Shown here piece after piece: positions 1-64,000 of a stretch of DNA of 64,000 bases (positions within the stretch are counted from its first letter, which is position 1; the number at the start of each line of letters is the position of its first letter). The position numbers and the translations under genes are program-made. The notes beneath the pieces were generated by a model. That model was not told where the DNA came from, ran no database searches, and saw nothing but the letters and a program-made list of their open reading frames with translations. Location: contig NC_134031.1 in NCBI RefSeq assembly GCF_964204645.1, positions 11,658,088-11,722,087 on the forward strand. The letters run 5' to 3'. Source of the DNA: Tubulanus polymorphus. Its lineage: Eukaryota > Animalia > Nemertea.

Positions 1-439
1 GGCTTTAATCAATTATCTTGATGTGTCTTCCTTGCCTACCCTTGTACGTATATGGTACGCTTTTGATGTTTTAGTCCTACGTACCTTGACATTGTTGAGG
101 CAAGTTTCACGAAGGACCATCATTGAAAAATTTAATGATTTGATTATGGAACCTATGCATATTTTGTAACGATAATGAGTTACAAAGTTATGGTTGATGA
201 AATATCATCATGGTGAGATTCAAGGTCAGCAATATCTTTTTCATAGCTCTTTTTCATAGCTAGCGGGATTTGAATATTAAATGTGGTCAGAAGTTGTCAA
301 GCATTTTAGTTCTATATTCAAAGGATCCCTGGATGCCTAATTTATAATTTAGCAAACAACATATCCCCTATTTTAGCTAATTTACTATAAGTAGGTTTCA
401 AAAAAGTGTTGATAAAGCGTTATATATGTTTATTTTCAG

Positions 440-1420
440 AATGGTCATTTACCGCCAATTCTTTATCTTCAAGCGGATAATACATGTCGAGAAAACAAAA
501 ATCGCTATCTATTAGCCTTTTTGGAACTTTTTGTACGACTTGGAATATGCCATGAGGTAAGACATGACTATTTCGTAAATGAATATCACTCGTTCCAGAT
601 TCAAAAGATTGATATGGAATTAATTTTGCCTTGCCTTTCTTCACCTCCCTACTGTCATGATTCTATTTTGCAGACAAATCTATCATTTCTATCTGTCGGT
701 CACACACACGAGGATGTTGATCAAATGTTTTCGGTAATCGCAGGAACTTTACGAAAGGAGGAAGCTTTAACCCTTGACGCGATGCTGCAGAAATTAATCG
801 GTGGTCAATTTTTGAATGGTCTTTTTTATATAAGGGCGTGGCTTGAGCCCCATATTAGAAATATATCTGGGCATTCAAAGATAAGAAATTTTTGCTTCCG
901 CAAAATAGAGGATGGCTGCAGTTTATTTTATAGAAAGTCAAGTTCGGGCACATGGCGTGTATTGAGAGGTGGACTATTGAATTCAATACCTGTCGGTCGG
1001 CCAGAAATTTTGATTCAATGTTATGATGACTTTTTATCAAGCAAATATCTTACTAATCTAAACAAATGGAAAAACTTTTTGGACGATAATACGGTGAACT
1101 GGTGGACAAGATACATTGACACCATAAAAAGACTACAACATGACAAGAAATTTTTGGAGAACCATTCAATGGCAGATGCATACTGGTTTCTGCCTCGTTT
1201 TAAGAAATATCAGTTGTCGGATCTGATTGATGCAGTGCCAGAAACTCCTGCTAACCTGCTTCAACAAGTTGCAGGAACAGATAATCCAGTGGTATGTTTT
1301 ATTTCTATTTTTGAATTATTTTTGTTGAAGTTTCAGTGAGATGCTGCTTTAGCAAAAATCTGCTTTAATATGAAAGGACTATTGTTTAATCTTATATTTT
1401 CTTTACAGATAACTGTGTGA
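440..1420 (+). CDS. Spliced transposase-like gene, 3' exons only (DUF7869/Sola-like); exons 440-556, 674-1291, 1409-1420
   Basis: GT-AG introns join the exons in phase 0, giving LYLQADNTCRENKN...SFLSVGHTHEDVDQMFS...PVITV*. DNxxxENKN and GHTHEDxDQ are typical of this transposase-like family. The 5' exons were not found. Confidence 0.6.
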
Positions 1421-2700
1421 ATTCATTGAATGCCTGAAGTTAGCCTCTAGCCACCTGGATCTGCTCTGACTTTTTTACCCTCTATTGCGCGGCTATGGAG
1501 TTCGCTTTTCAAATGAAATTGAATAATAATGGTATTACCATTATTATTCAATTCCAGGTAATGATTGTTATACCACCTTATATGTGCGTTTCTAAGCGAT
1601 TTACAAGAATGATACTCGAATGTTAAAAACAATGAATACAAAACGATTTTTTAGATATTAATTTGAATAATATTGGGTAAATGGATACGTTTTAAGCACT
1701 AAATTTAAAAGTATCATTGATAGTATGTAAATATAGATGTAATATTTTAAGTTTGATGGAGGCGATTTAATTCTTCAAAGAATAGTTTACAAGTCAATTC
1801 ATTTCGAAATATGCAGAAAATATCGTCAACATATCTCACGTACAACATTGGTTTGTAATAAGTTTTAAAAATTACAAAATCATTCATTCCGTGGTTTGTT
1901 TTCATACGTATCTACCAGTCTCTTTTGGTAATTTATGGTTGGAACATGTAAATTTACATAGTTTAAAATCTCACTAAGTTTTAAAAAATCCCCGAGGTAG
2001 ATGTTCAGAAAAGTTTGTCCCAACCATATATTACCAAGACCACAATTCTATAAGAATGACTGGAGACAAGATATCAATTTACTTTGTGAACCGTTCAAAT
2101 GACTATTTTAAAGAATGCGGTACATTTTACATGAATATGTCTATACCCTATAGTAACCTAGTTACTCAAAGGGTTTATGGGCACATGAGCATCATTTTTC
2201 CTCCTGTATATTGAAGTAGTTCCACTGCAATATTCTAATGGTTGAAATTAAATTGATGGTTATCAACAATTGAAAAATTCAAATGTACCTCTCGATCTTT
2301 TGAACTATCATCGTGACTCGATTAAGCCATATTTCACTAAGCAGTTGAAATCAATGTAACGCATTCTTAGTTGGTACAGCTTGAGATTCAGAAACTTTAA
2401 TGAAGTATTAATAGTCATATGAATTAAATTAAACCATTAAGTGGCAGATCAGCAAATTCAATATCAAGTTAATTATATTCGACAAAAAAACCAAATTCAG
2501 TTCTGATCAATTTCATTCAGTTTCAGATTCATATAGGAAAACAAACCGATCCGAAGTATTTGTTCCTGCCAACCACTGTCGGTGGTAGCAGATTGAGATA
2601 TTGTATCTTCGTAATTGGTATAATTTTTTGAAGACGATAGCTAGGCTGGCCTTAGTGCGCAGGGGGGACTTGTTGACTGAAACTTGTGGAGTCACTTGTT

Positions 2701-4510
2701 GACATTTCATAGAATCACTGAAAATTCAACAAATAAGTTCCGTGATTGCCAGGAAAATGGGTTTAGATTACTTAGCGCTTAATAATAAACATTATTCGTT
2801 CAATTAAGTGCTATACGATATTTTGAAATGACTAGAATGATATAAAGTCTACATATATTTATAGGGAAAATTAAGAAGAAGCAAGCCGTTTTAACCAGAA
2901 TAAATTGACCGAAATTCATTAACCAAAAGAATTGACGTTAAACAGGTAGTACTCTGTAGGTAGTCTACATTTATTTGATGTATACGATCTATCGCTACTA
3001 GTTTATAGAAGCTTCATCGGGTCGCTTCTTTAGACTAGCAGAAAAAACTCGTACTTGCCAAATAGATAAAGAAAACCCTCAAAGTGCTGCCTGTCAATTC
3101 AATAGATATTGAGTTAAGACTTAATTTTGAAATATGTTTAAGCGATTTCTATAGAAAAACAAATCAATTTGCTTGTCTCGAATTTGACAGATAAATTTGA
3201 GTGAAAAAATGTTTTCCACTTTGTACTAAGTTCGATTTGCAGATTATCGAATTTCGACATTAACTGTTGCATCTTAATATCCGACTTTAAGAGGACCTAT
3301 CTCGCGATATTGTCCAAAGATTTGACGTCTCCGGGGTCCTGGGATTAAATCCTTGCCTCGGCCGGTGTAAGTTTCATAGTCTAGTATTCTAACTGGTGAG
3401 ATAAGAAATTCTGGTCCACAGTGACATTCAGGTTTCTGTTTCGCTGATAGGAAGTTTATTGGGCGCCAGAGTCTTACATTAGGTGTACTGATAATCTTGT
3501 CTTTGATTTTTCAGATGAACAGTTATTTGTGTATTTAATTCCTAATCTGAATATTTCTTACTAGTACATTGAAACTCAGTCATTCGTTATCATATTCCGA
3601 CAATGGGGCTGATTTGACATTTCATAGAATCACTGAAAACATACTATAATTAGAATTGTCTGTGCGAAAATTTCAACAAATAAGTTCCGTGATTGCCAGG
3701 AAAATGGGTTTAGTTTACTTAGCGCTTAATAATAAACATTATTCGTTCAATTAAGTGCTATACGATATTTTGAAATGATTAGAATGATATAAAGTCTACA
3801 TATATTTATAGGGAAAAAAATTAAGAAGAAGCAAGCCGTTTAAACCAGAATAAATTGACCGAAATTCATTAACCAAAAGAATTGACGTTAAACAGGTAGT
3901 ACTCTGTAGGTAGTCTACATTTATTTGATGTATACGATCTATCGCTACTAGTTTATAGAAGCTTCATCGGGTCGCTTCTTTAGACTAGCAGAAAAAACTC
4001 GTACTTGCCAAATAGATAAAGAAAACCCCTCAGAGTGCTGCCTGTTTCATGTCGATTCAATAGATATTGAGTGAAGACTTAACTTTGAAATATGTTTAAG
4101 CGATTTCTATAGAAAAACAAATGAATTTGCTTGTCTCGAATTTGACAGAGAAATTTGAGTGAAAAAATGTTTTCCACTTTGTACTAAGTTCGATTTGCAG
4201 AATATCGAATTTCGACAATAACCGTTGCGTCTTAAAGTGACTTTAAGAGGACTTATCTCGCGATACCGTCCAAAGATCTTACATTAGGTGTACTGATAAT
4301 CTTGTCTTAGATTTTTTCAGATGAACAGTTATTTGTGTATTTTAAATTCTTAATTTGAATTTTTCTTACTAGTACATTGTAACTCAAGTCATTTGTTATC
4401 ATATTCCGACATGGGCTGATTTGAAATTTCATAGAATTCCTGAAAATATACTATAAATAGAATTGACTTTGCGGCAATTTCAATAAATTAATGCCGTGGT
4501 TGTTAGGAAA
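2701..4510. repeat. ~0.9-kb tandem duplication (two units plus a partial third)
   Basis: GACATTTCATAGAATCACTGAAAA recurs at 2701 and ~3617, with a variant at ~4422; long near-identical blocks with indels follow. Confidence 0.85.
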
Positions 4511-5564
4511 AAATGATATTGGTGGAAGCTTCATCTAAATAAAGTAAATCTTCAGAGAACTACCAGTTTTACCTCCATTCAAGTAAAATAAGCAGAAACT
4601 TGCTAGATTTTAGTTACGTACTTAATTCTCCCCTTAATAAGCTGCGTTCGAATTTGATGGATACACGGTGAATCCGCTATTTTCTATCGAACCATAATCA
4701 TCCGCAAAAAATCATCATGTTTAATGCCTGCATCATGTTTTATAACATTTATCATTTCTCTCATTCCGCCGTCATTAGTAGACGTCCTTCTTATAATTAT
4801 TTTGTTGAATAATGTGAGACCCGTTTGTATAACTTGGATGAGTAAATCAAATTAACACAACATTTCAATAATTCCGTGTATAGGAAACTGAAAACATATT
4901 TTGTAACCACGATAAATTGCACAGTTGCAATGTTTTATGTATAGTTGAGTCAATTTCTATATTTTGTACACGTTAATTTGATCCCGTATGTACATGTCTT
5001 TTATTCTGTCCAGCATTATGCAGTTGTTATATACTATTGTATCTGTTAATAAAGCCAATGAGAGTGAGAGTATTTTTCTAATCTATGCCATAATCATAAT
5101 GCATTCAGATTATATATACGGTGACACTTTTCCATGTATATGAATTTGTTGTTAATTTTGTATGATCTTTTTACACCTGGTGTGTACATATTTTATGAAA
5201 TAAAGACTTATTACGATAACCACTTTCGTTGGAAATATTCAGCGTTGTTAGATATAACGCGTGTTTAAAAGTCATGTGTTCATCAATAAATATTATGAAT
5301 ATCAAGAATTATGTAAAATTAATCAAACATTTGTGCTTATTAAATTGATAGAAATTTCTAATGGTCAATAAATACATTTTTGATACACGTTGAATACTCT
5401 CAAATTATCATTGATATTTGAACATATGCGATTTCGCACATATTGCAGTGACATTCCTCATCTTATCGTCAAAACGGATTTCTTCAAGAGGCACTCTCTT
5501 TTCACCATCAAGATTGGGATTAACGCTTATTCAAGGAGCTTATCGATTCACCGCCAAAATTGCG

Positions 5565-6460
5565 ATTTCACGCTTGGGTGCCCCTAGTTTTAGTGCCAAA
5601 ACAACGATTTCACACTTTTTTGAGGGACGGCCCTCGTTTTAGTGCAATAACAGTGATTTCCCACTTTTTGGAGGGACGCCCCTTGTTTTAGTGCAATAAC
5701 AGTCATTTCACACTTTTTTGAGGGACGCTCCTCGTTTTAGTGCCAAAACCGTGATTTCCCACTTTTTGAGGGACGTTCCTCGTTTTAGTGCCAAAACCGT
5801 GATTTCGCACTTTTTTGAGGGACGCCCCTCGTTTTAGTGCCAAAGCTGTAGTTTTCCACTTTTTGAGGGACGCTCCTCGTTTTAGTGCCAAAGCCGTAAT
5901 TTCCCACTTTTTGAGGGACGGTCCTCGTTTTAGTGTTAAAACCGTGATTTTCCACTTTTTTGAGGGACGCCCCTCGTTTTAGTGCCAAAACCGTGATTTC
6001 CCACTTTTTTTAGGGACGATCCTCGTTTTAGTGCCAAAGCCGTAATTTCCCACTTTTTGAGGGACGCTCCTCGTTTTAGTGTTAAAACCGCGATTTCCCA
6101 CTTTTTTGAGGGACGCCCCTCGTTTTAGTGCCAAAACCGTGATTTCCCACTTTTTTTAGGGACGATCCTCGTTTTAGTGCCAAAGCCGTAATTTCCCACT
6201 TTTTGAGGGACGCTCCTCGTTTTAGTGTTAAAACCGCGATTTCCCACTTTTTTGAGGGACGCCCCTCGTTTTAGTGCCAAAGCCGTAATTTCCCACTTTT
6301 TGAGGGACGCTCCTCGTTTTAGTGTTAAAACCGCGATTTCCCACTTTTTTGAGGGACGCCCCTCGTTTTAGTGCCAAAACAGAGATTTCACACTTTTTTT
6401 AGAGACGCCCCTGTTTAAGTGCCAAAAAATTTGATTTTACACCTTTTTGAGGGACGCCTT
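5565..6460. repeat. ~48-bp minisatellite, about 18 units, partly organised as a 3-unit higher-order repeat
   Basis: Unit approximately TTTTTGAGGGACGCCCCTCGTTTTAGTGCCAAAACCGTGATTTCCCAC, head-to-tail with no unique spacers. Confidence 0.95.
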
Positions 6461-6648
6461 CGCTTCAAAACAGCCTCAAAGAAGATGATTTTTCACGAAA
6501 AAAAATCATCAAAACAGAATCAAAAAATGTATCTTTTCGGATTTTACATTATTTTTTCGGACGAGGTTTGATATGATATTTCAAATTCAAAGATATATTT
6601 TTACATTTTCTTTTAACTTGACTGTTCTCAAAAAATATTTCTTCAGAT

Positions 6649-7445
6649 ATGTCCAGTATAGACAAAGTCGATGAATCGTCCGTATTTCCCGCAGATGAAA
6701 CAACAATACAGATTATACAAAGTAAGTTACCAAATGCTATTACGCTATTATAATTGAATAGCCTAGACCATACATTGAAATTGATTATGAAAGTTTTGAG
6801 CGTGAATTCAATTAAAACGTGGATTTACAGGTGGAAGTAAACTTGAATTATCCCTCGAAAAACACTCATTAGAGAAGCAAAACCTTACAGGTGTGTATAT
6901 CGTATGATTTAGATTACGGTCAGCTGCTTTTTTAGTCTAAAGATGACCATGTATGATATACATAATTTTATTCACAGATTCTTCGGAGAACGATCTCAGT
7001 ACAAATAGGAAAATATCTTCAATCACATGTAGCACACCGAAAAGTAAGCTTTTTAATCTTTTCAGAATTCATTTCAATGTGTCTAATTTCGATTTTTAAG
7101 TAATAAATAATCTAATTATTTTTTTCAGGCAATGCGGAGAAGAAAAAGGACACTGGCGATCTCGTGAGAGAGTTATTGGGTGAAACTCCCCTCGTCAATG
7201 AATTTCTACGGCTAAGAAGGCAACGACATAAACGGAAAGAATTTCTTAATACTTTGGCGGTTGTTCAAACGAGGATTCTTGCGAAACGCAGAGATTTCAA
7301 AAACAAACTCTCAGAATGGGAAAAACAGTTTATCATAGAAAACGGCGGATCATTCCCATCAGTGCAAGAATATAAGAAATGTCAACTATATAAACATAAA
7401 ACATATTGTGAAATATTACTAAAACACTGGGGTTGCTATTACTAA
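6649..7445 (+). CDS. Four-exon gene of unknown function (171 aa); exons 6649-6721, 6831-6890, 6978-7043, 7129-7445
   Basis: Three phase-1 GT-AG introns join into one open 516-nt frame (MSSIDKVDE...LSEWEKQFIIENGGSFPS...LLKHWGCYY*). Confidence 0.65.
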
Positions 7446-7850
7446 ATTTGAATGCACATTTATAATCCGAAAATATTTATATTGATGTCTCATTTATAAT
7501 GATGTATTGTTGAAAATTTATTCGTACGATGTTCATCGAATGATTCGTGAAATATATAGTATTCTAAATCTGTTTTTGAAACTCGCGGTTACTCCAAGTG
7601 TAGTTTTGTATATGCGCATGTATACTTCTGAGTTTTATGACTCGTTGGAATTTCTTATCAGTTCTGTAAACAGGTCACACGTGTACGTCTAGATTTTTAC
7701 AATTCACAATTCACCGTAGCATCCTGGAAATGACCGACATTTTCCAAGCGCAGGGTTTTGTATCCACGAAATTATGTGACTCATGCTCGGTTTCACTGAA
7801 AATTTTTCATGTAGCATTAACTGATTTGTGATCCACTTATTATCACTCAT

Positions 7851-8192
7851 TTATTTATCAAAAAAATTACTATCATCAAAATATTTAGTTTTCTTAGTGA
7901 TGATTAATTCAACATTTATTTCATTACTACTTTTATGATTATCATATATTTCGGTTAATATGTTTTTAATATCATCAATAATTCCATCTTCATTTAATTC
8001 ATAATATTCTAAAGGTGATTTAATTAAATCAATTACTTTTTCTATATTATAATTTTCTTTATTAATCATTGATGCATTGTTAAATGATTTACTTTTTATA
8101 TCAGTAATTACATCATTTAGTTTAATTCTCATTTCTTTACCATGTTTAAAATCAAACCCAAAACATATACTCGGTCCAACAGTTATAATCAT
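7851..8192 (-). CDS. Conserved Polinton hypothetical protein (MxITVGPSICFGFDFK family)
   Basis: Homologues at ~30914-31270 and 58344-58700. Confidence 0.7.
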   Translation of the reverse strand: MIITVGPSICFGFDFKHGKEMRIKLNDVITDIKSKSFNNASMINKENYNIEKVIDLIKSPLEYYELNEDGIIDDIKNILTEIYDNHKSSNEINVELIITKKTKYFDDSNFFDK

Positions 8193-8208
8193 TTATATAA
8201 TGAAAAAA

Positions 8209-8950
8209 TTACTCTTTACATCTTATAACTAATTCATATATCACAGGAAAGTTATTCAAATCAATTAAATAACCATTGTGATTTCTTATTTCTAATCTAA
8301 AATTATTAAAACGAGGAATGCATGGTTTGAAATCACATTCTGTTAAATTATAATTTATTTGCGTTCCAAATTCTTTAACATTCTTCAATGGTAAAATGTT
8401 TAGTAAACCAGAATTACAAGTTATATCTTTAGTTGCTTCGAATGTTTTTGTAGGATCGATTAAATTGCAATAAATATAAAAATGCGTGTAAGGTATTAAG
8501 TTTGGTGTGGCGTCAATATTTGTAAAAGATCTATCTGGAAGAATTCCTAACAGTTTAGCTATAGGTTTTTTTACTATTATTAGACAACCTTATCTTTATT
8601 CTATCAGAACTCTCACTTTTTAAAAATCTAATACTAAACCCAGAACTACTACCTAATTTGTGCCAGGCGTTTCTATTAATTTCTTGTGCTAATGTATCTA
8701 AATTATATAACCCCGGTTTTAAATATATAGAGGACCATTCATTTTTACCGTTATCAAAAATTAAAAAGGCTCTATGTTCAATAGTTTTATCCGATATATT
8801 ATAAAAAGAATTACATAAACTTATATTAACTAATTTTAAATCTACACAATTCTTGAATTCTCTATCTAATTGTACTAGTAAATTATGTGACTTATAATTT
8901 GTAAGCCTTCTAGAATCAACAAATCTTCTGTATTCTTTTAATTCTACCAT
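8209..8950 (-). pseudogene. Minor capsid (penton) protein, frameshifted
   Basis: Polinton-type single jelly-roll motifs: NSFYNIS, LKPGLYN, FYIYCNLI, LNILPL, LEIRNxNGYLIDLNNFPV. Confidence 0.7.
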
Positions 8951-8967
8951 TTATTTTACATATTTTC

Positions 8968-9321
8968 TTATTCGAAATCTATTTCATGGTGCCCTTTTTC
9001 ATTCTTACCTTTGTATACGAAATAGAAATCTCCAGAACATAATTCTTCTAAGTCTTCACTTGATAATCTATGAAATCTATCCGGTAAATATGTTCTGAAT
9101 TTATATGTATTTCCTTTTAATCCTTCATATTCTAAGTGTATAACTAATTTATCTCCATAGTTATTAGTAACTGTATCAATATTTGTAACTAGATATTTCT
9201 TATGGATTGTTAATTCTGTTAGCTTTTTGAATTTATAATCTACAGATTTTACATTTGTGATATCTTTAATTCTATCTAGAAATAATTTGTTGTTCTCACT
9301 GTTTGCTTGTTTACTCTCCAT
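8968..9321 (-). CDS. Small Polinton protein, putative OB-fold ssDNA-binding protein
   Basis: Intact 117 aa with an FKKLxEL...YG...FRTYLPDRF...FVYKG pattern, next to pPolB. The function is inferred. Confidence 0.5.
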   Translation of the reverse strand: MESKQANSENNKLFLDRIKDITNVKSVDYKFKKLTELTIHKKYLVTNIDTVTNNYGDKLVIHLEYEGLKGNTYKFRTYLPDRFHRLSSEDLEELCSGDFYFVYKGKNEKGHHEIDFE

Positions 9322-9350
9322 TTATAATACATATTTTTATTAAAATTTGA

Positions 9351-12300
9351 TTAACACGTTAGAATTCTTTTCATTATCTCGTTCTCTTTTGTTTCTTCTC
9401 TTTTAAATTTTAAGTATTCATCTAAATTACAACCATAAGCAACTGTATGAATTCCATCATCTAAAATATATCTTTTATCATCAAATGGGTTTAGACTTAT
9501 CTTCTCTATTTCTTCAATAAACATTTCATGATCATGAATACATTTTAGATCTAATACCAATGAATTCAATCATTTCTTCACCGCCTAATTCATCTTTGAA
9601 TTTACCAGGAACTTTTTTATTATCATTGCTAAACAATTCATGATCTTTAGGATAATAACTAAAATCAAAATGATGTTTTAATGTTTTTAAATCATCAGTT
9701 ATGTAATCAGTTTTTATCTTTAATATGTAACTGTCAGTATCAAAATATAATATTTCTATATGTTTTTCTCCAAAAAGTGGTTGTAATATATTATAATAGA
9801 ATTCATACATTAGTAATTTTGATAATTCTAAAACTGAAGCGCCAACATAGATTGGTTTATTAAATTTCATTGATGTTCTTCTCATCTTAACTGCAGCTAA
9901 ATTTTCATCAAATATTCTGTTACCAATGAACTTAGGATATGATTGTAAATGTCTAATTCTTTTACCATTACTAACTAACTCAATATCATTTCTATTTCTA
10001 ATATTTTCACAAGTCTTACCATAGAATGCATTATTCATTAACTTGAAGAAATCTTTTTCGAAATCAGTTTCAGCTTCAGTTCTCTGTTTGGTGTTAAAAT
10101 CTATATATTTTTCTAACCACTTAGATTGTCTAAATGAAATATATCTATGTACTTTTTTTAGAACCATTCCTTGATTTAGATAAAACTTTAACATTCTATA
10201 ATGTACTACATAATTATATTTATCTTCTTGAGTAACCATTAACTTTTCTGTATGAATATGATTTTCGGGTTTAATTCTTTTTTGGTAATTTGATAGTTCT
10301 TCATGAGTTACAGTTTTATGTTCGGGGCAGTAAGCTAGATTTCTAGATTTAAATTTTTTATCTTCAGGATATTCTAAATCTACAACAAAGAAGTAACCAG
10401 TATCTGAATCATCTGCAATATCTAGAATTCTTTTCTTCCTATCAAATTTATCATTATTTTCATTCTGTAAAACTTCAGTTATTTCAAATACTCCATAAGG
10501 TTGTGCTTCCATCATTGCCCAACCATACAAATTATTTGCATCTATATATAATAACTTATATCCTGGATTATCATTTACATTGAAATATCTATCGCCTAAT
10601 ACACCTGAAACTCCTCCTCTTATAGATTTTTCAAATAATAGTAATTGATCTATATTTGTTAACAAATCCATTTTTATATCTGTAAATTTTAATCCACAAT
10701 CCCATGTTAAACCTGGACTTGAATAACAATGACAAGGATCAATGTTAAAATATTTTAGGTTTACATCTCTAAACCTTTCGAATATATCGGTTAATAATAA
10801 TACATCTGATTTTAAATATAAATCTACTAATTGTCCATGATTTTCTATTTTGAAATGATTCCAAATATTCAATGTTCTATTAAAGACTTCATCTTTAACA
10901 TATTCATTTTTTAATTCATCATAGAATTGTTCTTTTAATAATTCAGTTATATTAAAATCATTATGTGATTTATAAAATGAATATGGAATTGCGCCTTTAT
11001 ATCTCATTAATTGAAAATCATCATTATTTGGGTAATGTTGCTTTAATATTCTTAATTCATTATCAACTAATGATTTTGATAAGTTATGTAATGAACTATT
11101 TAAAAATCTATATGAATCTATAAATCTTAGGCAACCAAATTGGAATGATATGTAATTCTCAGATGTTTTAGCTAACATTCTAAATTTAAAAGTTGGTATT
11201 TTATCTTTTGATCTATTTGAATTTAATCTTTCTATTTCATTATTAATTTCTTCTATTTTATGACATAACTGTTTGATAAATAAATGTGCATCATATCCTG
11301 ATAGATTTTGAAATATAACTGGTACAAAGTTAATTTTCTTAGCTTGTAAGTTACAATTCTCATGCGCTGCACCTCTAAACTTTCCATTCAAATGATCATG
11401 GTCTCTTACTTTTTTATCTCTAAAATTAAATATCTTTTCACAATAATAACATTTATCTGCAAACGCAAATGCTTCTTTATCTTCTTCTGTCATTATAATT
11501 TCTATATTTGTATTCAATAATTTACTAAATCTTATTTCATATTCAATTAATAAGTCACAAAAATGATTGATAACATTTTCATTTCTATAATGATAATATT
11601 CACTTTCAATTAGTTCTGGATAATTAGATTTCATATATAACCCGAAAGCTGCAGCTGATTGATGAATCTTTTTAATAGTATTTGTTTTTGGTGGTTCATC
11701 TGAAAAATCATTTTCATTAGAATTTAATTTCTTTCTTTTATAATATATTTCTTTTCTATCTTGATCAGTTAATTCTTTATTTAATGATTCAAAATCTCCA
11801 TATATAACAAATGGTACTTTATTTTTGTAATCATATTTTTTGAATTCTAATATTTTATCTTTTTCATTTGGTAAAACTAATTTACAATAATCATGATTTT
11901 CACAAAATTGTTTATGATTTAATAATGTACTTTCATTACTGAATCTATGTAAACATTTTCTACAAAGATATATTTTATTATCAAAATCATTTTCTGTTTT
12001 GAAAAATAAATCAATACGTTTTATCCACATATAATGATTCTCATAATATAGTATATCTATAACATCATTTGAATCATAATCTTTTGATAGATATAAAGGT
12101 TCTAATGTATAATGTTTTATGTTGTTACCTTTTGTATTTGGTAATTTGATTAAATCAAATACATTTATCTTTATATTATTATCTCTTTCTATTTTTGGGA
12201 TGTTTATAATTATAACAGGATACTTATCTATCTTATAATTATTTTCAAATTGTTTATAATGAGTTATTCTACAAATATTATAAGTTGCAGGATGTAAGCA

Positions 12301-13242
12301 ACTAATTATTGACCATAGAAAACATTTATCATCAGAATTTTGTATATTTATAACAGCATTAGTTTTAAATGGTAATTTGATATAACTTGATCCATTTATA
12401 ATATCATCTTTATAATATGATACATTATTTTCATCAATTGGTTTCGATTTAGTTAACTTATTATATTTTGTGTTATAAACATGTAAAGTCATAAATATTA
12501 TTTCATCAAATATTAAACCTGATCCTTCAAAATATTTCTCTTCTATTTTAGTTTTTACTTCATTATAACATTTATCTAATTTATCATCTATATGTTGTTT
12601 TGAAATAATATGTTGTGAATGAGAATTTATATTATATATTGGTTTATCTTCAGATTTTATAAACTTTACTTAAGAAGATATACTTATTTTAGGATATTCA
12701 ACATCAGTTATTATTTTTATAATATTTTTCATATTTTCTAAATGTTTTTTATTTTCTTCTAATGTTTTTCCTTTATGAAATTTAAACTCGATAGCTGCTG
12801 GACCAATATCACTTTTAAATGCTTCGGTTATCTCTATATCTTTTTTATTATCTAATGAATTAATATAATTTCTTACATCTTCCATGTATGGTCTTTTATT
12901 GTTTAATTTATTTTTTATGCTTTTAATTGTCTTCTGTTTCTTATCATTATCTTTATCAAAATAATCTTCACCTAAAATATCATTATTCATATTTCTAATA
13001 TGACTTTTAGATTTTAAATGTTCATTATAATATCTTTTATCACTGAATGATTGATTACATGTATCACATTTGTATGTTTCTTTTTCATTCTTTAATTCTT
13101 CTAATTTAGTTTCTAATATATCATCTTTATATTCTAGTTTCAATTTATTCTCTAAATGTGTTTTAGTTTTATTGTGTCTTGCTTTTTGGGATTTATCTAT
13201 ATTGATATTACATGTTGAACAGTAGTACTTATTTGCTTCCAT
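9351..13242 (-). pseudogene. Protein-primed DNA polymerase B (P1), intein-free
   Basis: Exonuclease motif YGDFES; polymerase motifs YIDANNLYG, KLMNNAFYGKT and YFDTDSY; EndoVII-like RDHDH...AHxxCN; N-terminal C2H2 fingers. Stop near 12670 and a ~140-bp C-terminal deletion near 9535. Confidence 0.95.
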
Positions 13243-13321
13243 TTTAATACTAAATTTTTTATTAAAATTGATTTTAGAAGTTATTCATTTATATTTTATT
13301 CATATATATGAATATTTTAAG

Positions 13322-13716
13322 AGTAATAGGGAATATCTTGTTTCAGGTTAAAGGTTGAATGGTCGAGTTCATTAATAACAAATATTAAAAGTAATTTAAA
13401 ACTATAATATATTTTCATAACCGTGTGTATTTCAGTTGAATATTATTATTATTTGAATATATTTGATTATATGAATTTGTGTGTTGTAAATAAATCAATT
13501 GGTCGCGGAGCGGAGCGGTAGCGAAGTGGAGCGACCAATTGATTTAATACAATATGCTTTTTAAATTATTGATATCTTAGAATAAATATTTAGTTTTAAT
13601 ATAAAATGCACACGGTTATGAAAATATATTATAGTTTTGAATTACTTTTAATGTTTTGTTTTTTAATGAGCTCGACCGTTCGACCTTTGATCTGAAACAA
13701 GATATTCCCTATTACT
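13322..13716. repeat. Palindromic terminal hairpin of P1
   Basis: AGTAATAGGGAATATCTTGTTTCAG...CTGAAACAAGATATTCCCTATTACT, with inner stem AATCAATTGGTCGC/GCGACCAATTGATT. Confidence 0.9.
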
Positions 13717-14624
13717 CTAGTAACTCTTTAGGTTAATACTAAATAGACTAGCTAGTTGAAGTTATGTAATTTTTATTCAAATCTTATCAAAATATAAAGT
13801 ATTCTCTTTTAAAAAGAAATATTAGATTTTGAAAAAAATTAAAATAGAAATAATGGCTAGTTAAAGATATGCAATTTTTAATTCTTAGGATTTAAAATAT
13901 CAGATAAGTCATTTTGGATTCTCGATAATAAATCCTCAAACTGAAAATCAATTCAACGAAACGCCTGGTGGAATAACTATTTCATAAACACATATATCTT
14001 ATTCTACAGTCAGTATCGATTTCAACATTCCAAACCCGGGCTTTTGTGCGGAATGCACAGCTGTCACTATAACCATTAACAACGACCGAATGACGCAATT
14101 GAAATTCCAGCAAACGTAATGCATTGAAAGTCTATACAGTATGGCTAAACTGCTACTGTCTCATGAGTTGAAATATCCGTAATTTCTGATTTCACATCCT
14201 TCCATATTCACTTTCATGACTCAAATAGCAATGGTCTTCTTGTTACGCGTAGCATTTTGTTATCTAAAAGATAAATATCTAGCGTAGAATAAAACTAACT
14301 TGAAGTTGTAGTTGTCAAATATAGATTAATACACTTAAACATGTTTAACGTTTCCCGGCGTCTTAATAACAACAAAAACAGTACTTACATTTAGAACTGT
14401 AAACTCCTAATTGTGTTTCTAGAGAGAAATCCTATGCGTTCCTATGCTTATGCACTGCGCGCTTATAACTGCCAGTTATTCACCAGCCAAACATTGTCTG
14501 TCTGAGCAACAGGTGTTCTTTTATGATGAAATTAATTAATTCTTTTCAACAGAGCACGTTCGATCAATATTCAAATGAAGTACTACTCCCCATTCAACTG
14601 AATTTATAACATGCGACACAGATG

Positions 14625-15391
14625 TTAGTAAAATTGCATAGGCAGTTTGACATACATCGAGAGTTTCCGGTTTTCTATACGTTTATATTCAACGTATTTT
14701 TCATTATGTATTGAGTTCCATAATTCAACAAATGTCTTTGCTTTATCCAGTTGATCTAAATATAATTTCATTTCTAGTTTGTTACCTTTCCTAATATTTT
14801 CAACTTTTTCTAAAGGTCTTAAGTTTTTCCAGCTCCATATTAACTTCAAATTGTATTCATCATTCATGTTAAATTTAGATATTGGTAACACATGATCAAT
14901 ATGAAAGTATTCACCATAGTTTTTTTCATTCATTTTATCGTCGAATTGATATATTATCCATTATTTGAGAAATTCATCTGAACACCCCAATAAATTAGAT
15001 AGTGTGGCTGAATGCGTTCTTTACTGAATAATTTTGTTAATCTAGAACTTAAACATTGTTTCAATTTAAAATTAAGATCCGTTTTATATCTTTCTTTTTG
15101 GTAATTATTTTGATACTCATTATAATGTTCTCTATTATCTTTTTTCCAATCTCTTAAATATTCTGGGTTATCATTTCGCTATTCCTTTTGATAATCTGGA
15201 TTATTTGCTCGGTATTGCTTATTCATTTCTTTAACTCAAGTTCTACAATAACGTTGCTTACCATCTTTCTGGGTTTTATCTTTGTATTATTCTGATGATT
15301 GTTTATTCAATTCACATTTTGAACATTTCTTATGATAAATATTAACAACACTATTTGTAATATTGATAGTTTGTGATTGTGTACTTTCCAT
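14625..15391 (-). pseudogene. HNH endonuclease of the giant-virus/phage type, with N-terminal CxxC
   Basis: KKCSKC...YC at the N-terminus, then NYGEYFHIDHVLPISKF...WKNLRPLEKVENIRKGNK. Internal stops and a frameshift. Confidence 0.75.
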
Positions 15392-15416
15392 TTATGATAC
15401 ATATTTTTAATAAAAA

Positions 15417-18062
15417 TTAACATGTAATAATCCTGTTCATTATTTCCTTTTCTTTCTCTTCTTCTCTTTTAAATTTTAAGTATTCTTCTAAATTGCAACC
15501 ATACGCGACTGTATGAATTCCATCATCTTTTCTATTTCTTCAATAAACATCTCGTGGTACTCAGATCTTAAACATTTCATCTTGTGTTTTCTAACTTCTT
15601 CATTGAATATACAATTGAACTACACTTTTGGTTATTCCTTTTAACTTTTTAGCTTCATGAGTTTTGGTTTAATATGAATACATTTTAGATCTAATGCCTA
15701 TAAATTCAATCATTTCCTCACCACCTAATTCATCATTAAACTTCCCTGGCACCTTTTTATTATCATTGCTAAACAATTTATGATCTTTTGGGTAATTACT
15801 AAAGTTGAAATGATGTTTTAATGTTTTTAAATCATCTGTTATGTTATTACTTTTAATCTTTAATATGTAACTGTCAGTATCAAAATATAAGATTTCTATA
15901 TGCTTCTCTCCAAAATGAGGTTTATAATAGAATTCATACATCAATAATTTTGATATTTCTAAAACTGAAGCACCAACATAAATTGGTTTATTGAATTTCA
16001 TAGAAGTTCTTCTCATTTTAACAGCGGCTAAATTTTTATCAAATATTCTGTTAACAATAAATTTAGGATATGTTTGTAGATGTCTAATTCTTTTACCATT
16101 GCTCACCAACTCAAAATCATTTCTATTTCTAATATTTTCAATTTTTTATTTATTCATTAACTTGAAGTAATCTTTTTCGAAATCAGTTTTAGCTTTAGTT
16201 CTCTGTTTGGTGTCAAAATCTATATATTTTTCTAACCATTTAGATTTTTGACTGAATGAAATATACCTATGTACTTTTTTTAGAATCAATCCTTGATTCA
16301 AATAAAACTTCAACATTCTATAATGTACTACATAATTATATTTATCTTCCTGAGTTACCATTAACTTTTCTGTACGAATATCATTTTCGGGTTTAATTCT
16401 TTTTTGATAATTTAATAATTCTTCATGTGTTACAGTTTTATGTTCGGGGCAGTAAACTAGATTCCTTGATTTGAATTTTTTATCTTCAGGATATTCCAAG
16501 TCTACAACAAAGAAGTAACCAGTATCTGAATCATCTGCAATATCTAGAATTCTTTTCTTCCAATCAAATTTATCATTATTTTCATGTTGTAAAACTTCAT
16601 TTATTTCAAATACTCCATAAGGCTGAGGCTCCATCATTGCCCAACCATATAGATTATTTGCATCTATATATAATAACTTATATCCAGGATGATCATTTAC
16701 ATTGAAATATCTATCGCCTAATACACTCGAAACTCCTTCTCTTATAGATTTTTCAAATAATAATAATTGATTTATATTTGTGAACAAATCCAATTTTATA
16801 TCTGTGAATTTTAAACCACAATCCCAAGTTAAACCTGGACTAGAATAACAATGACATGGATCAATATTGAAATATTTTAGATTTACATCTCTAAACCTTT
16901 CAAATATATCCGATAATAATAATACATCTGATTTTAGATATAAATCTACTAATTGTCCATGATTTTTTATTCCTAAATTGATTCCAAATATTCAATGTTT
17001 TATTATGGACTTCATCTTTAACATATTCATTTTTTAATTCATCATAGAATTGTTCTATTAATAATTCAGTTATATTAAAATCATTATGATTTTTATAAAA
17101 TGAATATGGAATTGCTCCTTTATAACTCATTAATTGAAAATCATCATTATTTGGATAGTGTTGCTTTAATATTTCTAATTCATCATCAACTAATGATTTT
17201 TATAAATTATCTAATGAACTGCTTAAAAATTATATAATAATATAATTCTCAGATGTTTTAGCTAACACTTTAAATTTATAAGTTGGTATTTTAGCAACAT
17301 CTTTTGATCTATTTGAATTTAATCTTTCAATTTCATTATTGATTTCTTCTATTTTATGACATAACTGTTTGAAAAATAAATGGGCATCATACACTGATAA
17401 ATTATGAAATACAACTGGAACAAAATTGATTTTCTTAGCTTGTAAGTTACAATTCTCATGCGCCGCACCTCTAAACTTTCCATTCAAATGATCATGGTCA
17501 CTAACTTTTTTATCTTTTAGATTAAATGTCTTTTCACAATAAAAACATTTATCTGCAAACTCAAATTCTTCTTTATCTTCTTCTGTCATAATCATTTCTT
17601 TTCTTTCATTTAACTTTTCATTAAATTTTATTTCATACTCAATTAATAAGTCACAAAAATGATTGATCACATTTTCATTTCTGCAATTATGATATTCACT
17701 TTTAATTAGTTCTGGATAATCAGTTTTTATATAATCAAAAAGCTTCAGCTGATTGATGAATCTTTTTAATATTAAAGGATCTGAATAATCAATTACATCA
17801 TTTTCATTAGAATTTAATTTCTTTCTTTTATAATATATTTCTTTTCTATCTTGGTCAGTTAATTCTTTATTTAATGATTCAAAATCTCCTTATATTACAA
17901 ATGGTACTTTATTTTTGTAATCATATTTTTTGAATTCTAATATTTCATCCTTTTCATTTGGTAAAACTATTTTACAATAATCATGATTATCTCACAATCG
18001 TTTATGATTTAATAATGCACTTTCAGTTCTGAATTTAGTTATACATTTTCTACATAGATATA
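15417..18062 (-). pseudogene. pPolB of P3, 3' part, intein-free
   Basis: YIDANNLYG, YFDTDSY and SDHDH...AHENCN; several frameshifts. Confidence 0.9.
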
Positions 18063-18458
18063 TGTTGCCGGGCTGTTTATTCGGCGGTATAGTTGATAGC
18101 CTCCGTTCGGTGCTGCCACCTTCATGGTCTGCATATAGTTTGAAGTCTTGACGGGAACAGTGTTAGTTTGTTGGCGGTCGCCTTCCAGGCAACCACTCTG
18201 TGAAATATATGTTGATGTGATTTACACTGTTCCCGCAGGTAAGAAAGCTTCGTATGATTCTGACTTAATTATTTATCATGTGTAATATTTATTGGTTAGT
18301 TTGTTGGCGGTCGCCTTCCAACAACCACTCTGTGAAATATATGTTGATGTGATTTACACTGTTCCCGCAGGTCTTTCGTTGTTGTTTAATGTTGGTTGGT
18401 GGAGTGGACCTCCGGACAGACGAGGCATATACAGGATTTACAAGAAAGCCCCGTCACA
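18063..18458 (+). repeat. 5' LTR
   Basis: TGTTGCCG...CCGTCACA; about six differences from the 3' LTR. Confidence 0.97.
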
Positions 18459-18460
18459 TT

Positions 18461-18477
18461 TGGCACCCTCGATGGGA
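18461..18477 (+). promoter_or_regulatory. Primer-binding site (probably tRNA-Arg)
   Basis: TGGCACCCTCGATGGGA two bases after the 5' LTR; resembles the complement of tRNA-Arg(CCT) 3' ends. Confidence 0.65.
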
Positions 18478-19442
18478 TTGGGAAGGTCATCACTACACCG
18501 GAAGATACGTGGATCTACAATTTGCGTTTGGAAAGCGCGGGAACGTCTAGTGCGGTGACATCGCGATACGCAGAATAGTGCGGAGATTTTGTCGAACCTA
18601 AATTGGGTACGCCGGTTGAGATATATGTATAGTGTTAAATTGTGATCTGGAGTTCTGGAATTCGGTGCAGTTTGAAATTGGAAAATATTGTTTCTATCGC
18701 TGCGGTTGGATCGTCGAGCAACGGATCGGAGCTCGAGTCGTCGTTGATATTGACACGGTTACAATAGGATCGTTCAGTCGTATTCGAATCGTCGCACCGT
18801 GTATTTTTGTCGTGTTTCTTGTGCCGTGTTAAGCTGATATTTGCGAATTTAATTCAGCCGGCGTGAAATAAAACAATCATTTTCTGACTCTTTTGTCAGG
18901 TTGCTAGAGCAGTGCGCGTTCGTCGTGACAGGTGAAAACTCTTTAATTCTGCTTATTAATATAAGTTTTGCTTTATTCAGTTGATTTCCAATTCTACGCT
19001 GGGTTTCAGTGTGATTTCAATTTATTTTGCTTTTTGTTCGCTTGATTGCGGAAGTCGCAAAGCGGTGGTTGAATGCTTATTTTTGTGCTAGATAGCTAGG
19101 AAACGGAGCGTTAATTGCTCGTTTATTCGTCTATTTATTATTCATTTATTTATTTATTTATTATTATTATTATTTTTTTTGTTTTTTTTTGTTTTTTGTT
19201 TTTGTTTTTTTTTTGTTGCTTATTTGTTGTAATTGTTCGCATTGATTTTTGCACGTGCATCTTGTGATTAAAGACAAGTTTCTATTTTGCTTTTCTTTTG
19301 TGTGCATGTAAACTGAGGAATCAGTTATTCGGTGTATTAATTTTATGTTTAATTTTTCTGGGTACTGGAAACAGGTAGTTTTGGTTGTATGTTACGTACC
19401 TGTATTATTTACGTGGTGTTGTTGCGTATGCAGTACTTGAAA

Positions 19443-20318
19443 ATGGCATTTCACGAGAAGGTTGTTATTATTTCGGGGATAGGGTCTCATTATACGGCAA
19501 ATGATATAAGGGTAGCTTTCCAGAGTTTCCCCGTGGTAGCTGTACACGGCTCAGCGGTAGAGGGGTTTTATGTGCTTTTTCCTTCCGGATGCGTGGCGAG
19601 CCAAGCGATGGCATTTTTCAATTCGCAAGCGCAAAGTACCAACCTTGAGCAGGGGGGAGCTATGTGTGCGGCTTTTGCAAAAAGAGAACAAGAAAAGTTT
19701 CTTTTTCGTGTTTTTAATGGGGTAGAAGATGGGGAACTACGTCAGGTGACGGTTTAGGAAAATGAAAATAAACCTGATTTTAAAAATGACGTGACTTTTA
19801 ACACGGTTTATAAAGCTATTGGAGAATTGGACGAGGAGGACCAGCAGCGTCTAGTTCATGAGCTGATTAGCAGGGGAAAGTCCTCCCAACCTTGTAACCT
19901 TCTAAGTTCTACTCCAGTTAAGCAGCCGCTTCCCGGTTTGTCTTTTAATTTACAGCCACAACGGGTCGAGAAAACTTTCGCCATTCAAGCGCCCAGGTAA
20001 GGTACTTTTTCTGGCGAGAGTGTCTCCAAAGGAGACCTTACCTTTAGGCAGTGGAAGCTTGAGGTTCAAGCGCTGCTACGAGACGAAAGTTATGGTCAGG
20101 GTTCGATTCTTCAAGCCATGCGCAGATCCCTCAGAGGGGATGCTGTGGCTGTTCTGTTTAATTGTGGTCCGAACGCGGATGTATCCACCATTCTAGAGAG
20201 GATGGCTCTTGTTTTGGGGGAAGTCCTTTCGGTAGAGGAAGGCTTAGCCCAGTTTTATATGATGTCGCAGAAGGCGGACGAGTCAGTGGCTCAGTGGTCT
20301 TGTAGGCTTGAGGATGTA
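19443..20318 (+). pseudogene. gag: Gypsy gag, 5' part (PNMA-like)
   Basis: FSGE...FRQWKLEV...MRRSLRGDA...FYMMSQKADESVAQWSCRLEDV; in-frame stops; interrupted by P2. Confidence 0.85.
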
Positions 20319-20784
20319 AGTAATAGGGGTAATAGGCTTTCAAATCAAAGGTCGAACGGTCGAGTTCATTAAAAAACAAATTATTAAAAGTAATTTAAAA
20401 CTATAATATATTTTTATAACCGTGTGCATTTCATATTATAACTAAATATTTATTCTAAGATATTAATAATTTTAATTTTAAAAGCATATTGTATTAAATC
20501 AACTGGTCGCTCCGCTTCGCTACCGCTCCGCTCCGCGACCAATTGATTTATTTACAATACACAAATTCATATAATCAAATATATTTTAATAATTATAATT
20601 ATTCTATTATTCAACTGAAATGCACACGGTTATGAAAATATATTATAGTTTTAAATTGCTATTACCCCTATTACTCTTAAAATAATCATATACATGAATA
20701 ACATTTAAATTGACAGATTATTCAATATAAAAGTGTAAGCTCTTATAGAATAGATATATAGATATATTTACAACATTATTTCAA
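20319..20784 (+). repeat. Left TIR of P2 (contains palindrome 20319-20675)
   Basis: Reverse complement of 41405-41925 apart from a ~55-bp deletion. Confidence 0.92.
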
Positions 20785-21923
20785 AACCGGTTACTCTCGA
20801 TCTATGTCAAACCGCCTATATGTAATTGTATTAGGTTGTTTACAAAAGCATCTGTCGCACGTTATATTCAGTTGAATGGGGTGTACCTCATTTGAATATT
20901 GATCGAATGTGCTATTTCAGTTGAAAAGGATTAATCAATTACATCACAAAGGAACATCTGTTGCACAGACAGTGTTTAGCAAGTGAATAACTGGCAGTTA
21001 TAAGCGCGCAGCACATAAGCATAGGAACGTATAGAATATTCTCTCTATAAACACAATTTTAGGAGTTTACAGTTATAAATGTAAGTACTGTTTTTGTTGT
21101 TATTAAGGAGTTGGGAAACGTTAAACTTGTAAAACTTACCCTGGTAAGATGCGCCACAAATGGCTATGTTTAAGTGCTGTAATTAATATTTTACAACTAC
21201 AACTTCAAGTTAGTTTTATTCTACGCTAGATATTTATCTTTTAGATAACAAAATGAAGACCATTTGAATCAAGAAAGTGAAGATGGATGGATGTGGAATC
21301 AGAAATTATGGATATTTCAACTCATGAGACTGTAGCCGTTTAGCCATACTGTATAGGCTTTCAATGCATTACGTTTGTCGGAATTTCAATTGCGTCATTA
21401 AGCTGTTGTTAATGACACACAGTGACAGATGTTGTATTATACTTTATTGATTCCTGCATTCCACGCATACCTTACCGCTCCTCTCAGGAGCGGCTTGGAA
21501 TGTGGAAATCGATAATGATTGTAGAATAAAATATATATGTGTTTATGAAATAGTATTTCCACCAGTCGTTTCTTTGAATTTATTTTCAGTTTTAGGATTT
21601 ATTATCGAGAATCCGAAATGACTTATCTGGACAGTTATAATTACTGCTCCTAATAGATAGACAATAGTAGTGAGATATTAAATCCTAATTTAAATAAAAT
21701 ATAATAAAAAAAACAATAACTTCAACTAGCTAGTGAATTCTATAATATTTTTAATATTTTCTTTTCAAAAGAGAATACTTTATATCACAAATAAAAAATA
21801 CTAAAAAACAATAACTAATACTAAAATTCTTTACCTTTAACTAAGTTAGTATTAATCTAAAGAGATACTGGTATCATTTTATAATACTTATAATATTTTT
21901 CTTATTAAATTTCTCTAATATAA

Positions 21924-22526
21924 ATGTCAAAGAAATCGAGTAAGAATAGTATTGATATTGAAAAAACATTAGATGATTTGGGTATTAGTGATAATAAGGA
22001 TCCAGTTGTTTCTAATTCTATTCAAGCTAATTGTAATATAGATTTTGAATACTATTTATATTGTAAGCATCATCTTGAATTATTAATTGCTGGCGGGAAA
22101 TCTAAGGATTTCTTGGGAAAAATTTTAACTTATCAAGAACTAGATGCTATGAAACCCGATAAAGTAATAAAATATTTTAAGATTTATGAAGAAGCTAGAT
22201 TAGCTAGAATAAATGATTCTATTTCAGATGGTATTGTCAAATGTTATTCTAAGTTATGTAACCAGTTAATACCAATTGATGATGAAAATAAATTATATAG
22301 TGATTTGAAAAATGACTATTTAGTTATGACTGAATTACAAAAATGGGTTGGTTATGCTTCATTCCAATTAGGATCGGTTATGACATTAATTTCTACTGGT
22401 GTCATAACATTTTCGAAAATCAAACCTATGGAATATAAATCAGGTAAGAACGAAACAGATGTACTACAACCAAACGTCGAAACAGAAAATGAATCAGAAC
22501 AAAAATTAACTAAAATAAATGAGTGA
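21924..22526 (+). CDS. Conserved Polinton hypothetical protein (200 aa)
   Basis: Intact ORF with TAAATG start and a GGKSKDFLGK...LYSDLKND pattern, upstream of the integrase. Confidence 0.7.
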   Translation: MSKKSSKNSIDIEKTLDDLGISDNKDPVVSNSIQANCNIDFEYYLYCKHHLELLIAGGKSKDFLGKILTYQELDAMKPDKVIKYFKIYEEARLARINDSISDGIVKCYSKLCNQLIPIDDENKLYSDLKNDYLVMTELQKWVGYASFQLGSVMTLISTGVITFSKIKPMEYKSGKNETDVLQPNVETENESEQKLTKINE

Positions 22527-22889
22527 TGGCGTTAAGAAAAAGCCTAGATCCGAGAAACAAATTAAATGGGCAAGAGAATTAGGTAAAAGATCTGCAGAAT
22601 TAAAAAAGCTAAGAAAAAGAAATTAACTGATATAAATGAATCACAGACTTTATCTGATATTGATTCAAATAACAATCCATCTAATTCTTCTAATGCTGGA
22701 AGTAATAATTACTTATATATTACAATTGGATTAGTAACAGTTATTATATTCTCTGGTGTAATATATAAATATAAGTATAAATCTGATTATAACAATAATG
22801 ATTCCCATGATAATAAACCTATCATACCAGAAAATAAGTCAAATCATAAAACCATTGAAACTAAATCTAAATTATTATTAATGGATTAA
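22519..22889 (+). pseudogene. Small basic protein with a predicted transmembrane segment, frameshifted
   Basis: TAAATG start; MSDGVKKKPRSEKQ... then YITIGLVTVIIFSGVIY in the shifted frame. Confidence 0.5.
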
Positions 22890-22895
22890 AAGAAG

Positions 22896-23987
22896 ATGAA
22901 AAAAGAACAATATTTAAGAGAGTTATATTATAACCCAGAAAGTGAAGTATCATATTCTTACGTTTCAGAACTACGGAATAAAATTAAATCTGATAATGAA
23001 AATAGTAATATAAAATATAGTGAACTAAGATTATGGTTACAAAATCAACCAACATATCAAATTCACAAGAAAATGGATAAAACTTATTTAACAAGAAAAG
23101 TTATGGTTTAATATATTGATCAACAATGGCACGCAGATTTAATTGACATGAAGAACTTAGAAGAATACAACAAAGGATATTTCTGGATACTGAATGTTAT
23201 AGACATATTCAGTAGATACGCATGGTCAATTCCAATCAAAAATAAAACTGGTATAGAAGTAACAAATGCTTTTAAGAATATATTTAAAGAAGCTATTCCA
23301 GATAAGATACAATTTGACGAAGGTAAAGAATTTTATAACAAACATTTCAAAAAACTATTATCTGATAACGATGTAGAATATTTTTCAACACATTCAGATA
23401 AAAAAGCATCTATTATAGAAAGATTTAATAAAACATTGAAAACTAGAATGTGGAAATATTTTACTGCTAATGAAACATATAAATATATCGATGTGTTAGA
23501 TGATTTAGTGAAAGGTTATAATAATTCTAAACATAGTTCTATAAATATGAAACCTATACAAGCTAGAAAAGAAGATAATTCAGAAATAGTTTGGAATAAT
23601 TTATATGGCGCGTTTGTTACACATGATTTCGGCGAACCTAAATTTAAAATAGGACAACACGTAAGAATATCTAAATATAGAAAAACTTTTTATAAAGGTT
23701 ATACCCCTAATTTTACAGAAGAAATATTCAAGATTAAAAAGATAATATTAACTAAACCTTTTGTTTATAAACTAGAAGATCTAAAAGATGAAGAAATATT
23801 AGGTTATTTCTATGAACAAGAATTATCACTTGTACCAAATCCAGATGAAATAGAATACAAAATAGAACAAGTATTGAAAACAAAAACTCTTAAAGGAAAA
23901 AAGTATTCTTTGGTGAAATATAAAGGATATGATGATAAATTTAATGAATGGATTTTATCTAGTAAAATTAAAAGAATAAATGAATAA
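22896..23987 (+). pseudogene. Retroviral-like (rve) integrase with C-terminal chromodomain, one frameshift near 23105
   Basis: QWHADLIDM, IDIFSRYAW, QFDEGKEF, IERFNKTLK; chromodomain YKIEQVL...LVKYKGYDDKFNEWI. Confidence 0.93.
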
Positions 23988-24589
23988 AGATTTATTTATA
24001 TTTGAACCGCATAATATGTTAGTTACTGGAGTAACCAATTGTGGTAAAACACATTTCATATTAGATTTGTTAGAAACTATTTATAAGAATCATTTTGATA
24101 ATATAATATTATTCTGCCCTACTTATGAAATGAATAAAACATATAATAGAGATATAGTTAAGATAAAAAAGTTTAATATATTAAATCCTAAAACAGTAAA
24201 AGAAAATTTAGATAATTGTATAAAAATAGCAATTGATACTTATAGGATCAAATACATTATTCATTGTAGATGATTGCGCAAATTTACATGATTCAAAAGT
24301 GAGAGAAAGTGAGATATGTTATCTAGCTTTCTCTGGGAGACATTTCGGGATAACAACATGGGTTTTAAATCAAAAATATAATTCAATTGTTAAGGACTTT
24401 AGGGAGAATATAAGATTTCTAGTTTTATTTTATAACAAAGATAGAAAATCTATGCAACAATCATTGGAAGAAAATCAAATTATACCTACTGAATTACATG
24501 ATGAATATATGAATAAATTAAAGAATAATAAAGGTTCAGAATTATTACTGAGACTACAATTTCCCTATGAATATAAATTTATAAAATAA
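23980..24589 (+). pseudogene. A32/FtsK-like genome-packaging ATPase, frameshifted
   Basis: Walker A GVTNCGKT, Walker B LFIVDD, GRHFGI motif. Confidence 0.9.
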
Positions 24590-24592
24590 AAT

Positions 24593-25033
24593 TTATAATT
24601 TGGAATATTATAGAAACTAATTTATATATCTATGTACTAGACGTACGAGTAAGAAAGTAAGATTCTTGCCAAGAAAGTAAGAAAGTAAGAATCTTGGTAA
24701 GAATTCTTACGTACGTCTAGTATATAGAGATATAAATTAGTTTTATAATAATTATTCTAAATTTAAATTATAAAAATGAATAAATTATATGTTTTCTCTT
24801 AATCAAAATAAAAATAGATTATATTATAACTATTTCTATACTTAGATTAATAATTTTATGTTTTTAATTTTTATGAAAACTAAATTATATATCTATGTAC
24901 TAGACGTACGAGTAAGAAAGTAAGATTCTTGCCAAGAAAGTAAGATTTCTTGGATTCTTGGATTCTTACCAAGATTCTTACGTACGTCTAGTATATAGTT
25001 ATATAAATTAGTTTTATGATAATTATTCTAATT
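24593..25033. repeat. Two tandem palindromes at the junction of convergent gene blocks
   Basis: Arms AAACTAA(T/A)TTATATATCTATGTACTAGACGTACG and its complement, around AAGAAAGT-type loops, at 24593-24775 and 24871-25033. Confidence 0.9.
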
Positions 25034-25419
25034 TTGTTTCTAATATATTTATAAAATCATCTCTGTTTATATCTAATTCATCAAAAGTCTTAGTCTTAAG
25101 GTAGATTTATTAATTTTAATTGAGCCATCTTAACATAATAATTAGTAGGTATATTAGCTTTTTCTCTTAATTTTTCTAAGTATTCATCAAAATCATCATA
25201 ATCAAAATCAAAATGATATCCAAAATTATCAGATAACTTAAATCTATTTTTCTAAAATATAATAATTTATATATTTGTTTAGGATTATCTTCTGCATAAG
25301 CTAATAATTTATCAAATAACAACTTATAGAATATATATTATTGGTTAGTTTTAGGATTAAAATATCTGATATATTTATTAAGGTTATTTAACAATGGTAT
25401 CATACTCACCATTTTATAA

Positions 25420-26197
25420 ACATTAATTAGATGTAACTTTGATGTATAATGAGTATTTTCATCAACAGGTTCAATTTTCTTATTACAATATTGACACGTT
25501 TTATTTCTTTCTATTTCTTCTAATTTCCTTTCATTTTCGATATGCGCTTGAGATTTTTATGTTTAGAAAAATTACTTTTAGAAATATCTTAATTACAAAT
25601 GTTACAATGTTTTTTAGAATCATCAATTGATTCATTATCATTAGTTTCAATTGTATCAACATTATCTGTTATATTATCTATGGTATCATTTGTTTCAATT
25701 GTATTAACATTATCTGTTATATTATATATGGTATCATTTGTTTCAATTGTATTAACATTATCTATGATATTATCTATTATATTATTATCAGATATATTAT
25801 TATCATTATTATTCTTTTCTTTTTCTATATGTTTATTTGATTTCTTATGTGATGCCCAATTTTTATATGATATATATTTCTTACATACATCACAATATTT
25901 TTCATTTGTCTTTATGGTTTTGATATCAGGTTCAATCTTATCATTATTAGATGTAGAAGGTATTACATTATTAGATGTAGTAGGTATTACATTATTAGAT
26001 GTAGAAGGTATTACATTACTTAAATTATCAACAACACCACATTTATTATTATCGATTTCTATTAGTTAAGTTTTATAAATTTTGAAAATAGGATCAAATA
26101 TCAAAGCTATATTACAAGGTATTACATAATATAAACTATCATTATTTTCATGTGTATCGATGTATGGAATATGTTTATATACTTTACCTCCTTCCAT
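25420..26197 (-). pseudogene. Zinc-finger protein with short tandem peptide repeats, degraded
   Basis: TAAATG start at 26197; NNVIP(S/T)TS x3; KYCDVCKKYISYKNWASHKKSNKH; ITDNVNTIETNDT-type repeats. Confidence 0.55.
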
Positions 26198-26229
26198 TTA
26201 TTATATAAATTTTTATTAAAGTTAAAATT

Positions 26230-27073
26230 TTAATACATAACACTATTTAATTGAGAATTTATAATATTTAATTGCGCGTCAGATATTATATAAATGTGCA
26301 TTTTAAAATTTTTGATTCCTTTATTCTTTGTCATGAATAATTGTATTCCATCTTTAGTGTTCTGTAGTTTTTTTCCAGGACCATGTAATGAATTATCCTC
26401 TGTTGTTCTAAAATCTAACCATAATGCATATTTATTTCCGGTATAATAATCAATTTGATTAATATTACAATTTTCAGATGATTTTACTTTTTCATTCATA
26501 AAATGTTTTCTAATTTCTGGCCATTGATCAATCATTCTCATTCCTTGACAAAATATTTTATTTTCTATTCCTTCGATAGTTATTTCTACTTTTGTTATTT
26601 CAGGATTATAATAATTATCAACATTTATTGCACCATTAGTATATGTTGCAATGGTAAAAAATATTAATATACCTTTAATAGATCTTCTTGGGAAGTTAAT
26701 ATTCTCATTAATAATTTCATCATTTGCATTAATAGTAACGGTTTTAAATTTATAAATAAATAAATAAATTATAATCATCTAATGAGAAAACTGTTTTTGG
26801 GCCAATCTTTATTGTTAATTTTTTAATCAAATATCTCCCAACATTATCAACAACATAATTATTATTATTACCGATTACTTTTATATCGGCTGATAAATAA
26901 ATATTATTTGGAACATAAAAAGTATTTTGTGTTAATCGAGGAATTCTAACATATAAAGTTTCATCAGGATTAATATTAGAAGGGTTATGAGTAATTATAT
27001 GATGTGATCTTTCTGCTTTAATAGCATTAGATATTCTATGATTCTCAGAAGGATTGATATAACTCCCACTCAT
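26230..27073 (-). pseudogene. Major capsid protein (double jelly-roll), internally deleted
   Basis: THNPSNINPDETLYVRIPRL...RRSIKGIL...YNPEITKV...ALWLDFRT...ISDAQLNI; lacks ~400 nt present in 62732-63986. Confidence 0.75.
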
Positions 27074-27077
27074 TTAT

Positions 27078-28449
27078 TTAACAAAAAAATAGAAAAACTG
27101 TAATTAAAAATAAAATAATATGTTCAGCAGCAAAGTTAATAAGGTTTCCTGCAGATTTCAATATAAAACCAACAATTGATGCAATAATTCCTGGTAAAGC
27201 TGCAGCAGATTTTTTAGATAGTTCCCATAAATATTTTGCTAATTTCGTTAAACCATCCTTAACTTTATCTTGTATAGAATTATTATTATCTGGGGGTTTA
27301 TCTGGTTTATTGGGAGTAGGTGTAGATTTTAATGAATTTGATAGTGCTAAACAAATTGTTGTAAATAACATAGTTACAGCTGTTAGAATTGAAAGAATTG
27401 TTATTCCTTCTAATTTAAATAATAATCTTATTCTATCTTTCAATGATATTTCAGAATTTGGTTTTATCAACAAATCTTTAAAAACATCTTTTAATCTTTT
27501 AAAATTATTACCATATTCTTTTAATAATATATCTCTTTCACCTTTCAGTACTTCTTAATTATCTTTTAAATTATTAATTTCTTTTTCTAAACGTAATTCT
27601 TTTTGCCTATATTCCATTTCACCAATTGCTTGATGGTCTAAATCATACTTTAGTTGTTCTATCTCTTTATTTTTATCAGTTTCTTTTTCTAAAGTACTAA
27701 TTTTAATATCTCTTATACTTTTATTGTGTGCAATTTTATCAGCTTCATTTCTTATACTAATAATTTCTCTGCTTCATCAAAAAAAAAATGTAAAAGTTTT
27801 TCAGTTTAAACTTCGGTTGATTTAACTTTACTAGTTTTGGAATTATCAGCTTCTTTAGGAATTTTTTTTTGTCTTAAATTTTCATTAATTATCTTCTAAA
27901 TTTAACATTTTCTTTATTAAAATCTTTTCTATTTAGTTTTATCTCTCGTTCTGTAACATCAATTATAACATCATTAATGATTTTCTTAATTCTAGATTGT
28001 TCTAATTTAATTAAAGTTGATTTTGTTATTATTTTATCGAGACTTTTATTAGAAGAAATCTTAAAATAATAGTCATCTTTCAAATGCCAATAATAATCAC
28101 CATTTGAATATTTTAAACCTTCTACTAAATAATCCATACCTTTATTTGTTATATTGAAACCAGATTTTTTTAACATTGGTTAAAATTCATGAGTAATTTC
28201 ATTATATTTTAATTCTTTTTTTGTTATTTCTGGATCTTCATTTTCAATATCTATTCTCGATTTAGCTCCTCTAATATATTCATCTGTTGACGGGGCTTTA
28301 GAACCAGGAACAACTTCTGGTAAATTAGTATTATATTCTGTTTTATTATCATTACTAAAACTTGTTTCATCAAAATCAGGTGGTTGTTCATCACTTATAC
28401 CAGGTTCATCTAAAGGATCCATTGTAAAATCTTCTCCACCTTCTGCCAT
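27078..28449 (-). pseudogene. Large coiled-coil protein with C-terminal transmembrane segments
   Basis: Fragments homologous to 61246-62688; hydrophobic GITILSIL and ALPGIIASIVGFIL stretches. Confidence 0.65.
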
Positions 28450-28465
28450 TTACATAATAAAAAAA

Positions 28466-29782
28466 TTAAAATTTAAAATATAATATTCCTCCGATTACAA
28501 TTCCTATACAAGTTATAGCTAATTTAGTATTTTCATGGGATTTATTATCATCATTTAGTTTAATTATTTCATGTTTAATATTATCAGTTTTTATATCTTC
28601 TGATGTATTGTTATCTTTTATTTTAGAATCATTATTTAATTTAATATTATTAGTTTTAGTTTCTGTTGATTGAATATGTTTTTTATTTTTTTCACCTTCC
28701 ATTAATTTTGGTTCAGTAATAATCTTTTTATTTTTTATCATTCAATCCAAATGAATTATTTGTTGTTGCAGTTCTAATTAGATTATTATAACCAATTATA
28801 TTTCCCATCTTTAATACTAAATCATTAGAAATAATTAATAGATTAGGGCCTATACAATAATTTAATCTAATATGTGATTTATCTAAATAATTTTGATATC
28901 TTACAATGTTTTCTGGAATCGATCTATTTTTATCATTATGAATTGAATCTTCAAATAATACTTTAAATTGTTTCTGCGCATCGAATGAAGTGTTATCATT
29001 TCCAATTATTGGGGATCTTGTTTCAACTTGCGCACCTAAAATACATATCAAATAAGTTCTAATAGATTGATTTATTCTTTGTATACCAGTTTTAGTAAAA
29101 CCTTCACTATTTTCTAAAATGAAATTAACCCAACCATTATTATTTTGTTGTTGTATATCATTATAATATTTCGGTAATTCATTCCAATTTAGTGTTCTTA
29201 TATCTGAATTTGTCATTATTTTTCAAAATTCTTTAGTATATAATATTCCTAATCCACCCATTGTTCCAATTTTGCTCTAAAATCTTTATTTGAATTAATA
29301 TTAAATTCATTACATATTTTATAAAATTTAGAAAAATTAATATTATTATTCAATTCTTTAAAACATTTTGAACCTGGTAAAGGACATTCTAATTCATCTT
29401 ATATTAATTTTATTTGAAAATAAGTATGAAATCTAAAAAGTGATAACATCAATGGTAAACTTGGTTTGTTTAAATGATCATTCCAACAACCTGTTGTTGC
29501 ACAATAAACAGCAAAATTTAATTGGTTCTGCCAATACTTCATATTAGATTTTAATAACCATTGTTTTGCCTCATTCAAATTTTTAAAATTAATTGTATAC
29601 ACATGAAATATATTTTCCATCTTTACATGAAAATTATTACTTTCAGTAACATAAATATATAAATCAATTAATGAATTTAAAACTTCATTTCTATATGAAA
29701 TATCTTTATTAAAATCTATTGCTGGAATATTATATTTAATTGATCTATTATATTGGAAAGCTTTTGGAAAACTATCTACCAT
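28466..29782 (-). pseudogene. Conserved Polinton hypothetical protein with C-terminal TM
   Basis: QLNFAVYCATTGC and INQSIRTYLICILGAQ motifs; homologue at 59840-61229. Confidence 0.65.
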
Positions 29783-29798
29783 TTATATAATAAAAAAA

Positions 29799-30224
29799 TT
29801 AATAATTTATTAATTCTTTTAATAATTTATTTTGTTCTTCAACTGTTATATGACCATTTAAACTAATTATATAATCTAGTGTATTTTTTAATTTATTAAT
29901 TTCTTTTATATTAGTTTTAATTTTTTCTTTATTACTTTTTATATTTAATTTTGAACTTATACTAGTTAAAACACTTGAACTTAAACCTAGCACACCAATT
30001 GATATAGCTAAAGGTGTTAATGGACTGAATATTGCTAAAAATGTAATTACAGAACTAATTGTAACCGAACCACTTATAATAAGATAATATATAATTTTAC
30101 TTTTTAAATATTTTTTCTTTTTTATCTTTAAGTCGCTTTCAAATTCTAATATTTGTTCTTCTAAATATGTTTTTAATTTAGTTTTATTTATATCATGAGG
30201 AATGATATCAATATTATCATCCAT
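29799..30224 (-). CDS. Small two-TM protein (141 aa)
   Basis: Intact ORF with two hydrophobic helices; homologue at 59389-59823. Confidence 0.7.
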   Translation of the reverse strand: MDDNIDIIPHDINKTKLKTYLEEQILEFESDLKIKKKKYLKSKIIYYLIISGSVTISSVITFLAIFSPLTPLAISIGVLGLSSSVLTSISSKLNIKSNKEKIKTNIKEINKLKNTLDYIISLNGHITVEEQNKLLKELINY

Positions 30225-30244
30225 TTATTTAGCAAAAAAAATTA

Positions 30245-30667
30245 CTAATTAGTAAATCTATATGCTACAAATATAACAATAACAGTTCCGCCTAAAATCC
30301 ATATTATTTCATATTTCTTCTGTTCATTACTTGGGGTACAATAATCTGATATTGTAGGTTTATGTAGATGTAATTTTTCTTTATTGGTTACCGCGTTATA
30401 TAAACTCATTGCATCATCAACTGATTGAAAATCTCTATGTGAAATCTTCTGATCATACAATTCCTTGTTAATATAATCCATATAGTTTTGTCTCTTTTCT
30501 CTATATTCTTCTGCTGCTTTATTGTATTTCTCTAATGCTAAGTTATGTCTTTTTTGTTCTGTTAATGATCCATTTTTATCAATATGTTTAAATAAATATC
30601 CACCACCAGTAAATGCTAAAGCGTTAACAATTGCCGATCCTATAATAGTTATAACTGCGGAAGCCAT
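30245..30667 (-). CDS. Small membrane-associated protein (140 aa)
   Basis: Hydrophobic N-terminus (IVNALAFTGG) and C-terminal TM; homologue at 58947-59369. Confidence 0.75.
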   Translation of the reverse strand: MASAVITIIGSAIVNALAFTGGGYLFKHIDKNGSLTEQKRHNLALEKYNKAAEEYREKRQNYMDYINKELYDQKISHRDFQSVDDAMSLYNAVTNKEKLHLHKPTISDYCTPSNEQKKYEIIWILGGTVIVIFVAYRFTN

Positions 30668-30691
30668 TTATTTAGTAAAATAATTATGTAT

Positions 30692-30913
30692 TTATATGGG
30701 AGGAATATATTTTTGTTTTTCTAAATAATCAATAGTTAAATTAGATAAAGTAACTGCTAATGTTAATTTTAAAATATCATTGATATCAAATCTATCAACA
30801 TTAACACTTCCCATTTTGAATACTTTTTTTAATACCATTGAATAACCAACAGTTCCAACTGATAGTAATGCTCCATTATATAATCCAGTTATTATCCACT
30901 TATTATCACTCAT
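30692..30913 (-). CDS. Small hydrophobic protein (73 aa)
   Basis: Nearly identical to 58701-58922. Confidence 0.75.
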   Translation of the reverse strand: MSDNKWIITGLYNGALLSVGTVGYSMVLKKVFKMGSVNVDRFDINDILKLTLAVTLSNLTIDYLEKQKYIPPI

Positions 30914-31270
30914 TTATTTATCAAAAAAATTACTATCTTCAAAATATTGAGTTATCTTATTTATGATTATTTCAACATTTATTTCATTACTAGTTTCATT
31001 TGTTTATATTTCAATTATTATTTTTTTAATATCATCTATGATAAAATCTTCATCTAATTCATAAAATCTTAAAGATTCTCTAATTAAATTAGTAATCTTT
31101 TCTACATTTAAAGTTTCTTTATCTATTGTTGTTTCATACTCAAATGTTGTTTCATTAGAAAATGCAATATTTTTAATATGTGTAATTACATCATTAATGT
31201 TAAATTTCATTTCTTTCTCACGTTTAAAATCAAACCCAAAACATATACTCGGTCCAACAGTTATATTCAT
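30914..31270 (-). pseudogene. Conserved hypothetical protein (MNITVGPS family), premature stop
   Basis: Homologous to 7851-8192. Confidence 0.6.
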
Positions 31271-31286
31271 TTATATAATGAAGAAA

Positions 31287-32041
31287 TTACTCTCTACATC
31301 TTATAACTAATTCATATATCACAGGAAAGTTATTGAAATCAATTAAATATCCATTGGGATTTCTTATTTCTAATTTAAAATTATCAAATTGAGGAATACA
31401 AGGTTTGAAATCACATTCAGCTAAATTATAATTTATTTGCGTTCCAAATTGTTTAACATTTTTTAATGGTAAAATATTTAATATACTAGAATTACAAATT
31501 GTATCTTTAGTTGCTTCGAATGTTTTTGTAGGATCGATTAAATTGCAATAAATATAAAAGTGCGTAAAAGTCATTAAATTTGAATTACCATCTACGTTTC
31601 CTGTAACAGTATCTGGTACAATTCCTAACAGTTTAGCTATAGGTTTTTTTACCATAAATGCATGTTGACTTTCATCATATACCTTTATTTTAATTTTATT
31701 TGTGCTATCACTTTTTATATATCTAATTAAAAATTTATCATCTCTTCTAATTTTCAACCGTACTCTTCGATTTCTTGAGCTAATGTATCTAAATTATATA
31801 ATCACGGTTTTAAAATTAGATGAAACCATTTATTTACATTTCAAATATGAATTAAAAAAGTATTATCTTCAATAGTTTTATTCGATATATTGTAAAAAGA
31901 ATTACATAAACTTATATTTACTAATTTTAAATCTACACAATTCATAAATTCTCTATCTAATTGTACTAGTTAATTATGTGATTTATAATTTGTAAGTCTT
32001 CTAGAATCAACAAATATTCTGTATTCTTTTAATTCTACCAT
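31287..32041 (-). pseudogene. Minor capsid (penton) protein, frameshifted
   Basis: MVELKEY...FYIYCNLID...LIDFNNFPVIYELVI. Confidence 0.7.
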
Positions 32042-32058
32042 TTATTTTACATATTTTC

Positions 32059-32412
32059 TTATTCGAAATCTATTTCATGGTGCCCTTTTTCATTCTTACC
32101 TTTGTATACGAAATAGAAATCTCCAGAACATAATTCTTCTAAGTCTTCACTTGATAATCTATGAAATCTATCCGGTAAATATGTTCTGAATTTATATGTA
32201 TTTCCTTTTAATCCTTCATATTCTAAGTGTATAACTAATTTATCTCCATAGTTATTAGTAACTGTATCAATATTTGTAATTAGATATTTCTTATGGATTA
32301 TTAATTCTTTTAACTTCTTAAATTTATAATCTACTGATTTGACATTTGAAGTATCTTTTATTCTATCTAGAAATGATTTGTTGTTCTCACTGTGCGCTTG
32401 TTTACTCTCCAT
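32059..32412 (-). CDS. Putative ssDNA-binding protein (117 aa)
   Basis: Nearly identical to 8968-9321. Confidence 0.5.
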   Translation of the reverse strand: MESKQAHSENNKSFLDRIKDTSNVKSVDYKFKKLKELIIHKKYLITNIDTVTNNYGDKLVIHLEYEGLKGNTYKFRTYLPDRFHRLSSEDLEELCSGDFYFVYKGKNEKGHHEIDFE

Positions 32413-35400
32413 TTATAATACATATTTTTATTAAAATTTGATTAACACGTTAGAATTCATTTCATAATCTCATTCTCTTTTGTTTCTCTTTTAAATTTTA
32501 AGTAGTCATCTAAATTGCTACCATAAGCAACTGTATGAATTTCATCATCTAAAATATATCTTTTATCATCAAATGGGTTTAGACTTATCTTTTCAATTTC
32601 TTCAATAAACATTTCATGATCTTCAGATCTTAAACATTTCATCTTATGTTTTCTAACTTCTTCATTGAATAAACAATTGATGTAATCTTTGAAATGAATA
32701 TTCTTTTCTACTACACTTTTGGTTATTCCTTTTAACTTTTTAGCTTCATGTTCTTTAGTTTTATATGAATACATTTTAGATCTAATACCAATGAATTCAA
32801 TCATTTCTTCACCACCTAATTCATCTTTGAATTTACCGGGAACTTTTTTATTATCATTGCTAAACAATCCATGATCTTTAGGATAGTTACTAAAATCAAA
32901 ATGATGTTTTAATGTTTTTAAATCATCAGTTATGTTATCAGTTTTTATCTTTAATATGTAACTGTCAGTATCAAAATATAAGATTTCTATATGTTTTTCT
33001 CCAAAAATTGGTTGTAATACATTATAATAGAATTCATACATTAGTAATTTTGATAATTCTAAAACTGAAGCGCCAACATAGATTGGTTTATTAAATTTCA
33101 TTGATGTTCTTCTCATTTTAACTGCGGCTAAATTTTCATCAAATATTCTGTTACCCATGAACTTAGGATATGTTTGTAAATGTCTAATTCTTTTACCATT
33201 ACTGACTAACTCAATATCATTTCTATTTCTAATATTTTAACAAGTCTTACCATAGAATGCATTATTCATTAACTTGAAGAAATCTTTTTCGAAATCAGTT
33301 TTAGCTTCAGTTCTCTGTTTGGTGTTAAAATCTATATATTTTTCTAACCATTTAGATTGACTAAATGAAATATATCTATGTACTTTTTTTAGAACCATTC
33401 CTTGTTTTAGATAAAACTTTAACATTCTATAATGTACTACATAATTATATTTATCTTCTTGAGTTACCATTAACTTTTCTGTATTAATATGATTTTCGGG
33501 TTTAATTCTTTTTTGATAATTTGATAATTCTTCATGAGTTACAGTTTTATGTTCGGGACAGTATGCTAGATTTCTAGATTTAAATTTAATATGTTCCGGA
33601 TATTCCAAGTCTACAACAAAGAAGTAACCAGTATTTGAATCATCTGAAACATCTAGAATTCTTTTCTTCCAATCAAATTTATCATTATTTTCATGTTGTA
33701 AAACTTCACTTATTTCAAATACTCCATAAGGTTGTGGTTCCATCATTGCCCAACCATATAGATTATTTGCATCTATATATAATAACTTATATCCAGGGTT
33801 ATCATTTACATTGAAATATCTATCACCTAATACACCTGAAACTCATCCTCTTATAGACTTTTCAAACAATAGTAATTGATCTATATTTGTTAACGAATCC
33901 ATTTTTATATCTGTAAATTTTAATCCACAATCCCATGTTAAACCTGGTGATGAATAACAATGACAAGGATCAATGTTAAAATATTTTAGGTTTACATCTC
34001 TAAACCTTTCGAATATATCGGTTAATAATAATACATCTGATTTTAGATATAAATCTACTAATTGCCCATGATTTTTCATTCTAAAATGATTCCAAATATT
34101 CAATGTTCTATTATAGACTTCATCTTTAACGTATTCATTTTTTAATTCATCATAGAATTGTTCTTTCAATAATTCAGTTATGTTAAAATCATTATGATTT
34201 TTATAGAAAGAATATGGAATTGCGCCTTTATATCTCATTAATTTAAAATCATCATTATTTTGGTAGTGTTGCTTTAATATTTTTAATTCATCATCAACTA
34301 ATGATTTTGATAAGTTATCTAATGAACTATTTAAAAATCTATATGAATCTATAAATCTTAGGCAACCAAATTGGAATGATATATAATTCTCAGATGTTTT
34401 AGCTAACATTTTAGATTTATAAGTTGGTATTTTATCTTTTGATCTATTTGAATTTAATCTTTCTATTTCATTATTAATTTCTTCTATTTTATGACATAAC
34501 TGTTTAATGAATAAATGTGCATCATATCCTGCTAGATTATGAAATATAACTGGTACAAAGTTAATTTTCTTAGCTTGTAAGTTACAATTCTCATGTGCAG
34601 CGCCTCTAAACTTTCCATTCAAATGATCATGGTCTCTTACTTTTTTATCTTTATAATTAAATAGTTTTTCACAATAATAACATTTATCTGCAAATACTAA
34701 CGCTTCTTTATCTTCTGTCATAATTATTTCTTTATTTTCATTTAACTTTTCATTAAATTTTATTTTTTGGTGGTTCATCTGAAAAATCATTTTCATTAGA
34801 ATTTAATTTCTTTCTTTTATAATATATTTCTTTTCTATCTTGATCAGTTAATTCTTTATTTAATGATTCAAAATCTCCATATATTACAAATGGTACTTTA
34901 TTTTTGTAATCATATTTTTTGAATTCTAATATTTTATCCTTTTCATTTGGTAAAACTAATTTACAATAATCATGATTTTCACATAATTGTTTATGATTTA
35001 ATAATGTACTTTCATTACTGAATTTATGTAAACATTTTCTACATAGATATATTTTATTATGGTGATCACTTTCTGTTCTAAAGAATAAATCTATTTGTTT
35101 AATCCACACATAATTATTCTCATAATATAATATATCTATAACATCATCTGAATCATAATCTTTTGATAGATATAAAGGTTCTAATGTATAATGTTTTATA
35201 TTGTTACCTTTTGTATTTGGTAATTTGATTAAATCAAATACATTTATCTTTATATTATTATCTCTTTCTATTTTTGGGATGTTTTTAATTATAACAGGAT
35301 ACTTATCCATCTTATAATTGTTTTCAAATGGTTTATAATGAGTTAATCTACAAATATTATAAGTTGCAGGATGTAAACAACTTATTATAGCCCATAGAAA

Positions 35401-35967
35401 ACATTTATCATCTTCATTTTGTACATTTATTACAGCATTAGTTTTAAAGTTTGGTAGTTTAATATAACTCGATGCTTCAATATCTGGTTCTTTATAATAT
35501 GATACATTATTTTCATCGATTGGTTTTGATTTCGTTAACTTATTATATTTTGTATTATAAACATGTAAAGTCATAAATATTATTTCATCAAATATTAAAC
35601 CAGATCCTTCAAAATATTTCTCTTCTATTTTAGTTTTTACTTCATTATAACATTTATTTAATTTATCATCTATATGCTGTTTAGACATAATATTTTGTGG
35701 ATTTATCATCTATATGTTGTTTATATATAATATGTTGTGAATGAGAATTTATATTAATGAATGAATGAATATATTTTTCTCAAATGTATAATACATAGTA
35801 TAATAGTATAATAATTGTTGTACATGATTATTGAATATATACATTCAAGCAGGACAGCCCCAAGCCCTAAGGGCTGTACCTAATTGGGGGGATGCCCTGG
35901 TATGATTTGATACCATGATACAATTAATGAGAATACAATAATAATTAATGACAACATAATTGACATC

Positions 35968-35995
35968 AAAAATAATAATAATAATAATAATAATG

Positions 35996-36031
<36 letters not shown>

Positions 36032-36187
36032 GTAATGGTAATGGTAATGGTAATGGTAATGGTAATGGTTATGGTAATGGTAATGGTAATGGTAATGGTT
36101 ATGGTAATGGTAATGGTAATGGTTATGGTAATGGTTATGGTAATGGTAATGGTAATGATAATAATAATAGTAATAATAATAATGATG

Positions 36188-36219
<32 letters not shown>

Positions 36220-36225
36220 GATAAT

Positions 36226-36268
<43 letters not shown>

Positions 36269-36345
36269 TATATCCATATACATACATATACACATGCATA
36301 CACACATATACACATATATACATACACATATACACATACATATGC
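35968..36345. repeat. Compound microsatellite (AAT)n/(ATGGTA)n/(CATA)n in the LINE 3' UTR
   Basis: Directly visible. Confidence 0.95.
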
Positions 36346-37464
36346 ATAAGATATATAAATATTTTCGAAAATAAATGAAGGTCGGCAACACAAAAAAGGT
36401 TTAATTTTAGAATGAATTAATAGTTCAAGAGTGTGGTTTTTTTGAATCGTGAGATAAAAGAATTTATGGTAGCAGCTTTGCGAAGATGATCATCAGTGTT
36501 CTGCCAAAGAATTGGAGTTCTACTTAAAAAAGAATCATGAAAGAGTTTCGTGGTATGAAATTGGACTCTGGCATTATTCCTGTTTCTAGTGTTATAATTG
36601 TGGAATTTTGAATTTAAATCTAGTAAATTGTAGATAGACAAAGGGAGCTTTTTATGAGAATGATTATATCCAAATTTAAGAATTTCTAATTTGACAAGAT
36701 CGGCAAATTTTAAAATTTTGTATTTTTTGAAAATAGGGGATGTTGGTGCATTGAAGGCAGCATTATCTATGAGTCGTACAGCTTGAGATCAGCATCAATA
36801 TTTAATCCTAGAAATTTACAGTCAGTAGATAATTCTATATTTAAATTTTCTAATTCTATTTTTAAGTTGTCTGACCTCAATAGATGCCTTTTTGGTTTGA
36901 ATAGTAAGTATTTAGTTTTTTCAATGTTCAGGGTAAGTTGATTGGCATGGAACCAGGAGGTTAATAATTTTAAATCATTTTTAGCATTTTGAAACAGTTC
37001 AGAAAGATTCTTTTCAGTACATAGACGGTTTGTATCATCGGCAAATGAGATGGCTTTAGAATGTTTGAGATTATTATTTAGATCGTTAACGTAAACAAGA
37101 AAGAGAAGCGGACCTAAGACTGAGCCTTGTGGTACTCCATGCATAAGCGTGTTGAAAGTCGAGTCAGCATTATTGTAGTGAACATAAATTTTTCTATCTT
37201 TGAGATAACTATGAAACCAGTTGAATGCGTGTCCCCTAATTCCATAGTGATATAATTTATAGAGTAGTTTGTCAATATTTAACAATAATAATAATAATAA
37301 TAATAATATATATATATATATCCATATACATTCATATACACATGCATACACACATATACACATATATACATACACATATACACATACATATGCATAAGAT
37401 ATATAAATATTTTCGAAAATAAATGAAGGTAGGCAACACAAAAAAGGTTTAATTTTAGAATGAA

Positions 37465-40400
37465 TTAATAGTTCAAGAGTGTAGTTTTTTTGAATCGTGA
37501 GATAAAAGAATTTATGGTAGCAGCTTTGCGAAGATGATCATCAGTGTTCTGCCAAAGAATTGGAGTTCTACTTAAAAAAGAATCATGAAAGAGTTTCGTG
37601 GTATGAAATTGGACTCTGGCATTATTCCTGTTTCTAGTGTTATAATTGTGGAATTTTGAATTTAAATCTAGTAAATTGTAGATAGACAAAGGGAGCTTTT
37701 TATGAGAATGATTATATCCAAATTTAAGAATTTCTAATTTGACAAGATCGGCAAATTTTAAAATTTTGTATTTTTTGAAAATAGGGGATGTTGGTGCATT
37801 GAAGGCAGCATTATCTATGAGTCGTACAGCTTTTTTTCTGGATTTTGAAAATAATATTAGTTTGCTCAGAGGAAAGCAGTGGACCCCAGACAACCAGTGC
37901 ATAAATAAGATGACAGTGAATATATGAATTGTAAATAGTTTTTTTCAAAAAACCTGGGAACATATTCTTTACAGTCCTTAGCAGGTACAAATTTTTATTC
38001 ATTTTATCGATAAGCTGTTTAATATGCAAATTCCAATTGAGATCAGCATCAATATTTAATCCTAGAAATTTACAGTCAGTAGATAATTCTATATTTAAAT
38101 TTTCTAATTCTATTTTTAAGTTGTCTGATCTCAATAGATGCCTTTTTGGTTTGAATAGTAAGTATTTAGTTTTTTCAATGTTCAGGGTAAGTTGATTGGC
38201 ATGGAACCAGGAGGTTAATAATTTTAAATCATTTTTAGCATTTTGAAACAGTTCAGAAAGATTCTTTTCAGTACATAGAAGGTTTGTATCATCGGCAAAT
38301 GAGATGGCTTTAGAATGTTTGAGATTATTATTTAGATCGTTAACGTAAACAAGAAAGAGAAGCGGACCTAAGACTGAGCCTTGTGGTACTCCATGCGTAA
38401 GCGTGTTGAAAGTCGAGTCAGCATTATTGTAGTGAACATAAATTTTTCTATCTTTGAGATAACTATGAAACCAGTTGAATGCGTGTCCCCTAATTCCATA
38501 GTGATATAATTTATAGAGTAGTTTGTCAATATTTAACGAGTCAAATGCTTTTGATAGGTCAAGACATATACCCAAAGAAAAATTTCTTTTTTCTAAATTA
38601 GCGATAATGTTACCAATAAAATCAGCTATGGCATGAGTTGTAGAATGGTTTGGTCTGAAGCCATATTGCGTAGTATTTAGAATTTCAAATTTAAACAAGA
38701 AATTATATAGTCGCTTATGAACAAGTTTTTCCAAGATCTTGGATAAGACTGGTAGTAGGGAAATTGGACGGTAATTGTTTAGAGTCTGTTTGCTTCCAGT
38801 TTTATGAAGAGGAATAACCTTTGCTATTTTCATTTTATCTGGGAATTTGCCTTCTTGAAGAGATTTATTACAAAGAATAGTCATAGGATTAATAATTGAG
38901 GGAGCAATAAATTTCAATAGTTTATTGCTTAAAATATCTGGACCCGTACTTTGTTTAGGCGAAAGCTGGTTGATCATTTTTTTATTATTTCCTCACTATT
39001 TGTAGGTTGCAGGAACATAACACTGTCATTTTTATTAGGAAGAAATGCTATGAAATTAGTGGTAGTGTTAGGTATTTTTTCTGAATACTTTCTGCCAACC
39101 GAAGAAAAGAAATCATTAAATGCAAGACTAATTTCGGAATTATCAGTAACTGTTCTTCCATCAATCTTAAAATTTGTCGTAATTGATGTTTTATCATTAG
39201 TCTTGCCAATTAGTTCTTTAATAAATTGCCACATTTTACGACAGTTTTTTCCAAAGGAATTAATTTTGTAATTATGAACGTTGGTCTGATTTATCTAACC
39301 CAATAACTTTTTTGTATAGATTATCACATTTCTTTGAGGATCTCAGAATAGAGTTAGTCATCCACGGCTCAATTAATTTGTTTTTCTTTTTTCTTTTTTT
39401 AATTTCTGGAGCTATACTATTAATAGTATTAGTAATATTTGTCATAATAAAGTCATACGATTCACTACAATTCATATTATCCAAATTTGACCAGTTAACA
39501 TTTAAAAGGGTGTTATTTATTGATTGTATATTTTTAGCATTAAGGTTACGGGAGAAGAATTCATTTGTTGTTGGTCTAACATTATATACAATAGAAACGA
39601 AACAAGGCAAGTGATCCGAAATATCAGTTAGTAGTATTGCACCAGTGTGATTACTATTTAGTTCGGGAGAGAGGTATATGTTATCAATTAGAGTAGCAGT
39701 GGACTTTGTGATTCTTGTAGGTCGCAGTATTGTAGGGCATAGACTATTGTTTAGGTTGATTTCTAAGAATTTTGATGTATTCTTATGACTATTGATCTTA
39801 ATGTAGTCTAAATTCTGATCCATACCAAGAACTATCTCTGATTTTTCGTTATTAATTTTTGTAATTAAAGTTCTGTATATTTCAAGAAACATTAGTTCGC
39901 TATTGCCAGGTACTCTATATAATTCACCAATAATAATTTTCTTTTTAGATTGAGTTTTAGGATAAATTTCTATGAAACAAGATTCAAATTTACCTTCTTC
40001 AAAAATGTCCAAATCAGTTCTCGGGTTGTACGATATATTATCATTAACGTAGATGGCGACTCCTCCTTGAGATAAATTCAGTCTATGATTTTCAATTAAA
40101 TGATAGTTAGATAATTTACAAAGAGGTCCATTTTTATCTGTTAGAAAGGTTTCACATATCATTATGACATCTATAATAATATTTTGATTTTTAAAGATTT
40201 CTATCATAATTTTGAGTTTATCAATTTTTGAATAGAGATTACGTACATTCAGTTGTAAGATATTAAGGTTGTTGGTAGTATTGAAATTATATACATCTTT
40301 CAGGTCACTGGGTTTAATATATGGACATTGATTACTATCTAGAATAAGATCATCATCAATGATTGAATTTAAATAATAATTTTTATCATTAGCTTTTTGT

Positions 40401-40513
40401 TTGAATAATTTAAAAAAATAATTTAGAACAAATACGTAAAACCAAAAAGAAGAAAATTTGATAAGGAAAAAAAAGAAAAAAAAAGAGTTTGTAATAAACA
40501 AAAAAATGCACAA
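37465..40513 (-). pseudogene. LINE ORF2 (APE endonuclease-reverse transcriptase), disrupted by stops and frameshifts
   Basis: LQLNVRNL, ICETFL, ATLIDNIY, SDHLP; NYRPISLL, QYGFR, DLSKAFD, GVPQGSVLGP, FADDT. Confidence 0.93.
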
Positions 40514-41404
40514 AAAGATGCTGACCTTTGACCGCCGTATACGGCAATAGTCAGCTAGTACTTGGTAGGTAGTTGATTAAATCAACTATGAGGCCAAGGC
40601 ATATGTGTCAAGGTTACAAAAGAATCTTATATTTTAGTCAAACAGATTTAGAGATAATATTATTATATATTGATTTATCTTCAGATTTTATAAACTTTAC
40701 TTTAACTGATATACTAATTTTAGGATATTCAACATCAGTTATTATTTTTATTATTTCTTTCATATTTTCTAAATGTTTTTTATTTTCTTCTTGTGTTTTT
40801 CCTTTATGAAATTTAAACTCGATAGCTGCTGGGCCAATATCACTTTTAAATGCTTCGGTTATCTCTATATCTTTTTTATTATCCAATAAATTAATATATT
40901 TTCTTACATCTTCCATGTATGGTCTTTTATTGTTTAATTTATTTTTTATGCTTTTAATTGTCTTCTGTTTCTTATCATTATCTTTATCAAAATAATCTTC
41001 ACCTAAAATATCATTATTCATATTTCTAATATTTCTATATTCTTTTAGATTTTAAATGTTCATTATAATATCTTTTATCACTGAATGATTGATTACATGT
41101 ATCACATTTATATATTTCTTTTTCATTCTTTAATTCATCTAATTTAGTTTCTAATATATCATCTTCATATTCTAATTTCAATTTATTCTCTAAATGTGTT
41201 TTAGTTTTATTGTGTCTTGCTTTTTGGGATTTATCTATATTGATTTTACATGTTGAACAGTAGTACTTATTTGCTTCCATTTTAATACTAAATTTTTTAT
41301 TAAAATTGATTTTAGAAGTTCAATGATTTATATCATGTATTATTTCAATCACACTTTACTAACACTTTTAATGTTTAAAAATCTAACTCATACAAATATG
41401 AATA

Positions 41405-41925
41405 TTGAAATAATGTTGTAAATATATCTATATATCTATTCTATAAGAGCTTACACTTTTATATTGAATAATCTGTCAATTTAAATGTTATTCATGTATA
41501 TGATTATTTTAAGAGTAATAGGGGTAATAGGCTTTCAGGTTAATGGTTGAATGGTCGAGTTCATTAAAAAACAAATTATTAAAAGTAATTTAAAACTATA
41601 ATATATTTTCATAACCGTGTGCATTTCAGTTGAATAATAGAATAATTATTATAATTGAAATATATTTGATTATATGAATTTGTGTATTGTAAATAAATCA
41701 ATTGGTCGCGGAGTGGAGCGGTAGCGAAGCGGAGCGACCAATTGATTTAATACAATATGCTTTTAAAATTAAAATTATTAATATCTTAGAATAAATATTT
41801 AGTTATAATATGAAATGCACACGGTTATGAAAATATATTATTGTTTTAAATTACTTTTAATAATTTGTTTTTTAATGAACTCGACCGTTCGACCTTCGAT
41901 TTGAAAGCCTATTACCCCTATTACT
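41405..41925 (-). repeat. Right TIR of P2 (contains palindrome 41514-41925)
   Basis: Inverted match to 20319-20784. Confidence 0.92.
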
Positions 41926-42555
41926 GATGTGGCTTCTCGTGTCCGTGGTCTGCCAGGAGGAGCGGGCGCTGTCGGTTCCGAGACACTCCGTCAGTTTTGG
42001 CGTGGTCTCCGTAATGAGATGTTGCGCATGGGAACACGCTTTCTCTTTCATTCCAACGCGACCTATTACGAGATCGTAACAGAGGCTAGAAAGATTGAAG
42101 GGGAAACGGAACGGAGAGATTTCAAGTCTGTGGTGCCTCCGAAAAAACTTATGAATTCTCAAGTGTCTTCTAAAGACACACCCGGTCACTCTGAGGATCC
42201 CGCCTCCTCGTGGGAAAGGCGAATGGTGATGAAGCGAATGGCCGCTATCGAGGCTAAATTGGAGAACCGTCCTAGGTTGTGGGTCCCTCCTCCAAGACCT
42301 CCCTTGAGGAGTCAGGTAGGGCAGCGCTACGGAGGAGCTTCTTCGTTTGGGTTCCGTCCAAGGCAGCCCACACCTTCGCAGCAGACGTGTTTTTCCTGTG
42401 GCGGCGTTGGGCATATCTGTCGCGTATGTCCGAGTAGAAACATGGATAACAGGCCTTTGTCAGCCGGTAACGGTAGTTCGGGTGATAGAGATGGTCTCTC
42501 TAATAGAGATGACAGTCTCTCTGGTAATAACAGCTCGTATGACCCAAAAGAGTAA
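41926..42555 (+). pseudogene. gag: Gypsy gag, 3' part with CCHC zinc knuckle
   Basis: LRQFWRGLR...CFSCGGVGHICRVC; continues the 19443-20318 frame. Confidence 0.88.
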
Positions 42556-42974
42556 GTGTCCGTTTCGAGGGGCGGAAGCGTGACACGTCGGTATTAGGGA
42601 ACAGCCCTCAAACGAATATATCTTATCGCGTCGTTGGTAGAGCCATCTTCACCCGTCAAGGGATTCGAACCCACTACGCTAAAGCTGTTCCCCGAACCCC
42701 TTGACCTCACGAGTCGTTGGAGTCGTAACTAGCCGACCAGAATCCGGTCGTACCAATCACAGCGCTTGTAACAAACCGTCAGTAGACTTCCGTTGGTTTT
42801 CCCGTTGAATTGACCAATCAGCGAACGTTTTACCGAACAAGGAAGTATTTCGCAATATGTATGTCGCGATATATGACGTCACGCGCGACAGCGCCAGTAA
42901 TGAAATCACGCTTCGTGAGGCCAGGGGGCTGGTGGAAGCGAGTTTGGGAGTGATACCGGACCCCTGGCAAGCGA

Positions 42975-45900
42975 GGATGTGGTAGAGCCAATCTCTCGAC
43001 AGTTTCATTGGATGGGGTACCTTGCTATGCTTTAATTGACAGCGGGTCACAAGTGTCCACGGTTTCGAGGAAGTTTGTCGAGGTCTACATGTGCAGCCAG
43101 TAGCTGATTTTCTTGAGGTAACGACCGCGGGTGGTGCGGCCCTGCCATATTCCGGTTATGTCGTTGCTCGGTTGCAAGCAGCCGATTTGGATATGGAAAT
43201 CCCTATGCTTGTTGTTGAGAGTACCGACTACCATGAGAAGGTACCTGCTTTGATTGGCACCAATGTGCTGGACCAGGTCAAGGATTTTTCGACCTTGTCG
43301 GCGGCCTGGGCTGCAGCGGACGCTATACGTTGTAACAACATTTCCGAATCGGTTAAATTGACTAACGCAATCTCCGTGCCAGCCGGGGCTGAAATAACCG
43401 TACATGGGTTGGCTCGGATTAAAGGGCCGGAAGGGTTATATATGACCACTTCCGAAGGTAGTCAGATTCCCGGCAGCCTGTATGTAGTACCTACTGCACA
43501 GGAAGCCGGTTCCGTGGTATGCAATCGCGTAGTAGTACGGGTGCGAAACCCATCCCGCCGCGATGTGTCGATTCAGGCCGGAGTGATTATTGCTTCTGCC
43601 GTGCCTGTCGATTTCGTGGCGGGGCGTAGGTTTGTATCGGAGGACGGGGAGATTAGTCCTTCAGGCGTCGATGGTGCTACACCGGATCTTGATACTCCTA
43701 CTCCTCCTCCTCCGGAGGTCCCTAACGATAATGTTGCTCCTCAAAAACCTTGGCACGCATCCTTGTCGCGCGAGGATTTTATAAAACTGTTCCAAATGGA
43801 TGGCGTAATACCTGAGGCTAGATCGAAACTCGAAGATCTGCTGTGGATGTGGCGATCTATTTTCGCAATGAGTGATCTCGACATGGGACGTACGAGTTTA
43901 ATAGAACACAGGATTAACATGTCTGATCCTACTCCTGTTCATCAGAGGTATCGGAGGATTCCTCCGGCGATGGTTAATGAAGTTAGGGAACATCTGCGCA
44001 TGATGTTGGAAGCAGGTGTGATACGCCCGTCCAACAGTGCGTTTGCGTCTCCTATAGTTCTTGTTCGGAAGAAAACTGGAGAACTTAGGTTCTGTATAGA
44101 CTACCGTGAGTTGAACAAGAGAACCATTCCTGACAGGTTTAGCCTCCCTAGGATCGACGAGCAGCTGGGTGCACTAGCTGGTTCCACTTACTTCTCATGC
44201 CTTGATCTCAAGAGCGGTTATTGGCAAGTAAGCATGGCTCCGGAGCATCGTGAACGTACAGCTTTTACTGTTGGTCCGGGGTTCGGATTTTTTGAATGCA
44301 ATGTAATGCCTTTTGGGTTAACGGGAGCACCAGCCACGTTCCAACGTCTCATGGAGAACTGTTTAGGCGAATTAAATCTCCAGGAATGTCTTGTTTATAT
44401 TGACGATATAATTGTTTTTAGTGACACCATTGATGAGCATATCGTGCGTCTGTCTGACGTGTTTAGGAAGCTTCAACAGGCCGGGCTCAAGTTAAAGCCC
44501 TCAAAATTTACTTTTTTTCGCGAGAAAGTTTTGTACCTGGGACACATCATGTCAGCGGCTGGTATTGAACCCGACCCCAAGAAAACTCAGGCTATCCGAG
44601 ACTGGGTTGTTCCCTTGACTGTTGCGGAACTCCGTAGCTTCTTAGGATTTGCCTCGTATTATCGTCGTTTCGTGAAGGGTTTTTCAGCTATTGCAAAACC
44701 TCTAAATGATCTTTTGAAGGGGTTGCCTAAATCTCGTAGGAACGAGGAGAAGATTCCTTGGAATGACGTCCAACAGCAGGCTTTTGACCAACTAAAGTCA
44801 GTACTTTCTGAGCCTCCGGTTTTGGCTTACGCTGATTATAAACTTCCGTTTGAGCTTCATACGGACGCTTCTCTTAACGGGCTTGGTGCGTGTTTGTACC
44901 AACGCCAGGACGGAAATCTGAGACAGATCGCTTTCGCTAGTCGCGGTTTAAAAGATGCCGAGCGAAAGTATCCTATACATAAACTTGAATTCCTCGCTCT
45001 CAAGTGGGCTGTCAGTGAGGTGTTTTATGATTAATTGTACGGCAACGAGTGCGTCGCTAAGACTGACAGTAACCCATTAACATATGTTCTTTCTTCGGCG
45101 AAATTGGACGCTATGAGTCACAGGTGGCTCCAAGCTCTGTCCATTTGCAATTTGTCGCTTGAGTATTTGTCCGGAAAGTGCAACATAGATGCGGACGCAT
45201 TGAGTCGTCAAGTTCACGTTTCACCGTTAGTAAAAAAAGTTGTTCGCGTTGTGTTATCCATAAAGCTCCTACTCCTTCACAACAGGCTACTTTTGTTCCT
45301 ATCACCACGTCTGAGCCTTTGGAGGTTGTGTGTCTCGATTTCTTAACTTTGGACAAAAGCAAAGGTGGTTTTGAGAACGCTTTAGTCATCACTGACCATT
45401 TCACTAAGTATGCTTTAGCTGTTCCGACGCGGAACCAGACTGCACAAACAACGGCCCGTGTTCTATTCAATTCTTTCATTTCAAAGTTTGGAATCCCTAA
45501 GAGGATTCACTCTGATCAAGGTGCGAACTTTGAAAGCGGTCTCATAAAGGAATTATGTTCGATTTTCGGCATCAAGAAATCGCGCACTACGCCGTATCAC
45601 CCCATGGGAAACGGTGCTTGTGAGCGCTTTATTTCAACTTTAATTCAACGATTGGGTCTTTTGGAACCTGCAAAGAAAATTGCATGGAAAGATCATTTGT
45701 CTTCGGTTCTGTTTGTATACAATTGTACGCCTCACGAGTCCACTGGTTTTTCGCCTTATCGCTTAATGTTTGGCAGGACTCCGATTTTGCCTGTAGACGA
45801 GGTTTATCAATTAAGCAAGCCTTCACGGCAATATACAGCTACTCTTCAGGAGGAGTTTAATTCTTTGTGGGCTCAGGCCAAAGTAAAGTTAGCGAAGTCA

Positions 45901-46305
45901 GCCGAGAATTCAAAGAAATACTATAATTCCAGGGTTCGTGGTATTTCGGTCGCCGTGGGTGACTTCGTTTTGGTGAAACGTGTAGGCATTAAGGGACGCG
46001 ATAAACTCGGGGACAAGTGGGAAGAAAATCCATATGTGATTGTATCCCAGCCTAATATGGAAATACCCGTCTACGTGGTCAGAGACACTGTGTCTGGTAA
46101 GACGAGGACGCTTCATCGGAACTTGCTGTTGTTCCTTTCAGTTCCACTGCGTCCAAATCGCAGCTCTGAGGTTGTTGGAGTTGGGAAACATGGTTCCGGG
46201 ATTAGGAGAGATAAGACTAGTTTAGTTGAGCCTGCGGAGTCGGTCAGCAGCACGAGTTGTGATGAGACCGATGAGTTTATCTTGTTCGATTGGGGAGCTT
46301 CTTAG
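42975..46305 (+). pseudogene. pol: Gypsy pol (protease, RT, RNase H, integrase) with stops, frameshifts and a deletion near 45210
   Basis: ALIDSGSQVS; LRFCIDYR, LDLKSGYWQ, MPFGL, YIDD; TDAS, LEFLAL; TDHFTK, HSDQG, GACERF; PYVI module. Confidence 0.95.
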
Positions 46306-47363
46306 GGGACTTTTCCTCTTAATGAGGAATTGTCTGGTATCCCTCGTTCATTAACAGTGGACACCCCCGACGACGAATCTACTTTATCTGTAGTCGCATC
46401 GGACGTGAGTCCGTAAAGTCATTCTGTCATTGAATCGCCCCCCGTTGAGAGCGTTTCTCCTGATGAGGCTAGGCCCGACGACAGTCCGCTAGGTGTTGAT
46501 ACGTCTCTTGTTGCGGACGTGCCTTTTGATGAGATTAGGCCGGAGGTCGATCCATCTAATGAGGTGCAATCACCAGATTTTTCCGTGCGTCCAGCCCTTG
46601 CCGATCGTCCTACAAGGGTAAGACGTATGCCTGAACGGTTTGCTGACTATCAGGTTGGCGCTTTAACGGTAGGTCCTTCGTGACAACAGAAGCTGGATAC
46701 TTTGTTATTGGCAAGCAAAGATGCTTCGATAAGCGGAAATCCGACTCTGTTGGCAGCGGTCATGAAACTATGTGAATAAGTATTTTTAAAATGTCATCAA
46801 ATGTCCGGGTTATTGAACCATGTATATCCATTATTTATCCAGTATATCCATTATTTTGCGTTGTGTGTTTTAATTCATTTTGGGTTTTTTTTTCTTGTCT
46901 CTTCATTTTCGTGATGTCTATAAGATGAAGTCGTGTATTACGACAAATTCTTTGAAGCTACGTCGCTTCTTATGTGTTTATTTATCTCGATCTGGGGACA
47001 GATTTTCTTTGGAAGGGTGGTGTAGATATGCCGGGTCTTTCAATATATATATATTAATTTATGTGTGTGATGTAAGTTACACGCCTGTATGTGAAACTGG
47101 GTGCAAAGTTTGGAGTGAAATTTTTAGAATTAGTATTATAAATAACTGTGGGAGTGGTTTGGATTTTGTTTATGTAAATTCTATTAAGTCACTATTAATT
47201 AAGAGCTAGTAGTAGTTCTTGGTCGGTAATCTGTGCTTTGTTCTGAATGATTTCTTGCTGCGTTCCGTCCGTCTGGAAGCCAGGGAATTTTGAAAAAATA
47301 TTAGATTGCTGAAACGACATCCTGTTTATGTCACTTATTTCGGGAACGAAAGTTCTTGACGTT

Positions 47364-47372
47364 AAGGGAGGG
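47364..47372 (+). promoter_or_regulatory. Polypurine tract
   Basis: AAGGGAGGG immediately before the 3' LTR. Confidence 0.75.
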
Positions 47373-47768
47373 TGTTGCCGGGCTGTTTATTCGGCGGTAT
47401 AATTGATAGCCTCCGTTCGGTGCTGCCACCTTCATGGTCTGCATATAGTTTGAAGTCTTGGCGGGAACAGTGTTAGTTTGTTGGCGGTCGCCTTCCAGGC
47501 AACCACTCTGTGAAATATATGTTGATGTGATTTACACTGTTCCCGCAGGTAAGAAAGCTTCGTATGATTCTGACTTAATTATTTATCATGTGTAATATTT
47601 GTTGGTTAGTTTGTTGGCGGTCGCCTTCCAGGCAACCACTCTGTGAAATATATGTTGATGTGATTTACACTGTTCCCGCAGGTCTTTCGTTGTTGTTTAA
47701 TGTTGGTTGGTGGAGTGGACCTCCGGACAGACGAGGCATATACAGGATTTACAAGAAGCCCCGTCACA
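47373..47768 (+). repeat. 3' LTR
   Basis: Direct repeat of 18063-18458. Confidence 0.97.
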
Positions 47769-47772
47769 TATA

Positions 47773-49044
47773 TTTTATTATCAAAATCATTTTCTGATTC
47801 GAAAAAGAAATCTATTCTTTTAATCCACATATAATGATTCTCATAATATAATATATATATAACATCATTTGAATCATAATCTTTTGATAAATACAAAGGT
47901 TCTATTGTATAATTTTTTATATTTTTACCTTTCGTTTTTGGTAATTTGACTAAATCAAACACATTTATCTTTATATCATTATCTCTTTCTATTTTTGGGA
48001 TACTTTTAATTCTAACTGGATAACTGTCTATCTTATAATCATTTTCAAATTGTTTATAATTGTTAATCTAAAACTATGTGTAATATCTTCTGTTGGATGT
48101 AAGCAACTTATAATTGTCCATAGAAAACATTTATCATCAAAATTTTGTACATTTATTACAGCATTAGTTTTAAATGGTAATTTGATATAACTTGATCCAT
48201 TTATATTATCATCTTTATAATATGATAAATTATTTTCATCAATTTGTTTTGATTTAGTTAACTTATTATATTTTGTGTTATAAACATGTAAAGTCATAAA
48301 TATTATTTCATCAAATATTAAACCAGATCCTTCAAAATATTTCTCTTCTATTTTAGTTTTTACTTCATTATAACATTTATCTTATTTTTCATCTATATGT
48401 TGTTTTGAAATAATATGTTGCGAATGGGAATTTATATTATATATTGGTTCATCTTCAGATTTTATAAACTTAACTTTGACTGATATGCTAATTTTAGGGT
48501 ATTCAACATCAGTAATTATTTTTATAATATTTTTCATATTTTCTAAATGTTTTTTATTTTCTTCTAATGTTTTTCCTTTATGAAATTTAAACTCAATAGC
48601 AGCTTGACCAATGTCACTTTTAAATGATTCGGTTATTTCAATATCTTTTTTATTATTTAATGAATTAATATAATTTTTACATCATCCGTGTATGGCCTTT
48701 TATTGTTTATTTTAGTTTTTATTCTTTTAATTATCTTCTGTTTCTTATCATTATCTTTATCAAAATAATTTTCACCTAAAATATCATCATTCATATTTCT
48801 AATATGACTTTTAGATTTTAAATTTTTTATAATATCTTTTGTTACTGAATGATTGATTACATGTGTCACATTTGTATGTTTCTTTTTCATTCTTTAATTC
48901 TTCTAATTTAGTTTCTAATATATCATCTTTATATTCTAATTTCAATTTATTTTTTAAATGTGTTTTAGTTTTATTATGTCTTGATTTTTGGAGATTTATC
49001 TATATGAATTTTACATGTTGAACAGTAGTACTTATTGCTTCCAT
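47773..49044 (-). pseudogene. pPolB of P3, 5' part
   Basis: Zinc-finger N-terminus, EGSG, SSYIKLP, DDKCFLW, ENHYMWI. Confidence 0.9.
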
Positions 49045-49083
49045 TTTAATATCCAATCTTTTTATTAAAATTGATTTTAGAAG

Positions 49084-49440
49084 TTATTCGAAATCTATTT
49101 CCTGGTGTCCTTTTTCATTCTTACACTTATATATGAAATAGAAATCACCAGAACATAATTCTTCTAAATCTTCACTAGATAATCTATGAAATCTATCCGG
49201 CAAATATGTTTTGAATTTATATTTATTTCCTTTTAATCCTTCATATTCCAAGTGAATAACTAATTTATCTCCATATTTGTTAGAAACTGTATCAATATTT
49301 GGAATTAGATATTTCTTATGAATTGTTAATTCTGTTAACTTCTTAAATTTATAATCTACTGATTTAGCATTTGTGATATCTTTTATTCTATCTAGAAATG
49401 ATTTGTTGTTCTAACTGTGTACTTGTTTACTACTCTCCAT
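49084..49440 (-). pseudogene. Putative SSB homologue, upstream of pPolB in P3
   Basis: Nucleotide homology to 8968-9321; early stop. Confidence 0.6.
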
Positions 49441-49500
49441 TTTAATATCAAATTTTCTATTAAAATTGATTTTAGAAGTTATTCATTTTTATATTTTAAG

Positions 49501-49621
49501 AGTAATAGGGAATATGTTGTTTCGTATCAAAGGTTGAAAGGTCGAAAAATAAATTCGAGTGTGCGAGAATTATTTTTCGACCTTTCGACCTTTGGAATGA
49601 AACAACATATTCCCTATTACT
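49501..49621. repeat. 121-bp terminal hairpin of P3
   Basis: AGTAATAGGGAATATGTTGTTTC...GAAACAACATATTCCCTATTACT. Confidence 0.88.
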
Positions 49622-50459
49622 TGTATGAGACTTGGCAATGATAAGTTGCAAGAAATCACCAAACATAAGAAAAAAAATATTAAGAATTAATAAGCGCACA
49701 GCGAGCACCAAAGGTGCGAGCTGGAAGCTCCTTAAGTTAATCGCGCATGTGAGGCAAATTCAAATTTTCTATATTCCTCCATACCGTCCTTCTCAAAAAG
49801 TGTAGTTTACATCCGGGACACATGGGCATTGGCTAAATCGCGGCAACGAAAATTACGGTCACGGACGAACTTTCGTCGAAACTTGCAGGCCGCGTCACGT
49901 TTAAATACGTGTATGAAGGATAACAAAATGATTTTGTGTAATTTTCAGAATATTTACAAAGAATATTCATAAAATATTGTCAAAAATGTTATTTTCAGTT
50001 CGTATTTCTCCGTAGAAACCGATTGGAAGACTGGATTCGAATCCCACAAAAAGCACAGTCCCTTAGTAACGGGTCGAATTTTTTAGAATCACAAGCGCGC
50101 CGGTTTCATAGCATCACTAAGGGTCGAGTCCCGGGGAATAACGCGTGCGCGCGCAGTCCGCGTGTTACAAAATGACCGACCCGCCCCGCCCCACACAAGT
50201 ACCAAATAATTAACTCAAAACTTTGCCAATCCCTGGGAGTAAAATGCGTCGTTTTTTAACATATCTTATCTTTATGTGTCGTTTACTCACGTTTTTCAAA
50301 CGTTATTCCCCTTTTCCGTTTCGAGTAAAATTCGTATACGCTATAATCTGTATTTAAATACCGATTTTACTATTAATATTTAGTGTAATAAAACTATATA
50401 AAACTATTGAAGCCATCAGATTTAATGTAGAAATCTGACGTTTTTTAACTACAAAAAAA

Positions 50460-51000
50460 TTTATTCTCGTGTAATCGATAAAACAATAGGCTCTCAATAT
50501 GTGATCAACATTCCCAACCCACGTTGTTTTTCGCAGAAAATGATTTTTTTTAAATTTTATCATGGGTCCCTTAAGTAATTATAATTCGCTCGAAGGTCTA
50601 TCATATTTTCGGTGATTTTCTTTGGTCACGCCACCGGGTGCCTTCCTTCAGCAAAACCTACATTTTTTGCAATGTAGAACTTGCGGGAACAAATTTCTTT
50701 AGTAAAACATACAGTTAAAGCCAACACAACAGTTAAAGCCGTTCGTAGAACATATCTGACGATACAGAAAGATTTATTGTCGTATGAAAGATAAAACAAA
50801 CAAGGCTTTCAATTTGTAATCAACAATCCCAAAGCATGTTTTTTTCGCTAAAAATGAATTCCTCTTCATGTATATTTGATCACGGCGCATCTTCGCTCGA
50901 AAATAAATCTTCGACATTTTGGGTGATTTTCTTTGGCCACGGACCACACCGAACACAGGTGCCCCTGCAAAACCTATGTTTTTTTTACAATGTAGAATTC
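50460..51000. repeat. Diverged ~310-bp tandem duplication in the flank
   Basis: GATAAAACAA...CAACA(T/A)TCCCAA...TTTTTCGC...GGTGATTTTCTTTGG...CAAAACCTA...CAATGTAGAA occurs twice. Confidence 0.6.
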
Positions 51001-51149
51001 TATATAAGTTACCGAAAGGGCACTCGCCTATTTATTCATTAAAACTTAAGACTGGCTGTGCACTTCACCAAGTTTCGACTTTGGCATATTGTTACTGTAA
51101 TTAAGAATTAGTAATTAGGAAATGGCGTTTTCATTCGAGAGGTCGAGAC

Positions 51150-51189
51150 ACCACTCATCACCACAAGTAATTTCTTTTCCTTATAAATG
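51150..51189 (+). repeat. 40-bp inverted repeat, left copy
   Basis: ACCACTCATCACCACAAGTAATTTCTTTTCCTTATAAATG; 37/40 match to the reverse complement of 57511-57550. Confidence 0.9.
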
Positions 51190-54100
51190 GGAGAGAATAA
51201 GACAGAACAAATTGATGTTAATGAAAATCAATATTATTGTCCATATTGTAAAAAATACATTGATAAATCTCAAAAATCGCGTCATGAAAAATCTTCAAAT
51301 CTAAAATATAATATAAAAAATGTTATAGATTTTGAAACTTCAGATAATTCCAATGAAAGAAAAGAACGATTAGAAAATATGAATTTGGATGAAATAAAAT
51401 GTGAAGTTTGTAATGAATTTATAGTAAAAAGGAATTATAATAGACATCTCGAATCACAAAAACACCATCAAAATTTGAGTAATACTGTTTTAGGAAAAGA
51501 TTATTTCGATGATAAACCTCAAAAAGTAAAAAAACCAACTCCAAAAACTAAATCCTTTAGAAACATTACGTAGTAAAATTGGTCCTGCAGCTATTATATT
51601 TAGATTTTTTAAAGGTACAACAATAGAAGATTACAGTAAATTTAATGAAATGATAGAAAAATACTAGATTTGGTAACAGATGTTGAATATCCAAAAATTA
51701 GTATCTCTGGGAAAGTAAGTTTTTTAAAGTCAGAAGAGAAAATGGATTATAATATTCAAACACTCTCTGAAGAAATAATTTCAAAAACGCAAATAAAAGA
51801 GAAGTTAGAAAAAATATTTAATGAATTTAAACGTCATATTGAAGAAAGATATTTTGAGGGTTCTGGTTTATCATTAAATGAAGTTATATTTTTAGATTTA
51901 AATGTTTATAATACAAAAAGGAATAAAACATCAAAAAGTAAAACAATGTTTAAAAATGATTCAAACTTTACAACAGAAAAGGATATTAAAGCATCATCTT
52001 ATATTAAATTACCATTTACAACAAAAGCAGTAATAAATGTTCAAAATGAAGATAATAAATGTTTTCTATGGTCAATTATTAGTTGCTTACACCCAACAGA
52101 AGATATTACGCATAGTTTTAGAATAACAAATTACCGGAAATATGAAACATTATATAAAATTGATCAATATCCAGTAACTATAAAAATGATACCCAAAATA
52201 AAAAAAAATTAATAAGTTAAAAATAAACGTATTCGAATTAATGCAATTACCAAATACAAAAGGTGAAAATATTAAAGATTATACTTTGGAAGCTTTATAT
52301 TTAACAGAATATTATGATGATGAAAATGCTATAGATTTGTTATATTACAAAAAAGATGAAAATGAACATTATATGTGGTAAAAACAAATTGATTTATTCT
52401 TTAGAACAGAAAGTGATTTTAACAGTCATAAAATTTATCTATGTAGAAAATGTTTATCTAAATTCAGAACTGAGAATGCGTTACTAAAACATAAAGAATT
52501 ATGTGATAATAAAGATTTTTGCAAATTAATAATGCCAACAGAAAAAGATTATAAATTGAAATTTACTAATCATAAATTTAAAAATATTGTTCCATTTGTA
52601 ATTTATGGGGATTTTGAATCGTTGAATAAAGAATTAACTGATCAAGATAGTAAAGAAATATATAACAAAAAGCAATTATTAAAATCAATGGATAAAGGAA
52701 ATGAATTAAATGAAGACACAACACAAGACCCGCCAATTATAAATACAATTAAAAAAGTTCATCTAAGAGCTGCTGCTTACGGAATTTATATAAAATCAAA
52801 TTATCCTGAATTATATGAAAGTCGATATATTTCTTTTAGAGGTGAAAATGTAGTTAATGATTTTTGTGACAAAATGATTGAATTAGAAAGTGATTTTGCA
52901 AAATTATTAAACAAAAATAAAAGAATAGTTATGACAAAAGAAGATGAAATTGATTTAATTATGCAACTCATTGTTGTTATTGTGAAAAACGTTTTTATTC
53001 ATTTGATAAAAAAGTTAGAGATCATGATCATTTAAATTCAAAATATCGTGGAGCTGCTCATGAAGATTGCAATTTACAAGCTAAGAAAGTTAATTTCGTA
53101 CCAATATTATTTCATAATTTATCAGGCTATGATACCCATCTATTTATAAAACAATGATCAAAGAAATTGGGCACAATTAATCAAGAAATAGAAGAATATA
53201 ATGCTATGAATGGTGTAAATGTAAGAAAATATGATTTTAAACTATTAGCTAAAACATCTGAAAATTATATTTCATTTCAATTTGGTTGCATTAGATTTTT
53301 AGATTCTTATAGATTTCTAGTAAGTTCATTAGATAATTTATCAAAAAGTTTAGTTGATAATGATTTTGTTATAACTCGATATTATTATCCAAATGAACAA
53401 GATTTTAAATTATTGAGATATAAAGGTGCAATTCCTTATTCATTTTATAAAACACACAATGATTTTAATGTAACAGAATTATTAAAAGATCAATTTTATG
53501 ATCAATTAAAAGAGGAGTATGTGAAAGATGAAGTGTTTAATAGAACATTAAATATTTGGAACCATTTTAAGATGAAAAATCATGGTGAATTAGTTGATTT
53601 ATATTTAAAATCAGATGTTATGATATTGGCTGACATATTTGAAAAATTTAGAGAAGTTAATTTGAATCATTTTAATGTTGATCCTTGTTATTGCTACTCT
53701 AGTCCTGGTTTAACCTGGCAATGTGGTTTAAAATATACAAATGTAGAATTAGATTTATTAAAAGAACCAGACATGGTTTTATTATTTGAAAAATCAATTA
53801 GAGGTGGAATTAGTGGTGTTATGGGAGATAGGTATTTTAAAGCAAATGATGAATATAAATTATTATATATTGACGCCAATAATTTATATGGTTGGGCAAT
53901 GATGCAACCTCAACCATATAAAAATTTTATATTAACAGAAGTTGAAAATGATGATAAAACTGATTGGGAAAGCGCAATTGCGAGTTTGAAAGATGAAGCA
54001 CCAATTGGTTATTTCTTTGTAGTTGATTTAGAATATCCTGAAAATATAAAGTTTAAAACAAGAAACTTACCTCATTGCCCAGAACATTTAACTGTAGATG

Positions 54101-56187
54101 ATAGTTATTTAAGTGAATACCAGAAGAAAATAAAACCGAAAGATCATGTTTTTACAGAAAAATTAATACTTACTCAAAATAATAAATACAATTATATTGT
54201 TCATTATAGAATGTTAAAATTTTATCTAAAACAAGGAATGAAATTAAGGAAAGTACATAGATATATTGAATTTAATCAATCGAAGTGGTTAGAAAAATAT
54301 ATAGATTTCAATACTCAACAGAGAACCATATCAAAAACAGATTTTGAAAAAGATTTCTTCAAATTAATGAATAATAGTTTTTATGGTAAAACATGCGAAA
54401 ATATTAGAAATAGAAATGATATTGAATTAGTAAATAATTCTGAAAGATTAAGACATTCACAATCAAGTCCTAGACATTTAGGAAATAAAAGATTTGAAGA
54501 TTATTTAAAAGCAGTTAAATTAAAAAGAACGTCAATGAAATTTAATAAACCTATATTCATTGGTTCAACTGTTTTAGAAGTATCAAAATTATTAATGTAT
54601 GATTTTTATTATAATGTTTTACAACCACTTTTTGGGGAAAAGCATATTGAAATATTATATTTTGATTCTGTAACAGCTGACACCCCAATATTATTAAAAT
54701 GTAATGATAAAATATTGATAAGAAGAATTTCAGAAATAATTCCAAAACAAAATGAATGTTATATTTCATATGATGAAAAAGAATTAATACAAATAAATGA
54801 ATTAATAGATGTTTGGACAAGAAATGGATGGAAAAAAATTAAAGAATATTATTAGACATAAAACAAATAAGAAAATCTATAGAGTTAGAACTAAATTAGG
54901 GTTTGTAGATGTTACAGAAGACCATAGTTTAATTAAACGAAATGGCGATGAAATAAAACCAACTGATATAAAAATTGGATATGAATTATTACATAAAAGA
55001 TTTTTCCAAAGAATGAATCATATGTCATTCGATGAAATTATTGATAATATTTATAATATAGAACCCGAAACATTAGAAGAAAAAGAATATTTTATCAAAG
55101 GATCTTTCATGGGTGATGGTTCAGCAGGTGTGTATAATTATGTTTGGGGTAATAAATATTGTTAGTATTTATGCAATCAAGACTTGAAATTATTAGAAAG
55201 AATTAAGAAATTCTGTGAAGAAGTTTATTCACATAAAACATTTAGAATCATGGATGTTATGAAATCATCAGCAGTTTATATAATACTTGTAAATAATCCT
55301 AAAGATTTTGCTATAAAATATAATGATGAATTCTATATTCATGCAATAGTGAAAAGTAATACTTCAACTAAAGAAAAGATAGTTCCAGATTATGTATTAA
55401 ATGCAAAAAATAATTTAAGAAAATGGTTCTTCATTGGATTCTACGCAGCAGATGGTGCTAAAAAATTTACAAAAGATAAAAAGATAACCTTTGCACAGAA
55501 AGGAAAAGTTGCTATATCAGGGTTAAATATATTATGTAATTCATTAGGCTTCAATATGAATATTGGATTGATTAAATCTAAACCAAATTGCTTTAATTTA
55601 AGCCATACAGAAAAAGATTTAACTGAAGAAGTTAAAGATTTATTTGAAATATATAACCCAACAGATAATGTTTATGATTTATCAACTGAAGATGGCACAT
55701 TCAACTGTGGATTTCCATTAATTTGCTTCAATACGGATGCGTACATACTAAAAATCAAGACAAATGACATAACAAAAGACTTAAAAACATTAAAACATCA
55801 TTTTGATTTTAGCAATTATCCCAAAGATCATGAACTATTTAGCAATGATAATAAAAAGATTTCTGGTAAATTTAAAGATGAATTAGGGGGTGATGAAATG
55901 ATTGAATTTGTTGGGATAAGAAGTAAAATGTATAGGTACAGAATAAAAGATCATGAAATAAAAAGTTAAAAGGAATAACAAAACATGTGGTTGATAAACA
56001 TATAGAATTTCAAGATTATATAAAGTGTTTATATAACTCAATTGTAATGAAACATAAAATGAATTGTTTAAGATCAGAAAATCACGAGATGTACATTAAT
56101 GAAGTTGAAAAAACTAGTTTGAATCCATTTGATGATAAAAGGCATATTTTAGATGATGGTATAAAAACATTACCTTATGGCCATTAA
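51187..56187 (+). pseudogene. Divergent pPolB of P4 containing an intein
   Basis: C2H2 fingers, DNKCFLWSI, YGDFES, RDHDH, YIDANNLYG, KLMNNSFYGKT, YFD[intein]TDAY, NPFDDKR; several frameshifts and stops. Confidence 0.95.
54667..55732 (+). mobile_element. Intein with LAGLIDADG homing endonuclease at the PolB motif-C (pol-c) site, ~355 aa
   Basis: Block A SVTADTPI, block B VDVTEDHSL, block C FIKGSFMGDG, block D KIVPDYVLN, block E FFIGFYAADG, block F VYDLSTEDGTF, block G ICFN|T. One +1 frameshift near 54840 and one TAG at 55163-55165. Confidence 0.95.
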
Positions 56188-57513
56188 AACAGAAAATCAA
56201 TATCATCATACTCGAAATCACTATTGGCTTCTTCATTTTCATTTAATTGTTCTTGTATAATTTGTTTAGGTTCTTCCATTTCATTTTTCTCATTTAAATA
56301 AAGTTCTATCTTGTACCACATTTCATATCGCTCTCTTTGTTTCTTTTTGTTTGTTAATTCGTCAAATGGAATTATAATATCGATGTTTAAATAATTTACA
56401 ATCTTATTTAAAAAGAATTCATAATTAATTGAATCTGTTATTCTATTTTCCAAATGATACATTAATATTTGTTTGAATGTTTTTTTTTATATTTTCCATA
56501 TCTTCTTCTGTTAATTTAGGTTTTTCATAATAATCGTTAAATAATAAATATAAATACATTTTCTTTTGTTTTCTGTTAAATGTTGATGGAATAATTGTTT
56601 TTATAATATCTTTTTTAGTTATTTCACCATTTTTATTTTCTATTATTTTCATTTTTTCAAGCCATTGCATATATTCTGGTGTATGATCTTCTATAGAAAA
56701 TATTTTAAAAATTTCATCTAGATAAATTAATTTTGGTTCTATGAGAAAATCTCTAGTATTTTCTTCACCCCATAAATTCTTTTGCCATCCACAATCAACA
56801 CAAAATAACACAGTACCTTCTTGTCTTAAATCGCGTAATTACATTGTGGACATTTTCGTTTATAATTTATTGGTAATAGATCTTCATTAAGCTCTTGGTA
56901 TTTTCTTACGTTTTCTTTATGTTTTATTGTTCTATTATGTAGATTTGAATTACTTGTTGTAATAATCAATTTACAATATTTACAATAATATGTTTTTCTT
57001 GTTAATTCATTATATTGTTTTTCTAACTTTTCAACTGTTTCTTTATTATCTGGTAACGTTTTCTCATATTTTATTTTTTCTAATAAATTATTTTTTCTTT
57101 CATTGAATTCAGTTTCAAATTAATTAGAAATTTTATCTATATGTACTTTACGAAATTGATGATTCTCCCAATCTTCTATATTTTCAGGGCTATATTTTAT
57201 TCGACAAGGCTCACAGAAATGATCTTTTATATTATCCTTATCATAGAATAAGAAAGGTCTTTTCCAAATAATGTCAGGTTCAACTTCAACAGAATTACTA
57301 TTACTTTCATTACTATCAACATTAGCCGTTGCGCCATTAATTTTACACTTCTCTGAATGTTTTTTAACATAATTTCTTGAGAATAATTTATTACATTTTG
57401 GACAGTTTAGTTTAGGGGGTTTATAATTTTCATCATGTTTTTTCATATGTCGAGCCATATTACTTTTTTCTTAGAAGTTCACCACAAATTTCACATGCTA
57501 TCTTCTCATCCAT
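56184..57513 (-). pseudogene. Multi-zinc-finger ORF(s) specific to the P4 module
   Basis: TAAATG start at 57513 inside the right IR; CEIC...HMKKH, CPKC...HSEKC, CEPC...H...H, CKYC, CPQC and CVDC motifs; broken by stops and frameshifts. Confidence 0.6.
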
Positions 57514-57550
57514 TTATTAGGGAAAAAAATTACTTGTGGTGATGAGTGGT
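57511..57550 (-). repeat. 40-bp inverted repeat, right copy
   Basis: CATTTATTAGGGAAAAAAATTACTTGTGGTGATGAGTGGT. Confidence 0.9.
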
Positions 57551-57571
57551 AATTTTTTTATGTTATAAATA

Positions 57572-58321
57572 ATGGTAGAATTAAAAGAATACAGAATATT
57601 TGTTGATTCTAGAAAACTTACAAATTATCAATCACATAATTTAATAGTTCAATTAGATAGAGAATTTAAGAATTGTGTAGATTTAAAATTAGTTAATATA
57701 AGTTTATGTAACTCATTTTACAATATATCGGATAAAAGTTTTGATCATAGATTGTTTATGATTCATGATAAAAATATGGATAAATAGTATCATCTATTTC
57801 TAAGACCAGGATTATATAATTTAGAAACATTATCTCAAGAAATTAATAGAAGAGCTCGGTTAAAAGTGGGTGAATCTGTTGGGTTTAACATTAAATTTAA
57901 TAAAATTGATAGTACTTATAAAATAAGAATAAAGTTAACTAATGAACAATATAAATTCATAGTAAGAAAACCATTAGCTAAAATGCTAGGAGTTAATCCA
58001 AATAAAGTTTATTCAAATGTTTATACTACGCCAAATATAATACCTTTTACGCACTTCTATATTTATTGTAATTTAATTGATCCTACAAAAACATTCGAAG
58101 CAACTAAAGATACAATTTGTAATTCTGGTTTATTAAATATTTTACCATTAAAAAATGTCAAACAATTTGGAACTCAAATAAATTATAATTTAACAGAATG
58201 TGATTTAAAACCTTGCATTCCACATTTCAATAATTTTAAATTAGAAATAAGAAATCATAATGGTTATTTAATTGATTTGAATAACTGTCCTGTAATTTAT
58301 GAATTAGTTATAAGATGTTAA
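57572..58321 (+). pseudogene. Minor capsid (penton) protein, internal stop
   Basis: Homologous to the P1 and P2 pentons. Confidence 0.7.
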
Positions 58322-58343
58322 GAGTACTTTTTTCACTATATAA

Positions 58344-58700
58344 ATGAATATAACTGTTGGACCGAGTATATGTTTTGGATTTGATTTTAAACGTGAGAAA
58401 GAAATGAAATTTAACATTAATGATGTAATTACACATATCAAAAATATTGCATTTTCTAATGAAACAACATTTGAGTATGAAACAACAATAGATAAAGAAA
58501 CTTAAAATGTAGAAACGATTACTAATTTAATTAGAGAATCTTTAAGATTTTATGAATTAGATGAAGATTTTATCATCGATGATATTAAAAAAATAATAAT
58601 TGAAATATATACAAATAAAACTAGTAATGAAATAAATGTTGAATTAATCATCGCTAAGATAACTAAATATTTTGAAGATAGTAATTTTTTTGATAAATAA
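58344..58700 (+). pseudogene. MNITVGPS-family hypothetical protein, internal stop
   Basis: Nearly identical to the P2 copy. Confidence 0.6.
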
Positions 58701-58922
58701 ATGAGTGATAATAAGTGGATAATAACTGGATTATATAATGGAGCATTACTATCAGTTGGAACTGTTGGTTATTCAATGATATTTAAAAAAGTATTTAAAA
58801 TGGGAAGTGTTAATGTTGATAGATTTGATATAAATGATATTTTAAAATTAACATTAGCAGTTACTTTATCTAATTTAACTATTGATTATTTGGAAAAACA
58901 AAAATATATTCCTCCCATATAA
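58701..58922 (+). CDS. Small hydrophobic protein (73 aa)
   Basis: Intact; homologue of 30692-30913. Confidence 0.75.
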   Translation: MSDNKWIITGLYNGALLSVGTVGYSMIFKKVFKMGSVNVDRFDINDILKLTLAVTLSNLTIDYLEKQKYIPPI

Positions 58923-58946
58923 ATGCGTAATTATTTTACTAAATAA

Positions 58947-59369
58947 ATGGCTTCTGCAATTATAACGATTATAGGATCAGCAATTGTTAACGCTTTAGCA
59001 TTTACTGGTGGCGGTTATTCATTTAAGCATATTGATAAAAATAGTTCGTTAGGAGAACAAAGAAGACATAATTTAGCATTAGAGAAATTTGATAAAGCAG
59101 CAGAAGAATACAGAGAAAAACGACAAAGCTATATCGATTATATTAACAAGGAATTATATGATCAGAAGATTTCACATAGAGATTTTCAATCAGTTGATGA
59201 TGCAATGAGTTTATATAACGCAGTAACCAATAAAGAAAAATTACATCTATACAAACCTAAATTATCAGATTATTATACCCCAAGTAAAGAACAACAGAAA
59301 TATGAAATAATTTGGATTTTAGGTGGAACAGTTATTGTTATATTTGTAGCATATAAATTTACTAATTAG
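58947..59369 (+). CDS. Small membrane-associated protein (140 aa)
   Basis: Intact; homologue of 30245-30667. Confidence 0.75.
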   Translation: MASAIITIIGSAIVNALAFTGGGYSFKHIDKNSSLGEQRRHNLALEKFDKAAEEYREKRQSYIDYINKELYDQKISHRDFQSVDDAMSLYNAVTNKEKLHLYKPKLSDYYTPSKEQQKYEIIWILGGTVIVIFVAYKFTN

Positions 59370-59388
59370 TAATTTTTTTTCTAAATAA

Positions 59389-59823
59389 ATGGAAGATAAA
59401 GTTGATAGTATTGATATTATTCCTCATGATATCAATAAAACTAAATTAAAAAACATATTTAGAAAAACAAATATTAGAATTTGAAAGTGACTTAAAGATA
59501 AAAAGAAAAAATATTCAAAAAGTAAAATTATATATTATCTTATTATTAGTGGTTCGGTTACAATTAGTTCTGTAATAACATTTCTAGCAATATTCAGTCC
59601 ATTAACACCTTTAGCTATATCAATTGGTGTATTAGGATTAAGTTCAAGTGTATTAACTGGTATAAGTTCAAAATTAAATATAAAAAGTAATAAAGAAAAA
59701 ATTAAAACTAATATAAAAGAAATTAATAAATTGAAGAATACACTAGATTATATGATAAGTTTAAATGGTCATATAACAGTTGAAGAACAAGATAAATTAT
59801 TAAAAGAATTAATAAATTATTAA
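59389..59823 (+). pseudogene. Two-TM protein, frameshifted
   Basis: Homologue of 29799-30224. Confidence 0.65.
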
Positions 59824-59839
59824 TTTTTTAATTAAATAA

Positions 59840-61229
59840 ATGGTAGATGGTTTTCCAAAATCTTTCCAATATAATAAATCAATTAAATATAATATTCCAG
59901 CAATAGATTTTAATAAAGATATTACATATAGAAATGAAGTTTTAGATTCATTAACTAATTTAGAAATTTATGTTACTGAAACTAATAATTTTAATGCAAA
60001 GATGGAAAATATATTTCATGTATATTTAATTAATTTTAAAAAATTGAAAGATGAAAAACAATGGTTATTAAAATCTAATATGAAGTATTGGCAGAACCAA
60101 TTAAATTTTGCTGTTTATTGTGCAACAACAGGTTGTGGAATTAGTTGGAATGATCATTTGAATAATTCTAAATATAAATTAATTCAAAGTTTATTTAGAT
60201 TTCATACATACTTTCAAATCAGAATAATATTAAATGAATTAGAGTGCGCTTTACCAGGATCTAGATATTTTAAAGAATTAGATAATAATATTAATTTATC
60301 AAAGTTTTACAAAATTTGTAATGAATTTGATATAGATATAAATAATTCTGATTTTAGAACAAAAATTGGAACAATAAGATCACTTCCTTGCCCTAAAAAG
60401 ATTGCAGAATATTGTGCACTTCCCATACCATCTAATAGTTTATATAATATCTGTAGTAATAAATTAGGTTATGGTAAAATAGAAACTTAGGATTTAGAAA
60501 CATTAAATTTCAATAAATTACCGACATTTTATGATAATTTAAAACAAGAAGACAATAATGGTTGGGTTTATTTCATTTTAGAAAATAATGAAGGTTTTAC
60601 AAAATCAGGTATACAAAGAATAAATCAATCTATTAGAACTTATTTGATATGTATTTTAGGTGCGCAAGTTGAAACAAGATCCCCAATAATTGGAAATTTA
60701 AATACATCATTTGATACACAGAAACAATTCAAAGTATTATTTGAAGATTCTATTCATAATGATAAAAATAGATCGATTCCAGAAAACATTGTAAGATATC
60801 AAAATTATTTAGATAAATCACATATTAGATTAAATTATTGTATAGGCCCTAATCTATTTATTATTTCTAATGATTTAGTATTAAAGATGGGAAACATAAT
60901 TGGTTAACAATAATCTAATTAAAACTGCAACAATAAATAATTCATTTGGATTAAATGATATAAATAAAAAGATTATTACTGCTCCAAAATTAATGGAAGG
61001 TGAAAAAAACAAAAAACACATTCAATCAACAGAAACTAAAACTAAGAATAATAAATTAAATAATGATTCTAAAATAAAAGATTACAATACTACAGAAAAT
61101 ATTAAAACTGATAATATTCAACATGATATAATTAAACTAAATGATGATAATAAATCCCATGAAAATACTAAATTAGCTTTAACTTGTATAGGAATTGTTA
61201 TAGGAGGAATATTATATTTTAAATTTTAA
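59840..61229 (+). pseudogene. Conserved hypothetical protein with C-terminal TM
   Basis: Homologue of 28466-29782. Confidence 0.65.
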
Positions 61230-61245
61230 TTTTTTTATTATATAA

Positions 61246-62688
61246 ATGGATGTAGAAGGTGGAGAAGATTATGAAATGGAAAATATGGGAAATAATAATG
61301 ATGCCAATACTAACGATGATGATTATATGACTGCTGATACTCATATTGATAATGATGGTAATGAATCATCATATAATTCTAATTTAGCAGAAAGTGGTTC
61401 TAAAGCCCCATCAACAGATGAATTGATAGAAGAACTAGATCGAGAATACCTCCTGAAAATTTAAATCAAGGAAAGAGAAAGTTTTGAAAATTATGAATTT
61501 ATGTATGATTTTCAACGTGTATTTAAAGATTCTGGATACAATATAAATAATAGAGGCGCCAGACTTTTAGTACAAGAATTAAAGTTTTTAGATGGTAAAT
61601 ATTATTATCATGTGAAAGATAAATCGGATTATTATATTAATATCTCTAATAAAAATCAAGACAAAATAATAGCAAAATCAACTTTGCTTAAGTCTGACTC
61701 ATTACTACCTAGAATTAAGAGAATAAGAAATAGTAATGAAATAGAAGATGTAACACAAGAAGAAATAAATCAAAATAAAAGAGTATTTAAACTAAGAATT
61801 AATAAATTATTTGAAACAATCAAAGATAATCCAGAAACAGAAACAACTTCTGAACAGAATATAAATTCCAAAACTAGTAAACTTAAATCAAATAAAGTTC
61901 CAATTGAAAAACTTTTACCGAATGGATTAATTGATGCAACAGATCAACAATTAGAAGATTTAAATAATATATTTTCTGATAAAGCAATTAGAGAGATTAT
62001 TAGTATAAGAAATGAAGCTGATAAAATTGCGCATGATAAAAGTATAAAAGATTTAAAAATTAGAACTTTAGAAAAAGAATTAACTGATAAAAATAAAGAA
62101 ATAGAACAATCAAAATTAGATAGAGATAATAAAGTTATTGAAGAAATTGAATTTAAAAAAAGAAATGCATATTTAGAAAAAGAAATTGATGATTTAGAAT
62201 ATAACATAGAATTACAAAAAGAAGAAATTAAATTATTATTAAAATCATATGATTATAATATTAATAGATTAAAAGTTATTTTTAAAGATTTGTTGATAAA
62301 ACCAGATTCTAAAATATCATTGAAAGATGGAATGAAATTATTATTTAAGTTAGAAGGAATAACAATTCTTTCAATTCTAAGAGCTGTAATTATGTTATTT
62401 ACAACAATTGGTTTAGCAATATCAAATGCTTTAAAATCTACTCCTACTCCAAATAAACCAGATAAACCCCCAGGTAATAATTCTATACAAGATAAAGTTA
62501 AAGATGGTTTAAAGAAATTAGCAAAATATTTATGGGAACTATCTAAAAAAATCTGCTGCAGCATTGCCAGGAGTTATTGCATCAATTGTTGGTTTTATAT
62601 TGAAATCTGCAGGAAACATTATTACTTTGCTGCTGAACATATTATTTTATTTTTAATTACAGTTGTAAGTGCTATTATTTTGGGTTAG
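61246..62688 (+). pseudogene. Large coiled-coil/TM protein
   Basis: Homologue of 27078-28449. Confidence 0.65.
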
Positions 62689-62731
62689 TGAATATGATTA
62701 AAAATAGATAATTAATTTTTTTGTTAAATAA

Positions 62732-63986
62732 ATGAGTGGGAGTTATATAAGTCCTTCTAAGATTTCTAGAATATCTAATGCTATTAAAGCAGAAAGATCA
62801 CATCATATAATTACTCATAATCCTTCAAATATTAATCCCGATGAAACTTTATATGTTAGAATTCCTCGATTAACACAAAATACTTTTTATGTTCCAAATA
62901 GTATTTATTTATCAGCCAATATAAAAGTTACGATAATGATGGTCATGATAATAATTATGTTGTTGATGATCTTAGGAGATATTTGATTAAAAAATTAACT
63001 ATAAAGATTGGTCCAGAAACAGTTTTCTCATTAGATGATTATAATTCATTTATGCATTATAAAGATTTATGGTTTACTAAAGAAAATAGAAATAATATGA
63101 TATTTCAGGGTATTCAATCGGAAAACCATAATAAATTAAGATCAGGAGCTAATGACGCAATAGTAACTCGTGCCACAGATAATTTGATTAAAAAGATTTA
63201 TGGGAGCAAATATAAAATTCCATTAGACTTTGAATTGATAAATAATAATGCACCTTTATATAAATACGCAATTCAAGAAGATATTATATTTGAGATAACA
63301 TTTGCTCTTGTAAATGAAATTGTATTATCTAGCGTTGTTAAAGATATGGGTTATAAATTATCGAATATATGTTTAGAATATGACACAGTAACTAATGAAA
63401 ATATTGCTAGCACAATTCAAAGTCAATACAATCAAGGATTTTCATTATTATATGATTATATTGATAAATTTAAAACTGTAACTATTAATGCAAATGGTGA
63501 AATAATTAATGAGAATATTAACTCCCCTAGAAGATCTATTAAAGGTATATTAATATTTTTTACAATTGCAACATATTCTAATGGCGCAATAAATGTTGAT
63601 AATTATCATAATCCTGAAATATCAAAAGTAGAAATAACTATTGAATGTATAGCAAATAAATTATTTTGTCAAGGAATGAGAATGATAGATCAGTGGCCAG
63701 AAATTAGAAAACATTTTATGAATAAAAAAAAAAATTATCTGAAAATTTTAATATTAATCAAATTGATTATTATACCGGTAATAAATACGCATAATGGTTA
63801 GATTTTAGAACAACTAAAGATAATTTATTACATGGTTCTGGTAAAAAACTACAGAACACTAAAGATGGAATACAATTATTCATGACAAAGAAAAAAGGAA
63901 GCTTAAATTTCAAAATGCACATTTATATTATATCTGACGCGCAATTAAATATTGTAAATTCTCAATTGAATAGTGTTATGCATTAG
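62732..63986 (+). pseudogene. Major capsid protein, full length but frameshifted
   Basis: THNPSNINPDETLYVRIP...YKIPLDFE...YKLSNICLEYD...RRSIKGIL...ISDAQLNI. Confidence 0.78.
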
Positions 63987-64000
63987 AATTTTAATTTTAA

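What the first reader, a model, noticed from the sequence alone, without database searches (positions are those of the whole stretch)
7831..64000. System-level hypothesis: an endogenous virophage-like Polinton family exchanging genes with a giant virus
Several signals point the same way: a pol-c intein, a giant-virus-type HNH nuclease, TAAATG starts, hairpins at a convergent gene junction, hairpin termini, and strong AT richness relative to the neighbouring Gypsy element. Inference: the element replicates in the factory of a Nucleocytoviricota helper that infects this host, and integrated copies could act as inducible antiviral parasites, as Mavirus does in Cafeteria.
Basis: inference. Interest (0 to 1): 0.7.

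Follow-up and report, generated by a model that had tools for sequence, protein, structure and literature searches.

The report
Polinton carrying a giant-virus intein
This is a nested pile of broken copies of a high-copy virus-like transposon (Polinton) whose DNA polymerase carries a self-splicing insert related to those of giant viruses, and whose genes start with a poxvirus-style signal, so it likely borrows a co-infecting large virus's RNA polymerase, although no such helper and no antiviral role has been seen.

Summary
The listed features are real. Positions 7831-64000 hold four broken, nested Polinton copies plus a Gypsy and a LINE. One copy's protein-primed polymerase (pPolB) has a Hint+LAGLIDADG intein at the pol-c site. 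Its closest relatives are three other Polinton pPolB inteins (45-63%), then giant-virus PolB inteins (up to 43%); archaeal and phage matches over its length reach only 25-29%. The four Polinton inteins form one long-stemmed branch inside the giant-virus set and span unrelated pPolB classes. That suggests one old capture followed by Polinton-to-Polinton spread, not ongoing exchange in this host. The HNH resembles giant-virus intron HNHs but also phage ones. TAAATG begins 15 of 17 gene families (background 5.7%), usually after a T-run, as in poxvirus late promoters; intein-bearing giant-virus loci show only 30 of 175. One copy encodes a VLTF3-like factor. Termini are 121-412-nt imperfect palindromes, and reads imply hundreds of insertions. 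No helper or virion was found, no RNA holder was listed, and the 'virophage immunity' idea for animal Polintons is already in print. Verdict: new variant; giant-virus ancestry of the intein supported, helper dependence plausible (~0.45), antiviral role untested.

The parts
7831..13716 (-). El-1: Polinton copy, left end lost; pPolB (start near 13242, no intein, EndoVII-like domain), 117-aa gene, probable penton, small genes
13322..13716 (.). El-1 terminal imperfect palindrome, 88% identical to the El-2 right end
13717..18062 (-). El-3, left part: pPolB 3' half, HNH, non-coding stretch; same order as intact relative L048
14625..15391 (-). Free-standing HNH/EndoVII-type nuclease, frameshifted, TAAATG start
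18063..47769 (+). Gypsy retrotransposon (LTRs 18063-18459 and 47373-47769, 98.5% identical; 4-bp TSD) inserted in El-3 pPolB; a passenger, not part of the Polinton
20319..41925 (.). El-2: full-span but broken Polinton in the Gypsy gag gene; 6-bp TSD with 1 mismatch; TIRs of about 470-520 bp starting AGTAAT
20319..20664 (.). El-2 left terminal palindrome (inner arm partly deleted)
22896..23987 (+). rve integrase with chromodomain (broken)
23980..24589 (+). A32-like packaging ATPase (frameshifted)
24589..25035 (.). Two tandem palindromes of about 180 nt at the El-2 convergent junction
26230..27073 (-). Major capsid protein gene of El-2 (broken); the family's MCP is predicted to be a double jelly-roll
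27078..32412 (-). Structural and accessory gene array shared with L049/L061/L072 (coiled-coil protein, conserved ~370-aa protein, SLATT-like, small membrane proteins, probable penton, 117-aa gene)
   Evidence: 'penton' rests on position and resemblance, not on a significant hit
32457..41279 (-). El-2 pPolB, no intein, interrupted by a LINE
35701..40637 (-). LINE (APE + RT) with internal duplications; a passenger
41514..41925 (.). El-2 right terminal 412-nt imperfect palindrome; reads end here against many different flanks
47770..49621 (-). El-3, right part: pPolB 5' half, 117-aa gene, 121-nt terminal palindrome (49501-49621)
51092..64000 (+). El-4: intein-bearing subfamily copy, cut by the window edge
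51187..56178 (+). El-4 pPolB (broken), TAAATG start
54667..55732 (+). pol-c intein with LAGLIDADG endonuclease (one frameshift, one stop)
56184..57513 (-). Multi-zinc-finger protein with a VLTF3-like C-terminal domain (broken); found in El-4 only
62732..63985 (+). El-4 major capsid protein gene (broken)

Best explanation
The window holds nested, broken copies of a high-copy Polinton (endogenous polintovirus) family, one subfamily of which carries a giant-virus-type intein in its polymerase, and the family likely has its genes transcribed by the RNA polymerase of a co-infecting pox-like large DNA virus. SHOWN: integrase, ATPase, pPolB and capsid genes; TIRs with a 6-bp TSD; palindromic ends; T-run plus TAAATG starts; no RNA polymerase gene; many genomic insertions. 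INFERRED: a copy excises or arrives as a virion. Where a helper with a TAAAT-initiating polymerase is present, its intronless AT-rich genes are expressed, pPolB copies the genome, the ATPase packages it, and the integrase inserts new copies into host DNA. INFERRED: the intein was captured once, long ago, from an Imitervirales-type PolB during a co-infection, then homed between Polintons. It records past contact, and its donor is probably not the present helper. An antiviral benefit to the host is not part of this claim.
For: Start motif: 15 of 17 gene families begin TAAATG, with T at -12 in 16 of 17 rows and a 6-nt gap to the TAAAT. This matches the vaccinia late promoter as described in PMC5294985 (T-rich core, 5-7 bp, TAAAT(G/A); passages). 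The same initiator is used by yeast cytoplasmic elements with a pox-like polymerase (PMC6211774 passages). By my reading, the TAA is the upstream gene's stop in only 1 of 13 El-2 cases. The motif is kept in intact relative L048 (3 of 4 starts) and appears independently in L039 (6 of 6 at 38% GC, next to a 184-nt hairpin), but in only 25 of 485 starts of 100 other related loci. No RNA polymerase among 46 ORFs scanned. VLTF3-like gene: for the relative P0129, 5 of the top 8 Foldseek hits are named VLTF3 or late transcription factor. Intein: best non-Polinton hits are RNA-primed PolBs at the same site; IMG/VR full-length hits are 30-41% and mostly GVMAGs; the four pPolB inteins form one branch, SH-aLRT 100, stem about 0.7; P0004 shares 45-47% of the intein but has no significant extein match. 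Precedent in animals: PLVs found in entomopoxvirus occlusion bodies (PMC11296320).
Against: No helper sequence was seen: no host assembly was available, and reads could only be laid on window DNA. VLTF3 and TAAATG are uncoupled: El-1, -2 and -3 have the motif without a detectable VLTF3, and L049 has a clear VLTF3 (E 1e-16) with 1 of 10 TAAATG starts. The window VLTF3 is below Pfam's cut-off (E 0.006), the profile comparison to L049 failed (probability 2%), and the fold model is middling (pLDDT 61.5). The blind start count in the window is only 13 of 37, and AT-rich related loci reach 9 of 73. Hundreds of germline insertions show regular access to the nucleus. Poly(A)-signal and T-run tests did not separate nuclear from cytoplasmic groups. 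The tree is a quick one: no bootstrap, no cellular or phage outgroup, root not inferred.
Confidence: 0.45

Rival explanations
1. Autonomous nuclear polintovirus or transposon. Host RNA polymerase II, aided in some subfamilies by the VLTF3-like factor, reads the AT-rich start motif; the intein and HNH are old passengers with no bearing on present lifestyle.
For: Very high copy number with precise ends: about 2750x depth at the terminus, and 1439 + 257 reads running into flanks that agree only 34-35%. Standard TIR, 6-bp TSD and AGT-type ends. VLTF3 is already known in coral Polintons (PMC11131425) and in L049. VLTF3 also occurs in giant viruses that lack their own RNA polymerase (recalled, not tested).
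Against: An initiator overlapping the ATG with intergenic spacers of about 14-24 nt is unusual for animal Pol II (general knowledge). Sense strands carry 4-5 AATAAA per kb with no depletion; such AT content fragments yeast VLE genes when they are expressed in the nucleus. Relatives with the same gene set lack the motif.
Confidence: 0.38
2. One reading: one giant-virus helper infecting this host supplied the intein and HNH, hosts replication, and is suppressed by induced endogenous copies, as with Mavirus.
For: The intein and HNH both have giant-virus relatives. A large copy reservoir exists. Inducible PLV defence is reported in algae (10.1101/2025.10.09.676808, listing and passages).
Against: The intein's nearest relatives are other Polinton inteins, with at most 45% identity to any giant-virus intein examined. 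Donor-type loci lack the TAAATG bias, and CroV and mimivirus late motifs differ. All four window copies are broken. There are no helper, expression or protection data.
Confidence: 0.1
3. TAAATG reflects translation (stop-start coupling or an A-rich start context) and AT bias rather than a promoter.
For: Genes are tightly tandem; one start uses the upstream stop directly; AT-rich loci show raised rates.
Against: The TAA is usually not the upstream stop. Divergent and first-in-row genes (51187, 57513, 21924) also have it, and the first two share a duplicated upstream block. L039 shows 6 of 6 at 38% GC.
Confidence: 0.07

Closest known systems
Maverick/Polinton = adintovirus (Polintoviricetes), Beta-type pPolB, protease-less gene set like L049/L061/L072
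   Same: pPolB, rve integrase, A32-like ATPase, double jelly-roll MCP, TIRs, 6-bp TSD, AGT-type ends, animal-type genomic setting; VLTF3 in a subset (PMC11131425).
   Different: pol-c intein in pPolB; T-run plus TAAATG starts; 121-412-nt terminal palindromes; 22-26% GC; free-standing HNH; no maturation protease found.
Mavirus / EMALE provirophages of Cafeteria (Lavidaviridae)
   Same: Integrating via rve, pPolB, many endogenous copies, no RNA polymerase, a conserved upstream motif.
   Different: The capsid model ranks iridovirus and PBCV-1 MCPs above Mavirus and Sputnik (low-confidence model). pPolB is full-length Polinton type; no helicase or protease found; the motif is pox-type, not the CroV TCTA; helper and protection not shown.
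Entomopoxvirus-associated PLVs (PMC11296320)
   Same: Animal host; proposed parasitism of a poxvirus.
   Different: The passages read describe primase-helicase/tyrosine-recombinase elements recovered from occlusion bodies; the word 'promoter' does not occur in the paper.
Mimiviridae/Imitervirales PolB pol-c inteins (e.g. mimivirus, P0072)
   Same: Same site (YxD|TD), Ser start, Asn end, LAGLIDADG, about 350 aa, 38-45% identity.
   Different: Here the host protein is a protein-primed polymerase of an integrating element.
Halocafeteria endogenous virophages/PLVs with terminal palindromes (10.64898/2026.07.28.741278)
   Same: Palindromes inside the TIRs next to the TSD.
   Different: 52 nt in the subtype drawn there and mostly in non-pPolB elements; here 121-412 nt, imperfect, in a pPolB element.
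Poxvirus late promoters and yeast pGKL initiator
   Same: T-rich core, about 6 nt, then TAAAT overlapping the ATG.
   Different: Those genomes encode their own RNA polymerase; this one does not.

Membership tests
Maverick/Polinton | protein-primed PolB | tested here: met
   PF03175 E 1e-17; four copies
Maverick/Polinton | rve integrase | tested here: met
   rve E 4e-9 plus chromodomain
Maverick/Polinton | TIRs and 6-bp TSD | tested here: met
   El-2 TIRs; TSD matches 5 of 6; precise ends in reads
Maverick/Polinton | packaging ATPase and double jelly-roll MCP | tested here: met
   Pox_A32 E 7.5e-4 and 41-50% to relatives; fold of relative L049's MCP hits DJR capsids at E about 1e-11, pLDDT 52
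Maverick/Polinton | minor capsid (penton) | tested here: inconclusive
   candidate genes at 8209-8950, 31287-32041 and 57572-58321 gave no significant hit
Maverick/Polinton | adenain-like protease (74% of Polintons, PMC4028283) | tested here: not met
   no tblastn or motif hit in the window; none evident in the ORF lists of L049, L061, L072; not universal in the family
Lavidaviridae (virophages) | virophage-type MCP | tested here: not met
   Mavirus rank 41, Sputnik rank 47, behind iridovirus and PBCV-1; low-confidence model of a relative
Lavidaviridae (virophages) | cysteine protease core gene (recalled) | tested here: not met
virophage lifestyle (Mavirus-like) | promoter motif shared with a helper's late genes | tested here: inconclusive
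   matches the poxvirus late architecture, not the intein donors; helper unknown
virophage lifestyle (Mavirus-like) | replication requires a giant virus | not testable with these tools
   no host assembly, no helper isolate
virophage lifestyle (Mavirus-like) | induction by infection and reduced helper yield | not testable with these tools
   needs infection experiments
pol-c intein | insertion at YxD|TD, nucleophile start, Asn end, Thr/Ser/Cys at +1, block B | tested here: met
pol-c intein | LAGLIDADG endonuclease | tested here: met
   both motifs present; PF14528 E 1.7e-4 in the window copy, above cut-off in P0002-P0004
pol-c intein | splicing and homing activity | not testable with these tools
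   the window copy is broken
VLTF3 (Pox_VLTF3) | profile or fold match | tested here: inconclusive
   Pfam E 0.006, below cut-off; hhalign failed; fold search of relative P0129 gives VLTF3 as top hits

The most novel reading that the evidence does not exclude
A lineage of animal Polintons lives as a hyperparasite of an undiscovered pox-like virus of marine invertebrates. It uses poxvirus late promoters and pox-like imperfect hairpin ends, makes its own VLTF3 to redirect the helper's transcription, and acts as a relay that moved a giant-virus intein into protein-primed polymerases. Hundreds of germline copies form an inducible reservoir.
Probability: 0.25. Interest if true: 0.85.

Novelty: new variant of a known kind. 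Interest (0 to 1): 0.6.

Why it matters
Whether animal Polintons are autonomous or helper-dependent is open: no virions have been observed (PMC8097293; 10.64898/2026.06.19.733378), and the virophage-immunity idea has lacked a molecular handle. This family gives two handles. First, a start motif predicts exactly where transcripts begin, a 5' poly(A) leader, and which polymerase class reads them; a short reporter can test this. Second, a giant-virus pol-c intein inside a protein-primed polymerase is direct sequence evidence that Polintons and Imitervirales once shared a cell, and that an intein can jump between RNA-primed and protein-primed polymerases. I found no paper describing either feature in Polintons (searches; listings only, 20 of 106 and 20 of 40 shown for 21 and 58). 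PMC11161782 only suggests intein invasions for nuclease domains in pPolB; those described in 10.1101/2023.08.22.554363 are HNH and VSR. Figures and most supplements were not seen and could annotate such inteins.

Tried and rejected
No whole genome is held, so host-wide searches for giant-virus markers could not be run. No RNA holder was listed, and run X8 gave 2 short pieces; this is no evidence on expression. The small share in marine metagenome X5 is not used as habitat evidence. Poly(A)-signal, T-run and splice-donor counts against codon shuffles did not discriminate: AATAAA was not depleted in any group, and T-runs were depleted alike in the window, other Polintons and giant viruses. Flip/flop termini were not found: the three long ends share one orientation, no strand-switch joint was among the 15 of 59 joints shown, and no pile-up of molecule ends appeared; this is not proof of absence. 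A Mimivirus-style hairpin-termination reading of the junction palindromes was rejected as a general rule (1 of 2 convergent junctions; stems far longer than I recall for that rule). The careful intein tree did not finish. The ESM Atlas gave only a 0.76 lead; hhalign for VLTF3 failed. IMG/VR scans with MCP, P0128 and P0002 found nothing. The second HNH protein search returned 67 hits, none informatively named, so the HNH donor stays unresolved. Rfam gave 0 matches. Three look-ups of earlier findings returned nothing. Paper searches returned 0 papers.
Full report
ANATOMY. Self-comparison, ORFs and Pfam show that 7831-64000 is a nested stack. El-3 (13717-18062 plus 47770-49621) has a Gypsy (18063-47769, LTRs 98.5% identical) in its pPolB. 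El-2 (20319-41925; TIRs, 6-bp TSD with one mismatch) sits in the Gypsy gag gene, and a LINE interrupts El-2's pPolB. El-1 (7831-13716) has lost its left end; El-4 (about 51092 to the window edge) is a diverged subfamily. All four pPolB copies have stops or frameshifts. The gene set (pPolB, rve-chromo integrase, A32-like ATPase, capsid, accessory array, no protease) matches metagenomic Polintons L049, L061 and L072. A model of L049's capsid (pLDDT 52) hits double jelly-roll capsids, with iridovirus and PBCV-1 ahead of Mavirus and Sputnik. The host is inferred to be an animal, probably a marine invertebrate, from the passenger elements and relatives; this was not tested.

COPY NUMBER. Raw reads of a run with the same species label (X6, about 12% read) cover El-4 at roughly 160-950x, and 170-235x over the intein. 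The window's private letters at nine pPolB-region positions appear in only 0-9 reads, and five of six joints seen as single contigs in X1 have 1-5 reads (one has 23). I infer a single-copy depth of a few-fold, hence tens of intein-bearing copies. No joint skipping the intein was among the 15 of 206 joints shown. At the El-2 right end, depth is about 2750x against about 40x for the adjacent Gypsy, and 1439 + 257 reads continue into flanks agreeing only 34-35%. That means hundreds of independent insertions with precise ends. Many of the window copy's breaks are not shared by most reads.

INTEIN. The insert at 54667-55732 splits YFD|TD, starts with Ser, ends with Asn and has both LAGLIDADG motifs. 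Searching longer proteins with its C-terminal 292 residues gave 336 hits, 120 listed. The top three are protein-primed polymerases (P0002 63%, P0003 48%, P0004 45%); the other 117 carry the RNA-primed PolB family PF00136 at up to 43%, and include mimivirus PolB (38%). IMG/VR gave 37 loci, with full-length matches of 30-41%, mostly GVMAGs. Four of six identifiers looked up are Imitervirales (IM_01, IM_06 twice, IM_18); two were not in the table (PMC8575486 supplement rows). Prokaryotic genomes gave 11 archaeal loci, best long match 25%; phages gave 1 record at 29%. The tree used 71 of 118 extracted inteins; near-duplicates above 85% and inteins over 450 aa were dropped, and 20 proteins not caught by the pattern were never included. 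The four Polinton inteins form one branch (SH-aLRT 100, stem 0.7) inside a 30-row set (98-99) containing the IM_01 and IM_06 members; their pairing with the group sharing the C-terminal GFPL motif has only 89-92 support. The tree is quick, unrooted and lacks cellular outgroups; direction (giant virus to Polinton) rests on the far greater diversity in giant viruses. Distribution is patchy. El-4's extein is 71% identical to intein-less El-1 and L048 but 58% to intein-bearing P0002; P0004 has no significant extein match; 0 of 80 relatives with a visible site carry it. This fits one old capture and lateral homing among Polintons, with loss also possible.

HNH. The closest relative is P0124 (72%), intact in L048 directly after an intact intein-less pPolB, in the same order as El-3, so it is an inherited gene. 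Both IMG/VR hits of the window fragment lie within split giant-virus capsid genes (44% over 84 aa, 55% over 62 aa). Over the full length these are 33-36% to P0124, level with unnamed hits, while 23 phage records match at 24-36% and PHROG 1035 at E 6e-12. Giant-virus affinity is favoured but not exclusive.

START MOTIF. 27 of 31 curated starts and 15 of 17 gene families are TAAATG, against 5.7% of other ATGs. Three of the four exceptions were entered two bases off in the script; their true contexts are still not TAAATG. Curation followed inspection of the motif list. The blind rule gives 13 of 37 in the broken window copies, 3 of 4 in L048, 6 of 6 in L039, 25 of 485 in 100 other related loci (9 of 73 under 30% GC) and 30 of 175 in 16 giant-virus loci. 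Structural genes have a T-run ending about 6 nt before TAAAT, the vaccinia late layout, whereas mimivirus and CroV late motifs differ (PMC5294985 passages). Yeast cytoplasmic elements use the same initiator with their own polymerase (PMC6211774 passages). So the motif points to a pox-type polymerase and the intein to Imitervirales: two different contacts.

VLTF3. El-4 56184-57513 is one broken gene homologous to P0128 and P0129. Pfam is below cut-off, but a model of P0129 finds VLTF3 proteins of cowpox, Tetraselmis virus and entomopoxviruses first. It was not detected in El-1, -2 or -3, and VLTF3 in coral Polintons is published (PMC11131425 passages).

HAIRPINS AND GC. Terminal palindromes (z -28 and -18) and junction palindromes (z -13) far exceed shuffles. 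The junction feature occurs at 1 of 2 convergent junctions. Terminal palindromes are known from Halocafeteria elements, mostly without pPolB (preprint passages). GC is 22-26%, against 34% in the flank and 42-47% in Gypsy, but related loci range from 22 to 63%, so it is not diagnostic.

VERDICT. This is a real Polinton family with an apparently unreported combination: a giant-virus pol-c intein in pPolB, pox-type starts, long palindromic ends and, in one subfamily, a VLTF3-like gene. It works in part like a provirophage by inference, but fails the Lavidaviridae tests run. The immunity hypothesis is in print (PMC8097293 passages).

PAPERS SEEN. Passages only: PMC11161782, PMC12220804, PMC11131425, PMC8097293, PMC11296320, PMC5294985, PMC6211774, PMC4028283, 10.1101/2023.08.22.554363, 10.1101/2025.10.09.676808, 10.64898/2026.07.28.741278. 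PMC8502044: part 2 of 6 plus passages. 10.64898/2026.06.19.733378: section 5 plus passages. PMC8575486: supplement rows. Gene maps in figures and supplements were not seen and may bear on the novelty claim.

Noticed in passing
L039:4657-4840 and its ORF starts: A separate 38%-GC Polinton-like contig (protease-integrase fusion) has TAAATG at 6 of 6 starts and a 184-nt hairpin (z -15) upstream of pPolB: the same two signals in a distant lineage.
   Followed up: partly
P0003, P0004: The same intein sits in a Beta-type pPolB fragment on a 101-kb contig and in an Alpha-type pPolB with no extein similarity to this family; 0 of 80 other relatives with a visible site carry it (104 loci examined).
   Followed up: partly
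window 9321, 15391, 26197, 32412 and pPolB starts versus structural genes: Two upstream classes: an A-rich block about 13-20 nt upstream for pPolB, HNH, zinc-finger and 117-aa genes, and a T-run for structural genes; this recalls poxvirus intermediate versus late promoters.
   Followed up: partly
window 51150-51187 and 57513-57550: An upstream block of about 40 nt is duplicated in front of El-4 pPolB and the VLTF3-like gene.
   Followed up: no
window 15374-15528 vs 9304-9462: The HNH gene occupies the slot after pPolB and shares its upstream region and first codons with the 117-aa gene, suggesting gene replacement under one promoter; gene order differs between El-2 and El-3.
   Followed up: partly
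window 41514-41925 and 13322-13716: Mismatches between the two arms of the terminal palindrome are similar in El-1 and El-2 and are partly G.T pairs; reads show a short-loop variant at the 121-nt end (73 reads) and many copies lacking the inner TIR segment.
   Followed up: partly
window 49676-51091: A separate 1.4-kb insertion (38% GC); 209 reads skip it.
   Followed up: no
window 416-1339, 5580-6458, 2721-4511: Left flank: a DUF7869 ORF, a 49-bp satellite of 18 copies and a 600-bp local duplication.
   Followed up: no
L041, L042: Giant-virus major capsid genes split into pieces around HNH ORFs, likely mobile introns.
   Followed up: no
P0042, P0056, P0059-P0063, P0088 and similar: Many giant-virus-type intein carriers are 684-770-aa PolB halves without the exonuclease family, suggesting split polymerase genes.
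   Followed up: no

Follow-up and report, generated by a model that had tools for sequence, protein, structure and literature searches.

In vaccinia late promoters a T is conserved 10 nt before TAAAT (PMC11980589), and the intermediate promoters of this virus consist of an AT-rich core, a 12-bp spacer and TAAA, the last being recognised directly by the viral polymerase (PMC12917281). Endogenous virophages and their helpers have promoters in common, and the mavirus/EMALE provirophages and the Tetraselmis PLVs are integrating pPolB/rve elements with capsids of their own, whose promoter motif, differing by clade, is common with a large-DNA-virus class (10.1101/2025.10.09.676808, available portions). 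PLVs found in entomopoxvirus occlusion bodies were proposed to be poxvirus hyperparasites, and some of their capsids adjoin Maverick-Polinton group 2; in the text of that paper, as available, neither "promoter" nor "transcription" occurs (PMC11296320). The Maverick-Polintons (Polintoviricetes) have pPolB, rve, A32, major and minor capsid genes, TIRs and a 6-bp duplication, and VLTF3 has been reported in some coral members; the available parts of this literature describe no promoter architecture (10.64898/2026.06.19.733378, PMC8502044, PMC11131425). Our literature search found no paper reporting poxvirus-style start motifs in Polintons.

Here we analysed a window of 64,000 nt from Tubulanus polymorphus (NC_134031.1), which contains the Polinton copies listed in Table 1, flanked by LINE/Gypsy DNA. 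These copies are decayed relics. In the full-length copy, E2, the arms of the terminal inverted repeat are 97% complementary over 346 nt, and the flanks carry a 6-bp target duplication matching at 5/6 positions. The DNA identity of the other pPolB copies to the one at 53206-54855, itself a protein-primed PolB by Pfam (PF03175, E 9e-18), is approximately 72-76%. With an rve integrase (PF00665, E 6e-8, plus a chromodomain), an A32-like ATPase, TIRs, the 6-bp duplication, and double and single jelly-roll capsids in models of relatives, the elements show the features of Polintoviricetes. The major capsid of an intact relative was predicted to be a double jelly roll (pLDDT 75) resembling iridovirus/PBCV-1 capsids (Foldseek E 4e-15), and a low-confidence minor capsid model (pLDDT 51) matched viral minor capsid proteins. 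By gene content only, the elements probably belong to Maverick-Polinton group 2. The VLTF3-like gene (Pfam Pox_VLTF3, E 0.006) has 40% identity over 53 aa to poxvirus-type VLTF3 and is intact in two relatives (P0068, P0069); an affinity of its domain to poxviruses is no more than tentative (support 78, long branches). The small gene beside pPolB is possibly a phi29-type single-strand DNA-binding protein (SSB-like; score 0.85, a lead only). In the scanned ORFs, no family match was found for a capsid maturation cysteine protease, the mark of group 1 Maverick-Polintons and adenain-bearing adintoviruses, which decay or divergence could mask, and none in Pfam for RNA polymerase subunits or TBP, except a weak Rap94 match (E 0.02) in an ORF of the sister lineage described below. 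The capsid of relative L001 had no match to a Pfam family, including the virophage-type major capsid, for which a Sputnik-type contig scored E 2e-93.

Table 1. Polinton copies, genes and candidate promoters in the window
Feature	Position	Strand	Remarks
Polinton copy E1	7831..13716	-	Truncated; terminus, pPolB, SSB-like gene, penton, ORF126
Polinton fragment	14600..18066	-	Part of pPolB and broken HNH-like gene starting 15391
Polinton copy E2	20319..41925	-	Full length, decayed; TIRs ~500 bp; LINE inserted ~36234-40656
Polinton fragment E3	47768..49620	-	Terminus, SSB-like gene (start 49440), pPolB N-terminus (start 49044)
Polinton copy E4	51150..64000+	+	Extends past window; pPolB with intein-like insert, convergent zinc-finger/VLTF3-like gene, virion module
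Small gene beside pPolB	8968..9321	-	Copies 32059-32412, 49084-49440
pPolB with N-terminal zinc fingers and endonuclease VII-like insert	9532..13242	-	Broken near 5' end
rve integrase with chromodomain	22896..23987	+	One internal stop; ATG without TAAATG, TAAAA a few bases upstream
A32-like packaging ATPase, broken	23980..24586	+	TAAATG start overlaps integrase end; PF04665 E 3e-5
Zinc-finger and VLTF3-like gene, broken in several places	56184..57513	-	Late-like TAAATG start
Minor capsid (penton) gene, broken	57572..58321	+	Variant start TAAATAATG
Major capsid protein gene, frameshifted	62732..63990	+	Second broken copy 26230-27073 (-)
Candidate intermediate-like promoter of pPolB	41280..41306	-	A-rich core, 12-nt spacer, TAAAATG; likewise at 13242
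Candidate late-like promoter of major capsid gene	62712..62734	+	T-run, then TAAATG

The initial annotation had proposed that nearly every Polinton gene starts with TAAATG, and all 26 positions that it listed (26/26) proved to be the first base of an ATG with TAA directly before it, in agreement with homologue N-termini or first-ATG ORF starts. Among the 32 placeable Polinton starts, 26 had TAAATG, four had TAAAATG (the pPolBs at 13242, 41280 and 49044 and the SSB-like gene at 49440), one had TAAATAATG (57572) and one, the integrase at 22896, had an ATG without the motif; the integrase and the three pPolBs had already been named as exceptions. Two positions were left out of this count, 57575, which is not an ATG, and 25412, which belongs to an uncertain gene. 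The 26 sites are not independent, since they comprise 15 gene families repeated across E1, the fragment 14600-18066, E2 and E4. When counted by family, 15/16 had the motif against a background of 5.9% (binomial p ~6e-18). This background was the same at non-start ATGs inside the Polinton segments (96/1635) and at first-ATG-after-stop sites of dinucleotide-shuffled Polinton DNA (254/4291); outside the Polinton segments, 19/833 non-start ATGs lay within TAAATG.

Two classes of sequence were found upstream of the motif. A T-run, defined as four or more T in the five-base stretch lying 8-12 nt before the motif's T, preceded 17/29 TAAA(A)TG starts in the window vs 8/128 non-start sites. Besides the major capsid gene, this late-like class includes 58344, 58701, 58947, 59389, 59840, 61246 and 51187 on the (+) strand and 27073, 28449, 29782, 30224, 30667, 30913, 31270, 8192 and 57513 on the (-) strand. 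The T-run had been put forward as a common feature and is only partly general: 7/29 starts instead bear an A-rich core, a class that the initial annotation did not separate. This core, a degenerate feature, lies within 2 mismatches of the vaccinia G8R core at those 7/29 starts vs 5/128 non-start sites, and within 1 mismatch in exact register at 4/29 (41280, 13242, 32412, 9321) vs 0/128; the G8R core is described without a consensus in the available text of PMC12917281, so that the match may partly reflect AT-rich sequence. Two mismatches were found at 26197, 15391 (the HNH-like gene, with TAAATG) and 49440. In E3, which has no TAAATG starts, 49440 and 49044 are both preceded by one duplicated A-core/TAAAATG block. 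The class is not tied to the gene, as the E4 pPolB and the SSB-like gene of L001 are T-class.

These arrangements resemble both vaccinia classes, as far as the available text describes them. With the late class they have in common a TAAAT(G) overlapping the start and a T-rich stretch approximately 10 nt upstream (PMC11980589, PMC12917281, PMC5294985), although the T maximum falls here at 9 nt before the motif's T (80%) and not at 10 (70%). With the intermediate class they have in common an AT/A-rich core, a 12-nt spacer and TAAA(A). Very short divergent spacers are also found in both; in the vaccinia G8R scaffold, in the sequence inspected from PMC12917281, a reverse-strand TAAATG lies ~28 nt from the G8R start. 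In the window, the penton start at 57572 (+) is divergent from 57513 (-) across 58 nt. Unlike in vaccinia, the motif belongs to a 17-20 kb integrating Polinton in which no RNA polymerase gene was detected, and the candidate promoters are known from sequence.

The start motif, enriched, fixed in its spacing and with two upstream classes, is conserved across the lineage. In metagenomic relatives (loci of 20-44% GC), TAAATG was found at 66/73 starts, chosen blind to the motif, vs 54/1413 internal ATGs (sums over locus rows), and each of seven sub-groups (22-41% GC) was enriched over a background of 2.5-7.1%. Four of the seven starts missing TAAATG have TAAA(A)T at the ATG or one base before. The T-run preceded 43/78 starts vs 13/197 non-start sites. 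A core differing from that of G8R at no more than one position, with register +-1 allowed, preceded 6/78 vs 0/197. A purine at -3 is favoured at start codons (Kozak), and T at -3 makes a poor context. The motif is not a Kozak context, as T occupied -3 at 66/73 relative starts. The likeness to poxvirus promoters is stronger than had been claimed: it survives AT-matched nulls, is non-Kozak, is mostly not a stop-start overlap, and comprises two classes.

A sister lineage (L012-L015/L026) had TAAATG at 0/25 starts, with a purine at -3 in 20/25. AT content is not the explanation, because sister loci at 30% GC score 0/10. In this lineage TATA lies within 14 nt of 14/17 distinct starts vs 16/226 internal ATGs. 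The late initiator of ASFV is TATA, with a median late 5' UTR of 9 nt (PMC7163114). The sister lineage may well use an asfarvirus-like late signal, although a TATA close to the start codon has less diagnostic value and might represent a box of another kind. The likeness to ASFV and to the pacmanvirus transpoviron (PMC11788076) concerns the sister lineage, not the window. The two lineages encode VLTF3-like proteins of different types, paired with different start motifs.

We consider it fairly likely that a helper's poxvirus-type RNA polymerase transcribes these Polintons and that their lifestyle is provirophage-like. The initial annotation had suggested that the polymerase of a cytoplasmic large DNA virus may transcribe the genes, and this reading is partly supported. 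TAAA(A)TG with a T-run or an A-rich core would be a poxvirus-type post-replicative promoter, used by the polymerase of a large cytoplasmic DNA virus infecting the same cell. The genes under intermediate-like promoters would mostly serve replication (pPolB, SSB-like, zinc-finger, HNH), and those under late-like promoters would mostly be capsid and membrane genes. Inside the helper's factory the element would be copied by the pPolB that it encodes and packaged into a capsid of its own; it would persist in the host genome via its integrase, like mavirus, and its predicted VLTF3-like protein may adjust or forestall late transcription by the helper. In contrast to mavirus/EMALE, these elements carry a poxvirus-type motif, their capsid is of Polinton and not of virophage type, their host is probably an animal, judging from the flanking LINE/Gypsy DNA, and no helper was identified for them; the entomopoxvirus-associated PLVs, as described in the available text of PMC11296320, are set apart by having no rve integrase or a tyrosine recombinase. 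Two motif scans of viral contigs yielded no candidate aquatic helper. TAAATG was present at 5/11 starts of a poxvirus-type locus, 4/7 of a Sputnik-type virophage contig, and 40-67% in a few small giant-virus contigs, from a sample without verified asfar- or pithoviruses; its presence in the last two implies that a virus other than a poxvirus could be the helper. Across 77 further viral contigs that carry VLTF3-like genes, TAAATG was present at 121/741 starts, and the T-run at only 5/120 of the TAAATG starts.

Against transcription by a helper stand the variation of promoter class within a gene and the point that a cytoplasmic polymerase must first gain access to the chromosomal copy. The main rival, which we regard as unlikely, is that the elements run their own late switch on host Pol II, their zinc-finger/VLTF3-like protein recognising the T-run/TAAAT in the nucleus. 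It stays alive because the element encodes its own VLTF3-like gene, and it would fit both the matching of VLTF3 type to start motif in the two lineages and the presence of VLTF3 in the small Mriyaviruses and Zephyrviruses (10.64898/2026.06.19.733378, available text). However, initiator and ATG overlap, and the base at -3 is T; 22/66 TAAATG starts of relatives face a divergent gene, and in eight divergent pairs only 15-30 nt separate the start codons, which with an initiator on the ATG leaves no room for ordinary Pol II leaders. The VLTF3-like gene itself lies behind the same motif and thus cannot start the cascade, and vaccinia TAAA is recognised by the viral polymerase itself. Convergent gene ends showed no poly(A)-signal enrichment either (AATAAA near 5/26 ends vs 139/775 coding windows). 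Coding strands showed no shortage of AATAAA (ratios 0.91-0.99, up to 5.6 per kb), a test with a weak control because the window's LINE is also undepleted (4 vs 3.9).

It is very improbable that the motif simply results from genome compactness and AT-richness, with a stop or AATAAA overlapping an A-rich start and Pol II promoters lying inside neighbouring genes. AATAAA does run across the start (AATAAATG) in 27/66 TAAATG starts of relatives, more commonly in tandem (19/36) than in divergent (3/22) genes, in rows that are orthologous and lineage-confounded; this tandem excess is what a dual poly(A)-signal role would predict and counts against a helper. The motif's TAA is the upstream gene's true stop in only 5/66. 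But the motif persists where GC is 40-44%, 19 further divergent starts have it with no AATAAA, and sister loci just as rich in AT are without it. A T at -3 also makes a poor context for a start codon, the T-run keeps a fixed spacing, and the A-rich core precedes the terminus-adjacent pPolB, which has no gene upstream. Improbable, too, is that a non-viral cytoplasmic linear element like yeast pGKL2 supplies a poxvirus-related polymerase, or that the motif is a disused inheritance from a helper-dependent ancestor. Yeast virus-like elements derive from proto-Polintons (PMC11161782) and use a TAAAN initiator, slippage and stem-loop termination; pGKL1/2 likewise have pPolB, AT-rich compact genes and gene-end stem-loops (PMC6211774), and strong hairpins stand at a convergent junction in the window and in L002-L004. 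Yet pGKL1/2 have their own polymerase and an upstream conserved sequence and, unlike the window elements, no capsid or integrase genes, and neither the window nor the relatives' loci showed an element of this kind. Conservation of the motif among relatives whose capsid proteins are only 30-83% identical and whose gene order is shuffled speaks for selection acting now and against a relic.

A widespread lineage of integrase-bearing animal Polintons may, more tentatively, be provirophages of undiscovered poxvirus-type viruses of aquatic invertebrates, an extension that we hold to be somewhat doubtful. According to the available text of 10.64898/2026.06.19.733378, no virions of animal Polintons have been seen; dependence on a helper, if true, would explain this absence. 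It would also carry the provirophage model beyond protists into animals, and poxvirus- and asfarvirus-like viruses would then be expected in hosts without known ones. The finding bears on the gene expression and virion formation of animal Polintons.

TAAATG overlaps the start codon in 15 of the 16 Polinton gene families in the window, as compared to 96 of 1635 non-start ATGs in the same DNA and, at first-ATG sites after shuffling of that DNA, 254 of 4291. The motif was thus enriched over both internal ATGs and a composition-matched null, the comparisons that the initial annotation had proposed for its claim that nearly every Polinton gene begins in this way. All 26 of the starts that it named carry TAAATG and collapse to 15 families; the integrase, which it had set apart, was the sole family without the motif. 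Its pPolB exceptions (pPolB being the B-family DNA polymerase that is primed by a protein) were also borne out, in that three other pPolB starts and one start of an SSB-like gene use TAAAATG.

We used a capsid alignment as query to collect 43 metagenome loci with related elements. Starts were defined without regard to the motif, as the first ATG of ORFs with an N-terminus that aligned to a homologue in another locus, and three antisense-ORF families were left out. This gave 98 starts from 29 loci, the 14 fragmentary or decayed loci yielding none. TAAATG was present at 66 of 73 starts in 24 loci (20-44% GC; capsid identity down to ~30%), and each of seven sub-groups was enriched over its own background of 2.5-7.1%. 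The other five loci (L012-L015 and L026), a sister lineage, had the motif at 0 of 25 starts, including 0 of 10 at 30% GC; TATA lay within 14 nt of 14 of their 17 distinct starts vs 16 of 226 internal ATGs, the loci having been divided into TAAATG and TATA lineages after the motifs were known. This arrangement resembles the late initiator of ASFV with its short leaders, as described in the available part of PMC7163114. In the capsid tree, TAAATG elements fall to either side of the TATA loci, which the tree does not resolve as one clade (two changes; one change in 20% of bootstrap trees). No usable match came from searching viral contigs for relatives. One TATA-type element encodes a Bcl-2 homologue, pointing to a putative animal host and control of apoptosis, and a close intact relative of the window elements encodes a deoxynucleoside kinase.

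The start motif is real and conserved across the lineage, and composition, Kozak context and stop overlap do not explain it. An AT-content artefact and a first-ATG bias were both ruled out by the shuffled-DNA, internal-ATG and sub-group backgrounds. Eukaryotic translation starts favor a purine at -3. Since this base, the T of TAAATG, was T at 66 of 73 starts of the relatives, the host Kozak context was rejected; the sister lineage had a purine at 20 of 25 starts. Coupling of stop and start was also discarded, as TAA is the stop codon of the upstream gene in just 5 of 66 cases. A divergent neighbor faces 22 of the 66 TAAATG starts, with a mere 15-30 nt between starts in eight pairs, and in two loci a divergent pair overlaps head to head. 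AATAAA was not enriched at convergent 3' ends (5/26 vs 139/775) and, in a test with a weak control, was not depleted on coding strands; a contrary result was that start-overlapping AATAAA is commoner in tandem genes (19/36) than in divergent ones (3/22). Avoidance of the TTTTTNT terminator was dropped as evidence because the antisense form is likewise depleted (ratios of 0.75-0.77, and 0.35-0.67 on the coding strand).

The upstream T-run, described as common by the initial annotation, was found 8-12 nt upstream of the motif at 17 of 29 window starts vs 8 of 128 non-start sites, and in the relatives at 43 of 78 vs 13 of 197. That part of the description stood; it had not recognized a second class at other starts, in which a spacer of 12 nt follows an A-rich core. 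In late promoters of vaccinia, the T at 10 nt upstream is conserved (PMC11980589, in part). At pPolB and the SSB-like gene, the A-rich core is one base off the intermediate core of vaccinia G8R, in exact register (core sequence from the accessible text of PMC12917281). In the window, the T-run class includes capsid and membrane-type genes and the A-rich class mostly replication genes, and some genes change class from copy to copy. Among 77 other viral contigs with genes for VLTF3-like proteins (VLTF3 being a poxvirus-type late transcription factor), which are probably mimivirus- or phycodnavirus-related, TAAATG occurred at 121 of 741 starts and the T-run at only 5 of 120 of those. As these contigs mostly lack the T-run, the full architecture of motif and upstream element looks poxvirus-like within the sample taken. 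Different genes also share near-identical promoter blocks of 35-45 bp, which suggests that modules may be swapped by recombination at promoters.

Among the papers listed by literature searches outside subscription journals, Repbase reports and supplements, none was found to describe promoters of the poxvirus type for Polintons of animals. The portions of related papers available include a mention of TAAATG in a virophage paper (PMC4722103), Polinton-like hyperparasites of entomopoxviruses, with no promoter analysis in that portion (PMC11296320), and TATATA late promoters common to transpovirons and pacmanvirus (PMC11788076); the comparison also drew on PMC5294985, 10.1101/2023.08.22.554363 and 10.1101/2024.03.23.586382.

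The window (28% GC) holds one Polinton family as five decayed pieces, and its LINE, Gypsy and satellite flanks mark it as eukaryotic and probably animal DNA. One copy, E2, is complete and retains both its terminal inverted repeats and a target duplication of 6 bp (5/6 matching). Pfam identified pPolB, an rve integrase and an A32 ATPase; folds of intact relatives predict a penton and a capsid of the double jelly-roll type. The family also has a zinc-finger/VLTF3-like gene and several small genes that encode hydrophobic segments, and a conserved 442-aa gene had no match in an atlas search. The elements are Maverick-Polintons, probably of group 2 by gene content (groups compared via the available parts of 10.64898/2026.06.19.733378 and PMC8502044, section 3.1). 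Each terminus is a single long imperfect hairpin, the arms of which vary in sequence between copies and keep their complementarity. Strong hairpins also lie at the convergent junction 3' of the ATPase, at the same place with different sequence in relatives, and were absent from three other convergent junctions tested; they are candidate terminators or origins. An intein-like insert in one pPolB had no homologue in a search; PMC11161782 (seen in part) mentions pPolBs of Polintons that carry homing endonuclease inserts.

Sequence features of the window and of related metagenome loci
Feature	Location	Position	Details
Shared promoter block, Polinton copy E4	Window	51149-51187 (+); 57513-57550 (-)	Inverted pair around replication module
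Shared promoter block, Polinton copy E3	Window	49044-49085; 49440-49480 (-)	Direct pair around SSB-like gene
Terminal hairpins	Window	13287-13716; 20319-20700; 41479-41925; 49470-49620	~410 bp in E1 and E2, ~120 bp in E3
Junction hairpins	Window	24589-24764; 24852-25035	z -8.5 to -15, including relatives
Junction hairpins	L002; L003; L004	3688-3852; 3044-3208; 3121-3277	
Intein-like insert, E4 pPolB	Window	54703-55735 (+)	At YFD|TD polymerase motif; first residue Ser, last Asn before Thr; LAGLIDADG-like motifs; Pfam Intein_splicing E 0.023 and LAGLIDADG_3 E 0.021; inteins in PDB matched weakly; absent from E1/E2
Complete copy E2	Window	20319-41925	
LINE with internal duplication	Window	36234-40656	Within E2
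Gypsy element	Window	18063-20372; 41872-47770	Split by E2 insertion
Tandem array	Window	5520-6495	48/49-bp unit
Bcl-2 homologue	L012	2448-2861	PF00452, E 2e-18
Deoxynucleoside kinase	L001	10340-10981	PF01712, E 2e-31; late-like TAAATG start
Head-to-head 22-nt overlap	L020; L024	379-400; 1597-1618	Each TAAATG start within partner's coding sequence

The main rival to transcription by a helper polymerase is that a self-encoded VLTF3-like factor works together with host Pol II. VLTF3 is already known from some Polintons (PMC11131425, in part), and the window domain shares 40% identity with a poxvirus-type VLTF3 vs 22% with that of the sister lineage, to which it thus appears less close; of two intact relatives, the best match was a poxvirus-type protein for one (P0069) and not for the other (P0068), and the tree was weak. 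Among the ORFs scanned, Pfam detected neither a protease nor TBP, and no subunit of an RNA polymerase. Motif scans of viral contigs for a helper gave 0 matches in one case and, among the matches listed in another, mostly phage-like contigs with one poxvirus-type and one virophage locus. A Sputnik-type virophage contig (L072) has TAAATG at 4 of 7 starts.

With moderate confidence, we regard transcription by a helper polymerase as the best explanation of the start motif. A poxvirus-type polymerase would initiate within TAAA and, by slippage, give the transcript a poly(A) leader at its 5' end, a process that the available parts of PMC7163114 and PMC6211774 describe for vaccinia and for virus-like elements of yeast; with such a leader, neither the T at -3 nor the lack of room for a 5' UTR would do harm. 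As the element yielded no polymerase gene, the enzyme may be supplied by a co-infecting large DNA virus, similar to mavirus-like endogenous virophages, the promoter motifs of which track those of their helper (10.1101/2025.10.09.676808, in part).

Follow-up and report, generated by a model that had tools for sequence, protein, structure and literature searches.

Imperfect terminal palindromes of nested Polintons as candidate fold-back telomeres

The Polinton ends found in the window, the whole 64,000-nt stretch of DNA that was analysed, are imperfect palindromes of 120-410 bases, and their arms change together between subfamilies. The palindromes were postulated to be fold-back telomeres, which would repair and present the 3' end beside protein priming; the chances of this being correct were judged to be about even.

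Nested Polintons and their genes

Self-comparison and domain scans resolved the window into a nest of four Polinton copies, A to D (Table 1). A Gypsy element interrupts Polinton C and itself hosts Polinton A, which sits in the gag-like ORF of the Gypsy element, with a PNMA match to the left and a zinc knuckle to the right. Within Polinton A, a LINE-like reverse transcriptase/endonuclease insertion at ~35.8-40.6 kb interrupts pPolB. Polinton B terminates against Polinton C sequence; an extra CT at 13717-13718 was considered as part of its end and rejected, since the bases after 13716 match the interior of Polinton C, which places the end of B at 13716. Polinton D (51187-64000) had no terminus within the window.

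Table 1. Coordinates of the elements, genes and termini in the window
Feature	Position	Strand	Remarks
Polinton A	20319-41925		~17 kb without LINE
Polinton C	13717-18062 + 47770-49621		interrupted by Gypsy element
Gypsy LTRs	5' LTR 18063-18459; 3' LTR 47373-47769	+ (5' LTR)	98.5% identical (self-comparison)
Left target-site duplication of A	20313-20318	+	5/6 bases equal the right copy, 41926-41931
Left TIR of A	20319-20784	-
Left terminal palindrome of A (L20)	20319-20677	-	orientation relative to element as R41; 55-nt inner-arm deletion
Right TIR of A, 521 nt	41405-41925	+	reaches ~107 nt further inward than palindrome
Right terminal palindrome of A (R41)	41512-41925	+	inner arm 41512-41628 with 2 extra bases, asymmetric core, outer arm 41811-41925
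R41 inner stem and G-rich apex	41700-41743	+	overlapping GC-GNA-GC units
Right terminal palindrome of B (R13)	13320-13716	+	core long as in A; outer block resembling that of C
Right terminal palindrome of C (R49)	49499-49621	+	123 nt; arms of 52 nt; short loop of another type, devoid of GC-GNA-GC units
rve integrase with chromodomain	23112-23984	+	Pfam rve 6e-8, Chromo 1e-4; motifs found
A32-like packaging ATPase, two frames	23980-24586	+	Pox_A32 3e-5, 7.5e-4
Probable major capsid protein, broken	26233-27073	-	weak Capsid_N below Pfam cut-off; homologues in related loci
pPolB of A, in pieces	32460-41319	-	LINE-interrupted
pPolB of B, broken	9535-13284	-	zinc fingers, predicted TP domain (GSG), OTU (Cys, His), EndoVII-like HNH insert, polymerase motifs

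The elements are Polintons by their pPolB, integrase, ATPase, TIR and TSD. The size of A without the LINE, its TIR and its AG...CT ends fit the Polinton/Maverick range of 13-25 kb, and its near-matching 6-bp duplication agrees with the 5-8-bp TSD criterion; the 5/6 match refers to A, as the partner flanks of B and C lie outside the window. The gene set of A comprised the integrase with chromodomain, the A32 ATPase, the probable capsid protein and pPolB, all decayed. The capsid candidate gave no PDB sequence match, and neither a Pfam nor a motif match to an adenain-like protease was obtained from the decayed copies in the window.

The pPolB profile match was to DNA_pol_B_2 (9e-18). Intact relatives consist of one ORF of 1,319-1,365 aa each, with 75-78% identity, and the named homologues, from a spider and a sea anemone, share 37%, which makes an invertebrate animal the probable host. 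For the relative L001 (78% identical), a structure model of the first 440 aa had a pLDDT of 79. In a fold search, its residues 11-142 resembled the little-finger fold of Y-polymerases (Z 8.3, rmsd 2.9, 104 aligned) and residues 172-295 resembled viral OTU domains (Z 7.5, rmsd 3.5, 99 aligned), both Z values lying close to the tool's stated background. The order of the two domains in the model is that of the Polinton TP followed by OTU in the accessible text of PMC11161782. Across 78 homologues, the Ser of the loop that precedes the last strand was present in 74, the OTU Cys in 77 and the His in 76, and the GSG and OTU Cys motifs were found in all four pPolB copies of the window. From these models and motifs, pPolB appears to keep a predicted terminal-protein domain and OTU protease.

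The EndoVII-like HNH motif was also intact in the four window copies. The corresponding family, PF02945, is common across this pPolB clade, and the idea of a dedicated resolvase was therefore down-weighted. Nucleases of the HNH and VSR families can both act on mismatched DNA, and a link to the imperfect terminal stems is possible. An HNH insert in the clade, and HNH or VSR nucleases in pPolB2 polymerases, are described in the accessible sections of PMC10748475.

Several further features of the nest were observed. The gene order of A differs from that of C (13717-18062), where A's subterminal region follows pPolB and an HNH-like ORF; in the relative L001 the integrase block likewise lies downstream of pPolB. 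The pPolB of copy D carries an insertion at 54809-55966 with weak intein and LAGLIDADG-like matches (E ~0.02), whose Pfam families are shared by the homologue P0012, and extra minus-strand ORFs follow at 56187-57470, one with a weak poxvirus VLTF3-like match (E 0.006). Between the converging gene blocks of A are two related hairpins of 130-140 nt (24614-24743 and 24876-25015; z -14.0 and -11.7), their arms measuring 34 nt and their loops holding short tandem repeats; they could be a terminator, an internal origin or a MITE. Inside the LINE-like insertion, 36223-38537 contains internal duplications of 500-560 nt with 98-99% identity, reflecting recent duplication or an assembly artefact. At 5580-6458, a 49-nt unit is repeated 18 times in tandem.

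The terminal palindromes

The terminal motif AGTAATAGGG was found exactly at 13322, 20319, 41514 and 49501 on the plus strand and at 13707, 20666, 41916 and 49612 on the minus strand. The eight exact occurrences, plus one match elsewhere with one mismatch, compare with 3.35 expected, and a count of nine was reached in none of 100 shuffles. The palindromes are bounded by AGTAATAGGG...CCCTATTACT. DNA folding gave -134.8 kcal/mol for 41512-41925 (z -27.2 against shuffles), -76.1 for 20319-20677 (z -15.3), -116.9 for 13320-13718 (z -21.7) and -49.3 for 49499-49621 (z -18.0), so that all four termini present in the window fold back, with z from -15 to -27. A preliminary description of the DNA had named three stretches as Polinton termini in which each end can also pair with itself; all three are real palindromes bounded by the terminal motif and the pairing was borne out by folding, while the short fourth terminus had been missed. 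The outer stem, AT-rich bubble, inner stem and GC-rich apex that it had described were seen in the centroid fold of 41512-41925. Its outer stem of ~115 bp holds for this end, where the 115-nt arms are 93% complementary, and does not hold for 20319-20675, where the inner-arm deletion leaves a stem of ~15 + 49 bp.

The core ranged from 17 to ~180 nt across the ends. Exact GC-GNA-GC units numbered two in R41, four in L20 and two in R13; eight of the ten matches in the window thus lie in the three long apices, on the 3'-terminal strand, and none in R49. GNA mini-hairpins were not predicted by ViennaRNA, their stability resting on the accessible text of PMC5449611. As R49 is devoid of the GNA array, the core is dispensable, and as B combines the outer block of C with the core of A, the ends are mosaic. 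No Rfam match was found at 41300-42000.

Comparison of R41 with R13 over the outer 24 pairs revealed seven differing columns, all seven compensatory and all Watson-Crick. This coincidence has a chance of 3e-6 if the events were independent, counting position alone; the seven columns may, however, represent one block-copy event. Between R13 and R49, one compensatory change and one one-sided change to G.T were seen.

Raw reads from one run (1,934 million letters; 10,091 unphased reads on 41150-42100) were then compared with R41, in which the positions of partner columns sum to 83439. Position 41529 was changed in 801 of 1531 reads (52%) and its partner 41910 in 1192 of 2038 (58%), and the changes pair. 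Those at 41622 (787/1100, 72%) and 41817 (609/1464, 42%) also pair, at unequal frequencies. One-base insertions after 41591 (154/1092, 14%) and 41843 (166/1532, 11%) match, whereas deletions at 41571 and 41576 (461/888 and 636/849) compare with 189/1738 and 85/1514 at their partners. The differences listed included 14 arm substitutions, of which 41862 and 41863, in an indel-rich run, were left out and 12 were tested. All but one of the 12 retain pairing on the 3'-terminal strand: four form two compensatory pairs, three correspond to mismatches private to R41, two convert a wobble to a standard pair, two convert a standard pair to G.T and the remaining one breaks a pair beside the bubble. The arms thus change together between subfamilies, and most family members appear from the reads to keep the inner arm; neither an absence of covariation nor a lack of the inner arm in most members, either of which would have refuted the preliminary description, was seen.

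Read depth was ~1,110-1,310 over the core, ~1,170 over the inner flank and up to 2,280 over the outer arm, against 30-47 in the Gypsy flank; from these depths the copy number of the family can be given as high. Run X1, a marine metagenome (share 0.07), matched in just three short pieces and gives no indication of habitat. At 41925, 1,111 reads leave the reference with unlike flanks (agreement 0.34), which fixes the end of the family there. Piles of loose ends at 41523 (243 reads), 41551 (231) and 41869 (293) point to additional subfamilies whose cores differ, and the short type is therefore probably not one decayed copy.

Relative to the element, the asymmetry runs the same way in all four ends of the window. 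No strand change occurred among the 15 of 59 read joints listed, and the arm-diagnostic sites 41548 and 41552 were absent among the 40 of 156 differences listed, the lowest share listed being ~35%. These data argue against 50:50 flip/flop, as had been suggested by analogy to parvoviruses and poxviruses, and are compatible with a minority of flipped ends.

A proposed fold-back telomere and its alternatives

Read from the inside outwards, all four ends begin with AGAGTAATAGGG and stop at CCCTATTACT, so that the integrated end falls 2 nt short of the inner copy. The outer end is AGTAAT and the inner copy is AGAGTAAT; the two extra bases, AG, are found only on the inner side in each of the four termini, and could be ordinary flanking sequence. 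In the predicted fold of the 3'-terminal strand, the 3' base is paired and AG provides the next template bases. Despite their differing sequence, the three intact ends pair perfectly over their outer 23-25 pairs; wobbles cluster next, at pairs 24-39, and all three ends share the wobble at pair 35. The mismatches of the 3'-terminal strand over the four ends comprised 16 G.T and 4 A.C, or 11 and 4 when counted over distinct sites (p = 0.06). This strand folded better than the other in all four ends, by 1-13 kcal/mol; a single strand could also form a longer TIR-TIR panhandle.

Retroviral integrases trim 2 nt, and the Polinton integrase would similarly remove two bases from each 3' end, the free genome ending in AGAG. 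A single-stranded end, arising in vivo after excision or strand displacement, would allow the freed 3' end to pair with the inner copy and so become protected. pPolB would then fill in the two missing bases and stop, although on this primer-template the polymerase might run past 2 nt. The restored AG repeat would suit jump-back initiation, which is described for adenovirus in the accessible text of PMC5449611. The folded end would be presented to the element's own polymerase, with predicted terminal-protein priming to follow. Repair of the folded end would also homogenise the arms, which would explain why these evolve together while a few wobbles persist. Given the predicted TP domain and OTU kept by pPolB, the hairpin probably adds to protein priming; retention of the TP domain fits end repair or presentation better than a replacement of protein priming. 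As put forward in the preliminary description, each end might by itself regenerate a duplex origin. That the lineage keeps a spare untrimmed copy of the terminus as its fold-back arm, and rebuilds from it the two bases lost at integration, is a more tentative and less probable part of the proposal.

Some of the same observations would also fit a functionless by-product, namely one template-switch duplication with occasional fold-back or cruciform repair keeping the arms alike. The compensation is block-like and confined to the outer 24 pairs, the core varies in length, L20 has lost 55 nt of its inner arm and related Polintons do without a fold-back copy. We consider this rather unlikely: the palindrome is retained in at least three sequence types with an exact end register, the wobble at pair 35 survives while its neighbours are homogenised, and long palindromes are usually lost unless selected. 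Parvovirus-like self-priming, in which whole-strand synthesis would start from the 3' hairpin and the resulting hairpin or cruciform would be nicked or resolved by pPolB through its EndoVII-like domain, is unlikely too. It has in its favour the folded 3' end, a ready primer-template in the predicted fold, the intact EndoVII-like motifs and the model proposed for protist virophages and PLVs in the accessible passages of bioRxiv 10.64898/2026.07.28.741278. It is opposed by the absence of flip/flop from the four ends and the read rows listed, by the conserved TP-like and OTU domains, by the clade-wide occurrence of PF02945 without a demonstrated tie to hairpin ends, and by the Pfam scans, which gave no HUH/Rep gene among the ORFs scanned, several ORFs being unassigned.

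The absence of flip and flop forms from the same ends and reads also counts against covalently closed hairpin telomeres of the poxvirus kind, opened on integration. With closed ends, the terminal protein apparently kept by pPolB would lack a 5' end, and such telomeres are very improbable despite the AT-rich, incompletely paired terminal loop, which is as in vaccinia (accessible text of PMC8956199). A role as duplex, with the inverted copy doubling the binding sites for origin, integrase or packaging, or holding the pPolB promoter, and with incidental folding, is improbable as well. The first ATG of B's pPolB is only 78 nt from the inner arm and the apex pentamer repeats are possibly protein-binding iterons, but the compensation spans AT-rich stretches and indels, and the wobble bias is strand-specific, which is unexpected for duplex sites. 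Finally, the terminal motif at both sides implies that the integrase may accept the palindrome by itself, in line with the earlier suggestion that it could be mobilised as a MITE. None of the four window copies is solo or has a duplication flanking the palindrome, none of the six largest piles of loose ends listed lies at the inner edge and the inner-flank depth equals that of the core; an independent or mobilised MITE was accordingly given very little credence. A minority of solo copies could still lie among the 316 loose-end rows outside the listing.

Relatives and known systems

Of 90 pPolB loci, four begin with a Polinton-like end motif, three of them distinct (L012, L016 and L035/L083), and no fold-back copy was found within 700 nt of these ends. 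The L016 end folds no better than shuffles (-25.2 versus -26.3 +/- 4.4). Three Polinton-like ends with related pPolB thus lack the fold-back copy, which is therefore not a general need. Short-read contigs tend to break at hairpins, so that fold-back ends would be undercounted among the 90 loci; the closest relative, L001, breaks off at the start of pPolB. The window-specific 18-nt motif and a short gapped end motif gave no matches in viral contigs, and the single-protein locus search gave no loci. A long gapped end motif retrieved 10 loci; the four checked were not palindromes (13-20/50 pairs) and none of the 10 passed a 14-nt fold-back test.

In size, TIRs, TSD of ~6 bp and AG...CT ends, as well as in the rve integrase, A32 ATPase and TP-OTU-pPolB with HNH insert, the elements resemble the Polintons/Mavericks with pPolB2 as described in the accessible parts of PMC10748475, PMC11161782 and PMC8097293. 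They differ from those in their end motif, AGTAAT as opposed to (AGT)2 or (AG)3, and in that each TIR end is itself a palindrome. The strings 'hairpin' and 'palindrom' are absent from the accessible text of PMC8097293 and PMC10748475. Palindromic ends in pPolB Polintons were not found in the open-access literature searched, including the accessible parts of these two papers, PMC11296320, 10.1101/697771 and 10.1101/2022.07.28.501842.

Terminal palindromes with proposed hairpin priming are reported for virophages and PLVs of Halocafeteria seosinensis in the accessible passages of bioRxiv 10.64898/2026.07.28.741278. There too, the palindromes lie inside TIRs beside the TSD of integrated, rve-encoding elements. 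They are, however, 52 nt long (subtype 5) and found preferentially with non-pPolB replication genes, although the supplements may list pPolB cases, whereas those of the window are 120-410 nt, imperfect and covarying, and belong to a pPolB element keeping a TP-like domain. Covariation, orientation and a 2-nt offset were not found in the same passages. To the hairpin-ended Polinton-like elements of protists, which are non-pPolB, the present ends add a pPolB family of high copy number whose host is probably an invertebrate animal.

The closest working analogue may be the fold-back telomere repair of Streptomyces. In the accessible text of PMC5449611, up to four bases missing from the 3' end are restored by Tap, the template being folded-back DNA that bears GNA-loop hairpins; shared with the window are a linear replicon primed by a terminal protein, a folding 3' end, GNA loops and, as proposed here, fold-back repair. 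The Streptomyces system differs in being bacterial, with an internal origin, several short palindromes, the Tap primase instead of a B-family polymerase, and no integration. According to the same text, no repair of this kind had been described for replicons of the adenovirus or phi29 type. Parvovirus ITRs and poxvirus telomeres likewise have an imperfect terminal palindrome with an asymmetric core, and in vaccinia the hairpin mismatches are needed for maturation (for poxviruses, accessible text of PMC8956199). Those viruses occur in flip and flop forms and use a resolvase or nicking by Rep, in contrast to the single orientation and the predicted terminal protein of the window's ends.

If true, hairpin templating combined with protein priming would be a hybrid not reported for B-family protein-primed replicons, and would account for the recovery of a primable end by an integrated Polinton. 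How the terminal protein is dealt with on integration is called unclear in the accessible text of PMC11161782, and no direct test of the Polinton excision model was found. The fold-back telomere specifically predicts that free ends exceed the integrated ones by two bases, with the inner arm as template; long, short and deleted ends are available as natural variants.

Other palindromes were observed among the relatives. L016 is a complete Polinton (ends at 1-720 and 14550-15051) whose TIRs contain TTAGGG telomeric repeats, and it has a 166-nt palindrome 250 nt from its left end. In L085, a 184-nt palindrome (4657-4840) with inward-facing Polinton-like end motifs is located between divergent genes, just upstream of pPolB.

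Follow-up and report, generated by a model that had tools for sequence, protein, structure and literature searches.

Exchange of replication genes between Polinton/Maverick elements has been described before. Swaps of the protein-primed PolB polymerase (pPolB) are reported for nematode Polintons in the available text of one study (PMC10748475), and the accessible portions of two further sources describe mosaicism of the replication module (10.64898/2026.10.13.758929; PMC11296320). A VLTF3 homologue is known as an accessory gene in polintoviruses (PMC11131425, in the part available to us). Inteins, as far as the partly accessible sources go, have been recorded in other settings: the Mimivirus PolB intein occupies the pol-c site (PMC549080), a 2018 survey lists viral inteins in NCLDV families and unclassified viruses (PMC5784728), and Krupovic et al. 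suggest only that other nuclease inserts in pPolBs may derive from intein invasions (PMC11071308). Three more papers mention inteins only in general (PMC12220804, PMC3671162, PMC5718144); PMC10748475, PMC8502044, PMC11131425 and a pair of 2026 preprints do not use the word 'intein' in their main texts. In the literature searched, no Polinton polymerase was described as carrying a canonical intein; subscription papers, supplements and repeat databases may annotate one.

The window analyzed here, a 64,000-nucleotide stretch of Tubulanus polymorphus contig NC_134031.1, is a nest of decayed Polinton/Maverick copies (P1, P2, P1b/P3 and P4). A preliminary description had singled out 6.4 kb of P4 as a replication cassette with its own 40-bp inverted repeats. 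We interpret this cassette, with a probability of about 0.78, as the left 6.4 kb of a decayed copy of a multi-copy Polinton subfamily. The copy would start at position 51110, and the repeat would be a promoter-type element that lies in the terminal repeat and is reused internally. The features of P4 are as follows.

51110 to 51149, plus strand: outer part of the left terminus of P4, a diverged homologue of the P1-P3 termini.
51150 to 51189, plus strand: left copy of the 40-bp motif, with a 16-bp family-specific part and a 24-bp generic, T-rich TAAATG part.
51187 to 56187, plus strand: pPolB gene, assigned by Pfam DNA_pol_B_2 (PF03175, E=1e-17) and by phylogeny; broken.
54667 to 55732, plus strand: predicted LAGLIDADG intein of 1066 bp in motif C (YFD|S ... 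N|TD); it contains a single frameshift and a single stop.
56184 to 57513, minus strand: multi-zinc-finger gene whose C-terminal part resembles VLTF3 (late transcription factor 3); broken in P4.
57511 to 57550, minus strand: second copy of the 40-bp motif, inverted and internal to the element, with a T-rich motif on either side in head-to-head arrangement.
57572 to 63986, plus strand: structural block common to P4 and P2; P4 extends past the window edge.
62732 to 63986, plus strand: putative major capsid protein gene, the last gene of the block, 91-92% identical in nucleotides to that of P2.

Both cassette genes, pPolB and the zinc-finger gene, are broken in P4 by stops and frameshifts. P2 (20319-41925) has an integrase with a chromodomain, an A32-like packaging ATPase, a capsid gene and terminal repeats, and it is flanked by a 6-bp duplication with one mismatch (5/6 bases match). 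P4 resembles P1, P2 and P1b/P3 (Polintoviricetes, adintovirus-type) in its protein-primed PolB, structural block, capsid gene and a terminus that starts with AGT. It differs from them in its short, non-hairpin terminus, inferred at ~85 bp where Jeong et al. cite 100-1,500 bp, in the replacement of the SSB-like gene by a VLTF3-like one, in the internal copy of the sub-terminal motif and in the intein. The window also records the order of some insertions. Two polymerase fragments (15374-18066 and 47768-49621) belong to a single Polinton that was cut in two by the insertion of an LTR retrotransposon, whose LTRs (18063-18458 and 47373-47768) are 98.5% alike and flanked by a 4-bp duplication; P2 was inserted later, into this retrotransposon, and itself contains a LINE-like insert near 36234-40600.

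The analysis confirms the 40-bp inverted repeat. Its copies at 51150-51189 and 57511-57550 agree at 37 of 40 positions, with 3 mismatches, and each is closed by the inward-facing ATG of a cassette gene (pPolB or the zinc-finger ORF), as the preliminary description had noted. A 24-nt core has exactly two matches in the window, at 51150 (plus strand) and 57527-57550 (minus strand), and none of 100 shuffles gave two. When the repeat was compared with 20 other gene starts, its two parts behaved differently. The inner 24 bp matched at 14-19 of 24 positions in 15 of the 20 starts and at 9-13 of 24 in the remaining five, two of them out of register, whereas the outer 16 bp reached at most 8/16 at the same starts. 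TAAATG is a late initiator in poxviruses. At the right copy, a 15-bp core is flanked by two T-rich motifs, one directed at the VLTF3-like gene and the other at the first gene of the structural block.

Raw reads from an independent 2026 run with the same species label extend this picture. The motif was covered at a depth of 1852, the zinc-finger gene at 163-185 in its 5′ end and the junction with the structural block at 145, so that the motif is about 10 times commoner in reads than the gene it encloses. It occurs in at least three upstream and at least four downstream contexts, the window's own included, and tandem copies with a period of 25-30 bases are present in 132 reads (five joint rows; run X6, window 57519-57548); such an array resembles an enhancer repeat. 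These depths, contexts and tandem copies mark the motif as a repeated cis element, and most copies of the enclosed gene seemingly continue into structural genes, while up to about one-fifth of the VLTF3-like copies may have no structural junction. It is thus likely that the 40-bp repeat acts as a promoter and does not mark where a separate plasmid ends. A shared promoter or origin element had been offered in the preliminary description as its alternative, and this alternative is supported by a motif that precedes several different sequences. Scans of viral contigs with a 22-nt version of the motif gave no match.

The P4 end was said to lack the hairpin terminus of its neighbors, and for the hairpin this is correct: the 121-nt fold of the P4 end has an energy of -6.3 kcal/mol, versus -48.7 for P3. 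The terminus itself is present in diverged form. It is correctly oriented, starts at 51110, which is 40 bp beyond the left repeat, and is identical to the P3 terminus at 28 of 39 positions, in register from the first base, a level reached by 0/1000 shuffles. In a profile built from eight P1-P3 terminus copies, 51110 is the best non-training match in the window at 14.4 bits, a score that is only moderate when compared with the maxima of window-wide shuffles (10.4 on average, 17.8 at the highest); when shuffling is confined to the 1,487 bases that separate P3 from the polymerase, 5 of 5000 shuffles reach it. P4 has no hairpin form but does have a terminus. The P1-P3 termini are imperfect palindromes of 121-412 bp (13322-13716, 20319-20675, 41514-41925 and 49501-49621) that can fold as long hairpins (P3 -48.7, P1 -114.3 kcal/mol), and the start of the related locus L002 (1-120) has a like arrangement.

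Two departures among the loose ends listed for the reads bear on the extent of the terminus. At 51135/51136 about 1000 reads part from the window copy, and their majority letters, judged by eye, continue along the P1 terminus in register; 332 reads match the window up to 51194 and diverge beyond it. These positions suggest a terminal repeat of ~85 bp (51110-51194) with the region of the 40-bp motif as its inner half, and the reads that diverge past 51194 would come from a second end with the same 85 bp. That estimate comes from short reads because the window does not include P4's far end, integrase or target-site duplication, and 150-base reads are too short to connect the terminus to a gene 6 kb away.

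The replication and structural parts of P4 have different affinities. As had been claimed, its pPolB is the more divergent part: the core is 76-77% identical in nucleotides to those of P1 and P2, which are 95% identical to each other, while the structural genes are close to those of P2 (79-97% per gene). At the protein level, 481 residues of the polymerase show 72% identity to P1/P2, and the value for L001-L003 is likewise 72%. A FastTree phylogeny of 46 rows (P4, 9 proteins that carry the intein and, out of 80 BLAST rows with good coverage, the 36 closest, with no plasmid polymerase) places it as sister to P1, P1b and P2 plus L001-L003 with a support of 99. Shared-site counts in the polymerase core favor P1-P2 (342 versus 40 and 24), and in the structural block common to P1, P2 and P4 they are reversed, with P2-P4 at 106 versus 57 and 61. 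This incongruence supports module exchange between Polinton lineages, and the structural block is mosaic in its turn. The preliminary description had set against its own proposal a motif that precedes many genes together with congruent polymerase and capsid trees; the motif does precede several different sequences, which is half of that counter-case, but polymerase and structural genes are incongruent. The capsid gene matches Pfam Capsid_N at E=0.004, under the cut-off, and homologues of 31-38% identity occur in 5 of 99 related loci.

An SSB-like gene is indeed missing between the P4 pPolB and the structural block. The slot beside the polymerase is fluid, since the close relatives L001-L003 carry other genes there. 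SSB-like genes lie upstream of the polymerase in P3 (49084-49471), L002 and L003 and downstream of it in P1 and P2 (8968-9352 and 32059-32443); L001 and L002 have a different, cysteine-rich gene of 256 amino acids after the polymerase. P4 resembles the swaps described in the accessible parts of PMC10748475, 10.64898/2026.10.13.758929 and PMC11296320 in that the polymerase diverges most, end modules are exchanged and repeats can bracket replication genes. It differs from the cases given there in that the exchange took place between close lineages (72% amino acid identity) and in that several genes have the bracketing repeat as their upstream motif too.

The gene that occupies this slot in P4 is probably VLTF3-like in its C-terminal part, judging by a weak Pfam hit (Pox_VLTF3, PF04947, on the P4 fragment: E=0.006, 16.7 bits against a cut-off of 25) and by Atlas hits of an intact homologue. 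This homologue, P0123, is colinear with the zinc-finger gene at 39-47% identity on long pieces, and 27 of the 30 Atlas hits of its residues 320-525 are Pox_VLTF3 clusters, with a score of 0.93. The PF04947 profile found no match in P0123, P0125 or P0126 and was absent from the 5 viral records examined. Viral contigs contained no match to the VLTF3-like piece or P0123, prokaryotic genomes none to P0123, and the 99 related loci no VLTF3-like gene; a word-based search for longer homologues returned none for the piece and only P0123 itself for P0123. An AlphaFold model of P0123 was set aside for its mean pLDDT of 43, and P0124 proved to be a spurious repeat match. Unlike the VLTF3 of polintoviruses as presented in the available text of PMC11131425, the VLTF3-like part in P4 is fused behind several zinc fingers and falls below the Pfam cut-off.

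The cassette holds only these two genes, and it is very unlikely that the 6.4-kb unit is a capsid-less, autonomous replicon, or was one until recently, and replaced the native replication module. Such a replicon would fit the incongruence between polymerase and structural genes, and the repeats separate the replication gene from the structural genes, in the way that the accessible part of a preprint describes for other elements (10.64898/2026.10.13.758929). P0123, moreover, lies on a cassette-sized contig of 6,508 bp, but a 99% identical cluster mate is on a contig of 16,883 bp. The Polinton terminus stands outside the repeat, the polymerase is nested with Polinton copies, and junction depth (145) is near that of the enclosed gene (163-185). 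The unit also has no integrase, whereas the mobile pPolB examples in the portion of the same preprint available to us are paired with one. The linear-plasmid- or transpoviron-like replicon with CATCAC-rich termini that had been proposed is not supported, given the Polinton-type terminus outside the repeat, a pPolB that is sister to P1/P2 and the lack of an integrase or helicase.

Protein-primed origins of the adenovirus type sit in terminal repeats, and the motif belongs to the putative terminal repeat of P4. Its internal copy could accordingly be imagined as an auxiliary origin or a recombination site at which the 6.4-kb segment inverts or short replicons arise, and the depth at the end of the element (617-648), which exceeds internal depth (230-520), is what short derivatives would give. 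We regard this as unlikely: the internal copy is without the terminal 40 bp, and the sole opposite-strand joint among the 15 of 145 joints listed, 51177/57548, has the geometry of tandem copies and was rejected as an inversion for that reason. A one-off chimera, or an assembly error that joined two unrelated elements, might be suspected in a window made of nested, decayed insertions, but the independent 2026 run covers the junction at a depth of 145 with many variant reads, and a piece of a Logan contig spans 57548-57669. Read coverage largely refutes this explanation, which we consider extremely improbable.

The preliminary description had also missed, in the polymerase gene of P4, an intein that is of giant-virus type and predicted to be self-splicing. 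It splits motif C between Asp and Thr, at a site that is empty in P1, P1b and P2. The first residue is Ser, the last Asn and the +1 residue Thr, and a TxxH block and two LAGLIDADG motifs are present; the penultimate residue is Phe rather than His, with Ser, Lys or His in the homologues, and many of the PolB inteins compared are likewise without a penultimate His. A partial piece of the P4 intein matches Pfam Intein_splicing (E=1e-4) and LAGLIDADG_3 (E=2e-4), both under the cut-off. LAGLIDADG_3 is above it in the homologues P0003, P0007, P0009 and P0011, and Intein_splicing (E 1e-4 to 5e-7) is under it in all. The best PDB match is PI-PkoII (E=9e-4). P0003, the best match among 120 of 180 listed, is an intact protein-primed polymerase of 1693 amino acids whose intein is 64% identical to that of P4, and intact homologous inteins of 333-354 amino acids have identical junctions. 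Read depth over the intein (165-247) is near that over the VLTF3-like gene (230-291), which implies that most copies of the P4 subfamily probably carry it. With the pol-c inteins of Mimivirus (PMC549080, accessible part) and PI-PkoII, the P4 intein has in common the site xxD|TD, Ser first, Asn last, a +1 Thr, a TxxH block, two LAGLIDADG motifs and a length of ~355 residues. It is unlike the archaeal and giant-virus PolB inteins known from that material in that its host gene is a protein-primed Polinton polymerase in a eukaryotic chromosome.

Related inteins are present in at least 12 protein-primed polymerases from the databases. In a quick IQ-TREE phylogeny of the 69 of 143 proteins in which both junctions were found by pattern, together with P4, 13 protein-primed-polymerase inteins (that of P4 included) form one clade among conventional PolB inteins with an SH-aLRT of 100; three of these 13 rows belong to the P0006 and P0009 clusters, and the remaining rows of the tree are inteins of PF00136-type PolBs or topoisomerases. 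Related inteins of type II topoisomerase-domain proteins (P0012, P0098 and P0101) form a clade of their own (98). P0007 is a protein-primed polymerase with an intein of the same clade in the same motif, and the palm of P4 could not be aligned to it at E 1e-3. On the polymerase tree the intein is patchy, and the starred branches force at least four changes, a count that is biased because the intein-bearing rows came from the intein search. None of the 99 related loci contains the intein, and viral contigs had no match to the intein or P0003. On balance we lean towards a Polinton-specific lineage of giant-virus-type pol-c inteins that spreads by homing among the protein-primed polymerases of distant Polinton groups and has entered the chromosomes of the host with them, with filled and empty alleles a few kilobases apart.

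P4 is quite likely a Polinton subfamily in which terminus, polymerase and VLTF3-like gene constitute an end module, joined by recombination to the common structural block. We infer that the three moved jointly, by recombination between Polinton lineages. The 16-bp family-specific part of the motif would mark early genes, namely the polymerase, the VLTF3-like factor and a gene at the far end; the structural genes would carry only the T-rich TAAATG part and would be expressed late under the control of the VLTF3-like protein. After translation, the intein would excise itself from the polymerase by splicing, and it could spread by LAGLIDADG homing into the empty motif-C sites of co-resident Polintons. 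Homing converts flanking sequence, and the intein is therefore a possible mechanism for polymerase swaps in Polintons.

The repeat-bounded cassette can thus be understood as ordinary Polinton anatomy combined with known module shuffling. A canonical, site-specific intein in Polinton polymerases would be direct evidence of gene flow with viruses that have conventional PolBs, and the presence of filled and empty sites in one genome makes homing testable from sequence alone.

Follow-up and report, generated by a model that had tools for sequence, protein, structure and literature searches.

The window analyzed here, a 64,000-nt stretch of the Tubulanus polymorphus assembly, carries several Polinton-type polymerase genes, of which the one designated P4 holds an unusual insert. 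The P4 PolB gene spans positions 51187 to 56187 on the forward strand and is divided into two exteins. The N-extein (51187-54666, +) encodes a Polinton protein-primed PolB, matches PF03175 with an E value of 1e-17, and contains several frameshifts and stops upstream of 53158, and the C-extein (55733-56187, +) starts with TDAY and has a further frameshift near 55,960. The major capsid gene of the same element follows at 62902-63798 (+); its match to Capsid_N is weak (E = 0.004), and it shares 81 to 91% DNA identity with the P3 capsid region. The protein-primed PolB and the double jelly-roll capsid gene are the Polinton hallmarks found in the P4 element, which extends beyond the window end, while the integrase, the ATPase, and both terminal repeats were found in the sister element P3. 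The latter is a complete Polinton with terminal repeats at 20319-20784 and 41405-41925, an integrase, an A32 ATPase, and a capsid gene, and its PolB gene is invaded by a LINE (35710-40640) that contains an internal duplication as well as a long microsatellite. The Polinton terminal repeats are imperfectly palindromic, and together with one internal palindrome they occupy 13287-13718, 20319-20784, 24572-25053, and 41405-41925.

Upstream of the P4 PolB, there is a palindromic remnant of a Polinton terminal repeat (49499-49621). A 1.4-kb segment between this remnant and the polymerase (49676-51091) is absent in at least 209 reads, in which 15 other letters connect 49675 with 51092, and it looks like a separate insertion. 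The PolB module is flanked by a 48-bp inverted repeat (51150-51197 and 57503-57550), and in 49 reads, positions 51177 and 57548 are linked in opposite strand orientation; the repeat is possibly a shared promoter motif or marks an invertible segment.

Motif C of the P4 polymerase, YFD/TDAY, is interrupted by 1,066 nt (about 355 codons; 54667-55732, +), inserted between ...HIEILYFD and TDAYILK... with junctions at 54666/54667 and 55732/55733. Three paralogous PolBs in the window (P1 to P3; N-extein 65 to 71% identical) read YFDTDSY without interruption, and their empty motif C sites are located at 9730-9747 (P1), 15870-15887 (P2), and 32961-32978 (P3), all on the reverse strand. Sequence, paralogue comparison, Pfam, and homologues identified the insert as a LAGLIDADG intein at the pol-c site. 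Its features, all on the forward strand, are block A with the Ser1 nucleophile (SVTADTP, 54667-54687), the block B TxxH motif (TEDH, 54914-54925), two LAGLIDADG helices in which the catalytic Asp is present (GSFMGDG, 55100-55120; GFYAADG, 55436-55456), and a C-terminal part at 55670-55735 that consists of block F (VYDL, 55670-55681), block G ending in Phe-Asn (to 55732), and Thr+1 of the C-extein. All residues of class 1 splicing (Ser1, block-B TxxH, block-F Asp, terminal Asn, and Thr+1) are present in the insert and the C-extein. The YGD/TDS site was defined as the pol-c intein allele (Ogata 2005, PMC549080), and the P4 intein falls into this allele both by its insertion at YxD/TDS and by its closest kinship to other pol-c inteins. 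An earlier note, made from the letters alone, had described a motif C split by 1,066 nt, a full set of intein blocks with two LAGLIDADG helices, and hence a pol-c intein in a Polinton protein-primed PolB. The three empty paralogues bear out the first point and the sequence the second, and the site, the PF03175 match, and the kinship support the third.

Intact relatives carry the insertion in frame. In the P4 copy, the intein open reading frame is broken by one frameshift near 54,830-54,850 and by an in-frame TAG at 55163-55165; the same note had placed these lesions at about 54840 and at 55163, and the host PolB proved to be broken at several places outside the intein as well. Because the intein carries a frameshift and a TAG and the polymerase has further breaks, the P4 copy of both is dead. 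The penultimate residue of the intein is Phe, and the usual, although not obligatory, class 1 His is absent. The Phe had been pointed out as unusual; it is present, but it is not special, since His is a minority residue in this family. Among 103 family matches delimited by a regular expression, a count in which a few intein boundaries are mis-called, the penultimate residue is Lys in 40, His in 27, Ser in 11, and Phe in 5. Thus, we rejected the view of the Phe as a peculiarity or as proof of decay. Just past the splice site, at 55733-55744, three codons are rare in the N-extein (ACG, 1 of 20 Thr codons; GCG, 1 of 11 Ala codons; TAC, 3 of 37 Tyr codons), and the first 9 bases include 5 that are different in the empty paralogues P1 to P3. 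These codons may reflect a target-site preference or an immunity of P1 to P3, which is a post hoc reading; a codon signature derived from the donor was rejected, as the first codon is evenly spread in 145 loci.

When Pfam was applied to the window insert, Intein_splicing (E = 2e-5) and LAGLIDADG_3 (E = 3e-4) both scored under their curated cut-offs, which may be why the family has been missed. A 296-aa part of the window intein matched 179 proteins at E ≤ 0.001, the best at 9e-117, which speaks against a chance resemblance. A profile of 10 intact relatives, comprising six Polinton and four RNA-primed PolB inteins, retrieved PI-PkoII (1.7e-12), TliVMA inteins, mini-inteins, and I-DmoI from the PDB, and TIGR01445 was matched by all 10 of these relatives, the first with a score of 28.2 (cut-off 24.5). 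An AlphaFold2 model of the intein of P0001, the closest intact relative (63% identical to the window intein), had a pLDDT of 87. In a structure search, endonuclease-bearing inteins ranked first (7qsu, E = 2.5e-16, TM 0.64), and the top named matches in BFVD were DNA polymerases of a phycodnavirus, Pandoravirus, Marseillevirus, and Megavirus. The Hint domain expected at the outset was detected in the relatives, with TIGR01445 above its cut-off, and the P0001 model shows a Hint fold like that of the PI-PkoII and TliVMA inteins. The archaeal inteins PI-PkoII, TliVMA, and PI-PfuI are alike in their Hint and LAGLIDADG fold but show only 13 to 18% identity and reside in cellular genes.

Polinton-type (pPolB) exteins account for the top 9 of the 179 matches and for 13 among the 120 listed. 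Several of these Polinton relatives are unbroken ORFs of 1,500 to 1,700 aa, and many intein-bearing relatives come from contigs that measure tens to hundreds of kb. Apart from P0001, whose identity is given above, eight further Polinton inteins were compared and are 42 to 50% identical to the window intein, which does not exceed 45% identity to full-length inteins of RNA-primed, giant-virus-type PolBs. Both catalytic Asp residues and the full endonuclease length are kept in all seven Polinton rows shown, at 41 to 63% identity between lineages. Among the 145 parsed of 205 intein loci on viral, metagenome, and GTDB contigs, no protein-primed host was found, and there was no pPolB host among 144 new proteins obtained from 50%-cluster representatives (best 150 of 4,203 matches).

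The intein is distributed patchily among Polintons. In a quick extein tree of 48 rows, 16 intein rows are scattered among 32 empty ones, which requires 10 changes of state, and the closest polymerase to P4, P0155 (86% identity), has an empty site. With the empty P1 polymerase as the query, which favored empty alleles, motif C was uninterrupted in 116 of its 119 other relatives. Outside P0005, the identities of inteins and their exteins form the pairs 63/60, 50/44, 74/68, and 86/83%. Because the two mostly track each other, the intein family, and its invasion of Polintons, can be regarded as old on the strength of these comparisons. Two further observations concern mobility. P0124, with the intein, and P0127, with an empty site, have polymerases that are 99.7% identical over 742 aa and differ by an exact junction, and in their cluster, 3 of the 4 junction-spanning members examined carry the intein. 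The P0005 intein is 41 to 49% identical to the others, although its polymerase is only 23 to 30% identical; a placement of this intein outside the remaining Polinton inteins was not rejected (p-AU 0.26). The plus and minus alleles of P0124/P0127 and the discordance of P0005 point to continued homing. Precise loss could explain the former but not easily the latter.

These data bear on whether the intein is an old passenger, gained once in ancient times and then subjected to vertical descent and repeated precise loss, with an endonuclease that no longer homes. The largely congruent intein and extein identities and topologies outside P0005, together with the 116 uninterrupted sites among P1 relatives (again from a query that favored empty alleles), would fit this scenario; the tracking of identities is compatible with homing, too. 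Against it, the catalytic Asp pair and the endonuclease length are retained in 7 of 7 Polinton rows shown, plus and minus alleles occur in nearly identical polymerases, and the P0005 intein is far closer to its relatives than its polymerase is. We consider such a passenger unlikely and prefer persistence by homing.

The origin of the family was addressed with a careful tree of 34 inteins, rooted on pol-a-site inteins, for which 22 of 56 rows, including P0087 and P0100, were dropped. In this tree, the seven Polinton inteins group together (100/100) and are nested among RNA-primed PolB pol-c inteins at a node with 97/96 support, and P0001 is the nearest relative of the window intein (99/97). The immediate sister of the Polinton clade is weakly supported (82/49). 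A topology that holds the RNA-primed inteins together with the Polinton inteins outside was rejected by the AU test (p-AU 0.0026). The best matches on viral contigs are giant-virus MAGs, and a GFPL-type C-terminal end is found in all full-length Polinton inteins and in inteins of uncultured giant viruses (GVMAG), whereas the Mimivirus APMV intein has an AGVGE-type end; no named cultured virus has the GFPL-type end in the supplements of PMC5784728. These results suggest that the ultimate origin likely lies among RNA-primed giant-virus-type PolB inteins.

It is very unlikely that the donor was an archaeal or phage RNA-primed PolB pol-c intein instead of one from a giant virus. P0087 and P0100, long-branch PolB inteins of another type, joined the Polinton clade in quick trees, and the pol-c allele was tied to archaea in the discussion of this site by Ogata 2005 (PMC549080). 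However, the branch of these two inteins is very long (1.84), they are devoid of the GFPL-type end common to the full-length Polinton and GVMAG inteins, and the best GTDB matches reach 38% identity, with archaeal matches being mostly partial.

That a Mimivirus-like giant virus recently passed its intein straight to this Polinton lineage is less probable still. The Mimivirus motifs listed in the earlier note are indeed present in the APMV intein (Q5UQR0; sequence printed in the supplement of PMC5784728), and these common motifs, along with identities of up to 45% to full-length giant-virus-type inteins, could be cited in favor of such a transfer. Yet the nearest relative of the window intein is a Polinton intein at 63% identity (99/97), the Polinton clade is fully supported (100/100), and the GC content of the intein equals that of the extein (25% versus 24 to 26%). 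Of the passage from giant-virus PolB to Polinton proposed in that note, the RNA-primed giant-virus-type ancestry is retained on the basis of the tree and the AU test, and the direct transfer into this element is not: the best matches are Polinton inteins of one clade, and their tree is largely congruent with that of the exteins, a result that speaks only against a recent direct giant-virus origin.

The APMV intein is nevertheless a close counterpart. It has the same motif C site, Ser1/Asn/Thr+1, TxxH, two LAGLIDADG helices, a length of about 350 aa, many identical motifs, and a non-His penultimate residue, ending in Lys-Asn (supplement of PMC5784728). It differs in belonging to a separate clade and in its host, an RNA-primed PolB, whereas the window intein resides in a protein-primed Polinton PolB (PF03175) of an animal nuclear genome.

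Several observations support this animal nuclear setting, as had been proposed. A DUF7869 gene at 440-958 (+) contains a 117-nt GT-AG intron (557-673), and its exons are identical to the Tubulanus polymorphus protein P0415 at 132 of 134 residues; the next-best matches, from bivalves and a hemichordate, show 27 to 43%. LINE and gypsy elements are interspersed among and within the Polintons of the window, and raw whole-genome shotgun (WGS) reads from another sample with the same species label cover 30 of 30 bins of 44.5-64 kb. On the basis of the spliced nemertean-matching gene, the host transposons, and the independent reads, the window is very likely ribbon worm nuclear DNA. That it is a chimera or a non-animal contaminant has a negligible probability, for although no contig among those listed spans the stretch, the spliced gene, the interleaved LINE and gypsy elements, and the reads over all 30 bins stand against such an artifact.

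The WGS reads of the other sample also inform on copy number. Read depth is about 101 in the intein and 221 in the N-extein, compared with a minimum of 16 per bin. Of 121 reads at the position of the intein frameshift, 107 do not have it. The intein is multicopy in the host genome. If the genome size is 313 to 358 Mb, as tabulated for Tubulanus polymorphus in PMC8468679, the 1,934 Mb of sequence in the reads would correspond to some 16 to 19 intein copies per haploid genome. The intein depth, about half that of the N-extein, could stem from empty siblings or from more divergent inteins; no empty-allele joint appeared among the 15 listed of 72 read joints.

We consider it quite probable that P4 represents a decayed pol-c LAGLIDADG intein in an endogenous Polinton PolB, descended from one ancient giant-virus-type entry and likely persisting by homing, an activity predicted for its intact relatives. 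An intact copy would encode a polymerase precursor of about 1,700 aa, from which the intein would be excised by the class 1 route, with Ser1, the block-B TxxH, the block-F Asp, the terminal Asn, and Thr+1, so that the catalytic DTD is rejoined. Post-translational splicing would be essential to Polinton replication, the DTD being otherwise broken. Once free, the LAGLIDADG endonuclease would then cleave uninterrupted motif C sequences in other Polintons of that nucleus, which would acquire the intein when the break is repaired with the intein allele as template; since a host genome has many copies, targets would be at hand even with neither sex nor co-infection. The first move out of an RNA-primed into a protein-primed polymerase probably relied on only the short common YxD/TDS target in a co-infected cell. 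We also lean, by a small degree, toward the broader view that animal germlines host inteins predicted to be splicing competent and actively homing, that Polintons of several marine invertebrate lineages depend on splicing, and that these inteins spread among copies in one nucleus and across polymerase groups after the ancient hand-over from giant viruses.

Inteins have been stated to be absent from metazoan genomes (Green 2018, PMC5784728; PMC8529194). The family described here is a heritable, multicopy exception, with an endogenous virus rather than a host gene as its carrier. It takes the pol-c allele out of RNA-primed and into protein-primed polymerases, two types between which ordinary homing should not be able to move it, and would provide direct molecular evidence that Polintons and giant viruses met and recombined in common cells, which bears on the virophage-like behavior of animal Polintons. 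The long-standing question of whether animal cells do not tolerate inteins or have simply not been exposed to them becomes testable, and a multicopy element whose full and empty alleles share a nucleus offers a natural system for the homing cycle.

The nearest precedents come from the nuclei of algae and from iridoviruses of animals. Gallot-Lavallee 2023 (PMC10710043) reported viral-like DNA polymerases with inteins from Klebsormidium, Tetrabaena, and 'Honda fermentalgiana', all on nuclear scaffolds. In these cases, too, an intein was brought into a eukaryotic nucleus within an endogenous viral polymerase gene, but the hosts are algae and a labyrinthulomycete and no Polinton is named in the account of them (PMC10710043), whereas the intein of Tubulanus is carried by an integrating element that is present in many copies and has empty siblings as targets. 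The words 'animal' and 'metazoan' do not occur in the main text of that paper (PMC10710043). For Polinton pPolBs, HNH and VSR nuclease domains were described (Jeong 2023, PMC10748475), in a paper whose main text contains none of the terms 'intein', 'Hint', and 'LAGLIDADG', and it was speculated that nuclease insertions in pPolBs 'result from intein invasions' (Krupovic 2024, PMC11071308). Those insertions resemble the present one as nuclease insertions in a Polinton pPolB and differ in being described as nuclease domains, while here a full intein with a splicing domain breaks the catalytic motif. Inteins of invertebrate iridoviruses were reportedly treated by Bigot in 2013. They are likewise inteins of an animal DNA virus, but of a free virus and, in the case of Chilo iridescent virus, of the Gln type (PMC549080), in contrast to the window intein in an inherited nuclear element. 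A description of an intein in a Polinton/Maverick polymerase was not found by full-text searches of the openly available literature. What appears to be new is a homing-type pol-c intein family in protein-primed Polinton polymerases, heritable and multicopy in an animal genome.

Some minor observations were made on the wider family. Members occur at a D/TDG or D/CDG site in other hosts (P0010, P0097, P0099, P0282, P0392, and P0401), and the hosts of P0010, P0097, and P0099 are annotated as topoisomerase II/gyrase B. A pair of related inteins is present in many RNA-primed PolBs. Among the 119 related Polinton PolBs, motif C has DCD in place of DTD in 40 and DTDA in 16; Cys+1 is also compatible with splicing. 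Finally, two Polinton-type PolBs bear bacterial labels, P0006, which carries one of the Polinton inteins (Thiodiazotropha ex Ctena orbiculata, a clam-symbiont MAG), and P0165 (Sulfurimonas), which probably reflect animal-host contamination of the MAGs.
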